Source: a bacterium (lineage in GTDB: Bacteria > Hinthialibacterota > Hinthialibacteria > Hinthialibacterales > Hinthialibacteraceae). Taken from it: 64,000 nucleotides of DNA. Where the stretch lies: contig JBHGBC010000001.1 of assembly GCA_041946805.1 (NCBI GenBank), positions 135,588-199,587 on the forward strand. Direction: 5' to 3'. Positions 1-64,000 of this stretch are shown here, one piece after another (the first letter of the stretch is position 1; each line of letters opens with the position of its first letter). A program made the translations under genes and the position numbers. Under the pieces are notes generated by a model. That model was not told the DNA's origin. It was given only the letters and a program-made list of their open reading frames with translations, and ran no database searches.

Positions 1-7
1 GATTATC

Positions 8-442
8 GTGTTGGTGGGATTGGCCTTCTATGCCAAGGGGCCGGATGGTTTTTTCTCGAAAACCGGGACGGATTCCACGCCGGCCGAACCGGCCAACGCC
101 CTCGACAAGATGCAGAAGATGGTGGAAGAGCGCCTGCCCCAGTTGCGTGGCAACGGCGAACGCCTGCTGGGCGACATTTCGAATTTTTTCAAGGACTTGA
201 ATACCCAAGCCAAGGATGTCATTCTTTCGGCGTCTCCTGCACTTTCGCAAGCGATTTCCGAACGCGTCTTTTCGGCGACCACGCCCCTGACCGAATCCGA
301 AAAGGATGAGATCGGAAAAGAACTGAAAGCCCTGGGAGAAGAATTACGCCAAAAGGGGCAGGAGGAGCTCGCCCGCCGCGCGGACGAGATTTATCAACAG
401 TTCAAGAAGAAACTGGAAGAGGCCGGCAAGGTCCAGCCGTAG
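8..442 (+). CDS. Hypothetical helical protein, probably 5'-truncated by the window edge
   Basis: Open frame from the window start, with a hydrophobic N-terminal segment followed by a charged helical region; no family recognised. Confidence 0.55.
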   Translation: MLVGLAFYAKGPDGFFSKTGTDSTPAEPANALDKMQKMVEERLPQLRGNGERLLGDISNFFKDLNTQAKDVILSASPALSQAISERVFSATTPLTESEKDEIGKELKALGEELRQKGQEELARRADEIYQQFKKKLEEAGKVQP

Positions 443-477
443 AAGCGGCGGGAGGATTTCCAACCGATCCATCTACC

Positions 478-1614
478 CTACTTTTTCAGAAAATATTCAA
501 AAAAACGGTATAGAATCTCGTTGGATTCGGGTGTGGGGTCGTGGCCCGCGCGGTTCGTCATGGCCACCCGGTTCTCGAATCCCAGCAGCCGGTTGACGGC
601 GACGGTGTGATTCAACGCCTTCCAGCGTTCTGGCTGGTCCTCGGAGCCGCCGGATACCAGAAACGGGCGGGGGGCCATGAGCGCGTGCAGTTCGTGCAAA
701 TCGAAGCCGCCCGCGATCATTTTCTTGTACGCCCCCGTGCGGGGATTGTCGTCCGTGGGAACGCCGGGCTTCCGCTCCACGCCCCGCTCGTAACCCAGGT
801 ACCAAGGCTCCCAGTAATTCACATTCGGGCGCGTCTCGTCGAACACGATACCCGGGTCGGAGACGGCGGCGCAGGCGAATTGGCCGTACAAGCAGGCCGC
901 GAACATCGCCCATTTCCCGCCGTACGAATGCCCGGTGATCCCCACGCGGGCCGGATCGACGCCGGGCACGGTCACCAGGGCGTTGTAACAATTGGCGGCC
1001 GCGTAGGCCAGGGCGGACAGCGGCTGCAGGTCGGCGTTGGCTTTGCCGGGATAGTACAACGAGGCGGGCATCCCCACCGACAGCGCGGCAAATCCGCGCC
1101 TGGCCAATTGATACCCGAAATCCCGCCGCTCCTTCCCCATTCCCGCCCCGGTCTCGGGATCGTAATACACCACGATGACCGCGGGCCACGGCGGCTGGGC
1201 GTCGGGGATCATGAGATAGCCCGGAATCGTACCGCCGTGGGGTGTGATCTCCACGGTCACTTTTTTGCGCGTGAATCCCTCGATCTTCTCCTCGCCGTGG
1301 ATGGTGATGGCCGGCTTCTCGATCAGGGGCGGCCATTTTCCCATCAGGCCGTGCCAGGCATCCAGGATTTCCTGGCGGCGTTTTTGCCATTCCGCCGCGG
1401 TTTTGACCGGACGGCCGTCATAAAACCGCAGGGGAGAGCGGTAGTTCCCCAGATCGTTCGCGAATTCGGGAGGCGGGCTGAAATACGCGGCCAGCCGCTC
1501 CCACCCGGCCGCGCTTTCCTCTCCCCCAACCGCCGGAAGGCCGGAGATCGCCATAATCCCCAGCAGCGTGATTGGATAAACGGCTCGATTTAGGACGAAT
1601 GCTTTCATCTCCAT
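478..1614 (-). CDS. Secreted alpha/beta-hydrolase (esterase, dienelactone-hydrolase/acetyl-xylan-esterase-like)
   Basis: Signal-peptide-like N-terminus, nucleophile elbow GHSYGG, 'VDPARVGITG', 'LMAPRPFL' and a C-terminal GH. Confidence 0.8.
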   Translation of the reverse strand: MEMKAFVLNRAVYPITLLGIMAISGLPAVGGEESAAGWERLAAYFSPPPEFANDLGNYRSPLRFYDGRPVKTAAEWQKRRQEILDAWHGLMGKWPPLIEKPAITIHGEEKIEGFTRKKVTVEITPHGGTIPGYLMIPDAQPPWPAVIVVYYDPETGAGMGKERRDFGYQLARRGFAALSVGMPASLYYPGKANADLQPLSALAYAAANCYNALVTVPGVDPARVGITGHSYGGKWAMFAACLYGQFACAAVSDPGIVFDETRPNVNYWEPWYLGYERGVERKPGVPTDDNPRTGAYKKMIAGGFDLHELHALMAPRPFLVSGGSEDQPERWKALNHTVAVNRLLGFENRVAMTNRAGHDPTPESNEILYRFFEYFLKK

Positions 1615-1801
1615 TCCCCCAGGGTGGCAGGATGTGTTTTTCTATCATGATGGGCAAATCGGCGTCCGGAGGGAAGGCTGGAGGGAAGGTTTGATCTGAC
1701 GCCGCGGGAAGTTCTGAGGTTTTTAAATATCGAATATTTTCTAATACGGCCGGCCCGCCGGCCCTGTTTACGGATGGCTTGAATCCTTTGTCCCCCCCTG
1801 C

Positions 1802-2227
1802 TTACCGGCTGATCTCCCTCTCCACCTCAACCAACGTTTGGGGGGCCTGGAGGACGGCGCGCGGCAGGAGGGCTTCGATCACGCCGATGCGGAACTTGTT
1901 GGTCTGCTTGAGCGCCAACAAAAAACTGAGCCCGAAAACCAGCGTGACCGTGATCATCACGAGGGTGAACATTTTGAGGAGATAATGCTTTTCCCGGTTT
2001 CGCATCGCCTCGGCGTGATCGAGCAACGGCTCCAGACGATAGTCTCCGGCGGCTTGCGCCTGTTGGGTGATCCGCAGCAGCTCGGGGGGCACTTCCCCGG
2101 GAACCAGGGGTGGAACATAGCCCGATTCCAGTATTTTCAGCCGCCAAAGCAGCCAGGGATTCCTCGACGCCAACAGATACGCTTCCCGGCGAATATCCAG
2201 ATCTTTCAGCAAAGTTGGGTCTTCCAT
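1802..2227 (-). CDS. Hypothetical membrane protein
   Basis: 141-aa ORF with one hydrophobic segment (MFTLVMITVTLVFGLSFLLAL). Confidence 0.55.
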   Translation of the reverse strand: MEDPTLLKDLDIRREAYLLASRNPWLLWRLKILESGYVPPLVPGEVPPELLRITQQAQAAGDYRLEPLLDHAEAMRNREKHYLLKMFTLVMITVTLVFGLSFLLALKQTNKFRIGVIEALLPRAVLQAPQTLVEVEREISR

Positions 2228-2868
2228 GATTCACCTAAACATGCCATGTCCCGTTGTTGTATTTTTCCCCCCATTGTCCCTCTACATGCCGGGGGAGAGA
2301 AAAGCAGAATACTTTTTAATTTCTGGATGGATTACTTTTTCAGGATGGATTCCGCTTCGTTGATCCATCCTCCATCGATGAAAAACAAACTCTATCTATC
2401 TGGGTGGTCACATCGGCCCGCCCCTCCCATAATTCCCTTACTCTAATCCTCTCCCCGAGGGAGAGGGAATTTGGGATTGATCTCATTCTCCATCCCGGCC
2501 GGGCTTTTCCGGATAAATCCAACGCCTGACCGTGCAAGGGCACGTGGCCCCGTGCCCTTACGATGAAGGATTTGCCATAAACTTGAATTTCCTCATCCGC
2601 AAAAAATCACTTCCCGGCAATCCCGAGGGGATTTTTTTCATCCCTATCTTTTAATTCTGTCGGAGAAAACCTCCCTGTTTTCCCCGACAGCCGCTCGCCG
2701 GCGCAGACGCGGTATTCTAGGCCAAAATCCGAAAACGCAACCGCTGTACCAATCCGCGGCCTTACGTTCCCAATCAGGTAACTTGTTTCATTTTATAGAG
2801 TTGCTAGGATTAAGCGGGCTTCTGTTCCAAAATCGCCCAAGAGACGCGAGGGCAAAAAATTCCCTTCC

Positions 2869-4116
2869 ATGGAGACTGCTGTACAAAATTTTCCTGCCTT
2901 GCGCCCTTACCACGAATTGTCCCGCGGCCTGGCCGGGGGGCCGGCGGGGATTTACATCCACTTCCCGTTTTGCCGCGCCAAATGCAACTACTGCGCGTTC
3001 GTCTCAGGTCCGCCCGCCTCGGACGCGGAGATGGACCGCTATCTGGACGCCCTCGTGATCCATCTCCGGCTGGGGGCGGCGGCCGCCGCCGGGCGGACGT
3101 TTTCCACCCTCTTCTTGGGCGGTGGAACACCCAGCCTGCTGGGTCCCGCCCGCCTGGCCCGGCTCTTCGAGACCGTATTCGAACACTACGCGTTCACACC
3201 GGACGCGGAAATCACCCTGGAGGCCAATCCCGAAAGCGCCACGCGGGAACTCTTCGAGACCCTGCGCCCGCTGGGCCTCAACCGGGTTAGCCTGGGGGCG
3301 CAGTCTTTCAATCCGGTTGAACTGGCGCGGATCGGGCGTGTTCATTCCGTGGATCAGATCCACCAGGCGGTGGACAACGCGCGCGCCGCCGGCATCGGCA
3401 ACCTGTCGCTCGATTTGATCTTCGCCTGGCCGGGACAATCCGTGGAGTCGTGGCGTTCCAACCTCCGTCAGGCTCTGGCGTGCGGCGTGGACCACCTGTC
3501 CGCCTACGCCCTGACCTACGAGGAAGGAACCCTCCTGGACCGGCTGCGGCGGGAGGGGAAAATTACTCCAGTTCTGGATGAAACGTATATAACGATGTAT
3601 GATGAGACACGGGATATTTTGTCCGCGGCGGGCTGGATCCATTACGAGATCTCCAACTGGCGCCGCCCGGGCCGCGAATGCCGCCACAACCGGATCTACT
3701 GGAACCGGGACGAATACCTCGCATTCGGGGCGTCCGCGCACGGGATGTTCCGCGGCCTCCGCTACGGCCTGATCCAGGACACGGGCCGGTACGTCCGGAC
3801 CTTGGCATCGGGCGCGTTGGAGGCCTCCGCCGAACGGGAAAACGCGTTTCTCCACCCGGACCTGCTGGCGGAATGGGTGGCGGTGACCCCGGAGGAGATG
3901 GCGTCCGATGTGATGATCTTCGGCTTGCGCCAGACGGAGGGGATTTCTCTGCTCCAATTCGAGGAGCGTTTCGGGTATACTGTATTGGAACGGTGGGGTG
4001 CGGCCGTGCGCCGCCTGCAAGAGCGGGATCTTTTAGAACAAAATGGAGACCGGATTCGACTAACGTCCAGGGCCTACATGCTCAGCAATGAGGTGTTCGT
4101 TCATTTCCTGGATTAA
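2869..4116 (+). CDS. hemW: Radical SAM heme chaperone (HemN-like)
   Basis: YIHFPFCRAKCNYCAF (CxxxCxxC), GGGTPS, EANP, YEISNW and HNRIYW (HemW-type HNxxYW). Confidence 0.9.
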   Translation: METAVQNFPALRPYHELSRGLAGGPAGIYIHFPFCRAKCNYCAFVSGPPASDAEMDRYLDALVIHLRLGAAAAAGRTFSTLFLGGGTPSLLGPARLARLFETVFEHYAFTPDAEITLEANPESATRELFETLRPLGLNRVSLGAQSFNPVELARIGRVHSVDQIHQAVDNARAAGIGNLSLDLIFAWPGQSVESWRSNLRQALACGVDHLSAYALTYEEGTLLDRLRREGKITPVLDETYITMYDETRDILSAAGWIHYEISNWRRPGRECRHNRIYWNRDEYLAFGASAHGMFRGLRYGLIQDTGRYVRTLASGALEASAERENAFLHPDLLAEWVAVTPEEMASDVMIFGLRQTEGISLLQFEERFGYTVLERWGAAVRRLQERDLLEQNGDRIRLTSRAYMLSNEVFVHFLD

Positions 4117-4143
4117 TCATACCAGACTCAGGTCGAAACAAGC

Positions 4144-4863
4144 ATGAGACGCTTATATTATTTGGTGGCGGATAAATTGCGGTATTTCACCTGGGGGCGG
4201 TCCGTGGTCTATCATGTCGGCCGTCACCAGCGGTTTTACGAAAACTTCGAGGCCCTCTACACGGCGCTCATCCTGGCGTTGATCATCAAATCCTTCATCC
4301 TCGAGGCCTACAAAATCCCTTCCAGTTCCATGCTCGATACGCTGCAGATCGGCGACCGCATCTTCGTCAGCAAATTCATTTACAACATCCGGGATATCAA
4401 GGTCGGCGACATCATCGTCTTCAAGACGGAAAACATCCCCGGCCTCGATTCCGACAACAAACCCTATTACATCAAGCGGGTGGTGGGCCTGCCGGGCGAC
4501 CGCATCGACATCAGCAACGGCCATATCTACCGCAACGGGCAGATGGTCACCCAGCCGGAATTTTTCCTCGAAAACGAATATTACCCCCTGCGCCGCAACG
4601 ACGAAACCCACTTCGTGGTTCCCAACGGCGAGGTGTTCGTGTTCGGCGACAACAGCCGCAACAGCTGGGACAGCCGGGCGTGGGGCGGCGTGCCCCTCGA
4701 GAACGTCATGGGCAAGGCCTTCTTCCGCTACTGGCCCTTGTCCCGCATCGGCGCGATTTACGACCTGCCCCCCGAGCCGGTCCGTGAAAAAATCGCCCGC
4801 GAACGGACCTCGAACAACCCCTCCCGCTTTTCGCCCGGCAGTGCGCAAGCCTCCGAGCAGTGA
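4144..4863 (+). CDS. lepB: Signal peptidase I
   Basis: TM helix, then IPSSSM (catalytic Ser), YIKRVVGLPGD (catalytic Lys) and GDNSRNSWDSR. Confidence 0.93.
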   Translation: MRRLYYLVADKLRYFTWGRSVVYHVGRHQRFYENFEALYTALILALIIKSFILEAYKIPSSSMLDTLQIGDRIFVSKFIYNIRDIKVGDIIVFKTENIPGLDSDNKPYYIKRVVGLPGDRIDISNGHIYRNGQMVTQPEFFLENEYYPLRRNDETHFVVPNGEVFVFGDNSRNSWDSRAWGGVPLENVMGKAFFRYWPLSRIGAIYDLPPEPVREKIARERTSNNPSRFSPGSAQASEQ

Positions 4864-4869
4864 CGCTCC

Positions 4870-5664
4870 ATGTCTTCCACCCGACTTTTAGCCGTCGACA
4901 TCGGCAACACCTCGACCGATATCGCCCTTTTTGAAGATTCCCAGCTGCGCAAACATGTTTTTCTGCCTTCCACCCCCTCCACCTACGACCGCCTTGGGCC
5001 GGTGCTGGATCCCTGGCAGGCGGAAGGCCGGCTGGACCAGGCCATCCTCGCCTCCGTCGTCCCCCCGCTGACCCCGTTGATGGTGAACCAGATCGAAAAC
5101 CGCCTGGGCCTCACGCCCATCCGGGTGGAGGATTTCAAAACCCGGCTCCTGCCGTTGCGGGTGGATTATCCCGAATCCGTGGGCGTGGACCGGGTGGTGA
5201 ACTGCTACGCCGCCATCCACCTGTACGATCTTCCGGCGATCGTCATCAGCCTGGGAACCGCCACCACCTTCGAGGCGCTCTCCGCCGCGGGCGAATACCT
5301 GGGCGGGGCCATCGCGCCGGGCGTGAAAATCTCCCTGGAGGCGCTCACCTCCCGCGCCGTCCTGCTGCCTGAAATTCACCTGGAAAAACCCGGCGCCCTG
5401 GTGGCCGCCAACTCCGTCGAGCAGATCCAATCCGGCGTCTATTTTGGGGCTCTCGCCATGATCGAGGGCATGGTTATGCGCATGCAGCCGCGGTTGGGCG
5501 GCCGCGCGCGGGTGATCGGCACGGGGGGCATCAGCAGCCTGTTCGCGGGCGAAAACCTCTTCGACCATCACGAGCCGATGCTGACCTTGAAAGGCCTCGA
5601 ACTCATCCACCGCCGGCATTGCTCGAATCTGGATCATCCGGCGAAAATCTCGGCGGCGCCATAA
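4870..5664 (+). CDS. coaX: Type III pantothenate kinase
   Basis: VDIGNT, GVDR, SLGTATTF, GGAIAPG and TGG motifs. Confidence 0.92.
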   Translation: MSSTRLLAVDIGNTSTDIALFEDSQLRKHVFLPSTPSTYDRLGPVLDPWQAEGRLDQAILASVVPPLTPLMVNQIENRLGLTPIRVEDFKTRLLPLRVDYPESVGVDRVVNCYAAIHLYDLPAIVISLGTATTFEALSAAGEYLGGAIAPGVKISLEALTSRAVLLPEIHLEKPGALVAANSVEQIQSGVYFGALAMIEGMVMRMQPRLGGRARVIGTGGISSLFAGENLFDHHEPMLTLKGLELIHRRHCSNLDHPAKISAAP

Positions 5665-5849
5665 TGAATAACCTGCATGCGCCACATGAATTCAGTGCAA
5701 CGGATTGGTATGTTTCCTTTTTCATGAAAAAATGACTACCCTCCATTCCGGTTGGCCCTCCCCCTCTGGGAGAGGGCCAGGGTGAGGGAAGCCCGGTAAG
5801 GGCGAAATAGGTTAGCCAGGGGCAACGCCCCTGGGGTGCTGAATGAACC

Positions 5850-7331
5850 ATGAAATCTCTCCGCCCCTGGATCCTCAACTTCCTCCTTGTCTGCATGACC
5901 GTCCTGGTCTGCCTGGGGGGGATTGAACTTGCCTTCCGCCTCCGTTCGCTCTTCACGCAACCTACCGTGGCCGACAAGCAGAGGGAATTCATCGAAACAC
6001 TGACCATTCCCTACTCGTATGGCGTGGTGCGTCCCCACGCGCGGATCGCGGATTTGCGGGATTATTTCCCCACCGGCAAGAACATTCCCGGCCCGGTCCC
6101 CATCGCAACCAACTCGTTCGGTTTGCGGATGCGCGAAATCTCCCTCGACAAGCCATCGGACACAATCCGCGTGGCAGTGATGGGGGATTCATGCACCTTC
6201 GGCTGGATGGTGCGGGAAGAGGATGCCTATCCCCGCGTGCTGGAACGGCTGTTAAACGAAAATTCCACGCGCCGCTACGAGGTGCTGAATTTCGGGGTGC
6301 CCGGCTACACCTCGTATCACGGCTGGCAACAATACCGCCGGCTGGTCAAGCCCTTCGCGCCGGATATCCTGATCCTGGCCTATGGCTTCAACGACTCGTA
6401 CGAAAGCCGCTTCCCGGAACACGAATTCCATGCTCTGCTGATGGAGAATCACCTGGCCGCGGGACTCTCCGGCGCGCCCTGGTTCGTGTTCGACCACAGC
6501 CGGTTCGGAGCGTGGCTCATCGGCCGCTTCCACTCCCGCTCCCAAAACGCGGTGGATGTGGTTTATCACCAGCGTGCAGCCGCCCATATCTGGCATCCCC
6601 GGGTGAGCCGCGAGGAATACCGGCAGAACCTCACGGCCATCACCCAGGACGCCGCCCAATCCGGGGCGCGGACGATCCTCGTCAACCTGGACCTGCCCAA
6701 CTCGTGGGCGCGGGACGCGCTCCCCAGCCTCGCCCAGTCCCTGGATATCCCTTGGGTGGATATCCGGGAGCAGTTCGAGCAACTCAGCGGGCATGAGGAA
6801 GAACAAAAGCGGCAGGAACTGAAACTGAAGCCTCCCGGCCCCCGCCCGGCGGCCGATCCGAACCAGCCCGCGTGGCTTTTCCGGGTGTGGATTCCGGAGG
6901 ACGCGCGGACCGAACCGGGTGTGCACTTGGTGTTCCATCATCAGGACCCCGCGAACTGGCCCCGGTATATTCCCCTCTTTGATGATGCCACGCACGGCGA
7001 CGAGCAGGCGGGCGACCGGGTCTGGTCCCGCGCGCTGACGGTTGATGAACTCGAGATAGGAGAAAATACGGCGTTGGATTACATGTTTCTCAACGGCCGC
7101 CTGCCCGGTGATCCGCCCGTGTATGAAAACACCCCCAAGGCGATCCGCTTCTATCACCGCCTGGACCTGCGGGACATCCCCCCTGGCTCGGATTGGACCT
7201 CCCCCGTGCATCTCCTCGATCACCTCCCCTTCGGCCAACTCCTGATCCCCGGCGATCCCATCCACCCCAACGGGGAAGGGCATCAAGTCATCGCGGAAAT
7301 GTTGGCGGAGGTGGTGAGGGGGGAGAAATAA
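5850..7331 (+). CDS. Membrane-anchored SGNH/GDSL hydrolase with an inserted domain
   Basis: N-terminal TM, GDSCTFG (block I), NFGVPGY (II), GFNDS (III) and DPIHP (V); insertion containing DDATHGDEQAGDRVWS. Confidence 0.8.
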   Translation: MKSLRPWILNFLLVCMTVLVCLGGIELAFRLRSLFTQPTVADKQREFIETLTIPYSYGVVRPHARIADLRDYFPTGKNIPGPVPIATNSFGLRMREISLDKPSDTIRVAVMGDSCTFGWMVREEDAYPRVLERLLNENSTRRYEVLNFGVPGYTSYHGWQQYRRLVKPFAPDILILAYGFNDSYESRFPEHEFHALLMENHLAAGLSGAPWFVFDHSRFGAWLIGRFHSRSQNAVDVVYHQRAAAHIWHPRVSREEYRQNLTAITQDAAQSGARTILVNLDLPNSWARDALPSLAQSLDIPWVDIREQFEQLSGHEEEQKRQELKLKPPGPRPAADPNQPAWLFRVWIPEDARTEPGVHLVFHHQDPANWPRYIPLFDDATHGDEQAGDRVWSRALTVDELEIGENTALDYMFLNGRLPGDPPVYENTPKAIRFYHRLDLRDIPPGSDWTSPVHLLDHLPFGQLLIPGDPIHPNGEGHQVIAEMLAEVVRGEK

Positions 7332-7604
7332 GGTTCATCCGGTCAGTGCGTACATTTTTCGGCAAACAGCGGGTGAGATCCAATCGCGGTAACCGGAGAA
7401 ATCATCACCAGCCCCTCTCCCTCTGGGAGAGGGCCGGGGTGCGGGAAAGCCTTCCCGCCGCGCTATGACTCCCCGGATTGTGTTTCCCCATCCCGAAATC
7501 CATATGAGTCCCCTTCAGGGACGGCTTTGAAGCAGCCCAGCGGTTCATTCCTGGGCCCAATGACTCTAGTGTCCTCACATCCCGGATGATCCAAAAAAAA
7601 GACC

Positions 7605-8597
7605 TCACCCGCCGCTCTCCACACGGATCTTCTTCCGTTTCATCTGCGTCAGCCGGTGGTGCCGCAGGCTGTCCATCATCACCGCCAGGAAGATGATGGC
7701 GCTGGTGATGAGCGGGTAGAGGTACGGGTCCGCGTTCATGATCACCAGGCCGTTCTCGACCGTCTGGATCAGCACCGCTCCCAGCACCGTTCCGGGGAAC
7801 ACATGGCCGCGCCCGCCGAACAAACTGGTCCCCCCCAGCACCGCCGCGGAGATGGCCGCGAACTCGCGCTGCTCCCCGAACTTGGGCGAGACCGCGCCCA
7901 GCTGGGCGACCGAGACGATCCCGCTCAAGGCCGCCAGCGCGCCGCAGATCAAATACACGCTGAACAGGACCGCCCGGGTGTCGATGCCCGCCTTTTGCGC
8001 CACATCCAGATCATAACCGGCCGCGTAAATCCTCCGCCCGAAAGGCGTCCGTTCCAAAACGATGTACGCTCCCGCCAGGACCAGCAGAAAGATCAACACC
8101 GGCACGGGCAACCCGGCGATCCGCGCCGTCCCCACGCGCACCAGGCCGCCGGGAAGGTTCATCGCCCGCGTTTGCGAAATCCAAAGTCCCAATCCCCTGC
8201 CGATATACTGCGCCGCCAGGGTCACGATGAAAGGTATCAGCCCCATCCGAGTGATCAACCACGCATTCACGCCCCCGCACGCCAGCCCCGTGATCAGGGC
8301 CGCCGCGAGCACCCAAGGCAACGCGTAGCCGCTCAGCACCATCTTGCCCGCGATGACCGCCGAGAGGAACATGATCGATCCGATCGAGAGATCGATGCCC
8401 GCCGTGAGCAGCACGAAGGTCATCCCAATCGCAGCGATCGCCATCGACGACGATTGGATCAGGATATTCACGAAATTGCCGAACGTCAGGAACGCTGGAG
8501 ATTGATACCCGAAAAACGCCACGCCCCCCCCGGCCAGGACGATCGGGACCAGGTTTTGACACAGGAACCTCCGGATCATTTGTGGAAAGCGTGTCAC
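7605..8597 (-). CDS. Sugar ABC transporter permease (RbsC family)
   Basis: AGIDLSIGS, PFIVTLA, RTPFGRRIYA and AAVLGGTSLFGGRG. Confidence 0.92.
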   Translation of the reverse strand: MTRFPQMIRRFLCQNLVPIVLAGGGVAFFGYQSPAFLTFGNFVNILIQSSSMAIAAIGMTFVLLTAGIDLSIGSIMFLSAVIAGKMVLSGYALPWVLAAALITGLACGGVNAWLITRMGLIPFIVTLAAQYIGRGLGLWISQTRAMNLPGGLVRVGTARIAGLPVPVLIFLLVLAGAYIVLERTPFGRRIYAAGYDLDVAQKAGIDTRAVLFSVYLICGALAALSGIVSVAQLGAVSPKFGEQREFAAISAAVLGGTSLFGGRGHVFPGTVLGAVLIQTVENGLVIMNADPYLYPLITSAIIFLAVMMDSLRHHRLTQMKRKKIRVESGG

Positions 8598-10111
8598 GTC
8601 TGCCGGTTCTCCCCCAAGGCGGCGCGGAGAATCCGCTCCCGGTCGAATTCAGGGCGCTCCAGGCATTCCTTGATCTCCCCCCGGCTCATCACCAGGATCC
8701 GGTCGCACATTCCCATCAACTCCTCGATCTCCGAGGAAATGAACAAAATGCCCACGCCCCGCCGGGTCAGTTCGTTCATGATTTTGTAGACCTCGTATTT
8801 CGCCCCCACGTCGATGCCCCGCGTTGGCTCGTCCAGGATCATCACCGACGGGCGGATCAACAGCCACTTCGCCAGCACCGCTTTCTGCTGGTTCCCGCCG
8901 CTGAGGGTCTTCACCGCGCGCTCCAGAGACGCGTCCGTCAGCCGCACCCCGGCCGCGGATTCCTGGACACGCGGCTTCAGCGTGCCGCTGGACAAGGGAT
9001 ACCAGGGCGCCGCCGTAAAACCCGGCAAGGCCGCCAGGGCGATGTTGTCCAGAGTGCTCGCTTCCATGAGCAAGCCCTCTTCACGCCGGTTTTCCGTCAG
9101 AAAAGCCAGTCCTCGCCCTATGCTTTTCCGGGGTGTGCCTCGCGAGAGAACCCGTTCACCCACCTGAATGCTTCCTTCCTTGCCGGGATCCAATCCGAAC
9201 AGGATGCGCGCCAGTTCGGAACGCCCGGAACCCATCAGGCCCGATATCCCCAAAATTTCCCTCCGGCGCAGCGTGAACGAAATATCGTGAACGATCCCCG
9301 GCCGGCTGAGATGGTTCACGGCCAGCAATGGTTCTGGAAAGGGCATCACATCGCGCGGTGGATAGAGTTGATCCATGCTCCGCCCGACCATGCGCGCGAT
9401 CATTGTCTCCAGGTCGAACTTTGCCCTGGGACCCTGAGCCGCCACCGCGCCGTCCCGCAGGATCACAATGTCATCGCACAGTTTCAGCACGTCTCCCAAG
9501 GCGTGGGAGATGTAAATCATCGATATCCCCCGGGCGCGCCATTGCTCGATGCGTTCGAACAGATGCCCGGTTTCGCGCGCCGTCAATGAGGTAGTAGGTT
9601 CGTCCAGGATGAGGATCCGGGCGTCCAGGTTCAGCGCCTTGGCGATTTCCACCAGCTGCCGTTCCCCTTGTGATAAGTTCTCGATCAACGTATCCGGCGG
9701 ATACTGGAGGCCGACGGATTCCAGCCGATCCCGTGTTTTGCGGGCCATGGACTGGCGGTCCACCCATGGCATCCCCAGGATTCTCCGCGTGGGGAAATCG
9801 TGAATAAACAAATTCTCCGCGATGCTGAGGTTGGCAAAGAGATTCAATTCCTGGTGGATGAACGCGATTCCCCGCCGGTACGCATCCGCGGGGCCGCGGG
9901 GATGGAAGGGTCCGTTATCCAGGACCAACCGGCCGCCATCTGGGGGGAAAACGCCTCCCAGGATGTTCATCAGGGTGGATTTCCCCGCCCCGTTCTCTCC
10001 CACCAGGCCCAGGATGTGTCCTTCCACCAGCGGGAAGCTCGCGCCGTGCAGCACGGGCACGCCATGGAAGCGTTTTTCAATTTGATCGAACTCCAAAATC
10101 ACCCGGCTCAT
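8594..10111 (-). CDS. Sugar ABC transporter ATP-binding protein (RbsA family)
   Basis: Two ABC domains (GENGAGKST; LSGGNQQK, LDEPTRGIDVGAK); start placed at ATG 10111. Confidence 0.93.
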   Translation of the reverse strand: MSRVILEFDQIEKRFHGVPVLHGASFPLVEGHILGLVGENGAGKSTLMNILGGVFPPDGGRLVLDNGPFHPRGPADAYRRGIAFIHQELNLFANLSIAENLFIHDFPTRRILGMPWVDRQSMARKTRDRLESVGLQYPPDTLIENLSQGERQLVEIAKALNLDARILILDEPTTSLTARETGHLFERIEQWRARGISMIYISHALGDVLKLCDDIVILRDGAVAAQGPRAKFDLETMIARMVGRSMDQLYPPRDVMPFPEPLLAVNHLSRPGIVHDISFTLRRREILGISGLMGSGRSELARILFGLDPGKEGSIQVGERVLSRGTPRKSIGRGLAFLTENRREEGLLMEASTLDNIALAALPGFTAAPWYPLSSGTLKPRVQESAAGVRLTDASLERAVKTLSGGNQQKAVLAKWLLIRPSVMILDEPTRGIDVGAKYEVYKIMNELTRRGVGILFISSEIEELMGMCDRILVMSRGEIKECLERPEFDRERILRAALGENRQT

Positions 10112-10133
10112 CGTGTCCCGTGTTCCCTTCCCC

Positions 10134-11165
10134 TTACCGCCCTTCCCGAATCCGGACCCGCACGGCGTCCAGCAGCGCCGCGAAGAGGATGACACCGCCC
10201 TTCACCATCATGATGACAAAAAACGTCAGGCCCAGCATGGTCAGCGTATTATCGATCAGTGTGATGAACAACACGCCGTACACGGTCCAGGACACCTTGC
10301 CTTTCCCGCCGAACAGGCTGGTCCCGCCGATCACCGCCGCCCCGATTACGTCCAGCAGAATCTTATCCCCCAGCGTGGGCGAGCCGGTCTCGATCCGCGC
10401 CGTGTACAAAACCGCCGCCGCCGCCCCGCAGAGGCCGCTGAACGTGTACGCGAACCAGATCGTCCCACTCACCGGCACGCCGGAGACACGCGCAGTCTTC
10501 GGATTGTGACCCACCGCGTACAGCCACCGTCCCAACACCGTGCAGTGGAGGAGGTAATGCCCCACTCCCGCCACCCCGGCCGCGATCCATAAGGCGTACG
10601 GGATGCCCAATATCCCGCCCGATCCCAGCGCGTTGAACGCGGGCGGCAGGTTGAAAATGTTGCGGGACTGGGTGAACCAGATGGCGGATCCCCGGAAGAA
10701 CATCATGGTGGTCAAGGTCACGATGAAGGGAGGCATGCGGAACAATGTTATAGCCGCGCCGTTCACGAGACCCATCGCCAGGCCGGTGCATCCCATCACG
10801 GCCACGCCCAATCCGGCCGCCAGGGGAGTCCCCGGTGTGTAAAACGAATTCTCCCCGGTCATCACCGCCGCGCCCATCACGCTGGCCAGGGAAATTGTGG
10901 ACGTGACCGACAAATCGATCCCCGCCGTGATCAGCACGAAAGTCTGCCCCACCGCCACGATCAACAACGGCAAGAGGTTGGAAAACAGGTTGCGTAGATT
11001 ACTAACCGTGGCCAGGCTGGGCTGGATCATGACCAAAAGCAGAAAATACGCCACGCTGACGTACAGGATGAAATATTCCGGCAGCAGGAACGATTTCCAC
11101 CGCTCACGCAGAGCGGCTAAGAAAACCATCGCCGGGGAGGAAGAAGGAGGATGTTTTACGTCCAT
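10134..11165 (-). CDS. Sugar ABC transporter permease (RbsC family)
   Basis: AGIDLSV, MPPFIVTL and AAVIGGTSLFGGKG. Confidence 0.92.
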   Translation of the reverse strand: MDVKHPPSSSPAMVFLAALRERWKSFLLPEYFILYVSVAYFLLLVMIQPSLATVSNLRNLFSNLLPLLIVAVGQTFVLITAGIDLSVTSTISLASVMGAAVMTGENSFYTPGTPLAAGLGVAVMGCTGLAMGLVNGAAITLFRMPPFIVTLTTMMFFRGSAIWFTQSRNIFNLPPAFNALGSGGILGIPYALWIAAGVAGVGHYLLHCTVLGRWLYAVGHNPKTARVSGVPVSGTIWFAYTFSGLCGAAAAVLYTARIETGSPTLGDKILLDVIGAAVIGGTSLFGGKGKVSWTVYGVLFITLIDNTLTMLGLTFFVIMMVKGGVILFAALLDAVRVRIREGR

Positions 11166-11428
11166 GCGGTTGGTCTGCGTGAATCCCCCAAGTCCCCTCT
11201 TCCTCTGGGAGAAGGTCAGGGTGAGGAAATATTTGCCGGGGCGGACCTGGCTTACTCAGCCAGGTTCGTCCTCCCATCCCGTAGGGGCACGATGCAATGT
11301 GCCTCTACTATACATTCGGCTCACCCGGAGGTTCGCCCTCCCGTTCCTCGCCACGGCCCTTGGCCTTTAAGGGAGGGCGAGGCTCCCGCCGGGCCGGCTG
11401 TTTTGGCATGGTTTATGAATGGGGCGCC

Positions 11429-12481
11429 TCACCGGGCCATATTCGCCCCCCACATGCGCGGCGCCATCTCCTGGAGGTTGTCCTGGTGAATGACGAAACC
11501 CGGATCCCGGATCACGGTGGGGACTTCCTTCCCGGCCCGCAGATCGAGGATCGCCTGCACCGCCCGGGAACTCTCGAAAGCCATATCCTGCACTCCGTCC
11601 GCGTCCAGATAGCCGTCCACCAGCAACTGATACGCGGCCGCGTCTCCGTCGAATCCCCCCAGCATCACATGCCCTTCTTCCCTGAAGGTTTTGTATTTCC
11701 CCGCGGTCTTCAGGGCCGAGACGATCGCCGGCAGATGCAGATCGGACGAGGTGAAGATGAAATTGATGTCTGGATTGGCCTGCAGCGCGTTGGTCACTCC
11801 GGCCAGGGCTTTTTCGTTGTTCCATTCCGCCGGCACGCGCTGGGTGTCCTCGATCACGTCCGCGTATTGCTTGATGACCTCGTCATAGCCGTCCCGCCGT
11901 TGGATGGCGTTGATGTCCCCCAGGTCGCCAATGAGGATCATGGCCTTGTATTTCCGCCCCGACGCTTTCGCCTGGTCGGCCATATAGGTCACCGTGGCCT
12001 TGGTGATCTCCTTGTTGTCGGCCACCACGGTCACCGATTTCGCGCTGCTCTCCGCCGGGGGACGGTTGTACAAGACGATGGGGATGCCGGCCCGGTTGGC
12101 CTCCTTGATCATCTTCACCACGCTCTGCGCGTCCTTCGGGGCAATGATGATGCCATCTACCCCCTGGGCGATGAAATTGTTAACCTGCTCGAACTGGCGG
12201 TTGGCGTCGTTGTCGGCGATGGCCTCCACCACCCGGATGTTCCGCTTCTTGAGTTCCGCCCGCATGGTCTCGATGCTCGCCACCCAATACTCTGTCTGCA
12301 GGGTGTCGAAGGCCACGCCAATGGTAAGATCCGTCCCGGGCGTCTCTCCACTATCCGGAGGATTGCCGCATCCCGCCAGCCACGCGCCGCCCGCCAGGGC
12401 CGCCGCGCCGAGGCTGTTGCGCAATAATCCCCGCCGGGATATCCCGTCCCCCCCGGCCTGGTGGCGCGTTGTGTGTTCCAT
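11429..12481 (-). CDS. Sugar ABC transporter substrate-binding lipoprotein (RbsB family)
   Basis: Periplasmic binding protein motifs (QGVDGIII, GFDG); SRRGLL twin-Arg motif plus LAGC lipobox; start placed at ATG 12481. Confidence 0.88.
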   Translation of the reverse strand: MEHTTRHQAGGDGISRRGLLRNSLGAAALAGGAWLAGCGNPPDSGETPGTDLTIGVAFDTLQTEYWVASIETMRAELKKRNIRVVEAIADNDANRQFEQVNNFIAQGVDGIIIAPKDAQSVVKMIKEANRAGIPIVLYNRPPAESSAKSVTVVADNKEITKATVTYMADQAKASGRKYKAMILIGDLGDINAIQRRDGYDEVIKQYADVIEDTQRVPAEWNNEKALAGVTNALQANPDINFIFTSSDLHLPAIVSALKTAGKYKTFREEGHVMLGGFDGDAAAYQLLVDGYLDADGVQDMAFESSRAVQAILDLRAGKEVPTVIRDPGFVIHQDNLQEMAPRMWGANMAR

Positions 12482-13207
12482 GTCCCCTTCTCCCACACGA
12501 GGGAAAGCGGCTCCCTCTGAACATCCGTTCATGCTTGAACAGTCTCTCATACGGTACGGAGGATTGCCGGGTGTGTCAAGGTTCAATCCCGGGAATAGCG
12601 AACGAGGGGAGAGGATTGATTCTTTGCGGTTGTATTGCACGTGTCATCCCCGCGCAAGCGGGGATCCAGGTAATCGGCTCCTGGGGAAGAGCGACGCTCC
12701 CTCCGAGCCGTTGGCTTCCACAATGCGGCTGGCATAGTAGCGGCTCCCCTGGTGAATCGCCTTCCCATTCCGTGCAAGAAATGGCTAGCCAAGGATTTGA
12801 AATGAACGAAAATTATTAGTACGTTGATCGGTGAGAAGCATGATCCTCTATAAAGAATGCGACGGACCTTGATCCAAGCCCATGGCCGCCGGAACGTATC
12901 AACCAAGGCTCTTCCGGCAAGCGCGTCACTTTTTTACCCGATGCCCGGTCCGCCTCTCATCGAGGTGATCGAGGTGAAACACCCCAAAATTCCCTCTCCC
13001 TCTGGGAGAAGGAGTCTATTCATCTCATACAAGGGTCAGGGGGAGGGCGCTTTCGAATGGACCTTGGGATTATCCATCCTACATGGAAGTGGATTGAACC
13101 GCATTGTCAGTAACATGTACACACTTTCCGGATGCGCCATAAAAAAGCGCCGGGACTGACACGAAACAGCCCCTCGATTCGTATTATAGAGTAGTATAGA
13201 GATTCCC

Positions 13208-14758
13208 ATGACGCCTGAGCTCGAGTGCTGTTACCGGGACTGTCTGAGTGAGAACCAAAAACTGGAGATCGATGCATCTGTCCGGGAAGGAGAAGTTTTT
13301 GTCTGTCCATGTGAAAGAAAACGAGTGGTGGTTTGGCGCGATACTGGAGAAAAGAAGGTTCTCTTCCCACTCGGCCAGCGCTATCATCCCCTGACAGGCC
13401 AAGTACTTACGAATAAACCGCCGATCATCTCGCAATTCCGCGGCGAATCCCGGGGCGGCTTGGGATTTTGGGAATCCAGCGCGGACGATCTCCCCGATTT
13501 GACCTACGATCCTTTCCCCGTTCCACCCGCGGCCGGCAATATTGCCCCCTTGCACCACGATATCCTCCAAGTCCCTCCACCCGCTGTCGGGGGAAGTTAC
13601 CTCGCCCACCGGGCCTTGGACGCGGCGCAGTGGTATTTCTGGTCCCTGGCCACGGGACGGGTGGCGCTCCAGGTATCCGGGGGGGAAGGCTTGGGTCTGG
13701 CCGCCGCGCCCATCGGCGAAATCAGCGGCCTCGGACTCTTGGTCAAACCGGATGAGTTCCATCATTACGCCGTTCTCCCCGATCTGGATCCCAATCCCTT
13801 GATCATTAAGTTGTCATCGCCCGCCTGTCCCAACGCCGCCCCGTTGATGACCGCCCAGATCCGGACCGGAGAGGATGCTTTTGAAGCCCGGAAAGTGTTT
13901 GTCGCCGCCGCAACCGGGCTGCACTGGTTCGATTTCAACGCGTGCCCGGTTCCGGGCCAAACCGTACGCTTCCAGGAATGCCAGAACTGGACGGGTGATC
14001 CCCGGTTGTTTTGGTCTCCCGTGTATTTTCCGGATGCGAATGAATACGGGACCGGGGCGGTGGTGACCTTCCACGCGAACGGCTGGGCGTATGTGACCTG
14101 GCTGGACCGCCGGGGCGTTCCCGCGGGGGCGGACTCCATTCGCATCGCGGAAGGCGACGGTCATGTCCTGTTGCCGCCCGTGGTGACGCGCGACGGCCTG
14201 TGGTGCCTCACGGTCTCACCCCGGTCCGCCCGGATCGGACTGATCGGCAGTCCCGGCCTTTTGCGCAATCCTCCGGACTGGCGCAACGCCGGCTGGTTTC
14301 CCTGGATCATGGAACCGGAAGACCCCATTCCGGCCGATGCCTGGGCCTGGACTCCGCTGGTGGCCGACAGCCGAAGGATGCATGGCGCCGGAATCAGCCG
14401 TGTGGTCTTTTTGCATAACCGGGAACTGGTGTTCCTGGACCGCAACCGCTTGAATCTCGACCGGGGCAGCCGGTTTTCCACCATCCATCCCAATCCGCTT
14501 CCGATAGGATTCAAGGCCGGCGCGGCGTTCGCCCGGGCGCGGAAGGAACATATTTTCCTGTTCGATCTCCTCACGGGCCGCGTCTGCCTTTTCGACGCGC
14601 GGAACCGGACCTGGACCGAACACGCGGCTTTGAATCCGGCGGTATTGTCGAATCTCCTGGGCGGGCCGGTCTGGTGCGGAGATAGTGTGATCTGGCCGAC
14701 ACGCACGGGATTGCATAAAATCAAGATTCATACAAATCATGGGGTGGCCGCGGGATGA
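13208..14758 (+). CDS. Hypothetical protein, Cys-rich N-terminus and PQQ/BamB-like beta-propeller-like C-terminal region
   Basis: 516 aa; blade-like motifs WSPVY, LPPVV, WTPLV and GGPVW..VIWPTRTGLHKI; stop overlaps next start (ATGA). Confidence 0.65.
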   Translation: MTPELECCYRDCLSENQKLEIDASVREGEVFVCPCERKRVVVWRDTGEKKVLFPLGQRYHPLTGQVLTNKPPIISQFRGESRGGLGFWESSADDLPDLTYDPFPVPPAAGNIAPLHHDILQVPPPAVGGSYLAHRALDAAQWYFWSLATGRVALQVSGGEGLGLAAAPIGEISGLGLLVKPDEFHHYAVLPDLDPNPLIIKLSSPACPNAAPLMTAQIRTGEDAFEARKVFVAAATGLHWFDFNACPVPGQTVRFQECQNWTGDPRLFWSPVYFPDANEYGTGAVVTFHANGWAYVTWLDRRGVPAGADSIRIAEGDGHVLLPPVVTRDGLWCLTVSPRSARIGLIGSPGLLRNPPDWRNAGWFPWIMEPEDPIPADAWAWTPLVADSRRMHGAGISRVVFLHNRELVFLDRNRLNLDRGSRFSTIHPNPLPIGFKAGAAFARARKEHIFLFDLLTGRVCLFDARNRTWTEHAALNPAVLSNLLGGPVWCGDSVIWPTRTGLHKIKIHTNHGVAAG

Positions 14759-16521
14759 GCCGATCGAAATCCGAAACACGCGTGTATTGCACAACATTGC
14801 TCCTGACTGTCCTGCTGGGAGGAGCGCTCCTGGCGGCGCCCGCGGCCCGGCCGGGTGCCGAACCGTTCGCCCGCCGGGTCATTCTGCTGTGGGACGGTTC
14901 GCAAAGCATGGTGAAACGCCTGGACCGGGAGAAAATCCCGCCGGCGACCGTTTGGATGGCGCGCGACACCGACCTGGAACGCCTGGAACGGTACGTTTAT
15001 GAGCTGCTGTTCCACGATTCTCTCCCGCCCGTCACGGACCGGGACATGATCGATACGCATACGAAGGCCCCCACGCCTCCCCTTCCCCTCGCGGATGAAA
15101 ACACCCTCCTGACCGCCTACCTCTTCAACAGCGAGCGCGCTCCGAAGTTTTCCATGCGGCGGGAGATCCTGCCTCCCGGTCCGGACCGGGAAGAGCGGCT
15201 GCGGCAATTTCTCCCCCGCCCGAACCAGGCGGATCCGCGATACATGGGCCTCGAAACCAACTTGGTGCGGCCCCTGCTGGAGGCGGTTTATGATCCGGAA
15301 ATCACCGGCCGGATCGTCCCCCATACGGACCAAACCTACCTGGTGATGGTCACCGATGATGTTCAGGAATCATTGGAACCCTACACGGATCAATCCGTCG
15401 TGCAAAAGCATCTTGAACTGGATCACCGCCGTCAAAAATTGCTGACGTACGTGGTGAGCTGTCAACCCAGCCTTCTGGAAAAAAGCCATCAGATTCTGAT
15501 CAGTCTCTACCAAATTTTTGACAAACCGATCGCGGCCACCCCCACGCCATTGGTCACCGCCGCCGCGGCCACGCCCACTCCCGAATCCACCCCCACACCC
15601 GTACCGGATGCCGGCCCTCCCCCTCCGGCGGTGATCAAGGCCGTCATCCCGCCCGATGGCCTCGCGGTCCTGCTGGAGGACGGCCGCCTGATTTCTTCCC
15701 CCTTCCGCGTGGAGGTGGATGGGAATCCCAGCCGCTCCGCCCCTCTGCCATCCCTCGACGCGAGCCTGCTGGATCAAGGAAATAATGTGATTGCCACCGG
15801 CCGCCTCGAGTTTCCGAACGCGACGGCCTTGCCCGCGGAAGGCCGCCTGGTCTTCGCCACGTTTTCCGAAAAGGGGTGGCCCGCCGCGGGACGACTAGCC
15901 TTGCCGGCCCCCGCCGCGGACAACCAGTGGATTCAAGGCGTGAATCCCCTCCAGTTCCCCGCGCGCTTCCAGTCGCATGAATTGCTATGGCTGATGGCGG
16001 GACTCCTGGGATTGGCCGCGGCCGGCTCCGGCGGTTTGGCCTACGCCCGCTGGCGGTTGGCGCCGCCCCGGAGCGTGCGGATTCAATTCACGTTGAATCC
16101 CAACAGCGCCGCCGCGCGCAAGCTGAAGCCCCTGGTCCTCCAGGCGGACGAGCCGGTGACCTTGGGAGAAGACGAACGCGCGGATGGCCCCGCTTTTCCC
16201 GTGAATTGCGAACCGTTGACCTTGGTCTACGAACGGGGGTGGTTCTCGGGGAAGGTGCGTATCTACAATGAGGGAGTCTCGGCGCTGGATTCCACCGGTC
16301 CGGACGAGGAATGGGCCGGGGAATCCATCGGCGCGCCCCCCCGCGAGTGGACGATTCCCTTGAAGCAAGACGAGGGGGGCAGCCGCCTGATCGTTCTCCG
16401 GGAAGCCGATTCCGGTTCCCGGACATGGGAGGTCCGCGTGGAGGCCCGGCCGGGCGAGACCATGGCCGGCGCGGAGGGTTCCGGAAAAAACTGGGAATAC
16501 GAAGGGCCGGCAGGAGGTTGA
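14755..16521 (+). CDS. Single-pass membrane protein with extracytoplasmic vWA-like domain
   Basis: Signal peptide; MIDAS-like LLWDGSQS...ETN...VMVTDD; Pro/Thr linker; TM LLWLMAGLLGLAAAGSGGLAYA; beta-rich cytoplasmic tail. Confidence 0.75.
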   Translation: MSRSKSETRVYCTTLLLTVLLGGALLAAPAARPGAEPFARRVILLWDGSQSMVKRLDREKIPPATVWMARDTDLERLERYVYELLFHDSLPPVTDRDMIDTHTKAPTPPLPLADENTLLTAYLFNSERAPKFSMRREILPPGPDREERLRQFLPRPNQADPRYMGLETNLVRPLLEAVYDPEITGRIVPHTDQTYLVMVTDDVQESLEPYTDQSVVQKHLELDHRRQKLLTYVVSCQPSLLEKSHQILISLYQIFDKPIAATPTPLVTAAAATPTPESTPTPVPDAGPPPPAVIKAVIPPDGLAVLLEDGRLISSPFRVEVDGNPSRSAPLPSLDASLLDQGNNVIATGRLEFPNATALPAEGRLVFATFSEKGWPAAGRLALPAPAADNQWIQGVNPLQFPARFQSHELLWLMAGLLGLAAAGSGGLAYARWRLAPPRSVRIQFTLNPNSAAARKLKPLVLQADEPVTLGEDERADGPAFPVNCEPLTLVYERGWFSGKVRIYNEGVSALDSTGPDEEWAGESIGAPPREWTIPLKQDEGGSRLIVLREADSGSRTWEVRVEARPGETMAGAEGSGKNWEYEGPAGG

Positions 16522-16527
16522 AAAACG

Positions 16528-16923
16528 ATGCAAGCGATTCTCAATCAGATCCACCCGTTTGGGGTGGCCTTGTGGATGATCGGAGGCTTGGCGGGAGGCC
16601 TGTTTATCCTCCAACTCGCCCTTCCCCGGGGCCGGGCGGGGATCCGGGGCACGCCCGAATCGCGGGTGTATCTCTGGACGATCAACTTCCTCCGGCTGCA
16701 TCTGGCGGCGGGCATCGTGCTCGGGGTGTATGAATATATCCAGTGGTTCACTAAACTGGGCATGACGGACCATTTTTACGACTGGTGGCCCATGTTGCTG
16801 ATTTACCTGGCGTGCCTGGCCGTGGATTTCGCCCTGCTCCGGCTGTTGTTCACGTCCAAATACCGGCGGTATCTCCAATCCGCGGACCGCCTGGGGAAAA
16901 CGGGAGGCCAAGAATCATGGTGA
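16528..16923 (+). CDS. Small multi-pass membrane protein
   Basis: 131 aa with three hydrophobic segments; GGAGG RBS; stop overlaps the tubulin-like gene start. Confidence 0.75.
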   Translation: MQAILNQIHPFGVALWMIGGLAGGLFILQLALPRGRAGIRGTPESRVYLWTINFLRLHLAAGIVLGVYEYIQWFTKLGMTDHFYDWWPMLLIYLACLAVDFALLRLLFTSKYRRYLQSADRLGKTGGQESW

Positions 16924-19900
16924 CGCCCTCGGTTTACATCGGCTTGGGCACTTCGGGGACGGAAATCATCCAGGGCGTCCGGCGTTTGTTGTACGATGAA
17001 TACGGCGTGCCCGGCCTGCCCTGTATCCGTTTTCTCAGCCTGGAAACCCATACCAATCTCCCCTCCACGGACCAGGATGTCTACGTGCGCGACGAAAACC
17101 AGGCCTGGCAGCAACTGCAGGTCATTTCCCTCGCCCTGACGCGCATCCAACTGCAACAATTGCGATCCCGGATCGATCCCTCCGGCCAGGAGTATCACCC
17201 CGGCTGGGCCGAGTGGCTCGATCCCCAGGTGCTCATGGGGACCGCCTTCACCACCGGTGCGCGGGGCTGGCGCATGGCCGGCCGCCTCTGCCTGTGGGCC
17301 AATTGGCGAAACGTGTACGAGGGATTGATCCAAACCATCCAAAGCGTCATCCAAGGCCGGGACGAAACGATCTCCTTGCTGGAGAGGCATTACGCCACGA
17401 AAGGCATCAACCGGCCCGACGGCGACCTGGTGGAACCGGCCCTCCGTGTTTACATCTGCGGATCGCTGTGCGGCGGCACGGGTTCCGGCATCTTCTGGGA
17501 GACCGGCTTCCTCGCGCACGAAGCGGTCGCCGACGCCGCCGTGGGGCACGATCCCGACATCCATGGCGTTTTCACCGTGGTGGACCGCAAAACCGCCAAC
17601 AGCCTGCGCCAATCCGATATCGTCTGCTCCATGAACTGCTGGGCGGCGCTGCTGGAATACGACTACTGGGCCAGCGGCCAAAACGCCTATCAGGTCCTGC
17701 ATCCCCTGGATCCCAACAGCCGGTTCCCGGGCATCCCCAACGATTTCGGCCCCTACCAGGTCTTCAACATCATCTCCCCCTCCAACGACAGCGGCTACCG
17801 TTCCGTCAGCTGGAACGGACAGGACTACGACCTGACTCCGCTGCACGTCTCCATCTCCACCTCGCTCTACTTGGACCAGGTGCGTGAAGTGAAAGCCCGC
17901 AAGGACGGCGACCGCGCGCAATACGCCATCACCAACCAGATCAACAAAAAATCCCCCAACGGCCTCTACCGCCAGCGCATCCAGACCTATGGCTTGTCCG
18001 GATTCTACTATCCCAAGTTCATGATCGCCTCGGCGGCCGCCTGCCAACTGGGTAAGGAACTCGTGGAACACTGGTGCGGGGAGGGCAACCGGAACAACGC
18101 CATGCGCGCCGCCCACCGGGATTGGGAAGAGATCTACCTCCTCATCCGTTCCCAACTGCTGCGCGTCGGAAACCTGGATTTCATCGAACACATGCGCAAT
18201 CACCTGCAGGACGCGTTCGACAGCATCGGACCGAAGAACCTGCAGGCCTTGATCAACTACCTGAAAACGCAGGTCCACGTCCCGGTGCTGCCCGGCGCCC
18301 CGCTCCTCCTCGAGGCCTTGCAGCCCAACGGCGCGCTCCACCGCCATTTCGACCAGGAAGCCAACAGCCTGATCACCCTCCTGGTGACGGAAATCACCAA
18401 AAAAGTGGAGCACCATATCAACGCCATCCAATCCGGGGGAACCACCAGCCTGGACGAAGTCGTGCAATACCTGGAGGAATTGCCCCAGCGGATGCGGGAG
18501 ACGATCAACGGCCTTCCCGGCCCCGCCGGCTTGCGGGCGTTCCATATTCCCTGGCCTTCCCTCCGGGGGATGGCCCTGCGGTTCGGCGAGATCAGCAAGG
18601 ACTGGTGGCTGAAGGCCACGTTCTCGCGGAAGGCGATCCAGAAATACTACCTCGCCAAGGCCCTCGAGGAGGTGCAGGAAAAGGTCAAGGAGCAGATCAA
18701 CCAACTGGCCGACCGGGTGACACGGATGATTTGCGAAAAAGCGCTGCCCCGCGTCATCGGCGACTCCGGTCTGGGCGGGTTCCAATCCTCGACGCTGTAC
18801 GACGACAACCGCGAGCGGTTGAACCGCCTCCGCAACCGGATCGCGCCCGCCCTGCAAAACCGCTGGCAGGACATCACCCGCGAGCGCACCTTCGGCAGCC
18901 TGCGCATGGTCACCAGCCGCGATACCATCGCCCAGGACGCGGAACTCCTGGCCAACGCCGTGCGCGCCCGCCTGCGCCCCGCCGAAGTCTACCGCGAACT
19001 GCTCACGGACGGGACGCAATCCGTGAGTTTCTATCATTTCCTTTGCCAGGAAGCCGGACAGATCGAACAAAAACTGATTCAGTACTACCAGCCGGAATGC
19101 TGGCGGGCGGCGCAATCGGTCAATATCCTCAATCAATTGGCCACGGACCGCTATTCCCTGCAAACCTTGCTGGAAACCGCCCGCGGTTCCCATCCCTGGC
19201 TGCAGTTCACCGGCGGCCAGGTCCCCGACAAGGGCTGCGACGAACCGGATATGATCATCGGGCCGCGGGGATCGGAAGCCCGGCTGAACCAAATCGTCAA
19301 CCAAGTGCGGACCCAGGATGACAACCTGCCCGCATTTCAGCCGGTGGAGGGCATCCTCGACAACATGGTGGTGTTCTACCACGAGGCGGCCGCGCTCTCG
19401 CTCCAGGATTGGCAACTCGAATCCACGCTGGACAACCTCCTGCAGCACGGGGGACGGACGGAAACCGACGACCCCGTCATGACCCCGTTCAATAACCATT
19501 ACACCCACAAGCTGGGTACTCTCCGCTATCATCCCAAGCTGCGGCGGATCATCGCGGATTTGAATTTCTGGATCGAGGCCGCCACCCTCTTCCGGGAACC
19601 GATGCTTACCCAGGATTTTCTCTACCTCGATCCCCAAAACGGGCATCTCACCTACGTCTATACCTCCAAGATGGGCCTGCGGGACACCGTGGACCTGACC
19701 GTGGAGGGCGAGATCTCCGAATTCGCCCGGGCCGATGACGGCGAGGCGGCGCGCGGATTCATCGAACGCGTGCGGGAAGTGCTCAATGACCTGGGGCGGG
19801 ACAACGTGGAAGACCTGGGTAACGCCTTGTGGGAGGCCCAGGCCGATGACCGGAATCAACAACGGAAGATCAAGGAAACCACCGAACGGGTAATCCACCA

Positions 19901-19976
19901 ATTATTTCCCGGGGAATCGCGGAGGCGGACGGAAAAAACGCCCCCGCCGGCCCTCCCCCCCCGCAACGAACCATGA
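16917..19976 (+). CDS. Tubulin/FtsZ-superfamily GTPase (Tubulin_2 / FtsZ-like family) with long helical C-terminus
   Basis: VYIGLGTSG, GARGWRMAGRL and the tubulin signature GSLCGGTGSG (17472-17489); ATG 16917 with GGAGG RBS; ~1019 aa. Confidence 0.88.
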   Translation: MVTPSVYIGLGTSGTEIIQGVRRLLYDEYGVPGLPCIRFLSLETHTNLPSTDQDVYVRDENQAWQQLQVISLALTRIQLQQLRSRIDPSGQEYHPGWAEWLDPQVLMGTAFTTGARGWRMAGRLCLWANWRNVYEGLIQTIQSVIQGRDETISLLERHYATKGINRPDGDLVEPALRVYICGSLCGGTGSGIFWETGFLAHEAVADAAVGHDPDIHGVFTVVDRKTANSLRQSDIVCSMNCWAALLEYDYWASGQNAYQVLHPLDPNSRFPGIPNDFGPYQVFNIISPSNDSGYRSVSWNGQDYDLTPLHVSISTSLYLDQVREVKARKDGDRAQYAITNQINKKSPNGLYRQRIQTYGLSGFYYPKFMIASAAACQLGKELVEHWCGEGNRNNAMRAAHRDWEEIYLLIRSQLLRVGNLDFIEHMRNHLQDAFDSIGPKNLQALINYLKTQVHVPVLPGAPLLLEALQPNGALHRHFDQEANSLITLLVTEITKKVEHHINAIQSGGTTSLDEVVQYLEELPQRMRETINGLPGPAGLRAFHIPWPSLRGMALRFGEISKDWWLKATFSRKAIQKYYLAKALEEVQEKVKEQINQLADRVTRMICEKALPRVIGDSGLGGFQSSTLYDDNRERLNRLRNRIAPALQNRWQDITRERTFGSLRMVTSRDTIAQDAELLANAVRARLRPAEVYRELLTDGTQSVSFYHFLCQEAGQIEQKLIQYYQPECWRAAQSVNILNQLATDRYSLQTLLETARGSHPWLQFTGGQVPDKGCDEPDMIIGPRGSEARLNQIVNQVRTQDDNLPAFQPVEGILDNMVVFYHEAAALSLQDWQLESTLDNLLQHGGRTETDDPVMTPFNNHYTHKLGTLRYHPKLRRIIADLNFWIEAATLFREPMLTQDFLYLDPQNGHLTYVYTSKMGLRDTVDLTVEGEISEFARADDGEAARGFIERVREVLNDLGRDNVEDLGNALWEAQADDRNQQRKIKETTERVIHQLFPGESRRRTEKTPPPALPPRNEP

Positions 19977-22900
19977 GCGAGAACCGCGTGGAACGCTGTC
20001 CCTGCGCCTTGCGCTGGCCCGTCAATCCGGCCACGGACTTCTATTGCGGCTTTTGCGGGCGGCGGATGCGCGCCTTGGAGGCGGTTCCCCTTCCCAAGGT
20101 CCAAGCTCCCTGGATCATGGGAGGTGAATTCCTGCAAGTCGATCTCGAGATCCGCAACACGGGCCTCGTGCCGCTGACCGTCACCGGCCTGGAGTGGGTC
20201 TCGCCCCGGCCGCCGGAGCCCGGGATTCTGGCCGCCGCGCTGCCCAATCCCCTGGCTTTGCCGCCCCAAACGGAGAGCCATGTCTCTCTGCGGGTGGCCA
20301 TGATCCCCGAGGCCAAATCCCGGACGAAAATCGTCCTACAACTCCGCCTCGGGCCCGCTGACACCGGCCCGGGCCGCGTCCAGCTGAATCCCATCGAAAT
20401 CCCCCTCGCGCCGCCGCCCCGCGTCGAAGTGTCCGGACTGCAAGAGGGGCGGATTCTCCCCGTGGAACGCCTGGAGGAAAGTTTCACCCTCTCCCTGACG
20501 GCCGCCGATCAGGACATCATGCTGGCGGAGGAAAACCAGGTCGTCCTCAAGACGCGGGATGGGAAGGAAGAAGTCCCTCTCGATCCGGCGGTCCCGGTCT
20601 CCCTCCGCCTGCTGCGCTCCCGCCAGCCGGTGGAGTTCCAATTCTCCTCCCCGGCCGCGCTTTTCCCGGGCCAGACACGGGACCGGGACGTTTTCGTGGC
20701 GTTGCGGATCCAGGGTATGGCAACCCCCGTCCGGACGGATATCTTCACCCTGCGCAAACAGATCCCCGCCGAATTCACCCTGCAGTTGGAACTGCCCGAC
20801 GGCATGACGCCGCGGGTGCTCAAGGGGTATCAGCGTTCGTTCGGCCTCCTCCTGCTCAACCGGAGCCCGCGGATTTTCTCTCTGCAAAAGATCACCGTCG
20901 ACCTTCCGGCGTATCTGCGCGAACAAGGTCTCCTGGCCCATGTGCTACCTGCACGGACACCGCCTTTCTTCGTCGAGAAAGTCAAACGGATCGAACTGGG
21001 AACCCTGGTGTTGAACACCGAACGTTGGTCGGGCGGCAGCACGCGCAGTGAGATCCGGATTACCGCCGAAGTGGAAAACGGCCCGGCGGTCCACACACCC
21101 TTGCCCATCCACATCGTGGTCTCCCGGCCGGACTACAACCGCCCCCTGGGTATCGACTTCGGCAACACCAACACCTCGGCGGCGCATTTCGACGACCGCA
21201 ATCTGCCCCTGGTGATTCCCCTCACCCCGCTGGTTCATTGGCCCAGTTTGCGCAATCAATCCATCAACCCCCACGTGGTGGCCACTCTCGTGCAATACGC
21301 GCCGGCCGGAGACAGCGATAGCGATTGGACCGCCCAAAGCGTCCGGGTGGCCGATGTGGGCGAACCGGTCCGCGCCCGGATGAAGCAAAACCCCATCCAC
21401 GGGCGGCGCGTGGTCAGCTTTTTCAAGCCGCGGATCGGCTTCGGCGAGGCGTACCGCTTCCCCTTGATGCCCGATGTCCGGAACAAAACCTTCGATTCCG
21501 TCACCGCCGACTACCTCCAGCGTGTGTTGTTGGCCGTCGAGGAAGAAACCGGGCTGACCCACCGCCGCCTGGTGCTCACCCACCCCGTCCGCTTCTGGAC
21601 CCGCCAGCGCGAAGCCTTGCGGGCGGCCCTGTTCCACGCCATCCGGGAGCGGAAGGAGGATCCGGAAGAGTGGACGGTCTCGTTTCTCGACGAGGCCACC
21701 GCCGTCATCCTGTACCATACCATCGGCCGCTACGTGCTGGGCCATGCCGTCCCGGAGGAAGGACCGGCGGAACAGGAAACCGTCCTGGTTTTCGATTTCG
21801 GGGGCGGAACCATCGACATGACGCTCTGCGAAGTCTCCCGCGATCTCGAAACCGGCCATTGTTTGATTCGCCATCTGGATTTCGACGGCACGGGGGAATT
21901 CGGCGGAGAACGGATTACCGAATTGATCGCCCAGCGGCTCTACGAACGGGCCTGCGAGGCCGCCAACGGCCTTGAAAGCCCACGTCCAGGCGAATCTCCG
22001 GGCGCGGCCGTGGCTCTGCGGGAAAGTGGGGAAGAAATCTTCGGCGGGAAGAAAAAAAGCGGGAAATCCTCCGCGCCCGCCAAGTTTCACCATGCCGTGA
22101 ACACCAAATCCGGCGCGGTGGTGATCCCCTACGGCCGCTGGGACGTGTATCCCACGGTATGGGACCAGCACACCAAAACCGCGATCGACAATTACGTCAA
22201 ATTGTATTATGGAGCCGAGGATCTGAAAATCGACAGCCTCGATCCCAGCGAAAACGAAGCCGGCGATCCCGCGGTCTTCGATCAAATCGACCGGCAGTTT
22301 GAGGTCACCACCGTGCCGGCCAACGACAACCACGCGCCCCCGGTCCGGTTCTCGTTCCCGTACCGGTTCAAGAACGACCGGGACGGCTTGAAACAAGCCG
22401 TGCTGACCGGCCTGGAAGGGGCGCTGGAGATGGTCCGCAAAATGATCGGCCGCTTCCGCGAACGCGCGCGCCTCGAGGGAAATCCCCTTCCCCGCCTCTC
22501 CCGCGTGCTGATGAGCGGCCAATCGAGCCGCCTGCCCTTTATTCAGGAGGCCCTGCGGCAGGCGGTGCAAGAAGCCAACGAGGGGGAACCGGTCGAAGTG
22601 GAACTGCTGAATCCCCTGAAAGAAGCGGTGGCGCTGGGGGCCGCCATCTACGGCGCACTGGATGACCTGGCGCAGGTGGAGATGAACCGGTGCGGCCGGG
22701 TGCATATTTTTCTGCAAAAGCCTGGGGGCGCGATCGGGGCCGGCGCGTTTGTCCCGGTTTTCCGCCGCTTGTCTCCCCTGCCCGCCACCGTGATCTGTTC
22801 CTCGATAAACCAGGAAGGCGCCATTCATTATCCGTTGTATTACGGCATGCGGATCCGGGTGATCGAATCGTTTGTGGATCTCTCGGACCGGCGGGAACTC

Positions 22901-23125
22901 AATCAGGCGGTCCTCGATCAAGATTACCGGGTGTTGGCGGAGATCCCCGTGACTCCCCCCGGCTGGAATCACGGAGACATCCGCGGTGCGGCGTTGAAAA
23001 TCACCTTCTCCGAGGATGAGCAAATCACCGTGACGCTTGTCCCCGGCGCTTCCACGGCATCCCGCGTCGAATCCGTCCGGATCTGGCCCCGCCCGGCTTC
23101 GGAGCCGCGCGGCCGGGCGGAATGA
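19973..23125 (+). CDS. Hsp70/actin-like ATPase fused to N-terminal Zn-ribbon and Ig-like domains
   Basis: CPC..FYCGFCG; GIDFGNTNT (21149-21175), LTHP, LDEATA, FDFGGGTID, FGGERIT, MSGQSSRLP and EAVALGAA; C-terminal beta region resembling a substrate-binding domain (SBD). Confidence 0.85.
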   Translation: MSENRVERCPCALRWPVNPATDFYCGFCGRRMRALEAVPLPKVQAPWIMGGEFLQVDLEIRNTGLVPLTVTGLEWVSPRPPEPGILAAALPNPLALPPQTESHVSLRVAMIPEAKSRTKIVLQLRLGPADTGPGRVQLNPIEIPLAPPPRVEVSGLQEGRILPVERLEESFTLSLTAADQDIMLAEENQVVLKTRDGKEEVPLDPAVPVSLRLLRSRQPVEFQFSSPAALFPGQTRDRDVFVALRIQGMATPVRTDIFTLRKQIPAEFTLQLELPDGMTPRVLKGYQRSFGLLLLNRSPRIFSLQKITVDLPAYLREQGLLAHVLPARTPPFFVEKVKRIELGTLVLNTERWSGGSTRSEIRITAEVENGPAVHTPLPIHIVVSRPDYNRPLGIDFGNTNTSAAHFDDRNLPLVIPLTPLVHWPSLRNQSINPHVVATLVQYAPAGDSDSDWTAQSVRVADVGEPVRARMKQNPIHGRRVVSFFKPRIGFGEAYRFPLMPDVRNKTFDSVTADYLQRVLLAVEEETGLTHRRLVLTHPVRFWTRQREALRAALFHAIRERKEDPEEWTVSFLDEATAVILYHTIGRYVLGHAVPEEGPAEQETVLVFDFGGGTIDMTLCEVSRDLETGHCLIRHLDFDGTGEFGGERITELIAQRLYERACEAANGLESPRPGESPGAAVALRESGEEIFGGKKKSGKSSAPAKFHHAVNTKSGAVVIPYGRWDVYPTVWDQHTKTAIDNYVKLYYGAEDLKIDSLDPSENEAGDPAVFDQIDRQFEVTTVPANDNHAPPVRFSFPYRFKNDRDGLKQAVLTGLEGALEMVRKMIGRFRERARLEGNPLPRLSRVLMSGQSSRLPFIQEALRQAVQEANEGEPVEVELLNPLKEAVALGAAIYGALDDLAQVEMNRCGRVHIFLQKPGGAIGAGAFVPVFRRLSPLPATVICSSINQEGAIHYPLYYGMRIRVIESFVDLSDRRELNQAVLDQDYRVLAEIPVTPPGWNHGDIRGAALKITFSEDEQITVTLVPGASTASRVESVRIWPRPASEPRGRAE

Positions 23126-23140
23126 AGGAGGAGCCCGCCG

Positions 23141-24175
23141 ATGGGCGTTTTGGCTGTCGATTTCTGCCAGGTTCCTCCCCAATGGGCGGACCACGAAGGC
23201 CGAACCGGCCAGGCGCAGGATGGCTGGTGGGGTATCCCGCGGAACGGCGGTATCGCCTGGGACCAGGACGTGGACTCAAAAAGAGATACCGAATCCAGCG
23301 GAGAGAAATCCTTCATCGCCCACCCGGCCCAGGCGGTGGATTCCATGCCTCCCGCGAGCGCCGGGACGGCCCTCTACCCCCTGTTCCGCCGTGTGTTCGC
23401 GGCCCGGCCGGGGAGTGGGGACGAGTGGCTGGTTTTATTGCTCCCGGCGGGCGCGTCTCCCGCCAGCGGAGCTTCCTTGCGGAACTCGGCGCGGCGGGCG
23501 GGATGGCCGGGCCCGGTTTTTCTCACGGACGGCGCGGTGGCGCTGGCCCTGGCCCACGCCTGGAAGAAATCCCGCGCGGCGGCCGTCTTCACCGTGCTGC
23601 GGGACCGGATCTTGGCCGTGGAAGGCTCCTTGATGACCGTCCACGCGAGTGGAAACACGTTGGCGGCGGAGTTGGTGTGCCAATGCCGCCGGGAGGATAA
23701 AAACGAAACGGTCCGCGTGATCCGGGAGACAGGATGGGATCCCGGCACGGTAATGGATGGCTCTTGCTTGGATCCTTCCCGCGGTTCTCTGGAGAACGTG
23801 GCCCGGATGATGAACGAAACTCGCGGGGGGAAAGTGATATTGGAAATAAAAAGGATGGGTGTCTTGGGAACGCGCGCCCGGCAATGGGACTTGTGCCCCC
23901 TGATCGGCGAGGACGCGCCCGTCACCGCCGCCCGGGAATACGAGCTCCAAGCCGGAAAAGACGCTCTGGCGGCCTTGGAATTTTGGTTTGGCTACAATGC
24001 GTCGGCCTTGCACCCGCTCGCCGGAATCCGCTTGACCCGCGGCCGCCTGGATCCGGCCCCGGCCAAAGCGCGGTGCCGCGTGGTCCGGCGATTGAACGGC
24101 GATGTCCAGGTCACGGCCGAATGGAACACCGGAAGCGAAAGCCGGGACCTTTCGTTTCCGATACTCTGGCTCTAA
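23141..24175 (+). CDS. Degenerate (probably inactive) Hsp70-like protein
   Basis: LAVDF; LVLLLPAG..LRNSARRAGW..LTDGAVALALAH parallels DnaK VITVPA..AGRIAGL..INEPTAAALAY; C-terminus resembles the DnaK SBD; AAGGAGG RBS. Confidence 0.65.
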   Translation: MGVLAVDFCQVPPQWADHEGRTGQAQDGWWGIPRNGGIAWDQDVDSKRDTESSGEKSFIAHPAQAVDSMPPASAGTALYPLFRRVFAARPGSGDEWLVLLLPAGASPASGASLRNSARRAGWPGPVFLTDGAVALALAHAWKKSRAAAVFTVLRDRILAVEGSLMTVHASGNTLAAELVCQCRREDKNETVRVIRETGWDPGTVMDGSCLDPSRGSLENVARMMNETRGGKVILEIKRMGVLGTRARQWDLCPLIGEDAPVTAAREYELQAGKDALAALEFWFGYNASALHPLAGIRLTRGRLDPAPAKARCRVVRRLNGDVQVTAEWNTGSESRDLSFPILWL

Positions 24176-24187
24176 GGAGGGGGGATC

Positions 24188-25723
24188 TTGCGAGGCGATA
24201 ATTCATACAGTTCGTTTTCCGGCGGTTCGCCATCTTATTCCAAACAGATGACCGACAAGCAATTTATTTTGGAGTACAGCGTCACTCCCAAGTCGTCCAA
24301 GTATCCCAACCTGTTATGGAAAGGATTTCAGGTCCTGACCGAGGAACGAGAAGACCATACGATCGAGTGCGCGCTTTCGGTGCCCCGGTTCATCAACAAC
24401 CTCAAGGTCATCAATGTCTTCATCGACCATCCCTCCGTGCCGGCGCAAGGCCGTTCCTTTTGGGTGGATCCGGAACGCAACGCCTTCATCTCCTCCCATT
24501 CGTTGATCCTGCATCCCATGGACCAGGCGGCGGCCGAGGGCAAACTCTACCTCATTCAGGAAGGCAATATTCAATCTGAGTACCAGCTCCGTATTTCATG
24601 CCGGATGAAGCAGGGCGCACCCTCTCCGCCCGCCTCCCCTCCGGCTTCTTCCCGCCCTCCGGAATCTTTTCGCGGCCCGGCCCGGAACGTCGTGACCTCC
24701 ACGGCGCCGCGGCCTTCCGAAATCCGGCCGGAATCCAGGTCCCCGGCGCCCCCGGCGGATCCCCAACTGTCCGTCTTGATCGACACTCTGAGCCGCAAGG
24801 TGGAAGCCTTGGCCGCCATCACGCAAAACATCAACACCCGCATGCAGGAAATCAAGATGTCCCTGCACGATATCCGCGGCCAGCTGGAGGTGTTGCAGCA
24901 AGGAATGAAAAACAACCTCCCCGAAACCGCCTTCGAGGATTTCAAGGAAACGCTGCGCCAGGTTTTCACGAATCTGGCCCAGAAAAAATGCGGGGAAATC
25001 ACCGCCTCCCGCAAGCCCGCCCTGGCCGGCAACCGCTACTTCCAGATGCTGGACAATTTCGTGACCGGGCTCAAAGCCGGCCACGCCGCCCGGATCCGCC
25101 TGGAAAACCTGCATCCCGAGTTTCACAATGAAATCCACCGCTTCGCGGCCGATGTCAATCAGACCTTGGGATGGCTCTCCGGACCGGATGTCGAGGTTTA
25201 TTTCGCCAAGCTCGACATCCCCCCCTACGCGAAATTCCTGAAATCCGTCACCCAAAAACAGATCGACGAGTGGCGGCGGAATCCGGACCCGCTCCAACCG
25301 GCGGATTTTGACCTGGATTCCCACGTCCGGCGGCGGTTGTTCTCTCTTTTTCAGCGGGAATATGAAAACCTGCTGGAAGACCTGTCCGCCGGAGCCGGCG
25401 GTGAAGAACCTATGATCCAATCGTATGCAAACATCGTCAACGAGATTCTCCCCCGGCATTTCGACGGCATCGAAACGTTGGAAGCCCAGGGGAAATCCCG
25501 CGATGAAAATATGTTCGAGCTCGTCAATCTGTATTTCACCAGTGTGTTGAATCCGTTGGGCCTGGAGTTGATCCCGGTGGAAGCCGGCGATCCCTTCGAT
25601 CCCCAGCTGCACAACAACGAGAACCATCTCGGCGCCTCCGGCCCGACGGTCCGGACCGTGAAAAAACGCGGCTACCGCACCGTCACCGGACAAATCATCC
25701 GCAAACCGTCGATTTTCGCCTGA
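24188..25723 (+). CDS. Coiled-coil protein with C-terminal GrpE-like domain
   Basis: C-terminal LGLELIPVEAGDPFDPQLH..VRTVKKRGY..IIRKP matches the GrpE beta-domain pattern; TAAGGAGG before TTG 24188 (alternative ATG 24248). Confidence 0.75.
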   Translation: MRGDNSYSSFSGGSPSYSKQMTDKQFILEYSVTPKSSKYPNLLWKGFQVLTEEREDHTIECALSVPRFINNLKVINVFIDHPSVPAQGRSFWVDPERNAFISSHSLILHPMDQAAAEGKLYLIQEGNIQSEYQLRISCRMKQGAPSPPASPPASSRPPESFRGPARNVVTSTAPRPSEIRPESRSPAPPADPQLSVLIDTLSRKVEALAAITQNINTRMQEIKMSLHDIRGQLEVLQQGMKNNLPETAFEDFKETLRQVFTNLAQKKCGEITASRKPALAGNRYFQMLDNFVTGLKAGHAARIRLENLHPEFHNEIHRFAADVNQTLGWLSGPDVEVYFAKLDIPPYAKFLKSVTQKQIDEWRRNPDPLQPADFDLDSHVRRRLFSLFQREYENLLEDLSAGAGGEEPMIQSYANIVNEILPRHFDGIETLEAQGKSRDENMFELVNLYFTSVLNPLGLELIPVEAGDPFDPQLHNNENHLGASGPTVRTVKKRGYRTVTGQIIRKPSIFA

Positions 25724-25944
25724 GATCTTCAAATGCAACAAGGTACGCCGCGGGAGTCACATTCATGCTCGGTATCGACGGGATAAAAAACGTAGGATGG
25801 ATTAATGCGCAGCGCGTAATCCATCAATATCTTGGTCATCCTGTATATCCTGACCATCCTGATTCAGTCAAAAACCGGTCCCCTCTCCCTCTGGGAGAGG
25901 GCCAGGGTGAGGGAAGACACGCGCGCTCGACCGGATGATCTTAC

Positions 25945-27264
25945 ATGACGCCCGACACCTTCCTCTCCTCCGTGTCTTATCCCGAATCCCCGGGCGGGTT
26001 TTCCATCCCCGGCCCGGCTGAGGTCCTCCTTGCCCCTGACGCGCTGTCCCAAATCAATCCCCCTTCCCTCCCCGCTCCCCAAATCGCGGTCTCGGCTGAA
26101 TTGAAATTCAGTCAGCCCCCCACCCGGCCCGTACCCGGCCCGGTTCGTCTCCATCCCCAAACCGGACAACGGGATATCGAACTACGCGTGGGCGAAGCAG
26201 GTTCCGTTTGCCTGGGCGCTCCCCGCCTGGAAGAACCGGGCTTTTACGTGTTCCAACGCCAGGCAGAAGCACGCGCGATCGATTCCGGCCGGATTGTGTA
26301 CGATATCGACACCCGGGAAGGCCTCTGGGTGCTTCCCTCGAATCCCCATGAACCACCCGCCGTGGAAACCTGGCTCTGCGGAATCCGCGGTCCCCGCCGG
26401 GACGCGGCGCACCCCTTGCCCGCGCATGGCCATCATATCCGGGTGGACCGCGAGGGGGCGCGCAGCGTGATCACCCACGATCCCGCCGTGTGGATCGCCA
26501 ATCCCCATGGGCATTCCGTCAAGTCAATGGCCAAAAAACTGAAGCCCTGGGACCTGACCGCCGATAAGGGTGGTCTCGTGTTGCGGCCGCGGCCGGATTA
26601 CTTTGCCTCCATTCCCGAGGAGGCCGTGATCTCACTCCCCCGCCTGAAATTACGTCTCCGGCTCGTTAAATACTGCTGGCCCGCGGCGCTCACGGCGGAG
26701 TTGCTTTCTTCTCCTGCCAATCCGGAATCCGCCTCCATCCGCCTCCAGTGGCGGGGGACCCGGCCGGTCCGGATCATGCTGCGCGGCGCGGGGACGGATC
26801 CGTTCCCGCCCATGACCACCGTGCTCTCCGGCGATAATCCCGAACGCTTGTTGACCATTCCACCCGCCGCCTGCGCCGGGCCCCGCCGCGGAAGCGTGGC
26901 CGTGGAATCTGACGAAACGGTCATCACTTGCCGCGTGCGGATTCTGCCGCTTCCTCCACAGCGCCGCCTGGCCTGTTATCCACCCTTGATCGTGTGGGGA
27001 GATGACGACCGGACCGTCAACGCGGGAGTGGTTTTCGCGCCGGAAGAACCGGCGGATTTCCGCGTCATTCCGCCCCCGGAAATGGCCTCCTGTGAATGGG
27101 AACCCGGCGGGCAGCCGGGCGCGTTCCGGTTTCATCTTGCCGGCCCCCGGCCCGGCCCGCCCTGGGCGGGATGCGTCACGGTGATCGACATTCATTCCGG
27201 CGCGCGCGGGTATATTCCTGTCATCCGCCTGTCAATACCAGCCATACCCGAGGACCCATGCTAA
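25945..27264 (+). CDS. Hypothetical Pro/beta-rich protein
   Basis: 439-aa ORF whose stop overlaps the start of the MotA-like gene. Confidence 0.65.
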   Translation: MTPDTFLSSVSYPESPGGFSIPGPAEVLLAPDALSQINPPSLPAPQIAVSAELKFSQPPTRPVPGPVRLHPQTGQRDIELRVGEAGSVCLGAPRLEEPGFYVFQRQAEARAIDSGRIVYDIDTREGLWVLPSNPHEPPAVETWLCGIRGPRRDAAHPLPAHGHHIRVDREGARSVITHDPAVWIANPHGHSVKSMAKKLKPWDLTADKGGLVLRPRPDYFASIPEEAVISLPRLKLRLRLVKYCWPAALTAELLSSPANPESASIRLQWRGTRPVRIMLRGAGTDPFPPMTTVLSGDNPERLLTIPPAACAGPRRGSVAVESDETVITCRVRILPLPPQRRLACYPPLIVWGDDDRTVNAGVVFAPEEPADFRVIPPPEMASCEWEPGGQPGAFRFHLAGPRPGPPWAGCVTVIDIHSGARGYIPVIRLSIPAIPEDPC

Positions 27265-28988
27265 GCCAAGTAATACTCTACCTGTTCTCAACTCCCGCCT
27301 TGCGCGAATACCTGGATTCGCTTTCCAGCATCGCCTGGAGCCTGATCGAAGCGATCGCCTGGATTCTCCTGGCGGGCGGGATCACCATGGGAATCCATGT
27401 GGCCCGGCGGATGCTCCTCTTGCTGCGCCTGCGGGGAGTGGCGCGCGTCATCCAAAATACGGACTGGCAGCCGCTGGCCATCCCCCAACGCTTCGCGCAG
27501 CTGAAGCCTATCTGCAAGCCGGCCGCGGGCCTGCGCTGGGCCGTCGAGACCATGGAACGGCTTTCATCCCGGCAATATTCCAACCGGATGGAGGAGGTCA
27601 TCGACCTGTGCGTGGCGCGTTACCGCCCGCCCGAAATTTACACCCTGCTGCCCCGCCTCGCCATCATGACCGGCCTCATGGGCACCCTGATCGGCCTGCT
27701 GATCGCGGTGCAGGATGTGTATCTGAAAGTGGAATCGCTCGACAGCATCGACAGCCTGCGCGCTCCCTTGCACTCTACCCTTAGCGGGCTCAGCACCGCC
27801 TTTGTGACCACCCTCGCCGGGGTTTTCGCCGCCGCCGTGTTAAGCCCCCTCCTGGTTCTGACCCGCTGGAGCTCGTTCCAGGTCATCAACCGCCTGGATG
27901 CTTTATTGTCCACCGAGATCCTGCCCCTGGTCACACCTCCCAAGCGCGCGCGGAAACAAACCCTGGGGCAAATGGTGGAGAAAGTCAGCCGCGCGGTGGT
28001 CGAAAACACCATGGGCGGCCTCGTGCGCGAAACCGCCGCCGGCGTGAACGAACTGAGTGTCCGCCTGGCCGAGGCCGTCAACGCCGCCGCCAGCCGCCAG
28101 GCCGATATGCACGGCGTGGTGTTCAAACTGGAGCAGGCGGGCGAGGGCCTGCAAGAGGCCGCCGGCAAAATCCACGGCGCGTTGGGGCAACTGAACGAAT
28201 ACTTGCTCACCCTGACGCAAACCATCGCCCGCCTGACGCCCGAAGCCGAAATCCGCGAACAAAACGCCCGGCTGCTGGGCGCGATCGTCAAGGAAGAACT
28301 TTCGGAACTGGGGGATGAACTGCGCCGCTTCAACGCCGATTGGTCCGAACGCCTGCGGCAGTTCCCCGCGGGCCTCGAACCGTTGGGCATTCTTATCGAC
28401 AAGGCCGTCAAGGATCTGCGCGACGACCTGGGCTCTTTGCCATCCCGCGTCATCGCCCACTTGCAGCCCATCACCGAGCAACTCAAGGATTTGAATGTTT
28501 TGGCCCAAAACGAAAGGGAATGGTGGCGGGCCCGGGCCGGAAAAGTCCCCGAAGATCTGTCTCAGGCCCTCTCCCGTCATCTCGAGCCCCTGCAGGCCGC
28601 CGCGCTGGAAGCGTTGAGAAACCAAACCGCGCGTCTGGACGAGATCCGCGGTGTGCTGGAGCCTTTCTCAGGCGTCCTGGAGCGCATCGTCCAGCGGATC
28701 GAAGAGGGGTATCTCTCGCTGCCCACGGTCTCGGTGACCACCCCGGCGGGAGAGGCTCCGGAACCAGCCGGAACGGCGGGCGCGAATCTGGATGAAATCA
28801 AAGCGGGTCTCTGGCAATTGGGCCAGCAATCCCTGCGGACCCTCACTGCCGTCCGCGAGTCGGCCAACGAATACCGGCAAATGCACCAGGACCTGCGGCA
28901 GCTCATAGGCCTGCTCCAGCCGGACCGGCGTCCTTTGTGGCGGCGGATGCGTTCCTGGATTCAGGGAGACGGAGACAAACCGTCATGA
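27258..28988 (+). CDS. MotA/TolQ/ExbB-family membrane protein with long helical tail (ZorA-like architecture)
   Basis: PRLAIMTGLMGTLIGL and LSGLSTAFVTTLAGV channel helices followed by ~350 aa of amphipathic helix; ATG 27258. Confidence 0.85.
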   Translation: MLSQVILYLFSTPALREYLDSLSSIAWSLIEAIAWILLAGGITMGIHVARRMLLLLRLRGVARVIQNTDWQPLAIPQRFAQLKPICKPAAGLRWAVETMERLSSRQYSNRMEEVIDLCVARYRPPEIYTLLPRLAIMTGLMGTLIGLLIAVQDVYLKVESLDSIDSLRAPLHSTLSGLSTAFVTTLAGVFAAAVLSPLLVLTRWSSFQVINRLDALLSTEILPLVTPPKRARKQTLGQMVEKVSRAVVENTMGGLVRETAAGVNELSVRLAEAVNAAASRQADMHGVVFKLEQAGEGLQEAAGKIHGALGQLNEYLLTLTQTIARLTPEAEIREQNARLLGAIVKEELSELGDELRRFNADWSERLRQFPAGLEPLGILIDKAVKDLRDDLGSLPSRVIAHLQPITEQLKDLNVLAQNEREWWRARAGKVPEDLSQALSRHLEPLQAAALEALRNQTARLDEIRGVLEPFSGVLERIVQRIEEGYLSLPTVSVTTPAGEAPEPAGTAGANLDEIKAGLWQLGQQSLRTLTAVRESANEYRQMHQDLRQLIGLLQPDRRPLWRRMRSWIQGDGDKPS

Positions 28989-29686
28989 GCGCGGGAAGAC
29001 ACGCCCACCGGCGCGACATTCTCTACTCCGGCCCGGCTCTCGAGAACCTGGAAGACATCTGGCCGGTTTTTTCCGACATCGCCATTTCCATCATCCTGTT
29101 TTTGATCTTCATGCTGGTGGCGCAATTTCTCGAACTCTCCCAGGTCTTCGACACCTTCGCCCGCAAACGCATGCAGCAGACCATATGGCAATCGCTGGAC
29201 CGCAATCCGTACTTTCACGACTTGATCCAGGGCGGCAACCTGACCATGACCGTGCACGGGACCTTGCAGCGCTTCGGATTCGCCTCCGACATCGTCTTCG
29301 TCCTGGGCGAGGCCGACCTGCAATCCCGGGGGCGCGAGGTCCTCACCCAGTTCGCCCGCTTCCTCAGCGCCCAGGGCCCGCCGGACCTCTACATCGAGGT
29401 CGAGGGGCACACCGACCGCATCCCCGTCACCAGCGGCCGCTACCGCGACAACTGGGAACTCTCCGCCGAGCGCGCCCTGACCGTGGTCCGCCTGTTCCAA
29501 CAACTCTCCGCCGACCCCGCCTCGGGAGTGACCTTCAATCCCCAAAACATCTCGGCGATCGGTTACGGCGAATTCCGCCCCCTCGAGGATAAGAATGAAT
29601 CCTTCCTCAACCGGCGGATCGAAATCCGGCTGGATTACAGCAAAATCCCGATCCGTTCCGGCAACACCCCGGCGGGAACCAATTGA
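28985..29686 (+). CDS. MotB/OmpA-family protein (ZorB-like)
   Basis: WPVFSDI TM with conserved Asp; VEGHTD, NWELSAERA, GYGEFRP and NRRIEI; ATGA overlap with upstream gene. Confidence 0.9.
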   Translation: MSAGRHAHRRDILYSGPALENLEDIWPVFSDIAISIILFLIFMLVAQFLELSQVFDTFARKRMQQTIWQSLDRNPYFHDLIQGGNLTMTVHGTLQRFGFASDIVFVLGEADLQSRGREVLTQFARFLSAQGPPDLYIEVEGHTDRIPVTSGRYRDNWELSAERALTVVRLFQQLSADPASGVTFNPQNISAIGYGEFRPLEDKNESFLNRRIEIRLDYSKIPIRSGNTPAGTN

Positions 29687-29904
29687 GGCAGCCCGGGCGT
29701 CCCATCCGGGAAAGGCGTGGATAGGGCATAAGATTTTTCCTTGGAGGGCGAGGCTCCCGCCAAGCCGGTCTTCCCGGATTGTTGGCTCACCAGCAGGTTC
29801 GCCCTCCCAATCCCTTCTCCCCCCGGGAGAGGGCCAGGGTGAGGGAAAGCCTTTGCCGCCCGGGCGGCCCGCCTGCCCCTCCTGATACCGGTGACACCCT
29901 CCCC

Positions 29905-32721
29905 TCATTCCTTTCGTATCCTCAAATGCTGGTTCAAGGCGGGGTGGGGGATGACCTGCTTTTCGCGGTCCCGCCAATGAATGGTGAGTTCGTCGATCGA
30001 ATCGATCTCCCCGAATCCGAAATGCAGGGTTTGGCTGTTTTGAGAAAGGTAACTGGAGCCGCCGTCGACGATCCGGGCCCAGATTCGATCCCCCTTCCGG
30101 GCGGTCACCTTCACGCCGTAACTGTCTGCGCTGGACGCCTCCAAGGTCACCTTGAGCCAGTTCCCTTGCGGGGTTTGATTCTCCAGCAACAGGGGCGTGG
30201 AATCCACGCAGTTGATGACGATATCCATGTCGCCGTCGTTGTCATAATCCAGGAGGGCCGACCCCCGTCCGCCGATGACCGGCTGAGCCCCGGGGAAGGA
30301 GCGCGCGGTGACATCCTCGTATTTGGTCCCCAGGTTGCGGTAGAGGGAAATCCCTTGTTTGTATTTCCGGCCCAATCCCAGGCTGTCGATTTGCGGGTAA
30401 AGGTGGCCGTTGGCGGTGTAGAGATCGAGCCGGCCGTCCGCGTCGAAGTCACCGAATCCCGATCCCCACGTGATCAGCCAATAGCTATAGAATCCCAATC
30501 CCCACAAGTTTGTCACGTCCGTGAACCGGCCTTCGCCATCATTGCGGTACAACACGTCGGACATGGTCTCGTACGAGGTGACGAATACATCCAGGCGGCC
30601 GTCGTTGTTGAAATCGCCCAGGCTGGCCCCCATGTCGCCTCCCGCCACCCCCTCCTCGTTGTACGCGGCCCCGGAAAAGAAACTGATATCCTCGAAAGTT
30701 CCATCCCCCCGGTTGCGCAAGACATGGTTGTAAGTGGAATCGATGGACACGTACAGGTCGAGATCGCCGTCATCCTCGATATCGAAGAACACGCAACCCA
30801 TGGCGCGGCCCTCCGACACGTTGATCCCCGCCGCCGCGCTGGTTTCCCGGAAAGTCCCGTTCTTTTGATTGATGTAGAGATGGTCATCCTGATGCTCGTA
30901 GGCCAGTGGATTGGCGAACACCGGTATTCCATGGTACTGGCCCTTTTTTTGCCCATCGGTTTGAGGATCGAACGCCACGTAATTCCCCACAAAGAGATCC
31001 AGCCAGCCGTCACCGTTGACGTCCGCGAAGGCCGCGGCTCCCGCGTAGCCGGGCTCGTCGATCCCCGCGCTCTGCGTGATATCGGTGAAGGCGCCGTTTC
31101 CGTCGTTGTGGTACAAGACATCGGGACCGTAGTTCCCCACAAAAAGGTCCAGCCGGCCGTCGTTGTCGATGTCGCCGAAAACCGCGGCCATCCCATACCC
31201 GGTGTCGCCCACGCCGGCCTGCCCGGTCACGTCCACGAACCGCCCGCCGTCGTTACGGAACAGGGCGTTCCGGTATTCCGGCTGGGGATGGGCATAATCC
31301 GGACGCGCGTTGACGAAGTAGATGTCGTCATCCCCGTCCTGGTCGTAATCCCCCACGGCCACGCCGGAGCCCATGGCGTCGATGATCCACTGCTTATCCG
31401 GATTCCCCTGCGTATGTTTGAACGCCGTCAGGCCCGTTTTCTCCGTCACGTCCACGAACCGGAAAACCAGGGGGGCGGAAGCGGACTCCACGGGGCCGGG
31501 GGATGTTTCCGGGTGCTTTTGTTTCTCGGCCTCCAGTTTCCCGGCCAAGGCTTGCAACGGCTTGGAATCCTTGAAACGGGATAAGGCATCCGTCATATAG
31601 GCTTGGGCTTCTTCCACGCGTCCCAGTTGAAACAGCGACCAGGCCCTCTGTTCGGCGAAGATTTGCGCTTCCACGGCGCGGGGATGTTTCAGCCGCTCCT
31701 GGAGGGCCAGGCATCCCGCGTAATCGCCGTCCTGAAACCGGATCTGCGACAAGAGAAACAGAAACGGTTCGTTGGCCTGGCCTTCCTTGAGTTTCTGCTC
31801 CAGGTATTTGCGCGCGAGGTCGCGGCGGTTGACGAAACACAGTTCCGTGGCCAGTTCATATCCATCCTTGAGGCTGATTTCGGCCGGGTGAAAAAACGAA
31901 TACCGCATTCGTCCTTCCTTGATGTCATCCCAGGAGGACATGTGCACGGAGATGGATCGGAATTCCCGCAGCGCGTCGTTTTTTTGCAGCCGGGCCAGCG
32001 TGGTCAGCAACGCGTTATACGCCTCGCGGAAGAAAGGATAAAACTTGACGGCTTCCCGGAAATGCTTCTCGGCCGCCTCATACTTTCCCGCCTGATTGTT
32101 CAACCGCCCCAGTTCGTAATACGCCAGGTAATGCTTGGGATTGGCCTGGACCGCCCGTTGCAGCAACGGCTCCGCTTCTTTCAACGCGCCTTCGGCGATA
32201 TGGATCCTCCCCAGGAGAAACAATCCGTCGGGATCCTCGGGCTTTAGCGATAGCAATTCGGTCAGCCAGGCCTTGGCCTCCGCGTTCTTCCCCAAGGTCT
32301 GCGCCACCGCGGCGCATTGATACAGGAGATAGGGATCGCCGGGCTTGAGCCGCAGGGCTTTTTGGCATTGCTGGATGGCGGCTTCCACATTCCCCGTACG
32401 CCAATACGCGCGCCCCAGAATGAAAGCGATGTCCGCCTCATTCTCATACTTCGTTTCGAGGGATTGTAGAAAAGGGATCCATTCCGCCCCCGGATTCAAT
32501 CGGTTCAAAGCTTGAATGATCCTTGGCGTTTCGCTTGGCGCCAGCGAGGCCGGGAGAGCCTCCAGGGCGGCCGCGGCCTGCTCCCGGTTCCCTTCCTGCA
32601 AGGCTTGAATCAGAGCATCGGTCCCCGGACCCGCGGCCGGTGGCTCCTCGCCCGGGCCTGGAACGGCCTGCAATAGAATCCAAAACCACAGACCACCCAG
32701 GGCGAACGTTTTATACGTCAT
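29905..32721 (-). CDS. TPR + FG-GAP/CRTAC1-like + ASPIC/UnbV domain protein
   Basis: Signal peptide, TPR repeats, repeated GDxDxDGxxDLFVxN motifs and SYLSQNSQTLHFGFG. Confidence 0.88.
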   Translation of the reverse strand: MTYKTFALGGLWFWILLQAVPGPGEEPPAAGPGTDALIQALQEGNREQAAAALEALPASLAPSETPRIIQALNRLNPGAEWIPFLQSLETKYENEADIAFILGRAYWRTGNVEAAIQQCQKALRLKPGDPYLLYQCAAVAQTLGKNAEAKAWLTELLSLKPEDPDGLFLLGRIHIAEGALKEAEPLLQRAVQANPKHYLAYYELGRLNNQAGKYEAAEKHFREAVKFYPFFREAYNALLTTLARLQKNDALREFRSISVHMSSWDDIKEGRMRYSFFHPAEISLKDGYELATELCFVNRRDLARKYLEQKLKEGQANEPFLFLLSQIRFQDGDYAGCLALQERLKHPRAVEAQIFAEQRAWSLFQLGRVEEAQAYMTDALSRFKDSKPLQALAGKLEAEKQKHPETSPGPVESASAPLVFRFVDVTEKTGLTAFKHTQGNPDKQWIIDAMGSGVAVGDYDQDGDDDIYFVNARPDYAHPQPEYRNALFRNDGGRFVDVTGQAGVGDTGYGMAAVFGDIDNDGRLDLFVGNYGPDVLYHNDGNGAFTDITQSAGIDEPGYAGAAAFADVNGDGWLDLFVGNYVAFDPQTDGQKKGQYHGIPVFANPLAYEHQDDHLYINQKNGTFRETSAAAGINVSEGRAMGCVFFDIEDDGDLDLYVSIDSTYNHVLRNRGDGTFEDISFFSGAAYNEEGVAGGDMGASLGDFNNDGRLDVFVTSYETMSDVLYRNDGEGRFTDVTNLWGLGFYSYWLITWGSGFGDFDADGRLDLYTANGHLYPQIDSLGLGRKYKQGISLYRNLGTKYEDVTARSFPGAQPVIGGRGSALLDYDNDGDMDIVINCVDSTPLLLENQTPQGNWLKVTLEASSADSYGVKVTARKGDRIWARIVDGGSSYLSQNSQTLHFGFGEIDSIDELTIHWRDREKQVIPHPALNQHLRIRKE

Positions 32722-32846
32722 GGTGGAATTCTCCCGAGAGAAAGAATGTTCGGATTGAGTGTACAAACTCCCCGCCGGCCTTAAAAGAGATAATTGCCTC
32801 GTTTTTTTGTAATTATAACGATATATCGATTTAATTGTTTTTTGAC

Positions 32847-32875
32847 TTGACCCTCGCACTTATATTTGATAAATT
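32847..32875 (+). promoter_or_regulatory. Putative sigma70 promoter of first paralogue
   Basis: TTGACC-17 bp-TAAATT with TG extension; conserved upstream of the second paralogue. Confidence 0.55.
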
Positions 32876-32927
32876 AACTCGGTTTACTGCAAGATTCAAT
32901 ATATCACATGGAGGAGGATGCACCATT

Positions 32928-33968
32928 ATGAAACGGTTCGGAACGGCTGTTTTTATTCTATTTGTCGCATCAATCTTGGCCGCCGCGCAGGACACCTCAG
33001 TCAACGTGAATTCCTATACCATCCCTGAGTTGCCCAGCGTTCCGGTGGTCGACGGGGACCTCTCCGACGCCGTATGGGCCAGTGTCCCCGCGATTCCCAT
33101 GGATATGCTGGGCGATTCTCCCCCCGCCGATCCGGGTACGGGCGACCTGGACATTGTGCTCAAAGTGGCCTGGGACGACGAGACCAACGCCCTCTACTTT
33201 GGCGTCAACGTCAAGGATGAATCGTATGTGGGCGTACGCGGATTAGGTTCATCCGTGGGGACGGACGGTTACAACGGCGAGCGGCTGGAAGTCATCCTCG
33301 ACGGCACCAACAGCGGCGACGCGGCCTCTTCCACCACCTCCGGGTATCACCAGCAATACACGTTCGACATGCCCTACACCTGGGACACCTGGAGCGCCTC
33401 CAACGACATCGCCAAGAAGGTGTTCACGCCGGGCGAAATGGGGTATCTCGACACCACCGGCGGGGGAATCAAGCCCTCGGCCACTTTCGTTCAGGTCCCG
33501 GTTTTCGAGCGGATCGAGGGAACGCTGAACCTGACCAACGATTCGGCTCCCTGGGACATCGCCAACGAGTATGTCGAATCCGCCGCGCGGATCCGCGTCA
33601 CGGATCCCCAGGTCACCGAATGGGCCGCGGCCCCGGTGGAATTCAGCTGGGAGGTGAAAATCATACCCTTTGAATACATCATGCCGGCCGCCGACCTGGG
33701 GTATGACATCACCGATCCCGCGGAAATTGCCACGGGATGGCTCTCCTTCTGGAAAGATCCCGTCCACATCCCGCTGGACCTGAAGGAAAAAATCGTTGTT
33801 GGATTCACGGCGCAGCAAAACGACGCGGATGTGTGGGACGAGACCGCGGCGCGCGAACACCAAACCAACACGACCGGAGTCGCGGGCAACTGGAACAGCA
33901 GCGAGAGTTTGACCGGCTTGATCCTCGGCGCGAAATCCGCCGCGGTGCCGGACTGGTCCTTGCAGTAA
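32928..33968 (+). CDS. Secreted CBM9/DOMON-like sugar-binding domain protein (paralogue 1)
   Basis: Signal peptide; PVVDGDLSDAVW and KVAWDDETNALYFGVNVKDE typical of CBM9-like domains; ends VPDWSLQ. Confidence 0.7.
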   Translation: MKRFGTAVFILFVASILAAAQDTSVNVNSYTIPELPSVPVVDGDLSDAVWASVPAIPMDMLGDSPPADPGTGDLDIVLKVAWDDETNALYFGVNVKDESYVGVRGLGSSVGTDGYNGERLEVILDGTNSGDAASSTTSGYHQQYTFDMPYTWDTWSASNDIAKKVFTPGEMGYLDTTGGGIKPSATFVQVPVFERIEGTLNLTNDSAPWDIANEYVESAARIRVTDPQVTEWAAAPVEFSWEVKIIPFEYIMPAADLGYDITDPAEIATGWLSFWKDPVHIPLDLKEKIVVGFTAQQNDADVWDETAAREHQTNTTGVAGNWNSSESLTGLILGAKSAAVPDWSLQ

Positions 33969-33986
33969 GAGCAATAAGGTATCTTG

Positions 33987-34031
33987 AAATCCGGTTTTGG
34001 GGGATGGAACGATCCCGAAAACCGGATTTTT
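33987..34031 (+). terminator. Intrinsic terminator
   Basis: AAATCCGGTTTT...AAAACCGGATTT hairpin followed by Ts. Confidence 0.75.
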
Positions 34032-34280
34032 GTTTACACGGGATGAATACGCTTTCTTCCCTTGAGAAAAAAGGTGGAAAACTCCGAACCAAATCCCCTC
34101 CTCCCGCTGTGTGGAAGTCAGGGTGGGTGAATTTTTGACGGCGGTCCCGGGTATCTGGCGGGAATACAGGTTAAAACGAAACAGTGACCTACCAGCCGGC
34201 ATCCGCTTTTTGAATCCCATTTCCCCATTTGGCTTGCCTGCGCCATTTCATCAATATACCAAGTTAAATATTTTTTTATC

Positions 34281-34309
34281 TTGACTTGGAGTCTTGGCTT
34301 TGATAATTT
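34281..34309 (+). promoter_or_regulatory. Putative sigma70 promoter of second paralogue
   Basis: TTGACT-17 bp-TAATTT (overlapping GATAAT); homologous to 32847-32875. Confidence 0.55.
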
Positions 34310-34358
34310 AAATCGAACTATGGCAAGAATAAATCCATCACATCAAGGAGGGTGTACT

Positions 34359-35402
34359 ATGATGAAACAGATTGGTTTTGCGGTACTTATCGTATGCGTG
34401 GGAGCACTGGGAGCCGCCGGGCAGGACACATCGGTCAATGTGAATTCCTACACCATTCCTGAATTGCCCGGTGTTCCGGTTATCGACGGTGATCTCACCG
34501 ATGCCGTTTGGGCCAACGTCCCCGCGATCCCCATGGACAAGGACGGCGACTCTCCCGCGGCCGAGCCAGGGACGGGCGATCTGGATATCGTGCTCAAAAT
34601 CGCCTGGGACGATGAAACCAACGCCCTCTACTTCGCCGTCAATACCAAGGATGAATCGTTAGTCCAGGTTCGAGGGTTCGGGTCCTCACTGGGAACGGAT
34701 GGTTACCAAGGCGAACGGCTGGAAATCATCATCGACGGATCCAACAGCGGTGACCCGAATTCTTCCACCACATCCGGCTATCACCAGCAATACGTTTTCG
34801 ATATACCCTATACGTATGATCCCTGGGGCGCCTCCAACGACATCGCGAAGAAGGTATTTATCCCGGGCGAGCTGGGGTATTTCAACAAGGATGAAGGCGG
34901 AATCGCTCCCTCAACCAGTTTTGTCAAGGTTCCAGTCTTTGAGCGAATTGAGGGTTCCATGCAATTCACTGATAATGAGACTCCCTGGGACATCGCCGAT
35001 GATTATCTCCAATCCGCCTGCCAGATTCGCGTGACCGATCCCAATGCCACCACCTGGATCGAAGCCCCGGTGGAAATCAATTGGGAAGTGAAACTCATCC
35101 CCTTTGAATACCTCATGCCGGCGGCCGACCTGGGGTATGACTTCACCGATCCCGCGGAAATTTCCACTGGCTGGCTGTCTTTCTTTAAAGATCCCGCGCA
35201 CATACCATTGGATCTGAAGGAAAACATCGTCGTTGGGTGTGTGCCGCAGCAAAACGACGCGGATATTTGGGCGGAGGCCCCGGCGCGCGAACATCAAACG
35301 AACACGAGCGGTATCGCGGGCAACTGGAACAGCAGCGAGAGCTTGACCGGCTTGATCCTCGGCGCGAAAGCCGCCGCGGTCACGGATTGGTCCTTGCAGT
35401 AA
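34359..35402 (+). CDS. Secreted CBM9/DOMON-like sugar-binding domain protein (paralogue 2)
   Basis: Colinear with 32928-33968 over its whole length; ends VTDWSLQ. Confidence 0.7.
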   Translation: MMKQIGFAVLIVCVGALGAAGQDTSVNVNSYTIPELPGVPVIDGDLTDAVWANVPAIPMDKDGDSPAAEPGTGDLDIVLKIAWDDETNALYFAVNTKDESLVQVRGFGSSLGTDGYQGERLEIIIDGSNSGDPNSSTTSGYHQQYVFDIPYTYDPWGASNDIAKKVFIPGELGYFNKDEGGIAPSTSFVKVPVFERIEGSMQFTDNETPWDIADDYLQSACQIRVTDPNATTWIEAPVEINWEVKLIPFEYLMPAADLGYDFTDPAEISTGWLSFFKDPAHIPLDLKENIVVGCVPQQNDADIWAEAPAREHQTNTSGIAGNWNSSESLTGLILGAKAAAVTDWSLQ

Positions 35403-35438
35403 TTGGTCCTTGCCGTAAGCGTATTCAAGCCTCATGTG

Positions 35439-35480
35439 AACCGGCTTCGGGGAGGGAATGTTCTCCGAAGCCGGTTTTTT
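35439..35480 (+). terminator. Intrinsic terminator
   Basis: AACCGGCTTCGG...CCGAAGCCGGTT hairpin plus T tract. Confidence 0.75.
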
Positions 35481-35667
35481 ATGGATAACTCGATGATCAT
35501 CCTATTGAAGACCCTATATCCCCTTTCGATCCCTATTTCTCCTTTCGATACCGGTCCCTCCATTGGCCCGGATATCGGTTTCCAGTATGATTGAAGACAG
35601 GCCGCGGATGGATTTCCGCATCTCCGGAGACATGGAAGCCAATTGTGTTTGGAAAGGAAATCGACTC

Positions 35668-36591
35668 ATGAACAATATGCCTCTCGACCGACGAACGTTC
35701 GTCCAACTGGCCGCCGGAGCCGTGGGAATGGCATACGCCAGGCCGTCCAAGGCCGCCGTGGAAAAAAAGAAATTCCGGCTGGGCATGTGCGTGGGCATCG
35801 AGGGCGATCCCCATGAATCCCTGGCCAAGGTCCATGAACTGGGATTGCATTCCTGTCAGGTCATCACCGGCCAACTCTCGCGTCAAGCGGAAGAGGCGCT
35901 CCGGTCCGCCCTCCAGAAATATGAAATCGAGGCCACGGCCCTGACCACCTTCGGCCCGGGAGAAATGGTGTGGGATTTCCTCAAGGGCCCCGTGACCATC
36001 GGCCTGGTCCCCCGCGGCACCCGCCAGGCCCGGATCGACGCCATCAAACAAGGCTCCGATTTCGCCGCGAAGCTGGGCATCCCCGCGTTTCAGACGCACT
36101 GCGGCTTCATCCCCGAGTTCCCGGGCGATCCCTTATACGAGGAAACAGTGCAAGCCCTTACCGAAGTGGTCCGGCACTGCCAGGGGAACAACCAATGGTT
36201 TCTCTGCGAAACCGGCCAGGAATCGCCGGTCACCTTGCTGCGGACCATCCAGGACACGAGACTCGATAACGTGGGCGTGGGCCTGGATACAGCCAATCTG
36301 ATTCTGTACGGGAAGGGCAATCCGGTGGACGCGCTGGATGTCCTGGGGAAGTATGTTCACTCCGTGCACGCCAAGGACGGATTTTTCCCCACCGATCCCA
36401 ACAAACTGGGAGAGGAAGTACCTATCGGCAAGGGCAAGGTGGATTTCAAAAAGGTCTTCACCCGGCTGATGGAACTGGGCTACACGGGCGATATCACCAT
36501 CGAGCGCGAAATCTCCGGCCCGAAGCAGATGGAGGATATCAAGCAATCCATCCAGTACCTGCAAGGCGTCATCCAGGAGGTGCTGGGATAA
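35668..36591 (+). CDS. Tat-exported sugar phosphate isomerase/epimerase (AP_endonuc_2 TIM barrel)
   Basis: DRRTFV Tat motif; CETGQE, LDTAN, VHAKDG and TIERE metal motifs. Confidence 0.85.
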   Translation: MNNMPLDRRTFVQLAAGAVGMAYARPSKAAVEKKKFRLGMCVGIEGDPHESLAKVHELGLHSCQVITGQLSRQAEEALRSALQKYEIEATALTTFGPGEMVWDFLKGPVTIGLVPRGTRQARIDAIKQGSDFAAKLGIPAFQTHCGFIPEFPGDPLYEETVQALTEVVRHCQGNNQWFLCETGQESPVTLLRTIQDTRLDNVGVGLDTANLILYGKGNPVDALDVLGKYVHSVHAKDGFFPTDPNKLGEEVPIGKGKVDFKKVFTRLMELGYTGDITIEREISGPKQMEDIKQSIQYLQGVIQEVLG

Positions 36592-36610
36592 CATCGGCTC
36601 CAAAACGGCG

Positions 36611-36648
36611 ACGGGCGGACCGTGCTGGCCTTGACGTGGTCCGCCCGT
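36611..36648. terminator. Hairpin between convergent genes
   Basis: ACGGGCGGACC...GGTCCGCCCGT inverted repeat. Confidence 0.5.
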
Positions 36649-36678
36649 AATGCCGCCCTTCCGTTATTCTCTCTGGCC

Positions 36679-38100
36679 TTAGGCTTCGTCGATCAGCTGG
36701 ATGTTTTTCAGATGGGCGAAACGCTTGAGATCCTCGCGGATGTTGCCATAGCACGTGACCCGGTGCAGGCCGTGTGACCAGTTCTTCCACAGTTTCTCGG
36801 CGTCCCCGTCCACTTTGACGGTGATCTTGGTGCGGCAGCCCCGGTCGGTGTCGGGCGTGTCGATGATTTCCCCGGTAAAGTACAGCAGACGGTCCGGTTG
36901 GGTGAGGATCGCCTGCGTGACCTTCTCTCCCTTGCGCATGAAGACCTGCATGACCGCCCCTTCCTGCCGCTCCATGATGGTGCGGATGCGGTAAGGGGCG
37001 CGGGCGCCGCCGGGCCCATCCATCTTGGTGCTGCCCAAGCAATGGGCCAGGATGGCGGCATCGGTGGACATGTCCATGGTGGGATCGCTGATGAAGCCCG
37101 GCTTGCCGGAAAGCCCCTGCAGGATCATGAAGGTCATCGCGCTGGCCAGGTCGGATTCGCAAATGCCGGCCAATCCCTTGTCGTTGAGGCGGGTGAAGCC
37201 GATGCAGGGGAAGGCGGGCAGGTTGCGGTACATCGTACCATAGCAATCGGCGGTGATGACCGTGGCGTTCTCTTCATCCATCATCTTTTCGAAGGCCAGG
37301 GCCAGCTTGCAGGAACGGTAGATCTCGTCCTCGTTGGGCTCGACCACCTTGTCGGCTTCGGCGATCAACTTTTTCGCTTCGGCCCGGGCGGCATCGTCGG
37401 GGATGGATTCGTAGGCCTGCACGGCGCGCTCCCGGGTGATCTGAATCATGTCCGTTCCGAATTTCTCCTTGATGGCGGCCAGGTAATCCGCGGGCATCGC
37501 GCGGCTGGTGATGTTAAGCAAGCGGCCCTCGCGCAAGTGATGAATGGCCCGGAGGGGACGCACGGCGGCGGCCAGCCGGCTCTTGTCGGAAGTGAGCATG
37601 CAGGTCACCGGCGCTTTTCGCTCCCATTCGCCGAAGCCCACCCACTCATGGCCGGAATAGGGCGCGGCGAAGAGGACGGTGGGTTTCTTGAGGTCCATCA
37701 GCGCCTGGAGCTCCGCCGAGATGCCCATGGAGAGATGGATCAGCAGGATCCCGTCCGCGTCTTGAACTTTCGGTGTGATTTCCTTCACGTCGTCCACCGA
37801 ATCCACCAGCTGGCTGACCACGAAATCCACATCCGCGAAACTGTCCCGCATCCGGGTGAATTCGCTTTCGTACTTCGCGATTTCGGCGTCCAGATCGAGT
37901 TTCGGGGTCGGCCAAAGCGCCTTTGGCTTGCCCAGGTAGATCTTGGCGATCTTGACCTTTGAGGTCCGGCATCCCGGGCTGACCAGGACGGGGGATCCGC
38001 CGAAGGACCGGTTGGCCAGAATGGTGGAAGCCCCGAGAAACAGGGCGCCGCCCGCCGCCGACAAGTGGATGAAGTTTCTGCGATTGAGTGACTGAGACAT
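36679..38100 (-). CDS. Tat-exported L-fucose/L-arabinose isomerase-like protein
   Basis: NRRNFI Tat motif; PC..CESD, LAHC, CRTK and GLHRVTCYGN motifs typical of fucose-isomerase-like proteins. Confidence 0.7.
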   Translation of the reverse strand: MSQSLNRRNFIHLSAAGGALFLGASTILANRSFGGSPVLVSPGCRTSKVKIAKIYLGKPKALWPTPKLDLDAEIAKYESEFTRMRDSFADVDFVVSQLVDSVDDVKEITPKVQDADGILLIHLSMGISAELQALMDLKKPTVLFAAPYSGHEWVGFGEWERKAPVTCMLTSDKSRLAAAVRPLRAIHHLREGRLLNITSRAMPADYLAAIKEKFGTDMIQITRERAVQAYESIPDDAARAEAKKLIAEADKVVEPNEDEIYRSCKLALAFEKMMDEENATVITADCYGTMYRNLPAFPCIGFTRLNDKGLAGICESDLASAMTFMILQGLSGKPGFISDPTMDMSTDAAILAHCLGSTKMDGPGGARAPYRIRTIMERQEGAVMQVFMRKGEKVTQAILTQPDRLLYFTGEIIDTPDTDRGCRTKITVKVDGDAEKLWKNWSHGLHRVTCYGNIREDLKRFAHLKNIQLIDEA

Positions 38101-38409
38101 GGCTTTTCCCCCTTTTTGACCGCTGTACCCGTATCGGGCTGATTGCGAATGGATCATCGATCCATGCGATCATCCCAAAGGCGGGTGGGAAACTCAAGGG
38201 AGGATGGCGGATGGGCAAGCGGGCGAATCCGCGGATGATCCGCGATCGGAATGCACACCCTGGCAACGCCCGGCTCGGCGGGAGCCTTGCCCCCCTGGAT
38301 CCCCGCTTGCACGGGGATGAATTCCACAGCCTAAGAATCGTCGTGGGCGAAGATCAGCCCTCTGGGAGAGGGCCGGGGGTGAGGGATTTATCGAATCCCT
38401 TGTCCGCCG

Positions 38410-38925
38410 TCACTTGGATTTCTGCCGAATGATCCGCAGATACCGTTCGATCTGATCGATGTGGCAAAGGTCGTGGCCGGCCTCCATGCGCAGCATGGTG
38501 TCCAACGTTTCCAGGCCGCGTTCGCGATGCCGCCCGGCGCGGTTCAAATCCGCGGGAGTCAATTGTTTCCACAAATACAGATTGCATTCCCGCAGCAGCC
38601 GGAAATACTTGACCCATTCGGCCGGTTCCCGCTCGTTATGCCGTTGGCGCGCCACCCACAGGTCCTGATCGAAGCCTACAATGTCCGGTTCATCCTGGCA
38701 ATAGATGAAACGCAGCCGCGTCCCCGTTACCAGTTCCACATCCACCAGGTGGCCGAGGATCTCGTTGGGAGTCCATTTGTCATCATACGCCCGGGTTTTA
38801 AGAATCTGGGCGGGATGCTCCGCCGCGATCTTCCCCAGAATCCCGGTGGTCTGGCTCAACACGTCGATAGGGTCGCGGTCCCCCAGAAATTCGTACATCC
38901 GGCGCTGATAGGCCTGCGCGTCCAT
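38410..38925 (-). CDS. DinB family protein
   Basis: KWTPNEILGHLVD and AGHDLCHIDQI His motifs. Confidence 0.85.
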   Translation of the reverse strand: MDAQAYQRRMYEFLGDRDPIDVLSQTTGILGKIAAEHPAQILKTRAYDDKWTPNEILGHLVDVELVTGTRLRFIYCQDEPDIVGFDQDLWVARQRHNEREPAEWVKYFRLLRECNLYLWKQLTPADLNRAGRHRERGLETLDTMLRMEAGHDLCHIDQIERYLRIIRQKSK

Positions 38926-39245
38926 AAGCGGTCCTCCTTTGGGACATCCGGGCCGGGAACGCGGGAAGCGAGGAGGCGATGTTGATTTCCCGGCTATATG
39001 GATATCGTGGGTAAGCCTAGCGTAACTCACCCTCGATAACCTTTCTTTTCTCCTCCCTCTCCCTCTGGGAGAGGGCCGGGGTGAGGGAAAAACCGATGGA
39101 ACGCGGCATCGTCGCGGGTACATATCCCGCCGCCGCGCTGGCCATTCACCTCATATCATAGGAGCGCGTGGCCCCCGTGCCCCTGCGAAACCAACGGCTT
39201 CCGGTTGAGGTAGACACCCGCCTGCCGCCCATCCTATCCCCAGTC

Positions 39246-40031
39246 TCAGATTTGCGAGAAGGCCGTGGGGCGCAGGATGTAGTCGGTGATGTTGGAGACC
39301 GTGTCCTTGTATTCCCCCTTGCCGCTCAAGGCCTTCCAATCGGGATCGGAGCCGAACACGCTCCACTGCTTGTTGCGGTGCTCGATATTTTCGAAACAGA
39401 GCATGTAGGTCAGGTTGGGCATGCGCGGGCCCACCAGCGTCTCGCCGAAGAAGACGGGATTCAGGCCGGTTTTGCGGAAGATGGCGATCTCGCCCCCTTC
39501 GTTGAACATCTCGATCTTTTTCTGGCCGAATTTCGCGCTGTGGCTTTCATAGGTGCGCATTTCGAAAATGCGCGATTTTTTGGCCGTGGCGAAATCCGGC
39601 AGTTCGATCTTGGGCATGTGGCTGAAGGCCCGCATGAGGGAACTCTCCACGCGGACATAGGCCGGATCCGCGAACGGCGCGTTGAGGAAGGCTTCCCCGG
39701 CCTTCTGGTATTCGGCGTCGGCGGCGAGTTTTCCAGGCGTGGTGAGCAGCGATTCCAGCGAGGGATGGGGAATGAGCACAAACAAGGTTGGCTTGCTGGG
39801 CCCGTAGACGGTTTCGAACACCCCGACGGGCTGGATGCCCAGGCGGTTCAACGCGGGGATGGCGGCATTTTTGTAAAAATCCGCCGTGGCGTTCTTCTGG
39901 GCGCCGGTGGGCAGGTGGTATTGGCGGAGTTCGTAAAACTCCTGCGCGCGGTCTTCTCCGGCGGCGGCGATCGACTGCAACGAAGCGGCGGCGGCCAGTG
40001 ACGAAACGGTGACAAATTGACGACGGTCCAT
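39246..40031 (-). CDS. Tat-exported NIPSNAP family protein
   Basis: DRRQFV Tat motif; FYELRQY and IFEMRTYES repeats, PNLTYML. Confidence 0.88.
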   Translation of the reverse strand: MDRRQFVTVSSLAAAASLQSIAAAGEDRAQEFYELRQYHLPTGAQKNATADFYKNAAIPALNRLGIQPVGVFETVYGPSKPTLFVLIPHPSLESLLTTPGKLAADAEYQKAGEAFLNAPFADPAYVRVESSLMRAFSHMPKIELPDFATAKKSRIFEMRTYESHSAKFGQKKIEMFNEGGEIAIFRKTGLNPVFFGETLVGPRMPNLTYMLCFENIEHRNKQWSVFGSDPDWKALSGKGEYKDTVSNITDYILRPTAFSQI

Positions 40032-40297
40032 GATTTACCCTCCTAGGCATTTTCCAATGGGATCTGGATGTTCACTTTACGCTGGTTTATGGTTGGATCA
40101 GAATAATGAAATTTGGCTCATCCAGCAAGTGCGTACCTTTTCTTAAGAAGGCGATCGTTTTCCAATGGATCAGGCGAGAGAGAACTACCCCAACTTCCCT
40201 CTCCCTCCGGGAGAGGGCCAGGGTGAGGGTTGCCCTGAAAGAACGCGATTTTTCTTTTCTCTGGAATCAAGTAAATAGTTGCCAAGGGAGAACTTAT

Positions 40298-41590
40298 ATG
40301 TTCGACAAGCGTTTCGGGTATTGGATTTTATGGATTGGTGTATTGGCTGGTTTTGGGACGCCCGTGTCTCAAGGATTGTCAGAAAGCGAACGGCAGGAAG
40401 GCTTTGTTCCGCTGTTCAACGGGCGCGATCTCTCGGGATGGCATGTCATGGGCAACGAAAGCGCCTGGGTGATCGAGGACGGCGTCCTGCACGCGCTGCC
40501 GGGGCTGGGTGGAGGCTTTATCCAATCGGAAGGCTCGTATGAAAATTTCATCCTGAGGCTGGAATACAAAAACGGTCCGAACGCCAATAGCGGAGTCTTT
40601 TTCCATATCCCCCAGCACGGCCGGCAATCCCGGGTAGGCGGGGAAATCCAGATTCATGACAGTTACGGCAAGGAACCCACCCTGTCCAGCGCCGGCGCGT
40701 TGTATGACAAGGTTCCACCCCTCACCATCGCCTGCCGCCCCGCAGGGGAATGGAACGAAATGGAAATCTGGTACGAGCATCCCCGGCTGAAAGTGACGCT
40801 CAACGGAACCGTGGTGCAGGACCTCGATGTCAGCCAGGATGAGCGCGTCCGCTGGCGCAAGCGCTTCGGACCGATCGGCCTGCAGGAACACGGCAACCAC
40901 GCCTGGTTCCGCAATGTCCGGATCAAGGATCTCGGCGGCACGGACCAGGCCTCCTGGATTCCCTTGTTCAACGGCAAGAATCTGGACGGCTGGCGCAAGG
41001 CCGGCGACGCCAATTGGATCGTTCAACCCAGCCGCACGATTATCGAAATCGAGAATAACGGGGCCGATGGGTCCATCGATTTTCCCAAACGGCTCGAACG
41101 GTGGAACGTCCTGGGCGGCGCGCAATGGAAAATTCAGGAATCCAGCGTTGTGGGTGAATATGGGCAGGGATTTCTGGTCTCCGGCGCGCAATACAAGGAC
41201 TTCCACCTGTGGGCGTATGTCAAAACCAGCCCGGAAGCGATCGGGGGGATCTGGATCCGCTGGAACGGCGAGAGCGATCCCGGAATCCTGGTCACCCTGC
41301 TCAACGACCGGCACGAGAAGCACAAGACGGGCAGCCTCGTCACTCTGGGACGCAGTGTGAACGATGTCAACATCCTGGCGGCGGCGGATGGGAAATACAC
41401 GCGGGACGAGGAATGGTTCCCCATCCAGATCATCGCCCAAGGCGGCCGGACCACGGTGGTGGTCAACGGAGCGGTCGTGGCGAAATACGATCAAACCCCG
41501 GACCGGCCGGGAAACATCGCGCTCAGTGTGTTCACCCGTAGCGATACCCATATCAACCTGCGGGATGTGCGGATTCAAGAGTTGAAATAA
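40298..41590 (+). CDS. Tandem DUF1080 (3-keto-disaccharide hydrolase) protein
   Basis: Two LFNGxxLxGW domains; NSGVFF, EIQIHD, GEWNEMEI and IGLQEH..FRNVRIK. Confidence 0.88.
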   Translation: MFDKRFGYWILWIGVLAGFGTPVSQGLSESERQEGFVPLFNGRDLSGWHVMGNESAWVIEDGVLHALPGLGGGFIQSEGSYENFILRLEYKNGPNANSGVFFHIPQHGRQSRVGGEIQIHDSYGKEPTLSSAGALYDKVPPLTIACRPAGEWNEMEIWYEHPRLKVTLNGTVVQDLDVSQDERVRWRKRFGPIGLQEHGNHAWFRNVRIKDLGGTDQASWIPLFNGKNLDGWRKAGDANWIVQPSRTIIEIENNGADGSIDFPKRLERWNVLGGAQWKIQESSVVGEYGQGFLVSGAQYKDFHLWAYVKTSPEAIGGIWIRWNGESDPGILVTLLNDRHEKHKTGSLVTLGRSVNDVNILAAADGKYTRDEEWFPIQIIAQGGRTTVVVNGAVVAKYDQTPDRPGNIALSVFTRSDTHINLRDVRIQELK

Positions 41591-41842
41591 GACCGATATT
41601 TGCGTTATTCAGCGCGGAGACGCAGAGGGCGCGGAGGAGGATTCGAATTCGGACTGCGAAAGAGTCATTGGGCAGGAATGAAACCCCGCCGGGGAACCAC
41701 TGGAGTAGCCGCAGGTTTTAACCTACGGTGTGGAATTCGGATTTTTGAATAGAAATAGAGTAATAAAGATGGGGCACGTGGCGGCGCGCCCCTGCGAATG
41801 TAGACCAAGGGATTGGCAGGGCAAACCGGGAGGATAGATATT

Positions 41843-42742
41843 TCACCCGGCCACCAGCGCGGGTTTGCGGTTGGCCTCGCGGACCCGCAAGGCAATCTGG
41901 TTCAACCACATATGCTTCAGCAACGGTTTGAGCACGTCCCGGAGTTTGGGGCGTTCGATGATCATATCGATCATGCCGTGCTGGAGCAGGAATTCGGAGC
42001 TTTGGAAGCCATCCGGCAGGCATTGGCCGATGGTCTGCTCGATGACCCGGGGGCCGGCGAAACCGATCAGGGCCTTTGGTTCGGCGAGGATGACGTCGCC
42101 TAAAGCGGCGAAGCTGGCGGCCACGCCACCCATGGTGGGGTTGGCGATAATGGAGATATAAGGGATTCCGTGTTGCTTCAGGCGGCTGATGGCGGCGCTG
42201 GTCTTGGCCATCTGCATGAGGGAAAGCATGCCTTCGTGCATGCGCGCTCCGCCGCCGCCGGTGGAGACGATCACGAGGGGCAGTTCATCGTTCAGGCAGC
42301 GTTCCGCCGCGCGGGTGATCTTTTCCCCCACCACCGAGCCCATGCTGCCGCCCATGAACGAAAAATCCAGCACCGTCAAAATCACGGGAACGCCGTGAAT
42401 TTCGCCGCGGCCGGTCACCGCCGCCTCGTGGCGGCCCGTGGTTTTTTGCGCTTTGATTAACTTTTCTTCGTAACCATCGAAATCCAGGGGATTGCGCGAG
42501 GCGAGGGAGGCATCGAATTCCTCAAAGGTTCCCTCGTCGATAAGGCTGTTCAACCGGTCTTCGACGGGAAGAACGTAGTAGTGATTGCAGCGGGGGCAAA
42601 TGAACAGATTGCGCTTGATTTCTTCGCTGGTGATATATTGATCACATCCCTCGCATTTACGCCAAATCCCTTTAGGGATATCCACCTTTTTTTCCTGTTT
42701 GTTGATCGTGGTAAAGACCTTTTTCTTCCGGAACCACACCAC
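41843..42742 (-). CDS. accD: Acetyl-CoA carboxylase carboxyltransferase beta subunit
   Basis: WRKCEGC..CPRC zinc finger, FMGGSMGSVVGEKI, GGARMHEG and IGFAGPRVIEQT; GTG start inferred after GGAGG. Confidence 0.93.
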   Translation of the reverse strand: MVWFRKKKVFTTINKQEKKVDIPKGIWRKCEGCDQYITSEEIKRNLFICPRCNHYYVLPVEDRLNSLIDEGTFEEFDASLASRNPLDFDGYEEKLIKAQKTTGRHEAAVTGRGEIHGVPVILTVLDFSFMGGSMGSVVGEKITRAAERCLNDELPLVIVSTGGGGARMHEGMLSLMQMAKTSAAISRLKQHGIPYISIIANPTMGGVAASFAALGDVILAEPKALIGFAGPRVIEQTIGQCLPDGFQSSEFLLQHGMIDMIIERPKLRDVLKPLLKHMWLNQIALRVREANRKPALVAG

Positions 42743-42849
42743 AGCGACTCCTCCACAGCATTCCAATTCCAGAAAACTGGATCAGAAGATGCGCGCAACT
42801 TGGTAACTTTACCCTTTTTTTCAGAAAACGGAATGCCAGTATGGGGAAT

Positions 42850-43692
42850 TTATTCCCCCTTCCGCGGCTTCCCGTGCAGAACATCCACGAAGGGGCGCAG
42901 GAAGCGGGCGGCGGCGCGCTCATGTAATTGGGTGGTTTCCTCGATCAGGCGGACCACGGCGCTGCCGATGACCACTCCGTCCGCGTGCCGGGCGATCTGG
43001 GCGGCCTGTTCGGCATTGGACACGCCGAATCCCACCGCCACCGGCAGGGAAGCCAACTCCCGGATCCGGCGCAAATTGTCCGTCAGATCGGCGGCGATGT
43101 CCCGCTGCTCGCCGGTGACGCCGGTGCGCGAGACATAATAGAGGAATCCCCGGGCCTGGGCGGCGATGGACCGCACCCGCTCTTCCGTGCTGGTGGGGGC
43201 AATCAGATAAACCAGCGCCAGACCTTCGCGGTCCAGCGCCCGTTGGAAATCGGCGGCCTCTTCCACGGGCAGATCGGGCACGATCACGCCGTCCACCCCG
43301 GCCTGGAAAGCGTCGCGGGCGAAGGCGTCCAAGCCGTAATTGAAGAACAGATTGTAATATGTCATGATGATGAGGGGCGTGTTGATATCCAGCCGCAGTT
43401 CTTCCACTAGGCCGAGCACTTTTTTGAGCGTGACGCCTTGGCGCAAGGCCCGTTCGCCGGCCCGCTGGATCACGGGGCCATCGGCGAGGGGATCGGAAAA
43501 CGGCATGCCCAACTCGATCAGATCCACTCCGATTCCTGACAGGGATTTCACGATTTTCCCCGTCGTACCCAGGTCGGGATCGCCGGCCATGATGTAGGGG
43601 ATCAGGGCTTTGCCCCCCTCGTTTTTCCGTATTTGAAAGGCATGAGCGATGGCTTCCATGCCCCGCCGGACACCGATAAAAGAACGGTTCAT
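42850..43692 (-). CDS. trpA: Tryptophan synthase alpha chain
   Basis: [31 protein letters not shown] and DGVVIGSA. Confidence 0.96.
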
Positions 43693-44915
43693 TGAATCAC
43701 TCCCTCCAGGTATTTGGATGCGGCCTCGACATCCTTGTCCCCCCGGCCCGAAAGGTTGATCAGAATGTGGGCCTCCGGGCTGAGCGTGGGGGCCAGTTTC
43801 ATGGCATGCGCCACCGCATGGGCCGACTCCAACGCGGGAATGATACCCTCCAGGCGGGACAGCGTGGTGAAGGCCTCCAGCGCCTCCTGGTCGGTAATGG
43901 CCACATACGTGGCGCGGCCGGTGTCCTTATAGAAGCAATGCTCCGGCCCGACGCCCGGGTAGTCCAGACCGGCCGATATGGAATGCGCCAGCGCGATTTG
44001 CCCGTCCGGGTTTTGGAGCAAGTACGATTTGGAGCCGTGCAGGACACCCACCCGCCCCGCGCAGAGCGAAGCCGCGTGCTGGCCGGTCTGAATGCCGCGT
44101 CCGGCGGCTTCCACGCCGATGAAGCGGACGTTTTTATCCTCATAAAAGGGATAAAACAGCCCCATGGCGTTGCTGCCTCCCCCGACGCAGGCAATGAGAT
44201 AATCGGGCAATCGGCCCACCCGCTCCAAAAATTGTTGCCGGGCCTCGACGCCGATCACTTTTTGGAACTCGCGGACCAGTTTGGGATAGGGATGGGGGCC
44301 GGCCACGGAACCGATGACGTAATAGGTCGTGCGGACGTTCGTAACCCAGTCGCGCATGGCCTCGTTCATGGCGTCCTTGAGGGTCTGGGAACCGCTGCTC
44401 ACGGGAACCACACGCGCGCCCATCAGTTTCATGCGAAAAACGTTCAGCCGCTGCCGGACGGTGTCTTCCTCCCCCATGTACACGGCGCACTCCAAGCCGA
44501 AGAGAGCGGCCGCGGTGGCCGTGGCCACGCCGTGCTGGCCCGCGCCGGTTTCGGCGATGACCCGCTTTTTGCCCATGCGGTTGGCCAACAGAATCTGCGC
44601 CAGCGTGTTGTTGATCTTGTGCGCGCCGGTGTGGGTAAGGTCCTCCCGCTTGAGGTAGATCCGCGCCCCGCCTAGTTCCTCACTCAGACGGCGGGCGTAA
44701 TAGAGGGGCGTGGGCCGGCCCGCGTATTCTTTATACGCGAACCGCAGATCCTCTTGAAACCGGGGATCCCGGAGCGCGTCATCGAACGCCTCCTCCAATT
44801 CCAACAAGGCCGGCATCAAGGTTTCGGGAACAAAACGGCCGCCGAATCCGCCGAACCGTCCCTGCGCGTCAGGAACGGCGGTCACTCCGGCCGCCGGGGA
44901 GATATCGAGTGCCAT
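43689..44915 (-). CDS. trpB: Tryptophan synthase beta chain
   Basis: [38 protein letters not shown] and NLSGRGDKD. Confidence 0.97.
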
Positions 44916-45415
44916 GATATTTTACCTAACCTTATCGAAATGAAATGGTTGTTGAATTTTCCCGAAAACCTACCCGCAACCGAACCGCCCTTCGCTGGAT
45001 GGTTTCCATCACTATCATCCCCGCGCCAGCGGGGATCCAGGATTGCCCACGCCGCCCACGGATTAATCCCAAAGATTATACCTTGCACCTCCGGGGCGCG
45101 TTGCAGCGTGCCCCGGCCTAAGCCGAGGTATCCACTATCCTGAATTGAGACAGTTGCATAATAGACTACCCTGTCTCTTATCCAAACCACTAAAGATAGA
45201 TAAATTCCGCTGGCCGTTTCCAATTTCCCCCCTCTCCAGGAAGTATTGAATTCCCATAAAACCCTGTCAAGATGCAACCAGTGGGCCAAAGTCCGGCGTC
45301 GGACCTCCACCGGGCCACTTTCCTTGGAGGAGTATTGAATCTTCTGGGATGGAAACCGGAAAAGGGTAGCCTGCCAAGAAAATGATCTTGACACACCGCC
45401 CGCTTACGATGAAGA

Positions 45416-46192
45416 ATGGATACAACCATGAAAGTCTACAACCATCTTGCGGAAGTTTATGACTACTTCATCGACTGGGACGAGCGGATCAAACGGGAAG
45501 ATCCATTCTTCCAACACCTGTTCCGCGAACGGCTGGGGACTTCGATCCTCGACCTGGGCTGCGCCACCGGCGGCCACGCCCTCCATTGGTCGGAAATGGG
45601 GTACAACGTGTTGGGGCTCGATAGTTCCGCGGACATGATCGAGCATGCCCGCCGCCGGGGAGAAGAGCACGAGCTGGACATCGAGTTTCTCTGCCTGCCG
45701 TTCACCGATTTCGCCTCGCGCCTGCAACTGCAGTTCGATGCTGTAGTGTGCGTGGGCAACAATCTATCGCATCTGCTGGATCCGCCAGCGGTCCAGCGCC
45801 TCTTCTCCGAAACGGTGAAGGCTATGAAGGAAACGGGCGTGGCTGTTTTCCACCTGCTCAATTACCAACGGATTTTGGAGTTCAACAAGCGCGATTTTCC
45901 CGTCCGCAGCACGACGGTGGGAGATAAAGAATACGTATTTATACGTTTCTACGAGTTTCGACCGGAGCAATTGGATTTTCATTTTGTCGTGGCGGTCAAG
46001 GACCAAGGGAACTGGACCTCCCGCGGTTACGTGATGAAACATCACCCGTGGATGCAGGACGAACTGGTGGATTTGGCCAAGCAATCCGGATTCACGCAAA
46101 TCCTCTGCTACGGCGGTTACGATTTCTCCGATTTCAATCCCCGGGAAAGCAACGACCTTATCCTGGTGTGCGAAAGGGGGGACGTGGATTAG
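45416..46192 (+). CDS. Class I SAM-dependent methyltransferase
   Basis: ILDLGCATG, GLDSSADMI and FDAVVCVGNNL. Confidence 0.85.
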   Translation: MDTTMKVYNHLAEVYDYFIDWDERIKREDPFFQHLFRERLGTSILDLGCATGGHALHWSEMGYNVLGLDSSADMIEHARRRGEEHELDIEFLCLPFTDFASRLQLQFDAVVCVGNNLSHLLDPPAVQRLFSETVKAMKETGVAVFHLLNYQRILEFNKRDFPVRSTTVGDKEYVFIRFYEFRPEQLDFHFVVAVKDQGNWTSRGYVMKHHPWMQDELVDLAKQSGFTQILCYGGYDFSDFNPRESNDLILVCERGDVD

Positions 46193-46210
46193 GCTTTTGT
46201 TTTTTGGTTG

Positions 46211-46792
46211 TCACCCTATACCCGGCTCACATTCCACCCGGGCGAGCATGGCCTCCACGGCGTTTTTCACGAAACGCCCGGGGCCGGTTTGAACCGCAGC
46301 GGCCGAGGCGCAGGCGATGGCGAAGCGGTAGAGATCCGGTGTGTTCATCTCCTGCTTGAGGCCCAGGACGAGTCCGGCTACCAGAGTATCGCCACAGCCC
46401 ACCGTGTCTTTCACCTCACCGGGGTCCATCGGAACCCGTAACCGCCAGCCGGACGCGTGGTTCCCGGCGATCATTCCCCGCGCGCCCAGGGAAATCACGC
46501 CATGGGCCAGGCCGGGAAACTCAAGGATACGCCGCAGGGCTTCCCATTCCCGGGCTTCATCCTGGAGCACGAGGCCGGTCAATTCTTCGGCTTCCGTTTT
46601 GTTGGCTTTGACCACAAACGGGCCGGCGGCCATGCCCAAACGCAACGGGGGGCCACTGCTGTCCAAAAGGACCATCGCGCCTTTCGCGTTCGACAACGCG
46701 ATCAGTTCACGGTAGGCGTCTACCGGGAGGCCGGGAGCGATGCTGCCCGAGAAGACCAGAATGTCCCCGGAAGCGATTTGTTGTTCCAACAT
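46211..46792 (-). pseudogene. 5'-truncated 1-phosphofructokinase-family (PfkB) gene
   Basis: VFSGSIAPG, LDSSG, KAN..EAE and DTVGCGD are present but the N-terminal third is absent; in-frame stop in AT-rich DNA just upstream. Confidence 0.75.
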
Positions 46793-46890
46793 ATTGTCTA
46801 CATAATTATTTTATCATTTATATCTGATTTAATAAGACTTATAAAAATGACAAAACTGGCAAAATGCCAATCGGTAGCAAATCGGTAACG
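46793..46890. mobile_element. Putative attachment-site region at the left edge of an integrative island
   Basis: Abrupt AT-rich segment at the PfkB breakpoint; tandem AATCGGTA repeats at 46869 and 46880 resembling integrase arm sites. Confidence 0.45.
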
Positions 46891-47848
46891 CTTTATCCAG
46901 AAAAATAAAAATGCCAGGCAGCATCGGCTGAATCTTTTTTGGCACCATCACATCCTCATGGCCTCGATTTTGGCGAAAATTTTCGGGGCGCATTTAGTCG
47001 CTTGCTCGAGGCCGATCATCCCAAGGTTCTTGAATGAAGTTTTAAAGAAGCCATCATTCCCCGACAGTCCTCGAACTTTTCATCCGACGTTTACAGGGAA
47101 AAGGGCTACCGGAAAGAGGATTATTCCTTCCGGGTCCTCATGACCTGCCCCACGGAAGAAACGCGCAACACCTGCCTGGAACAGGCCTGCCCCTGGGCAG
47201 TAACACTATGATGAGGTTCGCGATGCACGTGGAAGCGCTTCAAGATCCCCTGGGTGCGGTCTTGGTGCGGGGCAAGGAGTACAAGAAGGCGTTGCTACGG
47301 GTTCCTCCGTCCACGACGCGGTAATGGCACAACGCAAACGACAAAAGCGCGCGTGACGCCTTTATTCGGCAATCCGTCCGCCGGATCTCCCTGCTGGAGT
47401 AACTCAACCGGAGATGGATCAATACCCTCGTGTCGTGAATGGCTCCGGATTTCCACCCAGGGCCTTTTACGTGACGTTCCCTAAAGAGGACTCTCAATGC
47501 GGAGAATCGCCGGGGGAATCCGTCATTGGGTAAGGGAAACTAGGGCGGGAGGTTTTCCCGCACCCTGATCCTCTTCCGGGAGTGAAGTGATGAGGCGATA
47601 CGGGTTTTCATCCTGGCAATATCCTGTTCATCTGTAGCATTCTGGGGATGTTGATTCGGACGAGGTTTCTGTAGCGGCCAGCGGCCGCCCAGTTTGAAGA
47701 CTTGAGCTTTATGAAATAATCCCTTAGCGGAGACATCCCTTCCTGATGGAGTAAAATAAATAATCCAAACTTTTATTCCAACCATCACAAGATGATTCAT
47801 TTCTAATCTTTAGATCCGCTGAAAGGGGGTGGTAAAATCCCACTGTTC

Positions 47849-48097
47849 TTACCGCCACACCACTCCTTTGACCATCTCGGCCTGGATGTCCGGGGTGACC
47901 TTCATGTACATACTCATGGTCACATAGACCAAGGCGTGGCCCAGCCGGGCGGAGATGACCTGGATGGGCACCCCCTGCTGGAGCAGGTGGACGGCCAGGC
48001 CGGGGCGGAACCTGTGGGGGTGGGTGTTCCGCAGGTCGGCCACCCCGGCGTAAGCCCGGAGCGTCTTCCAGATCCGCACCCGCCCGAAGTCCAACAA
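47849..48097 (-). pseudogene. Tyrosine recombinase/integrase C-terminal remnant
   Basis: HPHRFRP (degenerate HxxRH) and LGHA..TMSMY; N-terminal part missing. Confidence 0.8.
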
Positions 48098-48425
48098 CCT
48101 GAATAGCCGTTCATCCCTACCCGTCGGGTCCCGTTCGGGTGAGGATCCGACGGCGACGGATAGACGGTAGATGACTCCGGCAAGCCAGAAAGACTGAGGT
48201 GGCTTCGCCTCAAAAGCCGCGCCAGGCCAAGCCTGTCACGTATTTTGAAAGACTTCGCCGGTTGATCTTGCCCCTTCTTCAGGTCGCGAATGACCAAAAG
48301 AATGCCGTGGTATGGTTCGATAACCTGGAAGTCTACGATCCAGGAGAAGGGCAAAATTTCACCGGTGTGTTTTTCGGAGAAGGAAGTTCGCCCAACCAAA
48401 TTTTCGGGGCGAAGCCCCTTTTCTC

Positions 48426-48950
48426 TTAACGGCTCTTCATGGATCGAATACGTTTCTCGATTTCATCATTCGGCAGGAATACCGATGGATCAGCTTGCCA
48501 TAGTTTGAGTGCCGATATTAGCAATTTATCTTCGCAAATTTTCTCTGTTTTCAATTGATCTATGATCCATAGTACGCCATGCACTCTTAGGCTGTTTTGT
48601 ATTGCGACCTTTCGAAGAAGTGCATCTCCAGTGAGCAATATAGACTGACTATAATGGCGTGTTGCGATGAGACAGAAGCAGTCATTGGCCGAAAGTCCGG
48701 GATGAGCCAGTTTGACCTCGAATGCTTCCGCAGTGCGATTCGGCGCTAAGTCGAAGGTTTCCATACCGCCGTCATCGAGAAGTCGCCATTCCCGATCAGT
48801 AAAATCTAGCAGCTCCGAATGCCGGATGGGGTAAGGCACAATGAAGCGGTAGGGAAGCTTCAGCATCACATGCAGAAGTCTTCCTTTGCGAAGATCAATT
48901 AGGCTGGAAGCGTCATTAATAACAACACACTGTTTGATGGAAAGTGTCAC
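48426..48950 (-). CDS. PIN-domain protein
   Basis: VINDASSLIDL, LSANDCFCL, LLTGDALLR and VHGVLWII. Confidence 0.85.
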   Translation of the reverse strand: MTLSIKQCVVINDASSLIDLRKGRLLHVMLKLPYRFIVPYPIRHSELLDFTDREWRLLDDGGMETFDLAPNRTAEAFEVKLAHPGLSANDCFCLIATRHYSQSILLTGDALLRKVAIQNSLRVHGVLWIIDQLKTEKICEDKLLISALKLWQADPSVFLPNDEIEKRIRSMKSR

Positions 48951-50029
48951 TGTTCACGAGGCCCCCGAACTTGTTCTTCTACGGTTGCAACCGAACATTT
49001 CAGTAATTGCGCCGCTCGTACGGGCGAAATCAGTTGCTCGGCCAGGGCTCGATAGACGAGTTCCTCATATCGCATTGGTTTTTCAAATGCCCCAAATCCC
49101 TCCGCATCGCGAAGAGGTTCCGGCTCTTCCTTCCTCCACGACCGCGCGTAAGTCCGAAAGGCATACTCCACGGTTGATTCTGGAAGTAATCCCACATCCT
49201 TTAGCCTTATAAGCATTGCCGCCGCTGAAATCCCGTAGAAGCGCTTTAGCCTAATCAGTTCATGCCAGGTGATTCCGTTTCGGTTTTGTCCAACCTCAGA
49301 GTATAGATGCTCGGCAGGCACGAGAAACGCCGCCCCGAATCGGTGCATGGCTTTTTCAGGCTTTGCTTTTGGAATTCTGGTGTTCTGGATAATCCGGTGG
49401 GCCAACTCATGTGCCAGGTTAAAACGTTTTCGCTCAACATTGGTTCTGCTGGATACCACCACAACTTCGATATCCGGATTGCCACCGCTTCTTTTTACCT
49501 TACAGGTAAGCCCATCGAACCTTTCTGGTAAGTCCGCCTCAATGACCTTGATCCCCTTCTCTTCAAGAAGGCCGGTCATACTTGGAATCGGATCGTTTCC
49601 GAGTTTCCACTTTTTTCGTAACTCTTTCGCCTTATCTTCTACGTCTTCAAGGCTCTTTAGATCGGTACTGCGGAGATTCCCAAACGGATCGGCGGGTGCT
49701 TCGAAACCGAGAATATCTTCAATCGAGAGATAGTCTTCTATCTTTTCAGTAACGATTGCCTCAGCACGGGCGCGATCCTGCACAGAAGTAGCCGAGTGCT
49801 TGCGAAACTCTACCCCCTCTAACTCAGCAATTTGCCCACCCATTAAGAAATCGAGCGAAGTGTTGAGTGCTCTACCCAGGCTCACCAGCGCACTCGAACT
49901 CGGCATCATTTTCCCCGATTCGTATTTGCTAATCGCTTGTGCTGAAACGGCCGGGGACATGCGCTTGGAAAGGTCTTGAAGCGAAAACCCTGCTTTTTTT
50001 CTCGCCATTTTAAGCCTTTGTCCAAACAT
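48947..50029 (-). CDS. XRE-HTH / ImmA-IrrE (Peptidase_M78) fusion protein
   Basis: N-terminal HTH (SAQAISKYESG) and RFNLAHELAH (HExxH); start ATG 50029. Confidence 0.9.
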   Translation of the reverse strand: MFGQRLKMARKKAGFSLQDLSKRMSPAVSAQAISKYESGKMMPSSSALVSLGRALNTSLDFLMGGQIAELEGVEFRKHSATSVQDRARAEAIVTEKIEDYLSIEDILGFEAPADPFGNLRSTDLKSLEDVEDKAKELRKKWKLGNDPIPSMTGLLEEKGIKVIEADLPERFDGLTCKVKRSGGNPDIEVVVVSSRTNVERKRFNLAHELAHRIIQNTRIPKAKPEKAMHRFGAAFLVPAEHLYSEVGQNRNGITWHELIRLKRFYGISAAAMLIRLKDVGLLPESTVEYAFRTYARSWRKEEPEPLRDAEGFGAFEKPMRYEELVYRALAEQLISPVRAAQLLKCSVATVEEQVRGPREQ

Positions 50030-50051
50030 GGTTCTCTCTCCCTCTACATGG

Positions 50052-50080
50052 TTGACATTCACATTATATGTACCTATAAT
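50052..50080 (+). promoter_or_regulatory. Perfect consensus sigma70 promoter
   Basis: TTGACA (50052-57), 17 bp, TATAAT (50075-80), upstream of the DUF2188 ORF. Confidence 0.85.
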
Positions 50081-50107
50081 TAAACCACGAGTTGATTATT
50101 CTGTCAA
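50079..50107 (-). promoter_or_regulatory. Overlapping opposite-strand sigma70 promoter for the XRE-ImmA/PIN operon
   Basis: Minus-strand TTGACA-17 bp-TTTAAT; overlaps the GTTGA-N8-TCAAC palindrome at 50091-50108. Confidence 0.65.
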
Positions 50108-50134
50108 CAAATAAATGCCGAAAGGATAGAAATT

Positions 50135-50311
50135 ATGCAGAAAAATCAGCATGTTGTTCCACATTCCGGAGGTTGGGCCGTCAAAGGAGAAGGAAATCAA
50201 CGAGCAACTTCCGTCTACCAAACGCAGCAAGAGGCGATTAACGCCGCCCGTGAAATCGCGATCAATCAAGGTAGCGAGATGTTCAGCCACGGTCGAAACG
50301 GTCAGATCTGA
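50135..50311 (+). pseudogene. DUF2188-family small protein, C-terminally truncated (absent from the ORF track)
   Basis: Hand translation MQKNQHVVPHSGGWAVKGEGNQRATSVYQTQQEAINAAREIAINQGSEMFSHGRNGQI*; the usual R..SYGNDP tail is missing. Confidence 0.8.
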
Positions 50312-50502
50312 CGCCCCGGTAAATAGTCGTACACATTCCGCCTAAAAATTCTATCCCCAAAGGCAATTTTGGCTTGACCAAACTATCTTTTTGAACTATA
50401 CTTAACTTATTCCAAATCAACATGTAAGGTTGCCTCATGCACCGCATCGATCCGCTCCGCCAAGACCTCCTGCTCGATCCCTTTGAATTCCTCGGCCCCA
50501 AG
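50312..50502 (+). mobile_element. Putative IS left end with promoter and transposase N-terminal remnant
   Basis: TTGACC-17 bp-TATACT (50374-50402), then MHRIDPLRQDLLLDPFEFLGPK, resembling DDE transposase N-termini. Confidence 0.4.
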
Positions 50503-50641
50503 TGTCTAGGGACACCCTCTTTCCCGCAGTTACGGGACATCCAATTACACGTACGCCGAAGCCACGTGGACGCAGTCCTTGCCGGACTGGATTGGGTTAC
50601 ACGTGCGGGCCCTGGAGTGGTTTGGGGGGTGTCCCTAGACA
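50503..50641 (+). mobile_element. IS21 istA internal fragment bracketed by a 15-bp inverted repeat
   Basis: Encodes [32 protein letters not shown] (IstA core motif); TGTCTAGGGACACCC / GGGTGTCCCTAGACA at the ends. Confidence 0.7.
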
Positions 50642-51050
50642 GGTGTAGGACGATTCTTGTCGTGTTCGCTTTCCAGGTAGTCTTCAATGAGAGGCCGCTG
50701 GACAAAGAAGAATTCCTCAAAGATATCGCGTGAATCATCCGTTTCCGGCAACTCCCGCCCATCCAGGATCATCTGGATATCCTCGTTGGCGGTATACACA
50801 TCCCCGGTCTGGAAAATAACGTATTGCGTAATTCATTTTTGGGATGTAGAAGATTTATCCTCGCCAGGAAGGGGGATTGGGGAGAATTCTTACTTCCGGT
50901 GGGTGAACTAATGCAAAAAGAGTTAATTCACGGCCGACACAATCCCACGGATCGCGTGATCGGCAGGGTACGCAGGAGTAAAAAACCAGCGTGCCCTGGA
51001 AGCGATGCGGCTCTAGGGCACTACGCACGCCGCAGTGTACGTTTGCGCTC

Positions 51051-52643
51051 TCAATAACCGTCCGCGCAGTAGGTGTCGGGGCCGGCTTGAATTTCCGTCG
51101 CCCGTTCGAGCTGGACGAAGGGATCCCCGTTCCCCTCCGCGTCCGCGTATTTCGGCGGCAGGATGTCATCATAAGACACCAAGGGTGGAGTGAATCCGAA
51201 ATCCTTGACCTTGGCCCGGCAATGCTGGATGTGGCCGGGATAGACCCGGAGCACCATGCAGTCGAAGGACCAGGTGACCGTGCACGCGTCCGGATATTCC
51301 GGATTCCAGATGACGTCGCCGCAATGCGCGAGGATGCTCTGCAGGGCGCAGGCGGCCGTGTCATCGGCCACCGGGAAATGCGTGGCGACCGTGAGCCGCG
51401 GGCGGGGATCGATCTGGCTGAGGAGGTACCCGAACGCGCCCTGCGTGGTATGGGAACTGTCGTACACCCTCTCCGTACCTTTGACGTACATCATGAAGTC
51501 CTCGTAGCCCGGATCCCCTAGGACGGGCGGAGTGGTCAATCCCAAAACCTTCATGGCGTACCGTTCCGGCGGCATGACCATTTCATGAATGAACACGTCC
51601 ACGCCATCGCCCCCGTTGAGGGCCTGTTCGATGCAATGGGTTTCCGGCTTGGTGTCGCTCGTGTAGACCAGGGAGAAGGGCGGGCGGTCCGGGGCATGCC
51701 ACCACTCGAGTTTGTAGCCGACGGAGCCCTTGCGGCAATGGATCACGGGGAAGTGGGTGATCTTCACGCCGGTGGACGGGTTGTTGTAGGCGACGTTATC
51801 TCCCGCAACTTGCCCGTATTTCGTCCAGTCCAGCTCGATGGGGACCAGCGCGTAGGCGTCGTTGGGGGGATCGTCTCCCACCGGGATGGGATCGCAGGGC
51901 AGTCCCCAGCTTGTCCGGGTGGGAATGGGGTAGCTCTGGTAACTGGTTTCCAGGAAGCTGAAACTCTCCGTGTGCCATCGCATCGCTTCCCGCAGGTTCC
52001 GGCAATACGCCTTGGTCCCATCGTCGTACAGCCGGCGCGGCGGCCGCGGGCTTTTCACGCGCGAGGGCCCCGGCCCCCAAACGTACAGGGGCGATTTGCG
52101 GTCCCCCGAGGGCCCGAAGCAGTAGATGTGGCTCAGGTCGTTCATGTGGTCGGCGTGCAGATGATTGATGAACACCTTGTCCATCCGCCGGTACCCGATC
52201 CCCGCGGCGCCGAAATTGGTGCAAGATCCCGCTCCGCAGTCGAAGATGAACGAATCGGCCGCTTTCCCCAGGGCGGGATCGCCGGGATTCTTGGGATCGG
52301 GAATCCACGGGCCCACTTCCACGAAGACGCTCATTTCCGCCTGAACCCGGCGTTGGATCGGGAAACAGGATCCCATGAACGTGATCCGGATCTCGTCATC
52401 GTCGAGGGGGGTTTGCAGCAAGTCGATCTCGGGCAGATTCTGGAAGAACGAGTACTGGTCCGGACTATACCCGGGTGGACAATCCACGGCATACGGTTCG
52501 TGATCGCACACGGCTTGGGCTTTCCGTGCTCCGGGGCCGCCGGCCATTCCTCCCAGCGCCAGGCCGCCCAAGGCCAACCCGGACAGCTTCAACGTGTCCC
52601 GGCGGTTGTATCTCTGAGATTTGGATTTTTCGGGAGCATTCAT
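51051..52643 (-). CDS. Tat-exported MBL-fold hydrolase (RNase Z/arylsulfatase-like)
   Basis: NRRDTLK Tat motif; FDCGAG, HLHADH, YTSDT, FIHEM, SHTT and ATHF. Confidence 0.82.
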   Translation of the reverse strand: MNAPEKSKSQRYNRRDTLKLSGLALGGLALGGMAGGPGARKAQAVCDHEPYAVDCPPGYSPDQYSFFQNLPEIDLLQTPLDDDEIRITFMGSCFPIQRRVQAEMSVFVEVGPWIPDPKNPGDPALGKAADSFIFDCGAGSCTNFGAAGIGYRRMDKVFINHLHADHMNDLSHIYCFGPSGDRKSPLYVWGPGPSRVKSPRPPRRLYDDGTKAYCRNLREAMRWHTESFSFLETSYQSYPIPTRTSWGLPCDPIPVGDDPPNDAYALVPIELDWTKYGQVAGDNVAYNNPSTGVKITHFPVIHCRKGSVGYKLEWWHAPDRPPFSLVYTSDTKPETHCIEQALNGGDGVDVFIHEMVMPPERYAMKVLGLTTPPVLGDPGYEDFMMYVKGTERVYDSSHTTQGAFGYLLSQIDPRPRLTVATHFPVADDTAACALQSILAHCGDVIWNPEYPDACTVTWSFDCMVLRVYPGHIQHCRAKVKDFGFTPPLVSYDDILPPKYADAEGNGDPFVQLERATEIQAGPDTYCADGY

Positions 52644-52755
52644 GGTATGTATCCTTGTTATATACATCAATCTGGATGTTCACTTCCGCCCCACTCCCAG
52701 GAGAGAGTCCCGGGAGTAGGCGTAGCGCTCCGAATCGCCTGTTCCATCCCATACA

Positions 52756-54555
52756 TCAGTCGAAAAGATCCATGAAAGCATAAAAAGCCTCGGGATCTCC
52801 GCCGTCAATAACAACCTTGGCAGATGAAACAGCCTCTTGAGGAGTCAGCTTCCCCAGGACCAGATCTTTCCAGACCGGAGAGTCGGTGATGATTCGGAAC
52901 TCACCATTCTGGGTTCGGGACCCGGCCTTCGGCGTAGCCTCGGGAGCCACTTCAAGGATGCAATGGCGGACATGCAAAGCATAATAGGATGGTTCCGTGG
53001 GGCTGTTTTTAGGTATGTCGGTCAACTGCAGGCCGACTGCCATATCCGTATCCAGGGATTTGACCGCGTTGATATTGACCGCCAGGATGCGGTGGAGAGC
53101 ATCCATCGGCATGAAACGCACGGCGTTGTCATCCATCGAAGCAAAAATAAGTTTCGGATACATACCTGAAAATATCGCGGTCTCCACGGGCGGTATCTGT
53201 CCCGACTCCAAGAGATACTCGGATAAGAGATAGTTGCGTGATTGACTATTGATGGTTTCACCGGCCAGGGCGATCAACGCGGTATTCTTGGTCGAGCGCG
53301 CCGAGGAATTGGCCGGGTCGAGGAGGAGAACATCATCCGCCAATTCCAATGCCCACTCCCACTTGCCATTGTCCAGGGCCTCCTGGGCCTTGGCAGCCAG
53401 TTTGTCTACTCCCTCTGCCAGCATAGCCGCCATTTGAGCCTCTTCGATGGGAGACTGTGTGATCAGGTCCCTGCACTTGCCGGTAAAATAGCCCCGGTAT
53501 CTCCAGAAGGTATAGTATATGTTCCGGTCGATTTCCCCATACGTCTCTTGTAAAAAGGGATCGCTGGCGAGATCCGGCGGCAACTTGACCAACTCTTTAA
53601 TCTCCCCCGGTGTCAAACCCTTATTCATGTAATGCACGGTCTGATCGTGAATGAACTGAATGGCGTCACGATAATTGGTCATGGTTTTGCTGATTTCTTC
53701 CTTCCCTTGCAGAACCGGATAGGGGCCGTGCATAAAAACCATGCATTCCGGATTCAGTCCGCGATAGAAATCAATGCTGGTAATGTAATCCATCGGATCC
53801 CGGAGGGATCCCCCCCGGAGCGTTGTAATGGCGGGGATGGCGTTGTAAAAATTACCAATTTGCACTAAAGTTTTTTTGACCGGCAGCCAGACGACGATCA
53901 TATCGTTTGTCTCACCGGGGGTAAAAAACATTTCGAGTTTCACGCCAGCCACCGTTGTCTTCAAGGTATCCCGAAAGGTCTGGGTGGGAGGTAAAAAACC
54001 CGACTCTCCCGGGAAACTGTCACGGCAATGAGGAGTCAAACCTCTATACCACCCCGGATCGTCGTAAAAAAGCAGCCCCCCCATTTTGACGGCGCCCATG
54101 ATTCTACTGGGATACAATTGGCTGAACCAACTCGAGTACAAGGTGGCCATCAGGTTTTCATGGGCGATGATCTCGGTTTGTGGACCGGCAAAGACGGAGG
54201 CGCCGTGGATATGGCAGTCGTGAGAGTGGGTGTAGATAACCGCCTTGACGGGCTTCCGGTCAAAGATATTATCCAATTGCGCATTAAATGCATCCTTGGC
54301 AAGCCCTGCCCCGATGATGCTTTCCCCCGGATCGATGACAATAAGCCCGCTGGGCCCCTCGATCAATATCGGATTATCCCGGTTGTATCCACGAGCCACG
54401 TACACTCCATCCACCGCTGTAAAAACCGCGGGTGGATGAAAATCATTGAACATTTCATCCAGCAAAGGATGAATGGCTACCGTGGCTGGTTCGAACGCGG
54501 TTGCGGAGGATATCAACACCAGAACACTGAATACTGAAATCAATAAGGTTTTCAT
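52756..54555 (-). CDS. Secreted alkyl/aryl-sulfatase (SdsA1/BDS1-like: MBL + dimerisation + SCP2-like domains)
   Basis: GVYVARGY, IEGPSGLIVID, AVIYTHSHDCH, TPGET, TLRGGSLRD and YRDAIQFIHDQT. Confidence 0.85.
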   Translation of the reverse strand: MKTLLISVFSVLVLISSATAFEPATVAIHPLLDEMFNDFHPPAVFTAVDGVYVARGYNRDNPILIEGPSGLIVIDPGESIIGAGLAKDAFNAQLDNIFDRKPVKAVIYTHSHDCHIHGASVFAGPQTEIIAHENLMATLYSSWFSQLYPSRIMGAVKMGGLLFYDDPGWYRGLTPHCRDSFPGESGFLPPTQTFRDTLKTTVAGVKLEMFFTPGETNDMIVVWLPVKKTLVQIGNFYNAIPAITTLRGGSLRDPMDYITSIDFYRGLNPECMVFMHGPYPVLQGKEEISKTMTNYRDAIQFIHDQTVHYMNKGLTPGEIKELVKLPPDLASDPFLQETYGEIDRNIYYTFWRYRGYFTGKCRDLITQSPIEEAQMAAMLAEGVDKLAAKAQEALDNGKWEWALELADDVLLLDPANSSARSTKNTALIALAGETINSQSRNYLLSEYLLESGQIPPVETAIFSGMYPKLIFASMDDNAVRFMPMDALHRILAVNINAVKSLDTDMAVGLQLTDIPKNSPTEPSYYALHVRHCILEVAPEATPKAGSRTQNGEFRIITDSPVWKDLVLGKLTPQEAVSSAKVVIDGGDPEAFYAFMDLFD

Positions 54556-54715
54556 GATCTTTTCCTTTCGTCATTGATTGGCTTTCGGGATGCCATTCTC
54601 TCTACTCCGCTGCAGTCTTTCTCCGCCCTCAAGTCAAGGAACTCTTATGATGGGTCACTCCCGTGATCCATTCTCCTTTCACCGTTGATTAGTCGTTATT
54701 TCTCGAAGGAAGAGG

Positions 54716-54732
54716 CGCAACTTGCATGCCAA
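54716..54732 (-). promoter_or_regulatory. sigma54 -24/-12 promoter of the sulfatase operon
   Basis: Minus-strand TTGGCATGCAAGTTGCG (TGGCA-N6-TTGC spacing). Confidence 0.75.
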
Positions 54733-54860
54733 GCGCTCCTGGAGATCGAGAACCTTGTCGATATGGCATAAACTGATATGCGGCAACGGATTGGAAGGGT
54801 AAGCAGTGAACACGGGTCCGCGGCCGATGAACTTGTCCACGGGAGTTATTATCCAAAACG

Positions 54861-54915
54861 TTGCTAATAGCGTACGAATAACCTTTGAATAGGGTGCTAA
54901 AAGGGTGCTAAAAGG
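54861..54915. promoter_or_regulatory. Phased direct-repeat enhancer (UAS) candidate
   Basis: GCTAATAG 54863, ttgAATAG 54885, GCTAAAAG 54896 and 54907 (22/11/11-bp spacing). Confidence 0.65.
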
Positions 54916-54942
54916 AATCTTTCCAAATCGGTTGTTAGTCAT

Positions 54943-54985
54943 AATAAAGGGGCGGGGAATGGACCACGCAGGCCCATCCCCCGCT
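54943..54985 (-). terminator. Intrinsic terminator after the Ig-domain gene
   Basis: GC-rich imperfect hairpin followed by TTTATT on the minus strand. Confidence 0.55.
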
Positions 54986-55014
54986 CGTTTACTACGGAAA
55001 CGTGGTTGCCCGTG

Positions 55015-56232
55015 TTACGGCATAGTCACAGTCACCGTTTGGCTTGTGAAGAAACCACCCAAAGAGCAAGTACCCTGGATATCGAGGGTCTGAGGGCCCG
55101 ATGGCACTTTCTTGAACTGCAGCGTGCACTGCTTGCTCGCGCCCGGCTTGATCGCACCATAAACCAGCGGCAGAGGCGAGTTGGTGTCCTTGCTGTCCAG
55201 CCGGGCCGTGTCCACTGTCACATAATAGGCCGTGGTCGCGCCTGGATTGGTAATGAGCACCGTGACCGTCCAGACCTTGGTGTTGCGGGGCATCACAGAT
55301 GTGACCGAAATATTCAGCGCCGACACAACCTCTACCGTCACAGTTTTAGTAACGGATGCCTGGTCATCGGTCACCATCACGTCGAAACTGAATGTTCTGA
55401 CAACCGTCGGCGTCCAGGAGAAGTTGCCATCCTGATCGATGGTGGCCCCTTGTGGCGCGTTCACCAAGCTGAAAGTCAGCGTGTCGCCATAATCCGGGTC
55501 GGTAGCGGTTGCCGTGAAAGTTAGTGGGTTATCGAGGACAACGGTGGGCGGAATGTCAGGCAGCGACAGAACGGGCTCATGATTGGTAATGGGAGGATTG
55601 CCGCTGACACGGAAGGCGCACGCCTGATTCCAATCTGGGTAAGTTGGTATGTAACCCTGGTACCACCATACACCGTTATACGATGTATAATTACAGTATC
55701 CTGCATCACCATGTTTGTTAATCATCCAATCCGCTTTACTAGATTTGCCAACTTCTGTGATGACCGCCTCTACTACGACCCAATAGGTTTTGCCATTCTC
55801 AAGTAGAGTTTTGCCACTAAAGGTCGCCGTTGCAAGTGAAGAAGGAATCTCTGGGTAATCATCCGGTAGATTGGTGGACTCCAAAAAGGTCCCCAGAGAG
55901 TACCACGGCAATGGAGTATCTGTTACCAGATCTTTTATCAGCGAGATTTTGAGTGAGTGGTTTGCATTTTCATATGCGTAATTGCTGTACTTGAGCGCAA
56001 GTTCAATTGTGCTGAGATAGTAGTCTCCATTAGGGCTGAACTTCATTGCAAACATCTGGTAAGATCCCTCTAATGGGTCATTATATATCATTGCGCCCGT
56101 GCAGTTCTCACAGTCGAACACATCTCCAACTTCGATGTTGCTGTAAATTATTTCGGCACGCGCCACGCTTGCGCATAGGATCATCGCCATGGCTATGGTA
56201 AGGATTATGGATTTTTTCCCTTGCTGCTGCAT
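55015..56232 (-). CDS. Secreted protein with putative Ig (He_PIG/cadherin-like) domain
   Basis: Signal peptide; NHEPVL..ATDPDYGDTLTFSL..GATIDQDGNFSWTP..VTDD. Confidence 0.75.
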   Translation of the reverse strand: MQQQGKKSIILTIAMAMILCASVARAEIIYSNIEVGDVFDCENCTGAMIYNDPLEGSYQMFAMKFSPNGDYYLSTIELALKYSNYAYENANHSLKISLIKDLVTDTPLPWYSLGTFLESTNLPDDYPEIPSSLATATFSGKTLLENGKTYWVVVEAVITEVGKSSKADWMINKHGDAGYCNYTSYNGVWWYQGYIPTYPDWNQACAFRVSGNPPITNHEPVLSLPDIPPTVVLDNPLTFTATATDPDYGDTLTFSLVNAPQGATIDQDGNFSWTPTVVRTFSFDVMVTDDQASVTKTVTVEVVSALNISVTSVMPRNTKVWTVTVLITNPGATTAYYVTVDTARLDSKDTNSPLPLVYGAIKPGASKQCTLQFKKVPSGPQTLDIQGTCSLGGFFTSQTVTVTMP

Positions 56233-56511
56233 TGTCGTTCTCCTTTTCATTAAGAATGTTAGATTGGGTTGAGATGCCGCCTTGCTCCCATTCGAGTGGT
56301 TGGAATAGATGGCAACCTGCACTATTTGGATTTATTGCTGCCTATATTCCGAGCGTTTCTCCTTTCCTTGGGGGGTGTCCTGCCTTTTTTTTGCTTTTTC
56401 AGCAAATGCAGAGAATGGATGGATTCCGATCTTCCCGGACATCCCTCACCCTTACCCTCTCCCAGAGGAAGAGGGAATCGTTTCGCGTACGCGCCAATCG
56501 TCAGAATTAAC

Positions 56512-56528
56512 AGCAACCGCCATGCCAG
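56512..56528 (-). promoter_or_regulatory. sigma54 -24/-12 promoter of the Ig-domain gene
   Basis: Minus-strand CTGGCATGGCGGTTGCT. Confidence 0.75.
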
Positions 56529-56662
56529 GAAAAAATCACGTGCAAAATCACCTTGGCAATGTGCGGAGGGGAACGCTGTTTTCTCGGATTTTTGAGGAGA
56601 ATTGTTCACGAACCATGAAAGGTGTGAATCTGAATAAGAATTCCAAGATGGATGTTGTATTC

Positions 56663-56722
56663 AAAAACCTGCTAATAGCTTACGAATACCCCGCTAATAG
56701 GATGTGAATACCCTGCTAATAG
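56663..56722. promoter_or_regulatory. Triple direct-repeat enhancer (UAS) candidate
   Basis: GCTAATAG at 56671, 56693 and 56715 (exact 22-bp period), the last two preceded by GAATACCCY. Confidence 0.7.
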
Positions 56723-56734
56723 AGAGTGGGAGGA

Positions 56735-58342
56735 TCAGGCCCGGCGGTAGCGTTTCCAGCGCCGTTCGCCGTCGCTTTGCAAGAGGCCGTAATCGTGCAG
56801 TTTCTTGAGCAGATAAGATGCGTGATGCAGATCCGAAACCAACAGCTGGCGGCATTCCGAGTTGTTGATAGTACCATGCGTTTCCACATAGGCGAGGATT
56901 TTCTCCTCGTCAGTCAGCGGATCGGAGGGATCCGGGCGGCCGGTGGACGGATCGTGCGCGTTGGAACTGAGGGACCGTTTGACGACCAGTTCCTTGCGCT
57001 GCTCGAAATCATTCATAGCGCCCAAGTGGTTGCCGGAATTCAAATCGGAGTATAGATGATTCTCCTTGCTTATATCATTGAGCAGGTAGAGGTGATGGGG
57101 CTGGATGCCGCCGCCGCCGCTTTTAATCATCGCGTGTTCGACAATGTTCTTCAGTTCCCGCACATTGCCGGGGAAACTGTACTGTTGCAAGGCCGCCATC
57201 GCCTCGGGACTTACACGCGGGCGCTCCCGCCCCATCTCCTCCGCGAACAGGCGCAGAAAGTGCTCCACCAGCAGGGGAATATCCTCCGGGCGGTCGCGCA
57301 AGGGCGGCACCTCAACCGTATATTCGGCCAGCCGGAAGTATAGGTCCTGCCGGAACAATCCCCGGTCGATGCGGGTGTGCAGATCCTGATTGGTGGCCGA
57401 GATCACACGGACCTCGGCGATCCGCTCGTGCGCGCCGCCGACCGGAATGTAGCGGCGGTCTTCCAGGACACGCAGCAGTTTGGCCTGCAGCTCATAGGGC
57501 ATGTCGCCGATTTCGTCCAAAAAGAGCGTTCCGCCCTCGGCCAGTTCGAAATAGCCCTGGCGCGCGCCGGTGGCGCCGGTGAACGCCCCGCGCACATGGC
57601 CGAAGAGGGTGGACTCGGCCAATTCGCGGGGAATCGTCGAGCAGTTCAGGGCGATGAACGGCTGGTGGGACCGCGATCCGCCAAAATGAATCGCGCGGGC
57701 AATCAGCTCTTTCCCCGTGCCGCTTTCGCCGATAATCAACACGGAGACTTTATCGGCATAATGCAGTTGGTGGACATCCCGCAGGATAGCAGAGATGGTT
57801 GCGCTCTGGCTGATGAAGCCCTCGATTCCCCAGTGCTGGGCCTCCTGGTCCGAAAGGAGCGCGAGGCGTTCGTCCGCCCGGGCCAGGTCGCCTTCCGCCT
57901 GCACGCGTTTGGCGATTTCCTCCAGCAGCTGGCGGTTTTTCTGCAACAACTGCTGGGTCAGCCGATGGATGCGGAGTTGATTCTCGACGCGCGCGCGCAC
58001 CACCTCTTCCTGAAAGGGCCGGGTGATGTAGTCCACGCCGCCGAGGTGAAAGCCCTGCAGGATGCTCTCCGTGTCATCCTTCGAGGTGATGAAAATCACG
58101 GGGATGTCCTTGGTTTCTTCCTGCTGTTTAAGCCGCTGGCAGGTTTCGAAGCCGGTCAGTCCGGGCATCACGATATCCAGCAGGATAAGACTGGGTTGTG
58201 CCCGCCGCGCGACTTCGAGGGCCGCCTCGCCGCTGGGAACCAGGAGAACGTCATACCCGGCGGGTTCTAACGTGTGCCCCAGCAGGCTGCGATTGGCCGC
58301 GATATCGTCCACAATGAGGATTTGGATCGGTGTCTTATTCAC
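56735..58342 (-). CDS. sigma54-dependent response regulator (REC + AAA+ bEBP + C-terminal winged helix)
   Basis: REC (ILIVDD..LLDIVMP), [22 protein letters not shown] and [13 protein letters not shown] start overlaps the kinase stop. Confidence 0.92.
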
Positions 58343-61300
58343 GATTCATGGCTCTCGATGAGTGTCAAGACGCGCCGGATCAAATCGAGGTCGCTCCGTT
58401 CGCTCCAGGCGCGCAGATGTTTGGCCAGCGCCCGGCCTTCCTCGCCGAGGCTCTCTACCTGTTCCAGACAGCGCTTGAGTTCGGTGGTATTGTACACTTC
58501 GGCCGCCGAACGGAGGCGGTTGAGCAGTCCTTCCGGTAACGAGATGTCCGCCAGGTTGGCTACGCTGACGTCAGGGGAATCGTATTGAAATTGTATGTGC
58601 AAGAGATGTGCCAACACCTCATAGACCTTCCCGGCGGCGATGGGCTTGGCGATGAATTCCTCAAAACCGTTCTCAAAATACCGCTCGCGTTCCTGAACCA
58701 GCGCGGACGCGGAGACGGCGACCAGCTTGAGGTAGGCAAGCTCCGGCCGGGCACGCAAATGTTTCGCGGCCGTCATGCCATCCATGTCCGGCATGCGGAT
58801 ATCCATGAAGACGATATCCGGAGAAAACGCATCCACGGCCTCCAAGGCCTGCCGGCCGCTTTCCGCCGTGATGACCTCGACGCCCACGTCCCGCAGGAGT
58901 TGGGCCAGCACATCCCGGTTCTCTTGTATATCGTCCACCACCAGTGCGCGGACTTTGCAGCCCTCCGCCAACCGCTTGATCGAGCGGCGGCCATCCGGCC
59001 CAGCCTCACCGGCGCCGGGCGCGAATCCGTCTGATCCGGACTTCAACGGAACGGTAAAAAAGAAACGCGATCCTTGGCCAGGAGTGGAATCGATCCCGAT
59101 CCGGCCGCCCAGGAGTTCCACATGCTGCTTGGCGATCGCCAGGCCCAGACCGGTCCCTCCCCGCCTCTGGCCGGAAACTTCTTGGACAAAGGGTTCAAAG
59201 ATACTCTCTTGCGCGGCCGCCGGGATACCGATGCCGGTATCGATCAACTCGAAGGTATAGGACACCGTTTCCGCGATGCCGCCCGCGGCCTCCGGCGGGG
59301 GAGAGGGAGATTCCGTGATGCGTAAAACCACTTCCCCCGCGTCGGTGAATTTCACCGCGTTGGACAGCAGATTCGACAGGATCTTGCGGAGTTTGCCCTC
59401 ATCCCCCCGCACGATCCGCCGGGCGGGCATCGGAGGGATGGATTCAGGATTCCCCGCTTCTCCACCGATTGGCCGGGATGTACGCCACTCCACGCGCCAG
59501 GCCAGCCCTTTCTGTTGGCAGCGAAACTCAAAAATGGAAGCCAGCCCCTTGACGCAGTGCACCAGGTCGAAATCCGCCGGAACGAGTTCCACGCATCCCG
59601 CCTCGACTTTGGACAGGTCCAAAATGTCGTTGATCAGCGCCAGCAGATGGTTGCCGCTCTCGGCGATGGTGGAAACGGCGGAACGGGTTTCGGCCGGCAA
59701 ACTGGTTTTACGCAAGAGGACCTGCGTGTAACCCAGGATTGCATTCAAGGGCGTCCGGATGTCGTGGCTCATGTTCGCCAGGAAAATGCTCTTGGCCTGG
59801 TTGGCCGTTTCGGCGGCCTCTTTCGCCTTCTGCAGAAGCAGGTTTTTCTCCCTTTCATTCTCGAACAGTTGACGAACCAATCGCCGCGCCTGGCGGCGTT
59901 GAGCTAGAACCCGATACCCCAGCATCACTAGAGTGCCGATCAGGCCGAAAAGTCCGGCCACGGAGGGGATGGTCATTCGCGGATTCAAATACCAGGGGAG
60001 AATGACACGAAACGTGATCCGGGCCGGCGGGGAGAGATTGAGATCCCGGTCTACCGCTTGCACTTCAAACTGAAAAACACCCGGTTCTTCTGGTGTCCAG
60101 TCGAACGTCGTCGCGGTGGTGGAAACCGATAGAAAGGGGGAGTGAATTGTGAAAGCGCCTTCCTCCCCGGAAGGCGGCCCATCGGCCTGCCGGATTTGGA
60201 TGAGGTATTGTTGTTTGGCCGTCAACGTGTTGAGATCGATCGATTCATACTCAACACTCAGACGCTGGCCGTTCAGCAAGGAAGGAAGTTGGGAAAGATT
60301 GGTGTACTGGCGGTCTCCCCGCAGGGAAAGAATTCGCACCACGGGCGAAGTGCTTCGCGGGTGGTAGCGCGTGAGGCCTTGTTCGGTGCCGAACCACAAC
60401 ATCCCGCTCCTGTCCGCATGGATGGCGTATATAGTATTGTGCGCCAGCCCGTCCCGCGTATCGAGCGTGGACCAATGGGTTCCATCGTGAACCATCACCC
60501 CGGCGGACTGCGTACCCAACCAGAGTTTGCCCTGATGATCCTGAACCATCACGTTCACCAGGTTGTCGGCCAAGCCCTCGTCCCTCGTCAAATCGAAAAA
60601 ACGCCCGCCATCGTAGCGGGATATGCCGCCTTCGGTCGCCAGCCATAACGTCCCATCCAATCCCGGATGGATCGCCTCCACATGATTATTCAGCAATCCG
60701 TCGCGGGTGGTCAGATTGGAGAATTGCCCGTCCAGAAAACGCCACAAACCCCACTGGGTCATTCCGAGCCAGGTCGCTCCGTTGGTTCCTGGATAAATCG
60801 CCCGGGTATGAACATTGTTCAATCCCTGGGGATAAATAACCGAATGGACCGTGAGCGTGTCCGTATTCAAACGCGATATGCCCCCCGCGCTGTGGCCGAT
60901 CCACAGCAGGCCGTCATGAACCTGACAGATGGCGCTGATGCGGTCCGTGGCCAATCCACTCACGCGGTTGAACCGCTGGACGGATTTCCCATCATACCGG
61001 AACAATCCCTGGCTCCAGGTTCCGATCCACATCACTCCATCGGTGGTTCGGTAGATACAGGTGATCTTGTCCCTTGGCAATCCATCCCGGCCATTGTACC
61101 GGGAAAAGGTCCGGCCGTCATAATGGGACAGGCCGTCATTGGTCCCCAACCACAAACTCCCCTCCGGATCTTCAGCGATCGACCAAACCGTGTTATTCGT
61201 CAGACCGTCCTGTACTGTATAGTTGGCCAGAATGTGTTCGTCGTAACACGAAATCCCGCCGCGGAGCGTCCCGAACCAGAGGACGCCGCGGGCGTCCCGG

Positions 61301-63423
61301 TGAACCGCCCCCACCCGGTAATGGGCCAGGCCGTCATTCGGAACGAAAGTGATGAATCCCTGGCCATCGTAGCAGGACACGCCGTTTTCGGTGGCAAACC
61401 ACAGACGGCCGCCTTCATCCTCCTCGATCCCATGAACGGCTGGATTCGACAAGCCGTCGGCGGGGGTGAAATTCGTGAAGGTTTGCCCATCAAAGCGGGA
61501 TACACCCTTCCCCGTGCCGATCCACAATCGCCCTCGCGCATCTGGGTGAAGCGCCCGGATCTCATTGCCTACCAAACCGTCCGCGGTAGTGTAAACGTGA
61601 AATTCCTGCCCGTTATAAGACGCCAAACCGGCCAGGGTTCCAAACCAGAGGGTTCCGGAAGGCGTTTCGGCCAACGCGTGGACTTCATCGACCGGCAAGC
61701 CGTCTCGCCGGGTGATATTCACGAAACTCCTGTTCTCGTACCGGGACACTCCGGTAGAGGTGCCGATCCACAAACGTTTCTGGGAATCCTGGAAGACCGC
61801 GTAAACCAAATCCCCCGCCAAACCCTCCTGTTGGGTAAAGTTCACGAACGATTTCCCATCGTACCGGGACAATCCATTCGTGGTTCCAATCCAAATCAAT
61901 CCATCCGAATCTTGATGGATTGCCCGGACATCGTTCGCGGCCAAGCCGTCCCTCTGAGCAAAGGACACAAAACGCCGGCCATCGAACCGCGACAGACCGG
62001 CATTCGTGCCGAACCAGATCCGCCCCTGGGTGTCGGTTTCGATCGCGGCGACAAAGTTGCTGGCCAAGCCATCCAGATAGGTGTAACTGCGCCAGACTCC
62101 TTTCTTGAAGGGAGCCAGGTGAAAATCCACACCCCAGTGAGATTGATCCCGTTCGATCTGCAGGACATCCCCTGTCTTTCGCTCGGATCCGGGCTCCAGA
62201 ACCGGCCCGGAATAGACATACGCGTCCCCCACGTAGCAACGCATCTGACATTTACCCGGCCGGAGGTTGATGAACCGGTATTGGCCGTTCTCATCGCTGC
62301 GAACGCTGGCCGTTCGGATCTTTCCGTTTTCCATTTCCTGCACGGCCTGCACTTGGATACCGGCGTGCGGAGATCTGTCATAGGCCAAGAGGGTTCCGCT
62401 GACGCTCTCCGCCGGATGGAGAGTTAAATCCGCGGTCCGCGTCTCGCCGGGCGAAATAGGGAATTGCAGGAGCCATTCACCGTCATCCATCCAGGTGGCC
62501 ATGAGATCATACGGACCGGAGCCGGGATACAACACCATCTGGTATCGCCCCGCCTCATCGGTGACCGAGGTCTTGACCGGGCGCCCATCCTGCTCCAGAA
62601 CCACGCTGGCGCCCGGGAGTGTATCACCGCTGGCGTCGCGGATCCTGCCCGAAAGCAAGGCGGGCCGCGGCAATTCGTCCGCCAAGGGGAGGTCCGCTTC
62701 CACGCATCGCGCGTTTCCATATAGCGTTCCGTCATGGCCACGCGGGGTTGCGTCGGCGCCATCGCTCCGGTCGAAATTCCAAAGACCGGTCAGATGCTCT
62801 TCGGTTCCGGTGAGGCGCCCAAACATGGTCTGGCGGATCTCCGCTTCGGTGCGGGCCACGTCCCAGAGGCGAAACTCATCCATCTGGCCATGAAAATCGG
62901 CGTTGGCGGGCCAATGGGATTTTCCCAAGTAGATGAATTCCATCGGGGGAATCGCCTCGGCGTTCCCGCGGTGCGCCAGCTGACCCACCCGAATGCCATT
63001 GAGATACAGTTGCAGCCCGGTAGGACTGTACACTGCCGCGATGTGCTGCCAGCGGCCCCGAAACAAAATGTCCGGAACATGGAGGCGTTGCAGTTTCCAT
63101 CCCTCGTAGACAAAAAACTGCAATGTGGTAGAAAAACCTTCGTTGTTGAGGACGATGACATCCCGGGAACCGGCACTCCCAAAGCCCCAGGGTTGGGAAT
63201 GATATTTAAACGATTCCCATTGGATCCACGCCTCCACGGTCATTTGATCCATGCCGTGCAGGATCTCACGGGGCAGTTGGACATAATCTCCGTCCCCGTC
63301 GAGTTGGAGCACCTGGTTCCGGGGAAGACTCTCCCCGCCCGCCGCATGCGCCAACATAACGGAAAGCCAACCGATGAGGATACCATGGAAGGGACGGATG
63401 CCCGGTCGTTTTATCTGTATCAT
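58339..63423 (-). CDS. Hybrid sensor histidine kinase (LamG + carboxypeptidase-regulatory-like + Reg_prop beta-propellers + TM + HisKA/HATPase + REC)
   Basis: LamG motif [11 protein letters not shown], many DGL..G.LW.GT..G repeats, [32 protein letters not shown] and a REC domain. Confidence 0.93.
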
Positions 63424-64000
63424 GCTTTTGCACTAGAGACATCAAATACCCACTGCTCCGGATGAACCGCGCGCCGACCGGTATGGATCATGGAGAGTCC
63501 GTGCCTGGCCATAGTGTGGCATCATCCGCCGAGTCCTTTCCTGCCCACAAGCGGTTTATCTTCTAAAAAAACCCATATCAGGGGATCTCCCACTCCAACA
63601 ATTCTCCGGCTACTAGGTTGTTCCATTCAATCATACATTTCGTTCCCCTGGCACGGCTCCACGCATGGAGAAACGAATCCCAGCCGCGAAGCATTAGATC
63701 ATGGTCAGGTGATCCGGATCCATCTCGACGACTCCCAGCGCTGGGGGGAAGAACCAGCCGTGCCGAACCATCGGCGGGATGTCCATTACCCTATTTGACG
63801 AGGCAAAAAGTGAAAAGATCCTGATATGTTCCATATGTTGAAGTGCAAGCGTCCTGCCTGCAACAATATATTGAGCAGAGAAGATATATGCACTACAACA
63901 AAGGAACTTTGGGCCGCTGCGTCCTTCAAGGCCGGGCTGCTGCGGCTGCGGTCCACGAAATAGATGGTGACCGATCGGTGGTGAAGCATCACAACCAATG

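Follow-up and report, generated by a model that had tools for sequence, protein, structure and literature searches.

A candidate envelope-spanning system joining a tubulin-like GTPase, an Hsp70/GrpE-like set and a ZorAB-like stator recurs in distant bacterial phyla

Introduction

Zorya systems of types I-III consist of the membrane pair ZorAB together with ZorCD, ZorE or ZorFG. All three known types use nuclease-like partners, according to the available text of PMC11890865. A second group of operons combines FtsZl1 with vWA and OmpA genes and was predicted to remodel membranes (Makarova and Koonin 2010; PMC2875224, main text). Finally, DO-GTPase conflict systems feature tubulin or HSP70 plus GrpE as recurrent themes (Kaur, Burroughs, Iyer and Aravind 2020; PMC7159879). 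The available text of that study describes these themes as non-overlapping, found mainly in Firmicutes and Actinobacteria, and proposes tubulin/HSP70 assemblies as effectors. In our literature search, no paper linked ZorAB to tubulin or Hsp70. Here, we analyze a ten-gene locus encoding all three modules in a 64,000-nt stretch of bacterial DNA (hereafter the window). A preliminary description held that no characterized system is known to combine these modules, which agrees with the literature, although parts of the combination had been predicted (PMC2875224 and PMC7159879, in the text available of each).

Results

Organization of the locus

The ORF listing of the window contains ten tightly packed ORFs between positions 13208 and 29686, all on the + strand (Table 1). 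The junctions and ribosome-binding sites (RBSs) given in the preliminary description were recovered by reading the sequence. ATGA overlaps occur at 14755, 19973 and 28985, and 7-nt overlaps at 16917 (ATGGTGA) and 27258 (ATGCTAA). RBSs of the AGGAGG type lie 7-9 nt upstream of the starts at 16528 (g3, AGGAGG), 23141 and 24188, the last being a TTG codon. Translational coupling is hence found at five of the nine junctions and strong RBSs at three others, including the 12-nt spacer between g6 and g7. The 222-nt spacer between g7 and g8 is the sole sizeable gap. Both flanking genes are on the - strand and unrelated to the locus, with an ABC sugar transporter (8594-12640) before g1 and an FG-GAP/TPR/ASPIC gene (29905-32859) after g10. 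Given the coupled junctions, the strong RBSs and the unrelated opposite-strand flanks, the ten genes are, as predicted from sequence, an operon-like single unit. No defence genes adjoin the locus, and its surroundings in the window are metabolic or housekeeping. Elsewhere, the genome encodes a canonical FtsZ as well as three or more canonical Hsp70-GrpE pairs, and the component set is therefore counted as private.

Table 1. Genes of the locus, with positions in the window
Gene	Position	Strand	Product
g1	13208..14758	+	516 aa; cytoplasmic, N-terminal Cys cluster CCxxxC...CPC, beta-rich body
g2	14755..16521	+	588 aa; bitopic membrane protein
g3	16528..16923	+	131 aa; small polytopic membrane protein
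g4	16917..19976	+	1019 aa; Tubulin/FtsZ-like GTPase, C-terminal extension ~600 aa
g5	19973..23125	+	1050 aa; zinc ribbon, Ig-like beta domains, Hsp70 NBD, beta C-terminal domain
g6	23141..24175	+	344 aa; minimal Hsp70-fold protein, reduced NBD + SBD-beta-like sandwich
g7	24188..25723	+	511 aa; beta N-domain, Pro/Ser-rich linker, helical region, GrpE-like C-terminal domain ~405-510
g8	25945..27264	+	439 aa; Pro-rich cytoplasmic protein
g9	27258..28988	+	576 aa; ZorA-like (MotA/ExbB/TolQ-type) channel subunit
g10	28985..29686	+	233 aa; ZorB/MotB-like subunit

The tubulin-like GTPase and the stator

The tubulin signature previously noted in g4 corresponds to Pfam Tubulin_2 (PF13809, the FtsZl1 family), matched with E 5.1e-31 over residues 50-427 of the longer ORF. 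The CGGTGSG signature is located at 'YICGSLCGGTGSG'. Residues G186, G187, S190, N240 and E247 are invariant across 10 sequences. They cover the tubulin signature and the T7-type positions, and the predicted GTPase looks functional on this basis. A search with g4 returned only 11 clusters among 5.8 billion. Distant Tubulin_2 relatives are found on megaplasmids and adjoin Cas6 in Deinococcus and CHAT/caspase genes in Nostoc.

The assignment of g9 and g10 as a MotA/MotB (ZorAB-like) pair was borne out by several models. The g9 protein has TM segments at 22-40, 134-152 and 177-195, followed by a cytoplasmic coiled-coil tail of ~380 aa. It matches MotA_ExbB with 23.0 bits (cut-off 22.9) and PADLOC ZorA3 with E 1.3e-14, as well as 11 more ZorA models; the match to NCBIfam antiphage_ZorA_2 (E 2.6e-6) scores 26.8, far under the cut-off of 100. 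In g10, the single TM segment (28-46) holds the ion-coupling Asp D31 ('FSDIAIS') and is accompanied by an OmpA-type peptidoglycan-binding domain (PF00691, E 1.9e-12); PADLOC ZorB3 matches with E 5.8e-19. The stator Asp is kept in all 27 ZorB-like proteins encoded next to tubulin-like genes. Zorya models outscore flagellar MotAB, Tol and Exb models for the pair, which is predicted to form a ZorA5B2-type stator, ion-driven and peptidoglycan-anchored with a long cytoplasmic tail.

Run against described systems, PADLOC matched only ZorA and ZorB in the locus and no complete known system. ZorC, D, E, F and G, a nuclease and a helicase were absent. Membership in Zorya I-III is rejected because ZorC-G are absent.

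The Hsp70/GrpE-like set

The reading of g5 as an Hsp70-like ATPase holds. It matches HSP70 PF00012 with 24.6 bits (cut-off 20.6), and its family profile aligns with DnaK structures with E 7.2e-49, spanning DnaK residues 4-450, i.e., the NBD and part of SBD-beta. C9, C11, C25, C28, D395-F-G397, E574, D608xGGGTxD615 and G849 are invariant in a set of 16 sequences drawn from several phyla. The ATPase motifs are intact and look functional, which suggests an active Hsp70. Canonical DnaK differs from g5, which carries a zinc ribbon and Ig-like domains of ~385 aa in front and in which the alpha-lid was not detected.

For g6, no Pfam family of any kind was matched, and the fold agrees with the degenerate Hsp70 proposed previously, with degenerate nucleotide- and phosphate-binding motifs. 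The protein is probably not an ATPase. Its fold matches include Hsp110:Hsc70 and RAC (3c7n, 6sr6). By analogy, an inactive Hsp70 (g6) beside an active one (g5) might recall these complexes. In comparison with atypical Hsp70s such as Hsp110 and Ssz1, g6 has just 344 aa and degenerate phosphate-binding motifs.

The GrpE-like character of g7 was recovered at a sub-threshold level. Pfam GrpE gives E 0.002 and 18.3 bits, under the 25.8 cut-off, with residues 443-506 aligned to model positions 94-158. NCBIfam GrpE matches with E 3.5e-4, and a paralogue (L025) matches GrpE with E 4.3e-4. In the same region, a 6-sequence profile matches the GrpE structures 3a6m (E 0.0029) and 8gb3 (E 0.02). These similarities suggest, more weakly than for g5, that the C-terminus resembles the GrpE beta-domain. 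Canonical GrpE differs from g7, which is 511 aa long with additional N-terminal domains. The canonical DnaK-GrpE(-DnaJ) machinery has a J-domain partner, whereas g1-g10 include no J-domain protein.

Membrane and accessory proteins

The earlier "propeller-like" label for g1 found no support. Pfam, NCBIfam and PADLOC gave zero matches, and the top ESM Atlas score of 0.89 falls below the tool's bar of 0.9 and is a lead only. The sequence scan detected no TM segment and placed Cys pairs at residues 7 and 33. Orthologues occur in L028 (69% identity) and L008 (39%).

Hydrophobic segments of g2 lie at 10-28 and 410-428, which predicts an exported vWA-like (MIDAS-motif) and beta-rich region, then a TM segment (410-428) and a cytoplasmic tail of ~160 aa. 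The earlier claim of a surface vWA protein stands as to its motifs: D47, S49 and S51 (DxSxS) are invariant in 8/8 family members, as are Y195, V199 and D201, and a VTD(D/G) motif follows later in the sequence. However, vWA HMMs matched 0/8 members and the sequence matched no solved structure in the PDB; the motifs are the basis of this weaker, predicted identity. The g3 protein is a multi-pass membrane protein with two clear hydrophobic segments (13-31 and 90-108), and the three TM segments of the preliminary description were not confirmed.

The g8 protein is probably all-beta. No family was matched in Pfam, NCBIfam or PADLOC, and ESM Atlas yielded features of at most 0.81, with a pLDDT of 0.45 for its own model and TM of at most 0.34. 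In L027, L024 and L010, the orthologues are placed between homologues of g7 and g9. Throughout the window's bacterial family, g8 is always found with g7, g9 and g10.

Conservation among relatives and across phyla

Strong matches to g4, g8 and g9 occur in the identical 4 of 41 genomes searched, which are relatives, so that the counts are not independent. The remaining 37 genomes contain no match to g8 or g9 and one weak g4 match (G002, E 1.7e-4). The distribution is patchy also within the window's family (4/20 genomes). The order g1-g10 is retained in G001 (L028 and L027) and G017 (L010). Several locus genes are split in G017 and g9 is frameshifted in G001, which points to decay or else to errors in assembly.

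Genes of the tubulin-like, Hsp70-like and ZorAB-like types occur jointly across phyla. Among 78 tubulin-like loci, 29 have a g5-family Hsp70, 24 a ZorA plus ZorB-like pair, and 19 both. When restricted to the 35 loci that reach 18 kb or more, the numbers are 18, 18 and 16, and 15 have neither partner, which indicates that the tubulin family works in other contexts too. PADLOC ZorB models matched 10/10 representative partners and ZorA models 10/13, with the channel region included in 4.

In Poribacteria, the g5-family Hsp70 and the ZorAB pair are each present in 14/15 loci, and both occur together with a g2-family gene in 13/15. The gene order, read directly in L034 and checked across 13-14 Poribacteria loci, is ZorA, ZorB, a zinc-ribbon protein, g2-like, a small TM protein, tubulin, Hsp70, an unknown protein and two GrpE-like proteins. 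The g2 families align with a hhalign probability of 96.8% (E 3e-10) and the small TM protein aligns with g3 (E 3.7e-5, probability 71%), while g7 aligns with both GrpE-like proteins (E 8e-5 and 7e-4). The gene in g1's position (P1) likewise opens with zinc ribbons; a profile comparison with g1 detected no sequence similarity. Judged by these comparisons, the predicted Poribacteria set is that of the window with the stator shifted upstream. The L034 neighbourhood is housekeeping/metabolic, with no adjacent defence genes. In Armatimonadota and other lineages, the three gene types are linked in differing orders. The gene set is thus conserved jointly well beyond the window's family, and several phyla show linkage of the ZorAB-like pair to the tubulin/Hsp70 block. 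Presence is limited to 18/121 genomes in the Poribacteria-containing phylum, a patchy distribution seemingly as for accessory or conflict systems.

Discussion

The locus very likely represents one conserved system, as distant bacterial phyla carry this combination too. We suggest that it spans the envelope as a single system and is a variant, with ZorAB coupled to it, of the predicted FtsZl1 (Tubulin_2)/vWA/Hsp70 systems. Together with the mechanism below, we give this reading about an even chance. The stator, perhaps together with the exported g2 domain, would report disturbances of the wall or membrane, as ZorAB do in Zorya. The ZorA-like tail might relay the signal, by way of g7/g8 as adaptors, to the Hsp70 cycle, which would load, remodel or release the tubulin-like protein. 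A GTP-dependent polymer might then form or dissolve at the membrane. The output would be this polymer rather than a nuclease, and the polymer may reshape or seal the membrane, stop an invader or bring the cell to arrest. Envelope sensing with a chaperone-controlled polymer had already been proposed in the preliminary description, and we infer the same. A role in conflict or defence is plausible, if short of probable. No toxic or nucleic-acid-targeting domain is recognizable in any component, and the surroundings are housekeeping genes rather than a defence island; both count against such a role.

A non-immune envelope machine is the foremost alternative, though unlikely on balance. An ion-driven (proton/sodium) stator and a chaperone-controlled tubulin-like cytoskeleton could remodel or repair the membrane, or move g2 as an adhesin. 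Gliding machineries combine a motor, a cytoskeleton and a vWA-adhesin, and provide an analogy for the latter version. Consistent with such a machine, searches of Pfam, PADLOC and NCBIfam revealed no toxic effector domain, the predicted parts are all membrane-bound or cytoskeletal, the neighbours at the window locus and L034 are housekeeping genes, and the locus is well kept in 14/15 Poribacteria loci. FtsZl1, vWA and OmpA operons were also predicted as membrane remodellers (PMC2875224, main text). However, the patchy presence in 4/41 relatives and 18/121 genomes of the Poribacteria phylum speaks against a core role in the cell. Zorya models also give the stator higher scores than those for flagellar MotAB, Tol or Exb, and distant relatives on plasmids adjoin CRISPR and caspase/CHAT genes.

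Alternatively, two independent neighbours might have been mistaken for one system, i.e., an FtsZl1-type module (g1-g6) and a separate Zorya-like defence module (g7-g10) with g7/g8 as effectors or adaptors. In G014, the halves indeed lie on separate contigs (L008 and L024), with g1-g6 ending at convergent cytochrome c biogenesis genes. Furthermore, the sole sizeable gap falls within the second half (g7/g8), and lone g7 paralogues exist in G017 (L025) and G002 (L026). Yet both halves are present in all 4 carriers, including G014, and neither is found in the other 37 genomes save for the weak G002 match. The stator-tubulin-Hsp70 linkage also recurs in varied orders in Poribacteria, Armatimonadota and other lineages, and g6 and g7 are separated by just 12 nt with a strong RBS. 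The putative exchange factor g7 lies with the stator half and its putative client g5 in the tubulin half, which ties the halves functionally; a GrpE-like gene would make little sense without the Hsp70 of the other half. Two modules are hence improbable.

Membership in the DO-GTPase/GAP1 "GTPase-centric" conflict systems (Kaur et al. 2020), suggested by the shared themes of tubulin, HSP70, GrpE, a second HSP70-only protein, zinc ribbons and membrane association in the available text of PMC7159879, is largely refuted and highly improbable, given that DO-GTPase2 (PF19993) has no match genome-wide (genome 96.8% complete), a motif scan detected no Walker A in g1, g2, g6, g7 and g8, g1, g6 and g8 lack any Pfam match, and that text keeps its mainly Firmicutes/Actinobacteria themes apart and mentions no MotA/TolQ.

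Among described systems, Zorya I-III resemble the locus in having a MotA-like protein like g9, with three TM segments and a long cytoplasmic tail, and a MotB-like protein like g10, in which the TM Asp is conserved and an OmpA-type domain binds peptidoglycan. By analogy, both probably follow one logic, in which a stator anchored in the envelope signals to partners in the cytoplasm. Unlike in Zorya, the stator genes stand at the operon end and are paired with a tubulin-like GTPase and an Hsp70/GrpE-like set, and any defence role is putative.

The FtsZl1-vWA-OmpA operons (PMC2875224) share a Tubulin_2 GTPase beside a MIDAS-motif membrane protein, an OmpA-domain protein and many lineage-specific membrane partners, with functions likewise predicted from context only. 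The main text contains zero occurrences each of Hsp70/DnaK, GrpE and MotA, whereas the locus encodes Hsp70-like, GrpE-like and MotA-like proteins. Conversely, the P-loop GTPase and protein kinases named there as frequent partners are missing from the locus.

In the available text of PMC7159879, the GAP1-N2 DO-GTPase systems are similar to the locus in that their tubulin homologue carries a helical C-terminal extension, HSP70 is accompanied by GrpE and by a further gene for HSP70 alone, and both zinc ribbons and vWA membrane proteins occur. The locus is not such a system because a DO-GTPase is absent; no DO-GTPase/GAP1 was found in it and the phyla differ. In contrast to these systems, the locus unites tubulin with HSP70/GrpE and adds a ZorAB-type stator, a MotA/TolQ component with zero occurrences in that text. 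Judged by PADLOC, the DO-GTPase2 search and the literature search, the locus matches no described system, though parts of the combination have already been published as predictions. It brings together a flagellar-motor-like stator with a tubulin-like filament protein and Hsp70 chaperones of its own, a rare combination and possibly a novel kind of cell-envelope alarm or defence.

Gene content and layout of the locus

The ten head-to-tail genes g1-g10 were all located on the plus strand at 13208-29686, where the preliminary description had placed them (see table). Its gene junctions were likewise reproduced, with ATGA overlaps at 14755, 19973 and 28985 and seven-base overlaps at 16917 and 27258, and AGGAGG-type ribosome-binding sites precede the starts of g3, g6 and g7 at 16528, 23141 and 24188. 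The spacing of 222 nt between g7 and g8 is the sole real gap in the series and contains one copy of a short repeat that is present eight times in the window. A simple promoter and terminator scan gave counts not above those of shuffles. Upstream, the opposite strand encodes an ABC sugar transporter, and g10 is followed by a convergent FG-GAP/TPR gene. Elsewhere the window carries metabolic and regulatory genes (HemN, signal peptidase, TrpAB, AccD and two-component genes), and it is not a defence island.

The intergenic repeat is REP-like, with the core CTGGGAGAGGGCCAGGGTGAGGG and the complementary arm CCCTCTCCC ahead of the core. Its eight window copies at ≤3 mismatches compare with 0 expected by chance. 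Besides the copy in the g7/g8 gap, one lies directly after g10, and a looser copy occurs upstream of g1. The window segment 47920-50762 has a GC content of 0.51 versus ~0.60 and carries an HTH_3 plus Peptidase_M78 (IrrE-like) gene amid small unassigned ORFs, a pattern common among prophage or mobile-element regulators.

Coordinates of the ten genes and of the REP-like repeat copies in the window
Feature	Position	Strand	Type	Remark
g1	13208-14758	+	ORF	
g2	14755-16521	+	ORF	
g3	16528-16923	+	ORF	
g4	16917-19976	+	ORF	
g5	19973-23125	+	ORF	
g6	23141-24175	+	ORF	
g7	24188-25723	+	ORF	TTG start
g8	25945-27264	+	ORF	
g9	27258-28988	+	ORF	
g10	28985-29686	+	ORF	
Repeat copy	5766-5788		REP-like repeat	
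Repeat copy	7423-7445		REP-like repeat	
Repeat copy	11205-11227		REP-like repeat	
Repeat copy	25891-25913		REP-like repeat	
Repeat copy	29823-29845		REP-like repeat	
Repeat copy	39065-39087		REP-like repeat	
Repeat copy	40207-40229		REP-like repeat	
Repeat copy	56443-56465		REP-like repeat	

Stator, tubulin-like GTPase and membrane proteins

The last two genes encode the ZorAB-like MotA/MotB pair that had been proposed. The ZorA-type protein g9 is matched by 12 ZorA models in all (PADLOC ZorA3, E 1.3e-14) and narrowly by Pfam MotA_ExbB (23.0 bits, cut-off 22.9), and stays below the cut-offs of the NCBIfam ZorA models. Three TM segments are followed by a tail of ~380 aa. The ZorB-type protein g10 (PADLOC ZorB3, E 5.8e-19; Pfam OmpA, E 1.9e-12) has one TM bearing a conserved Asp, D31, which is kept in 27/27 relatives. 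The conserved Asp in the TM of ZorB is important in Zorya (PMC11890865).

The tubulin-signature GTPase is equally well founded. The protein g4 belongs to Tubulin_2 (FtsZl1), with a PF13809 match at E 5.1e-31 and the signature GGTGSG, and carries a C-terminal extension of ~600 residues. Its nucleotide loop and T7-type residues are kept in 10 relatives. The relationship is seen by the Pfam model only, as a sequence search of the PDB gave no tubulin or FtsZ match. The g4 gene is rare, with 11 clusters matched among 5.8 billion, and no relatives were found in the phage collection searched.

Of the proteins encoded upstream, g3 is small and spans the membrane more than once, and g2 has a signal or anchor segment, an exported region and a single TM, with its tail in the cytoplasm. 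The proposal of a surface vWA protein for g2 holds in part. The exported region has a DxSxS motif of MIDAS type invariant in 8/8 members and a later conserved VTD(D/G) motif, but 0/8 members match any vWA HMM and no PDB sequence match was obtained, and the vWA assignment is provisional. A propeller-like fold of g1 is unsupported. Neither g1 nor g8 matched Pfam, NCBIfam or PADLOC, even at E up to 5, both scored below the 0.9 bar of the ESM Atlas, and hhalign comparisons with every Poribacteria family were not significant. The Walker A motif is absent from g1, g2, g6, g7 and g8.

A probable private Hsp70 set

The genes g5, g6 and g7 likely encode an Hsp70 set of their own. The Hsp70 core of g5 follows an N-terminal zinc ribbon with four Cys and a stretch of ~350 residues made up of Ig-like beta domains. 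The match of g5 to Pfam HSP70 is weak alone (24.6 bits), and the profile of its 16-sequence family matches DnaK structures at E 7.2e-49 across DnaK residues 4-450. The phosphate-1, phosphate-2 and adenosine motifs of the actin-fold NBD (DFG, DxGGGTxD and GQSS-type) are invariant in the 16 sequences, in agreement with the Hsp70-like ATPase described before.

By sequence, g6 matched no family, a PDB profile search was empty, and hhalign against the g5 family was not significant (E 0.54 and 0.11). A first AlphaFold2 model of g6 from 3 sequences reached a pLDDT of 42 and was discarded. The alignment was enlarged with five more distant relatives from 1.84 billion representatives, and the resulting model (pLDDT 86.8, pTM 0.87) retrieved Hsp70 for all top Foldseek matches, with DnaK at E 2.7e-12. 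The model thus predicts an Hsp70 fold (NBD and SBD-beta) for g6. Among eight family members, no GGG-T-D or DxG-T/S motif was found and Y285 is the sole invariant column; the phosphate-binding positions of g5, with correspondence judged by eye, are not conserved. The term degenerate Hsp70 is right for g6 because the modelled fold is retained and these positions are lost.

The designation of g7 as GrpE-like stands as far as repeated matches to its C-terminal domain go, and every one of these is sub-threshold. Pfam GrpE matched at E 0.002 and 18.3 bits (cut-off 25.8), NCBIfam GrpE at E 3.5e-4, far under its cut-off, and two GrpE structures were matched by the family profile (E 0.0029 and 0.02); a g7 paralogue matched GrpE at E 4.3e-4. 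These matches agree in region, and the assignment is provisional. A separate FtsZ and several canonical pairs of Hsp70 and GrpE are encoded elsewhere in the window's genome, so that the copies at the locus are extra.

Hsp70 systems are unusually many in this genome, with at least three, perhaps four, adjacent Hsp70 and GrpE pairs besides the window's on contigs C265, C260, C21 and C36. Stand-alone g7 paralogues occur in two relatives (L025, 9260-10747, plus strand; L026, 76-957, plus strand) with no tubulin or stator genes alongside; their neighbours are a Na/Ca exchanger, RmlD and an ABC transporter. The L025 paralogue is nearer to the window's g7 than is the copy in the ten-gene locus of its own genome.

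Conservation across relatives and phyla

The ten genes very probably form one conserved system. Among 41 related genomes, g4 matches five, one of these weakly, and strong matches to g4, g8 and g9 each fall in the same four. The gene g4 is present in 4/20 genomes of the window's bacterial family. The order g1-g10 is kept in a same-genus genome and in a third genus, and g7 and g8 always accompany the stator within the family. One relative (G014) shows a different arrangement, in which g1-g6 stop at genes for cytochrome c biogenesis in convergent orientation and g7-g10 are found on a separate contig, which indicates that the locus has two separable halves. As the carriers are relatives from three genera, they represent few independent events.

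Two relatives have split or frameshifted genes. In the third-genus locus (L010 on contig C140), each of g1, g2, g3 and g6 is broken into 2-3 ORFs, and in-frame TGA codons occur at the g4 start. In the relative of the same genus, a frameshift near residue 210 affects the gene for the ZorA-like protein (L027, 7094-8921). These changes reflect either system decay or assembly errors.

The main argument for joint function of stator, tubulin and Hsp70 is their recurrence across phyla in differing gene orders. The g4 alignment served for a pattern scan that provided 78 loci of many phyla, in which ORFs were assigned by iterated HMM searches (jackhmmer). Because the g9 profile also collects coiled-coil proteins, a stator was counted solely where both subunits were adjacent. 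A g5-family Hsp70 was found at 29 of all 78 loci, a pair of ZorA- and ZorB-like genes at 24 and both at 19, which bears out the co-occurrence in other genomes that had been put up for checking. At the 35 loci of ≥18 kb, the respective counts were 18, 18 and 16, with neither at 15. Stators lie downstream of the tubulin gene in Armatimonadota, a cyanobacterium and unlabelled MAGs. PADLOC ZorB models matched 10/10 representative partners and ZorA models 10/13, with the channel part included in four.

Poribacteria carry the most regular form, with a g5-family Hsp70 in 14/15 loci, a ZorAB pair in 14/15, and both together with a g2-family gene in 13/15. The order given here is that of L034, with a check on 13-14 loci. 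From the stator end, it runs ZorA, ZorB, a zinc-ribbon protein, the g2 homologue, a small TM protein, tubulin and Hsp70. These are followed by an unassigned protein of ~415 aa, a pair of GrpE-like paralogues and a protein with weak resemblance to transglutaminases. Profile-profile comparison with the window's form linked g2 (probability 96.8%), g5 (100%), g3 (E 3.7e-5) and g7 (E 8e-5 and 7e-4), and did not link g1, g6 and g8. The ~415-aa protein P6, at the position matching g6, had 0/14 members matched in PDB and Pfam, and hhalign gave E 0.03 against the g5 family and E 0.35-0.41 against g6. Sequence-only comparisons were not significant, and g6 and P6 are not proven homologues.

At L034 17645-21263, and correspondingly in 12 further Poribacteria loci, the tandem GrpE-like paralogues match each other at hhalign E 6e-84, and the first has a TM segment. 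The protein after them has a signal peptide and sub-threshold transglutaminase-core matches (E 0.017 and 0.084). In Limisphaerales, the tubulin-like gene is followed by a convergent coiled-coil protein of ~675 aa that is encoded on the minus strand (L040, L052, L053 and L056, ~14300-16400), and no ZorB-like gene was detected at these four loci. The g9 matches there were rejected as stators, since only coiled-coil parts of ZorA, JetC and LmuB models matched, and the protein may represent a different partner set.

Potential mechanism and role

Starting from the observed parts list, topology and conservation of g1-g10, a working model can be proposed. The wall-anchored stator, and perhaps also the exported MIDAS domain of g2, would respond to an envelope event, and the ZorA-like tail would pass the signal to cytoplasmic partners. 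An Hsp70 cycle, with g5 as the active member, g6 as an inactive partner and g7 as exchange factor, might then set the assembly state of a tubulin-like polymer at the membrane, which would be the output of the system. Three separately well-studied machines appear to be hard-wired together here and in several distant phyla, namely a flagellar or Zorya-type ion-driven stator, a GTPase related to tubulin and FtsZ, and an Hsp70 cycle with a putative GrpE. The class is so far purely predicted.

A conflict or defence role is plausible, if somewhat short of probable. The best scores of the stator are to Zorya models, the spread is patchy (4/20 family genomes and 18/121 in the Poribacteria phylum), and distant Tubulin_2 relatives occur on megaplasmids beside Cas6 or CHAT/caspase genes. 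Against such a role stand the lack of any toxic domain, the housekeeping neighbourhoods and the lack of defence model matches beyond ZorAB. If the system is immune, Zorya would widen from a stator that recruits a nuclease to one that controls a cytoskeletal polymer, and the 2010 and 2020 predictions on FtsZl1/vWA and tubulin/HSP70 conflict systems would gain experimental footing. A fourth Zorya-like kind of immunity with a cytoskeletal rather than nucleolytic effector is a speculative and rather unlikely version. Its rotary, wall-anchored ZorAB-type stator would sense a breach of the envelope, and the tail and private Hsp70/GrpE cycle would trigger the GTP-dependent assembly of a tubulin-like polymer, either to block the invader or to shut down the cell. 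Chaperone-gated immune assemblies of cytoskeletal type would then have a precedent in prokaryotes.

An envelope or membrane-remodelling machine with no role in immunity, which the housekeeping surroundings would suit and the Zorya-like stator scores would not, is possible and on balance doubtful. The locus would then encode an undescribed envelope-cytoskeleton machine of little-studied phyla (Omnitrophota-labelled bacteria from soil, Poribacteria associated with sponges, and Armatimonadota). Two merely adjacent systems, for which the separable halves might speak, are improbable given the recurrence across phyla. Whether immune or not, the system is predicted to provide a defined client for a dedicated Hsp70 and a natural bacterial case in which an active Hsp70 has an inactive paralogue as its partner.

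A distant tubulin-like gene is also found in a cultivable organism, on plasmid pRadio2 of Deinococcus radiophilus (L106, 10349-18101). Beyond an IS630 insertion, it is followed by a hypothetical gene, a gene annotated as 'methyl-accepting chemotaxis protein' and an OmpA-family gene, with Cas6 and a VWA gene in the vicinity. This locus may be a relative of the stator-tubulin link that is open to experiment.

Comparison with known systems

The stator resembles that of Zorya in both subunits, with a MotA/ExbB-like channel and long cytoplasmic tail as in ZorA, and a single TM with Asp and a peptidoglycan-binding domain as in ZorB. Zorya types I-III combine ZorAB with ZorCD, ZorE or ZorFG, partners that are all nuclease-like (PMC11890865). 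The locus differs in being without these type-specific soluble partners. None of ZorC, ZorD, ZorE, ZorF and ZorG was found in g1-g8, where PADLOC matched 0 families, and Pfam and NCBIfam detected no nuclease, helicase or HNH domains at the locus. The absence of ZorCD, ZorE and ZorFG rules out membership in Zorya I-III.

The nearest printed description is that of the FtsZl1/vWA/OmpA operons (Makarova and Koonin, PMC2875224), with which the locus shares an FtsZl1-family GTPase, g4. Those operons have an adjacent vWA-domain protein with an intact MIDAS motif (DxSxS), for which g2 is a candidate. A diverged P-loop GTPase, Ser/Thr kinases and an OmpA protein are frequent and not obligatory FtsZl1 partners (PMC2875224). 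The OmpA-domain protein is present as g10; g1, g2 and g6-g8 include no Walker A GTPase, and the locus has no kinase domain. Hsp70, GrpE and MotA are not mentioned in the main text of PMC2875224, which sets the locus apart.

The locus has tubulin, two HSP70 proteins and, through the putative g7, GrpE in common with the DO-GTPase systems, in which one or two DO-GTPases of the TRAFAC clade are accompanied by a GAP1 protein with GAP1-N, -M and -C parts (Kaur et al. 2020, PMC7159879). Membership is very unlikely, as DO-GTPase2 (PF19993) had 0 matches across the whole genome, with a control genome matched, and g4 is the sole GTPase-like protein at the locus. Pfam includes GAP1 models, and no Pfam family matched g1, g6 or g8. 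Full-text searches over the main texts of openly available papers found no literature joining a ZorAB-type stator with a tubulin-like GTPase or Hsp70. The coupling of stator, tubulin and a putative three-part Hsp70 set was not found by these searches; its components and some of their pairings have already been predicted in print.

Follow-up and report, generated by a model that had tools for sequence, protein, structure and literature searches.

A MotAB/ZorAB-like gene pair closes an operon for tubulin-like, vWA-like and Hsp70-like proteins in a Hinthialibacterota genome

In a 64,000-nucleotide stretch of bacterial DNA (the window, by which we mean this whole stretch), a ten-gene operon ends with genes for a long-tailed channel protein, A (positions 27258–28988, + strand), and a peptidoglycan-binding partner, B (28985–29686, + strand). 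On balance we favour the reading that they are the envelope module of an FtsZl1, vWA-like and Hsp70–GrpE-like system, namely a Zorya-like, peptidoglycan-anchored ion motor with a role in conflict or defence. The two proteins very probably belong to the FtsZl1 system and, by analogy with solved motors, are probably an ion-driven stator; that the operon serves defence is something we infer tentatively, ranking it somewhat above housekeeping membrane remodelling. A preliminary description of this DNA had placed the pair exactly, at 27258–29686, and correctly had the locus end after B, where the next gene (29905–32859, encoding a TPR/FG-GAP/ASPIC protein) is convergent, but it had called the pair an orphan, which its position in the operon contradicts.

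The ten genes (13208–29686) are co-directional on the + strand and partly overlapping, with 4-nt overlaps at g2/g3, g4/g5 and A/B and 7-nt overlaps at g3b/g4 and g8/A. A starts at ATG 27258, and B starts at ATG 28985, overlapping the A stop (ATGA); translational coupling links A with B, and the pair with g8. The first gene, g2 (13208–14758), encodes a 516-aa protein with a Cys-rich N terminus, a possible Zn ribbon; it contains no P-loop motif and has no family match in Pfam (E ≤ 5), NCBIfam or PADLOC. It is followed by g3 (14755–16521), encoding a 588-aa vWA-like membrane protein with an N-terminal signal or transmembrane segment, a DxSxS-type motif (WDGSQSM) and a second hydrophobic segment at about residues 405–428. 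In an Atlas feature search the top cluster for g3 was vWA (score 0.95, 203 features in common), as were all ten of the ten best named matches; because Pfam returned no match, the vWA assignment is a strong lead from sequence features rather than a profile match. The gap between g3 and g4 is filled by g3b (16528–16923), a possible 131-aa small membrane protein with three hydrophobic stretches in its translation. Deinococcus operons carry a 108-aa hydrophobic ORF at the equivalent position, with no sequence similarity to g3b (E 0.22).

The tubulin-like GTPase of the operon, g4 (16917–19976), is an FtsZl1/Tubulin_2 protein of 1,019 aa (PF13809, E 5.1e-31, 108.6 bits; gathering score 27) with a GGTGSG signature and a helical C-terminal extension of about 600 aa, a part for which four relatives were found; we placed its start at ATG 16917 on the evidence of the four homologues found, all of which are 994–1,019 aa long and share the N-terminal sequence. 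The 1,050-aa product of g5 (19973–23125) combines an N-terminal Cys cluster and a beta-rich region with an Hsp70-like nucleotide-binding domain (PF00012, 24.6 bits; gathering score 20.6); its sequence contains the motifs GIDFGNTNT and VFDFGGGTIDMT and matches NCBIfam DnaK models only partially (31 bits). The C terminus of g7 (24188–25723; 511 aa) matches GrpE weakly, at E 0.002 and 18.3 bits in Pfam, under the gathering score of 25.8, and at E 3.5e-4 in NCBIfam; we read it as GrpE-like because the gene adjoins the Hsp70-like gene. Two further conserved proteins, from g6 (23141–24175; 344 aa) and g8 (25945–27264; 439 aa), have no match in Pfam, NCBIfam or PADLOC; similarity of g6 to g5 is not significant, and g8 has three relatives, at 67–85% identity, in addition to the protein of the window itself. 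REP-like palindromic repeats of families D2/D4 lie in the g7–g8 gap within the operon (25880–25931, + strand) and directly downstream of B at its end (29799–29863, + strand).

Protein A combines a three-transmembrane channel of the ExbB/TolQ/ZorA fold class with an extended helical tail, which bears out the MotA-type channel and helical tail first described. Its 576 residues include three hydrophobic segments (about 25–46, 134–156 and 177–201), with a match to MotA_ExbB (PF01618; 23.4 bits, gathering score 22.9) at residues 130–199. The 372 aa after residue 204 form a cytoplasmic tail that is all-helical in an AF2 model, at low confidence (pLDDT 50–60, versus 80–94 for residues 1–225), and that has a hydrophobic periodicity of 3.6. 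The tail contains 5% proline, compared with 0.6–2.6% in 17 ZorA1/3 representatives, and among PDB sequences it matches apolipoprotein A-IV best (E 6e-7); the tail may therefore not form a single continuous bundle, and the proline content is a point against our main reading.

Searched by fold against the PDB with Foldseek, A retrieved ZorA chains as its best five matches (TM-score by target 0.52–0.59), in keeping with the ZorA/ZorB-like architecture originally proposed. TolQ and ExbB ranked next with TM-scores as good as those of ZorA (0.57–0.62), and flagellar MotA scored 0.33. E-values were weak throughout (none ≤0.001), and these, like the TolQ scores, also count against the main reading. 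Among NCBIfam models at E ≤ 0.01, A matched ZorA_2, ZorA_4 and, very weakly in the tail, SMC; the MotA, TolQ and ExbB models gave no match at that threshold. The A family is small: a threshold of E ≤ 1e-30 gave six representatives in 1.84 billion proteins.

Protein B (233 aa) is of the MotB/ZorB type, with an Asp in the membrane and an OmpA-like domain, also as described at the outset. A W26-P-V-F-S-D31 motif accompanies its one hydrophobic segment (28–46), the OmpA profile PF00691 is matched at E 1.7e-12, and the stretch N156-W-E-L-S-A-E-R-A matches what we take to be the OmpA-type peptidoglycan-binding motif. The best PDB and NCBIfam matches are the peptidoglycan-binding domains of MotB, MotS, PomB and MotD. 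The periplasmic domain resembles any MotB, PomB or MotS domain, with ZorB chains ranking 19th and 34th, a lack of ZorB specificity that again weighs against the main reading.

The arrangement recurs elsewhere. A Ca. Omnitrophota metagenome-assembled genome (MAG) holds the end of g4 and then g5 to B in the same order as the window, with identities of 73% (g5), 65% (g6), 60% (g7), 66% (g8), 70–81% (A) and 93% (B), while the downstream flanks differ; because both are conserved there, A and B are not chance ORFs. A tblastn search with g4 gave nine plasmid records, and in three of the seven contexts fetched, all on Deinococcus plasmids, tubulin-like, MotA-like and OmpA genes follow in that order; on a fourth Deinococcus plasmid both matches lie about 2.6 kb apart. 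The A family aligns with the Deinococcus MotA-like protein in hhalign (probability 88%, E 3e-6), and B aligns with the Deinococcus OmpA protein from the FSD motif to its end (27% identity, E 3e-14).

Such operons were tabulated by Makarova and Koonin 2010, whose supplement 5 gives vWA–FtsZl1–B7–COG1360 (MotB) in Anabaena, Cyanothece, Microcystis and Trichodesmium. In two Deinococcus genomes it lists MotA/TolQ/ExbB and OmpA after FtsZl1, and it has FtsZl1 adjoining GrpE in Chloroflexus and DnaK in Magnetospirillum. Like them, the operon here encodes a Tubulin_2 protein of about 1,000 aa, preceded directly by a vWA-like gene and followed by genes for a membrane protein and a MotB/OmpA protein. 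A and B are homologues of the Deinococcus pair, although the Deinococcus MotA-like protein is shorter (411 aa). The cyanobacterial B7 is presumably MotA-like. The Zorya-type motor reportedly went unrecognised in that work because it predates the naming of Zorya. The earlier proposal of a tubulin/Hsp70 block in place of nucleases is supported in that the genes are co-operonic and g5 to B are syntenic in the MAG, but the association itself is not new.

By sequence, A and B lie outside ZorA/ZorB types I–III, with type III the nearest named family. The best named PADLOC profiles were ZorA3 for A (52.3 bits) and ZorB3 for B (66.7 bits, over the full length of B), whereas a real type III pair, from Caballeronia, scored 1,217 and 377 bits; family-level ZorA scores span 400–1,217 bits, and A reached 27 against the cut-off of 100 for NCBIfam ZorA_2. 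The new Zorya subtype suggested in the preliminary description is not supported by these scores, and the family-level failure counts against our own reading as well. Bona fide ZorA3 proteins made up 6 of 35 remote profile matches of A in one search and 36 of 90 in a second, in which three more were ZorA1. A channel-region tree, which has no power for deep placement (a further point against the main reading), put the A family outside the ZorA3 core clade, a clade with a support of 99. AU tests of three groupings named after inspection of the tree rejected none of them (p 0.69 with Deinococcus, 0.44 with ZorA3 and 0.56 with E. coli MotA/TolQ/ExbB); the phylogeny proposed at the outset does not place the A family.

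Type III Zorya (ZorG3–ZorA3–ZorB3–ZorF3, on Caballeronia plasmid NZ_CP084267.1) has the same long-tailed channel protein followed by a short MotB-like OmpA-domain protein; B is 31–32% identical to plasmid-encoded ZorB3 proteins across 91% of its length, and neither system encodes a nuclease-type partner. The operon here has no DUF3348 (ZorG) or DUF2894 (ZorF) gene and differs also in its partners, which are tubulin-like, vWA-like and Hsp70-like. By fold, A is matched best in the PDB by type I ZorAB from E. coli and Shewanella (8QYD, 8QYK, 8VVN), which, according to Hu et al. 2024, has three transmembrane helices and a cytoplasmic tail directly after TM3. A likewise has three helices and a tail that starts right at the end of TM3, both B subunits have a membrane Asp (Asp26 in type I, Asp31 here), and the peptidoglycan-binding domain lies near the transmembrane helix in both; the A tail, however, is shorter (372 versus about 500 aa) and contains more proline. 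The operon has neither ZorC nor ZorD, and no match was detectable between A and the type I ZorAB sequences in the PDB.

PADLOC matched no ZorC, ZorD, ZorE, ZorF or ZorG among 12 ORFs, nor among 19 ORFs of the window, and no known Zorya effector was found linked to the A/B homologues in the MAG, both as anticipated. Together with ZorA3 and ZorB3 as best named profiles, this absence would suit a degenerate Zorya locus in which A and B outlasted their effectors and stand behind the tubulin/Hsp70 genes by coincidence. We find that scarcely credible: A is joined to g8 and B by the 7-nt and 4-nt overlaps, the genes are not decaying, because the g5–B order is kept in the MAG with B so nearly identical, a similar adjacency is seen again in Deinococcus and in the tables of Makarova and Koonin, and the scores are distant from those of real ZorA3 and ZorB3.

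The MotB-type matches of B, the TolQ/ExbB fold scores of A and the unrejected grouping with E. coli MotA/TolQ/ExbB would also suit a stator or energiser of another envelope process, such as motility, by flagella or by gliding, or a Tol/Ton-like system that passes energy to the outer membrane. Those 5:2 motors share the channel superfamily PF01618 with A, TolQ and ExbB share its three-transmembrane fold, and flagellar MotAB shares the MotB-type peptidoglycan-binding domain. Their partner genes are absent here, however: Pfam scans of 40 ORFs, a set of the larger ORFs, found no flagellar, gliding, TolA/TonB or Pal genes, and the lack of flagellar genes agrees with the preliminary description. Flagellar MotA has four transmembrane helices rather than the three of A, E. 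coli MotA, TolQ and ExbB have 25–55 aa after the channel in place of the 372-aa tail, and their NCBIfam models do not match A. TolR and ExbD, unlike B, are not known to have an OmpA domain. We therefore regard such a role as highly unlikely.

The FtsZl1 system with its motor may serve defence or the housekeeping of the cell. Gene sets of tubulin+vWA and of HSP70+GrpE count as conflict systems in the classification of Kaur, Burroughs, Iyer and Aravind 2020: one theme of their DO-GTPase/GAP1-N2 systems has tubulin+vWA and another HSP70+GrpE, sometimes with a second, HSP70-only gene, and the proteins are predicted to build nucleotide-driven assemblies close to the membrane. The two themes are non-overlapping in that account, whereas the operon here unites them, and the words MotA, MotB, TolQ and ExbB do not occur there. 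The DO-GTPase + GAP1 core is absent here (no P-loop motif, no Pfam match), which counts against the main reading. On three Thermales plasmids, genes for vWA, tubulin-like and ~680-aa proteins adjoin brxL, helicases and an exonuclease, with a HEPN protein in one, and the Azospirillum copy sits amid caspase-family genes; these neighbourhoods lean towards defence, as do the classing by Kaur et al., the rarity of the A family and the differing flanks.

In a housekeeping machine, by contrast, the peptidoglycan-anchored motor would position or power a tubulin-like filament and the Hsp70-like ATPase at the inner membrane, for envelope shaping, vesicle formation or lineage-specific Omnitrophota cell biology, with no conflict role. 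Makarova and Koonin 2010 read FtsZl1–vWA–OmpA operons in this way, as membrane-remodelling or cytoskeletal machinery. The operon is well kept between the two genomes, and its neighbours in the wider window are ordinary metabolic genes (an ABC transporter, carbohydrate-active proteins, trpAB and accD), with no defence gene within 19 kb. The window shows no defence-island context, again a point against the main reading. No nuclease, protease or NADase-type effector was recognisable in the operon by Pfam, PADLOC or NCBIfam, and no PADLOC model matched its tubulin-like, vWA-like or Hsp70-like proteins. Against a housekeeping machine stand the patchy, sparse distribution (the six A representatives and the four relatives of the g4 C-terminal part), the scatter of Tubulin_2 proteins described in a 2023 survey, the many plasmid copies, some adjoining BREX-type or helicase genes or among caspases, the unlike flanks, and the defence role of Zorya, the nearest named motor family. 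We consider it rather unlikely.

Under the reading that we prefer, a conflict or defence system with a Zorya-like motor, five A subunits would surround two B subunits, by analogy with solved ZorAB; B would be anchored to peptidoglycan, and ion flow past its Asp31 would turn A. The bundled A tail could carry the signal some 50 nm into the cytoplasm, as a rough estimate, and there engage the tubulin-like GTPase as well as the Hsp70-like ATPase and the GrpE-like protein acting as its exchange factor, which together would replace the ZorC/D/E nucleases. The vWA-like g3, whose vWA part is apparently outside the membrane, may supply envelope-side sensing, such that envelope perturbation would trigger a response that ends with proteins assembling at the membrane, driven by nucleotides. 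The association of tubulin-like proteins with MotA-like/OmpA pairs and with DnaK/GrpE was already catalogued in 2010, but no operon tabulated there brings together, as this one does, tubulin-like, Hsp70-like, GrpE-like and MotAB-like genes.

The motor pair occupies two translationally coupled genes that together fill positions 27258–29686 exactly, as the preliminary description had it. Gene A, which encodes a ZorA-like channel subunit of 576 aa, runs on the plus strand from an ATG at 27258 to a stop at 28988; gene B, which encodes a MotB-type subunit of 233 aa, runs on the plus strand from an ATG at 28985 to 29686, its ATG lying within an ATGA overlap with the stop of A. A has three hydrophobic segments, at about residues 25–46, 134–156 and 177–201, followed by a tail of 372 aa, and Pfam MotA_ExbB matches residues 130–199 at 23.4 bits against a gathering score of 22.9; the MotA-type channel with a long helical tail that had been described is present, and with it the ZorA trait of three transmembrane helices followed by a long helical cytoplasmic tail. 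In an AlphaFold2 model built on an alignment of 27 relatives, residues 1–225 had a pLDDT of 80–94, and the tail was all-helical at low confidence (pLDDT 50–60). The sole transmembrane segment of B bears W26-P-V-F-S-D31 and its OmpA domain matches Pfam at E 1.7e-12, giving both the MotB-type helix and the OmpA-like domain that had been noted and the ZorB trait of a single transmembrane segment holding a conserved Asp, with an OmpA-like peptidoglycan-binding domain nearby. The model of B comprises a helix over residues 17–73 and strands from residue 86; its mean pLDDT was 67 and that of the remaining four models 37–39, making the short linker between the transmembrane segment and the OmpA domain a weak point. 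The next gene (29905–32859) is convergent, so the locus ends directly after B. With coordinates, segments and domains all as claimed, the observation is confirmed in every descriptive point; its interpretation is partly supported, as set out below.

B is not, however, half of an orphan pair: A and B are the last genes of a co-directional block (13208–29686) that they share with tubulin-like, vWA-like, Hsp70-like and GrpE-like genes, and four of its gene junctions, g2/g3, g4/g5, g8/A and A/B, have overlapping start and stop codons (g2 to g8 being the genes 5′ of A). The 516-aa product of g2 has a Cys-rich N-terminus and belongs to no family. The 588-aa product of g3 is vWA-like: its Atlas feature score to vWA clusters was 0.95, with 203 shared features, vWA accounted for ten of its ten best named matches, and its sequence has a DxSxS-type motif; Pfam gives it no match at E≤5. 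The gap between g3 and g4 is filled by a possible unannotated small membrane ORF, g3b (16528–16923, plus strand, 131 aa with three hydrophobic stretches), which shares 7 nt with the start of g4. The corresponding position in Deinococcus operons is occupied by a hydrophobic ORF of 108 aa that has no sequence similarity to g3b. The tubulin-like assignment of g4 is firm: its product is a Tubulin_2/FtsZl1 protein of about 1000 aa whose match to PF13809 reaches 108.6 bits (gathering score 27) and which retains the GGTGSG signature. Four homologues of g4, all with PF13809, are 994–1019 aa long and have in common the N-terminal sequence that begins at ATG 16917, which is why we prefer this start to GTG 16785.

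Further along the operon, g5 (1050 aa) has an Hsp70-like nucleotide-binding domain, the match of 24.6 bits being just over the Pfam cut-off of 20.6. The 344-aa product of g6 belongs to no family and has no sequence similarity to g5; conceivably it represents half of an Hsp70 domain. The C-terminus of g7 is GrpE-like; its match of 18.3 bits is under the Pfam cut-off of 25.8 (NCBIfam E 3.5e-4), and its neighbour gene is our reason for calling it GrpE-like. The 439-aa product of g8 has no family either, and an Atlas search with it gave nothing usable. No enzymatic effector was visible in the operon, whose only Walker A motif lies within a low-complexity stretch of g5; searches found no Rfam family and no tRNA, and promoter and terminator scans did not rise above shuffled expectation.

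The same gene order is kept in a Candidatus Omnitrophota MAG, at the sole locus (L001) returned by a single scan of genome contigs. It comprises the end of g4, g5 (73% identity), g6 (65%), g7 (60%), g8 (66%), A (70–81%) and B (93%), followed 3′ of B by unrelated sugar-metabolism genes that do not occur in the window. The A gene of this locus (7190–8921) carries a frameshift near residue 209, which is probably an assembly error since there exists an intact 576-aa protein, the relative P0004, with the same N-terminal sequence. The counterpart of B (8918–9589) is near-invariant over residues 24–222, whereas the other operon proteins are 60–81% identical between these two genomes; the small subunit is under unusually strong constraint. 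Close relatives of A are few. A profile of four A sequences, run against 1.84 billion representatives, retrieved 337 proteins at E≤0.001, six of them at E≤1e-30 (two of the six from the query alignment) and the next at E 1.5e-11; word-based searches, with the window's own proteins excluded, gave A and g8 three relatives each and the C-terminal part of g4 four. P0006, an A-family protein 31% identical to A, and P0164, a g4 homologue at 44–50% identity, share the same sources and a longest contig of the same size (73,553 bases), which suggests that the linkage of tubulin-like and motor genes is also found in a more distant genome.

We then asked how near this pair stands to Zorya, of which it had been proposed to form a new subtype, with the tubulin/Hsp70 block in place of nucleases. 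The best named PADLOC profile for A was ZorA3, at 52.3 bits over the channel region only, compared with 400–1368 bits for real ZorA3 proteins, and that for B was ZorB3, at 66.7 bits compared with 377.5 bits for a real ZorB3; a type III locus on a Caballeronia plasmid, with ZorG3, ZorA3 (1217 bits), ZorB3 (377 bits) and ZorF3, illustrates the difference. Among NCBIfam models, only ZorA_2 (27.2 bits, cut-off 100) and ZorA_4 matched the channel. Neither A nor B reached a family-level match to ZorA or ZorB of types I–III, and with bit scores so far under those of a real type III pair we regard them as distant relatives, not members, of the Zorya families. Among the remote matches of the A profile, classified apart from P0131–P0153, bona fide ZorA3 proteins made up 6 of 35 and 36 of 90, and ZorA1 proteins 3 of 90. 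No ZorC, ZorD, ZorE, ZorF or ZorG was detected by PADLOC in 12 and 19 further window ORFs, in two L001 ORFs or in the syntenic part of L001, and Pfam revealed no flagellar genes among 40 ORFs (small ORFs lay outside these scans), in agreement with the earlier remark that neither Zorya effectors nor flagellar genes are recognisable in the window. The proposal of a Zorya-like subtype stands as regards the ZorAB-like architecture and the lack of linked known Zorya effectors, but not as regards family membership, for which the profile scores are far too low.

Two other kinds of motor have to be weighed against this. For a flagellar MotAB pair speak the NCBIfam MotB, MotD and MotS models, all of which B matches below their cut-offs, and the periplasmic domain of B, which in a weak model best fits MotS, PomB and MotB; ZorB chains rank 19th and 34th in the PDB fold search with B, aligned over the whole chain. 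A, on the other hand, matches no NCBIfam MotA model, and C. jejuni flagellar MotA fits it poorly (TM-score 0.33). For a TolQR or ExbBD pair speaks the fold of A: in a Foldseek search of the PDB, which gave no match at E≤0.001, the top five hits were ZorA chains (TM-score by target 0.52–0.59), and TolQ (0.57–0.62) and ExbB (about 0.5) fitted as well as ZorA, indicating that the shared fold class is real. Yet A has no NCBIfam TolQ or ExbB match, and its partner B has an OmpA domain.

A quick maximum-likelihood tree of the channel, with 76 rows and 126 retained columns, comprised eight family members, three Deinococcus, three E. coli and three ZorA1 proteins, 14 of the 42 identified ZorA3 proteins and the first 45 unnamed matches; the other 28 ZorA3 sequences (some of them fragments), later unnamed matches and P0131–P0153 lay outside it. 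Two clades only were solid, one of the eight A-family members (support 100) and another of the ZorA3 core (99), and the Deinococcus proteins and unnamed sequences grouped with the A family at loose support (SH-aLRT 89). The A family is thus distinct and not nested in ZorA3, but the tree gives it no deep placement: AU tests rejected neither a grouping with the Deinococcus proteins (p 0.69) nor one with ZorA3 (p 0.44) or with E. coli MotA, TolQ and ExbB (p 0.56).

The tail of A (27870–28988) has a hydrophobic periodicity of 3.6, the same as most ZorA3 tails examined, and a proline content of 5%, compared with 0.6–2.6% in 17 ZorA1 and ZorA3 representatives. When PDB sequences were searched with the A profile, the tail matched only apolipoprotein-type helical repeats, best those of apolipoprotein A-IV (E 6e-7), and no motor protein was found; the tail of a Deinococcus MotA-like protein (11199–12434 of locus L002) likewise matches Pfam Apolipoprotein, at 25 bits and below the cut-off. 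Compared with the ZorA bundle as presented in the accessible part of Hu et al. 2024, the tail of A may be broken into more segments. A complex prediction of the C-terminal 610 aa of g4 with the last 147 aa of A scored 0.00 in two runs, a value that is evidence neither way.

Operons of this kind have been catalogued before. FtsZl1 was defined by Makarova and Koonin 2010, whose abstract proposes that FtsZl1, a vWA protein, a GTPase and OmpA-family proteins make up a system for membrane remodelling. In their supplementary file 5, vWA, FtsZl1, a protein called B7 (520–563 aa) and a COG1360 MotB occur together in Anabaena, Cyanothece, Microcystis and Trichodesmium; FtsZl1, a MotA/TolQ/ExbB protein (411 aa) and OmpA in two Deinococcus genomes; vWA, FtsZl1 and GrpE (1083 aa) in Chloroflexus; and FtsZl1, vWA genes and a 1626-aa DnaK in Magnetospirillum. 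B7 appears in their file 6 merely as a 'membrane-associated protein'; we infer that the cyanobacterial B7 is MotA-like. Tubulin_2 proteins are still treated as scattered, divergent outliers in the accessible part of a 2023 survey. Literature searches retrieved no experimental study of FtsZl1/Tubulin_2, no paper joining Zorya to tubulin-like genes and, judged by titles and abstract openings, nothing on this operon among work on tubulin-like, vWA and MotA defence systems.

A tblastn search with g4 matched nine plasmid records, and contexts were fetched for seven of them. Three Deinococcus plasmids have the order tubulin-like, MotA-like, OmpA, with an IS630 transposase gene and one more ORF between the tubulin-like and MotA-like genes in D. 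radiophilus; on a fourth, the g4 match and a MotA-like match lie about 2.6 kb apart. The Deinococcus MotA-like protein aligned to the A profile in hhalign with 88% probability (E 3e-6), and in BLASTP the OmpA protein was 27% identical to B (E 3e-14) over an alignment that starts at the FSD motif and runs to the end. The FtsZl1–vWA systems of Makarova and Koonin 2010 accordingly share with our operon, in Deinococcus, a downstream membrane protein and MotB/OmpA pair homologous to A and B. Neither A nor its unnamed relatives P0012 and P0018 matched any plasmid by tblastn, and another relative, P0032, matched solely the four Deinococcus plasmids. On three Thermales plasmids, vWA and tubulin-like genes form a unit of three with the gene for a hypothetical protein of ~680 aa, and no MotA-like gene is present; the unit adjoins brxL, helicase-related genes and a 3′–5′ exonuclease on all three, and on one also a Swt1-type HEPN protein and a DUF1156 protein. 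An Azospirillum tubulin-like copy is surrounded by caspase-family genes. The gene context in these Thermales and Azospirillum relatives leans towards a role in conflict.

Conflict systems with a related composition are described in the accessible text of Kaur et al. 2020, where DO-GTPase/GAP1-N2 systems have tubulin and vWA as one theme and HSP70 and GrpE as another. Both themes are present in our operon; that text nowhere mentions MotA-type proteins, however, of which the operon has one, and neither DO-GTPase nor GAP1 was found in the operon, where g2, g3, g6 and g8 have no Pfam match at E≤5. Several points speak against a role in conflict: the window shows no defence island, the nearest PADLOC match being an RmrA-like HTH-peptidase 19 kb off; tubulin-like, vWA-like and Hsp70-like proteins are not covered by any PADLOC model; and, as noted, the operon has no visible enzymatic effector. 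The RmrA-like gene (48947–50062, minus strand) encodes an HTH and M78-peptidase protein, with 152 bits to RmrA and weaker matches to capP and capH, and sits in a stretch at 46–56 kb of 51–55% GC, compared with about 60% elsewhere. At 19 kb from the operon, the gene may mark a small island of mobile or defence-related character.

Dispersed in the window is also a GC-rich palindromic intergenic repeat with core ...CCCTCTCCCTCTGGGAGAGGGCCAGGGTGAGGG..., each copy about 35–52 nt long, at positions 5755, 7412, 11194, 12978, 25880, 29812, 39054 and 40196. Single copies lie 5′ of g2, inside the operon in the g7–g8 gap, and directly after B, and the repeat is present in the L001 flank too; it looks like a REP-type element. 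Downstream, the genes at 32835–33968 and 34281–35402 (both plus strand) are adjacent paralogues, 76% identical over a stretch of 300 nt; a CBM9-like domain is present in one of them.

What the analysis shows is domain content, operon structure, conservation and recurrent linkage. A and B are best described as a ZorAB-like motor module of an FtsZl1–vWA system in an Omnitrophota-like genome. For this module we infer a stoichiometry, an ion flow, a set of protein contacts and a biological role. By analogy with the ZorAB structure, so far as the accessible part of Hu et al. 2024 describes it, five A subunits would surround two B subunits; B would bind peptidoglycan, and ion flow past Asp31 would turn A. 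The tail of A might relay a signal to cytoplasmic partners, namely the tubulin-like GTPase, the Hsp70-like ATPase and the GrpE-like factor, with the vWA-like protein as a putative sensor on the envelope side.

A bolder reading, which we consider possible but on balance doubtful, is that FtsZl1/vWA operons with a ZorAB-like motor, which occur in Omnitrophota, Deinococcus and probably cyanobacteria, constitute a widespread sister of Zorya that has gone unrecognised and that couples a rotary sensor to a tubulin-like output. An ion-driven, peptidoglycan-anchored rotary sensor would signal envelope breach through its tail, and the output would be nucleotide-driven polymerisation or remodelling by the tubulin-like GTPase instead of a nuclease; here, the Hsp70-like ATPase and GrpE-like exchange factor might reinforce it, and the assembly would wall off or abort infection. 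To our knowledge, Zorya is the only defence system with a 5:2 ion-driven motor, and all the Zorya partners that we know to have been described are DNA-acting or small proteins of no known role. Were the sister reading true, the tubulin superfamily would gain its first known immune effector, and a family unassigned since 2010 would gain a function.

Although the kind of operon was already catalogued, two things are new: a single operon unites tubulin-like, vWA-like, Hsp70-like, GrpE-like and Zorya-like motor genes, and it draws a link between the 2010 FtsZl1 operons and Zorya. Deinococcus radiodurans and Anabaena are tractable carriers of such systems. Together with the Deinococcus plasmids and the cyanobacterial gene orders of 2010, the operon points either to a second output for such motors or to a motor-powered membrane cytoskeleton, and either possibility would give the FtsZl1/Tubulin_2 family a function.
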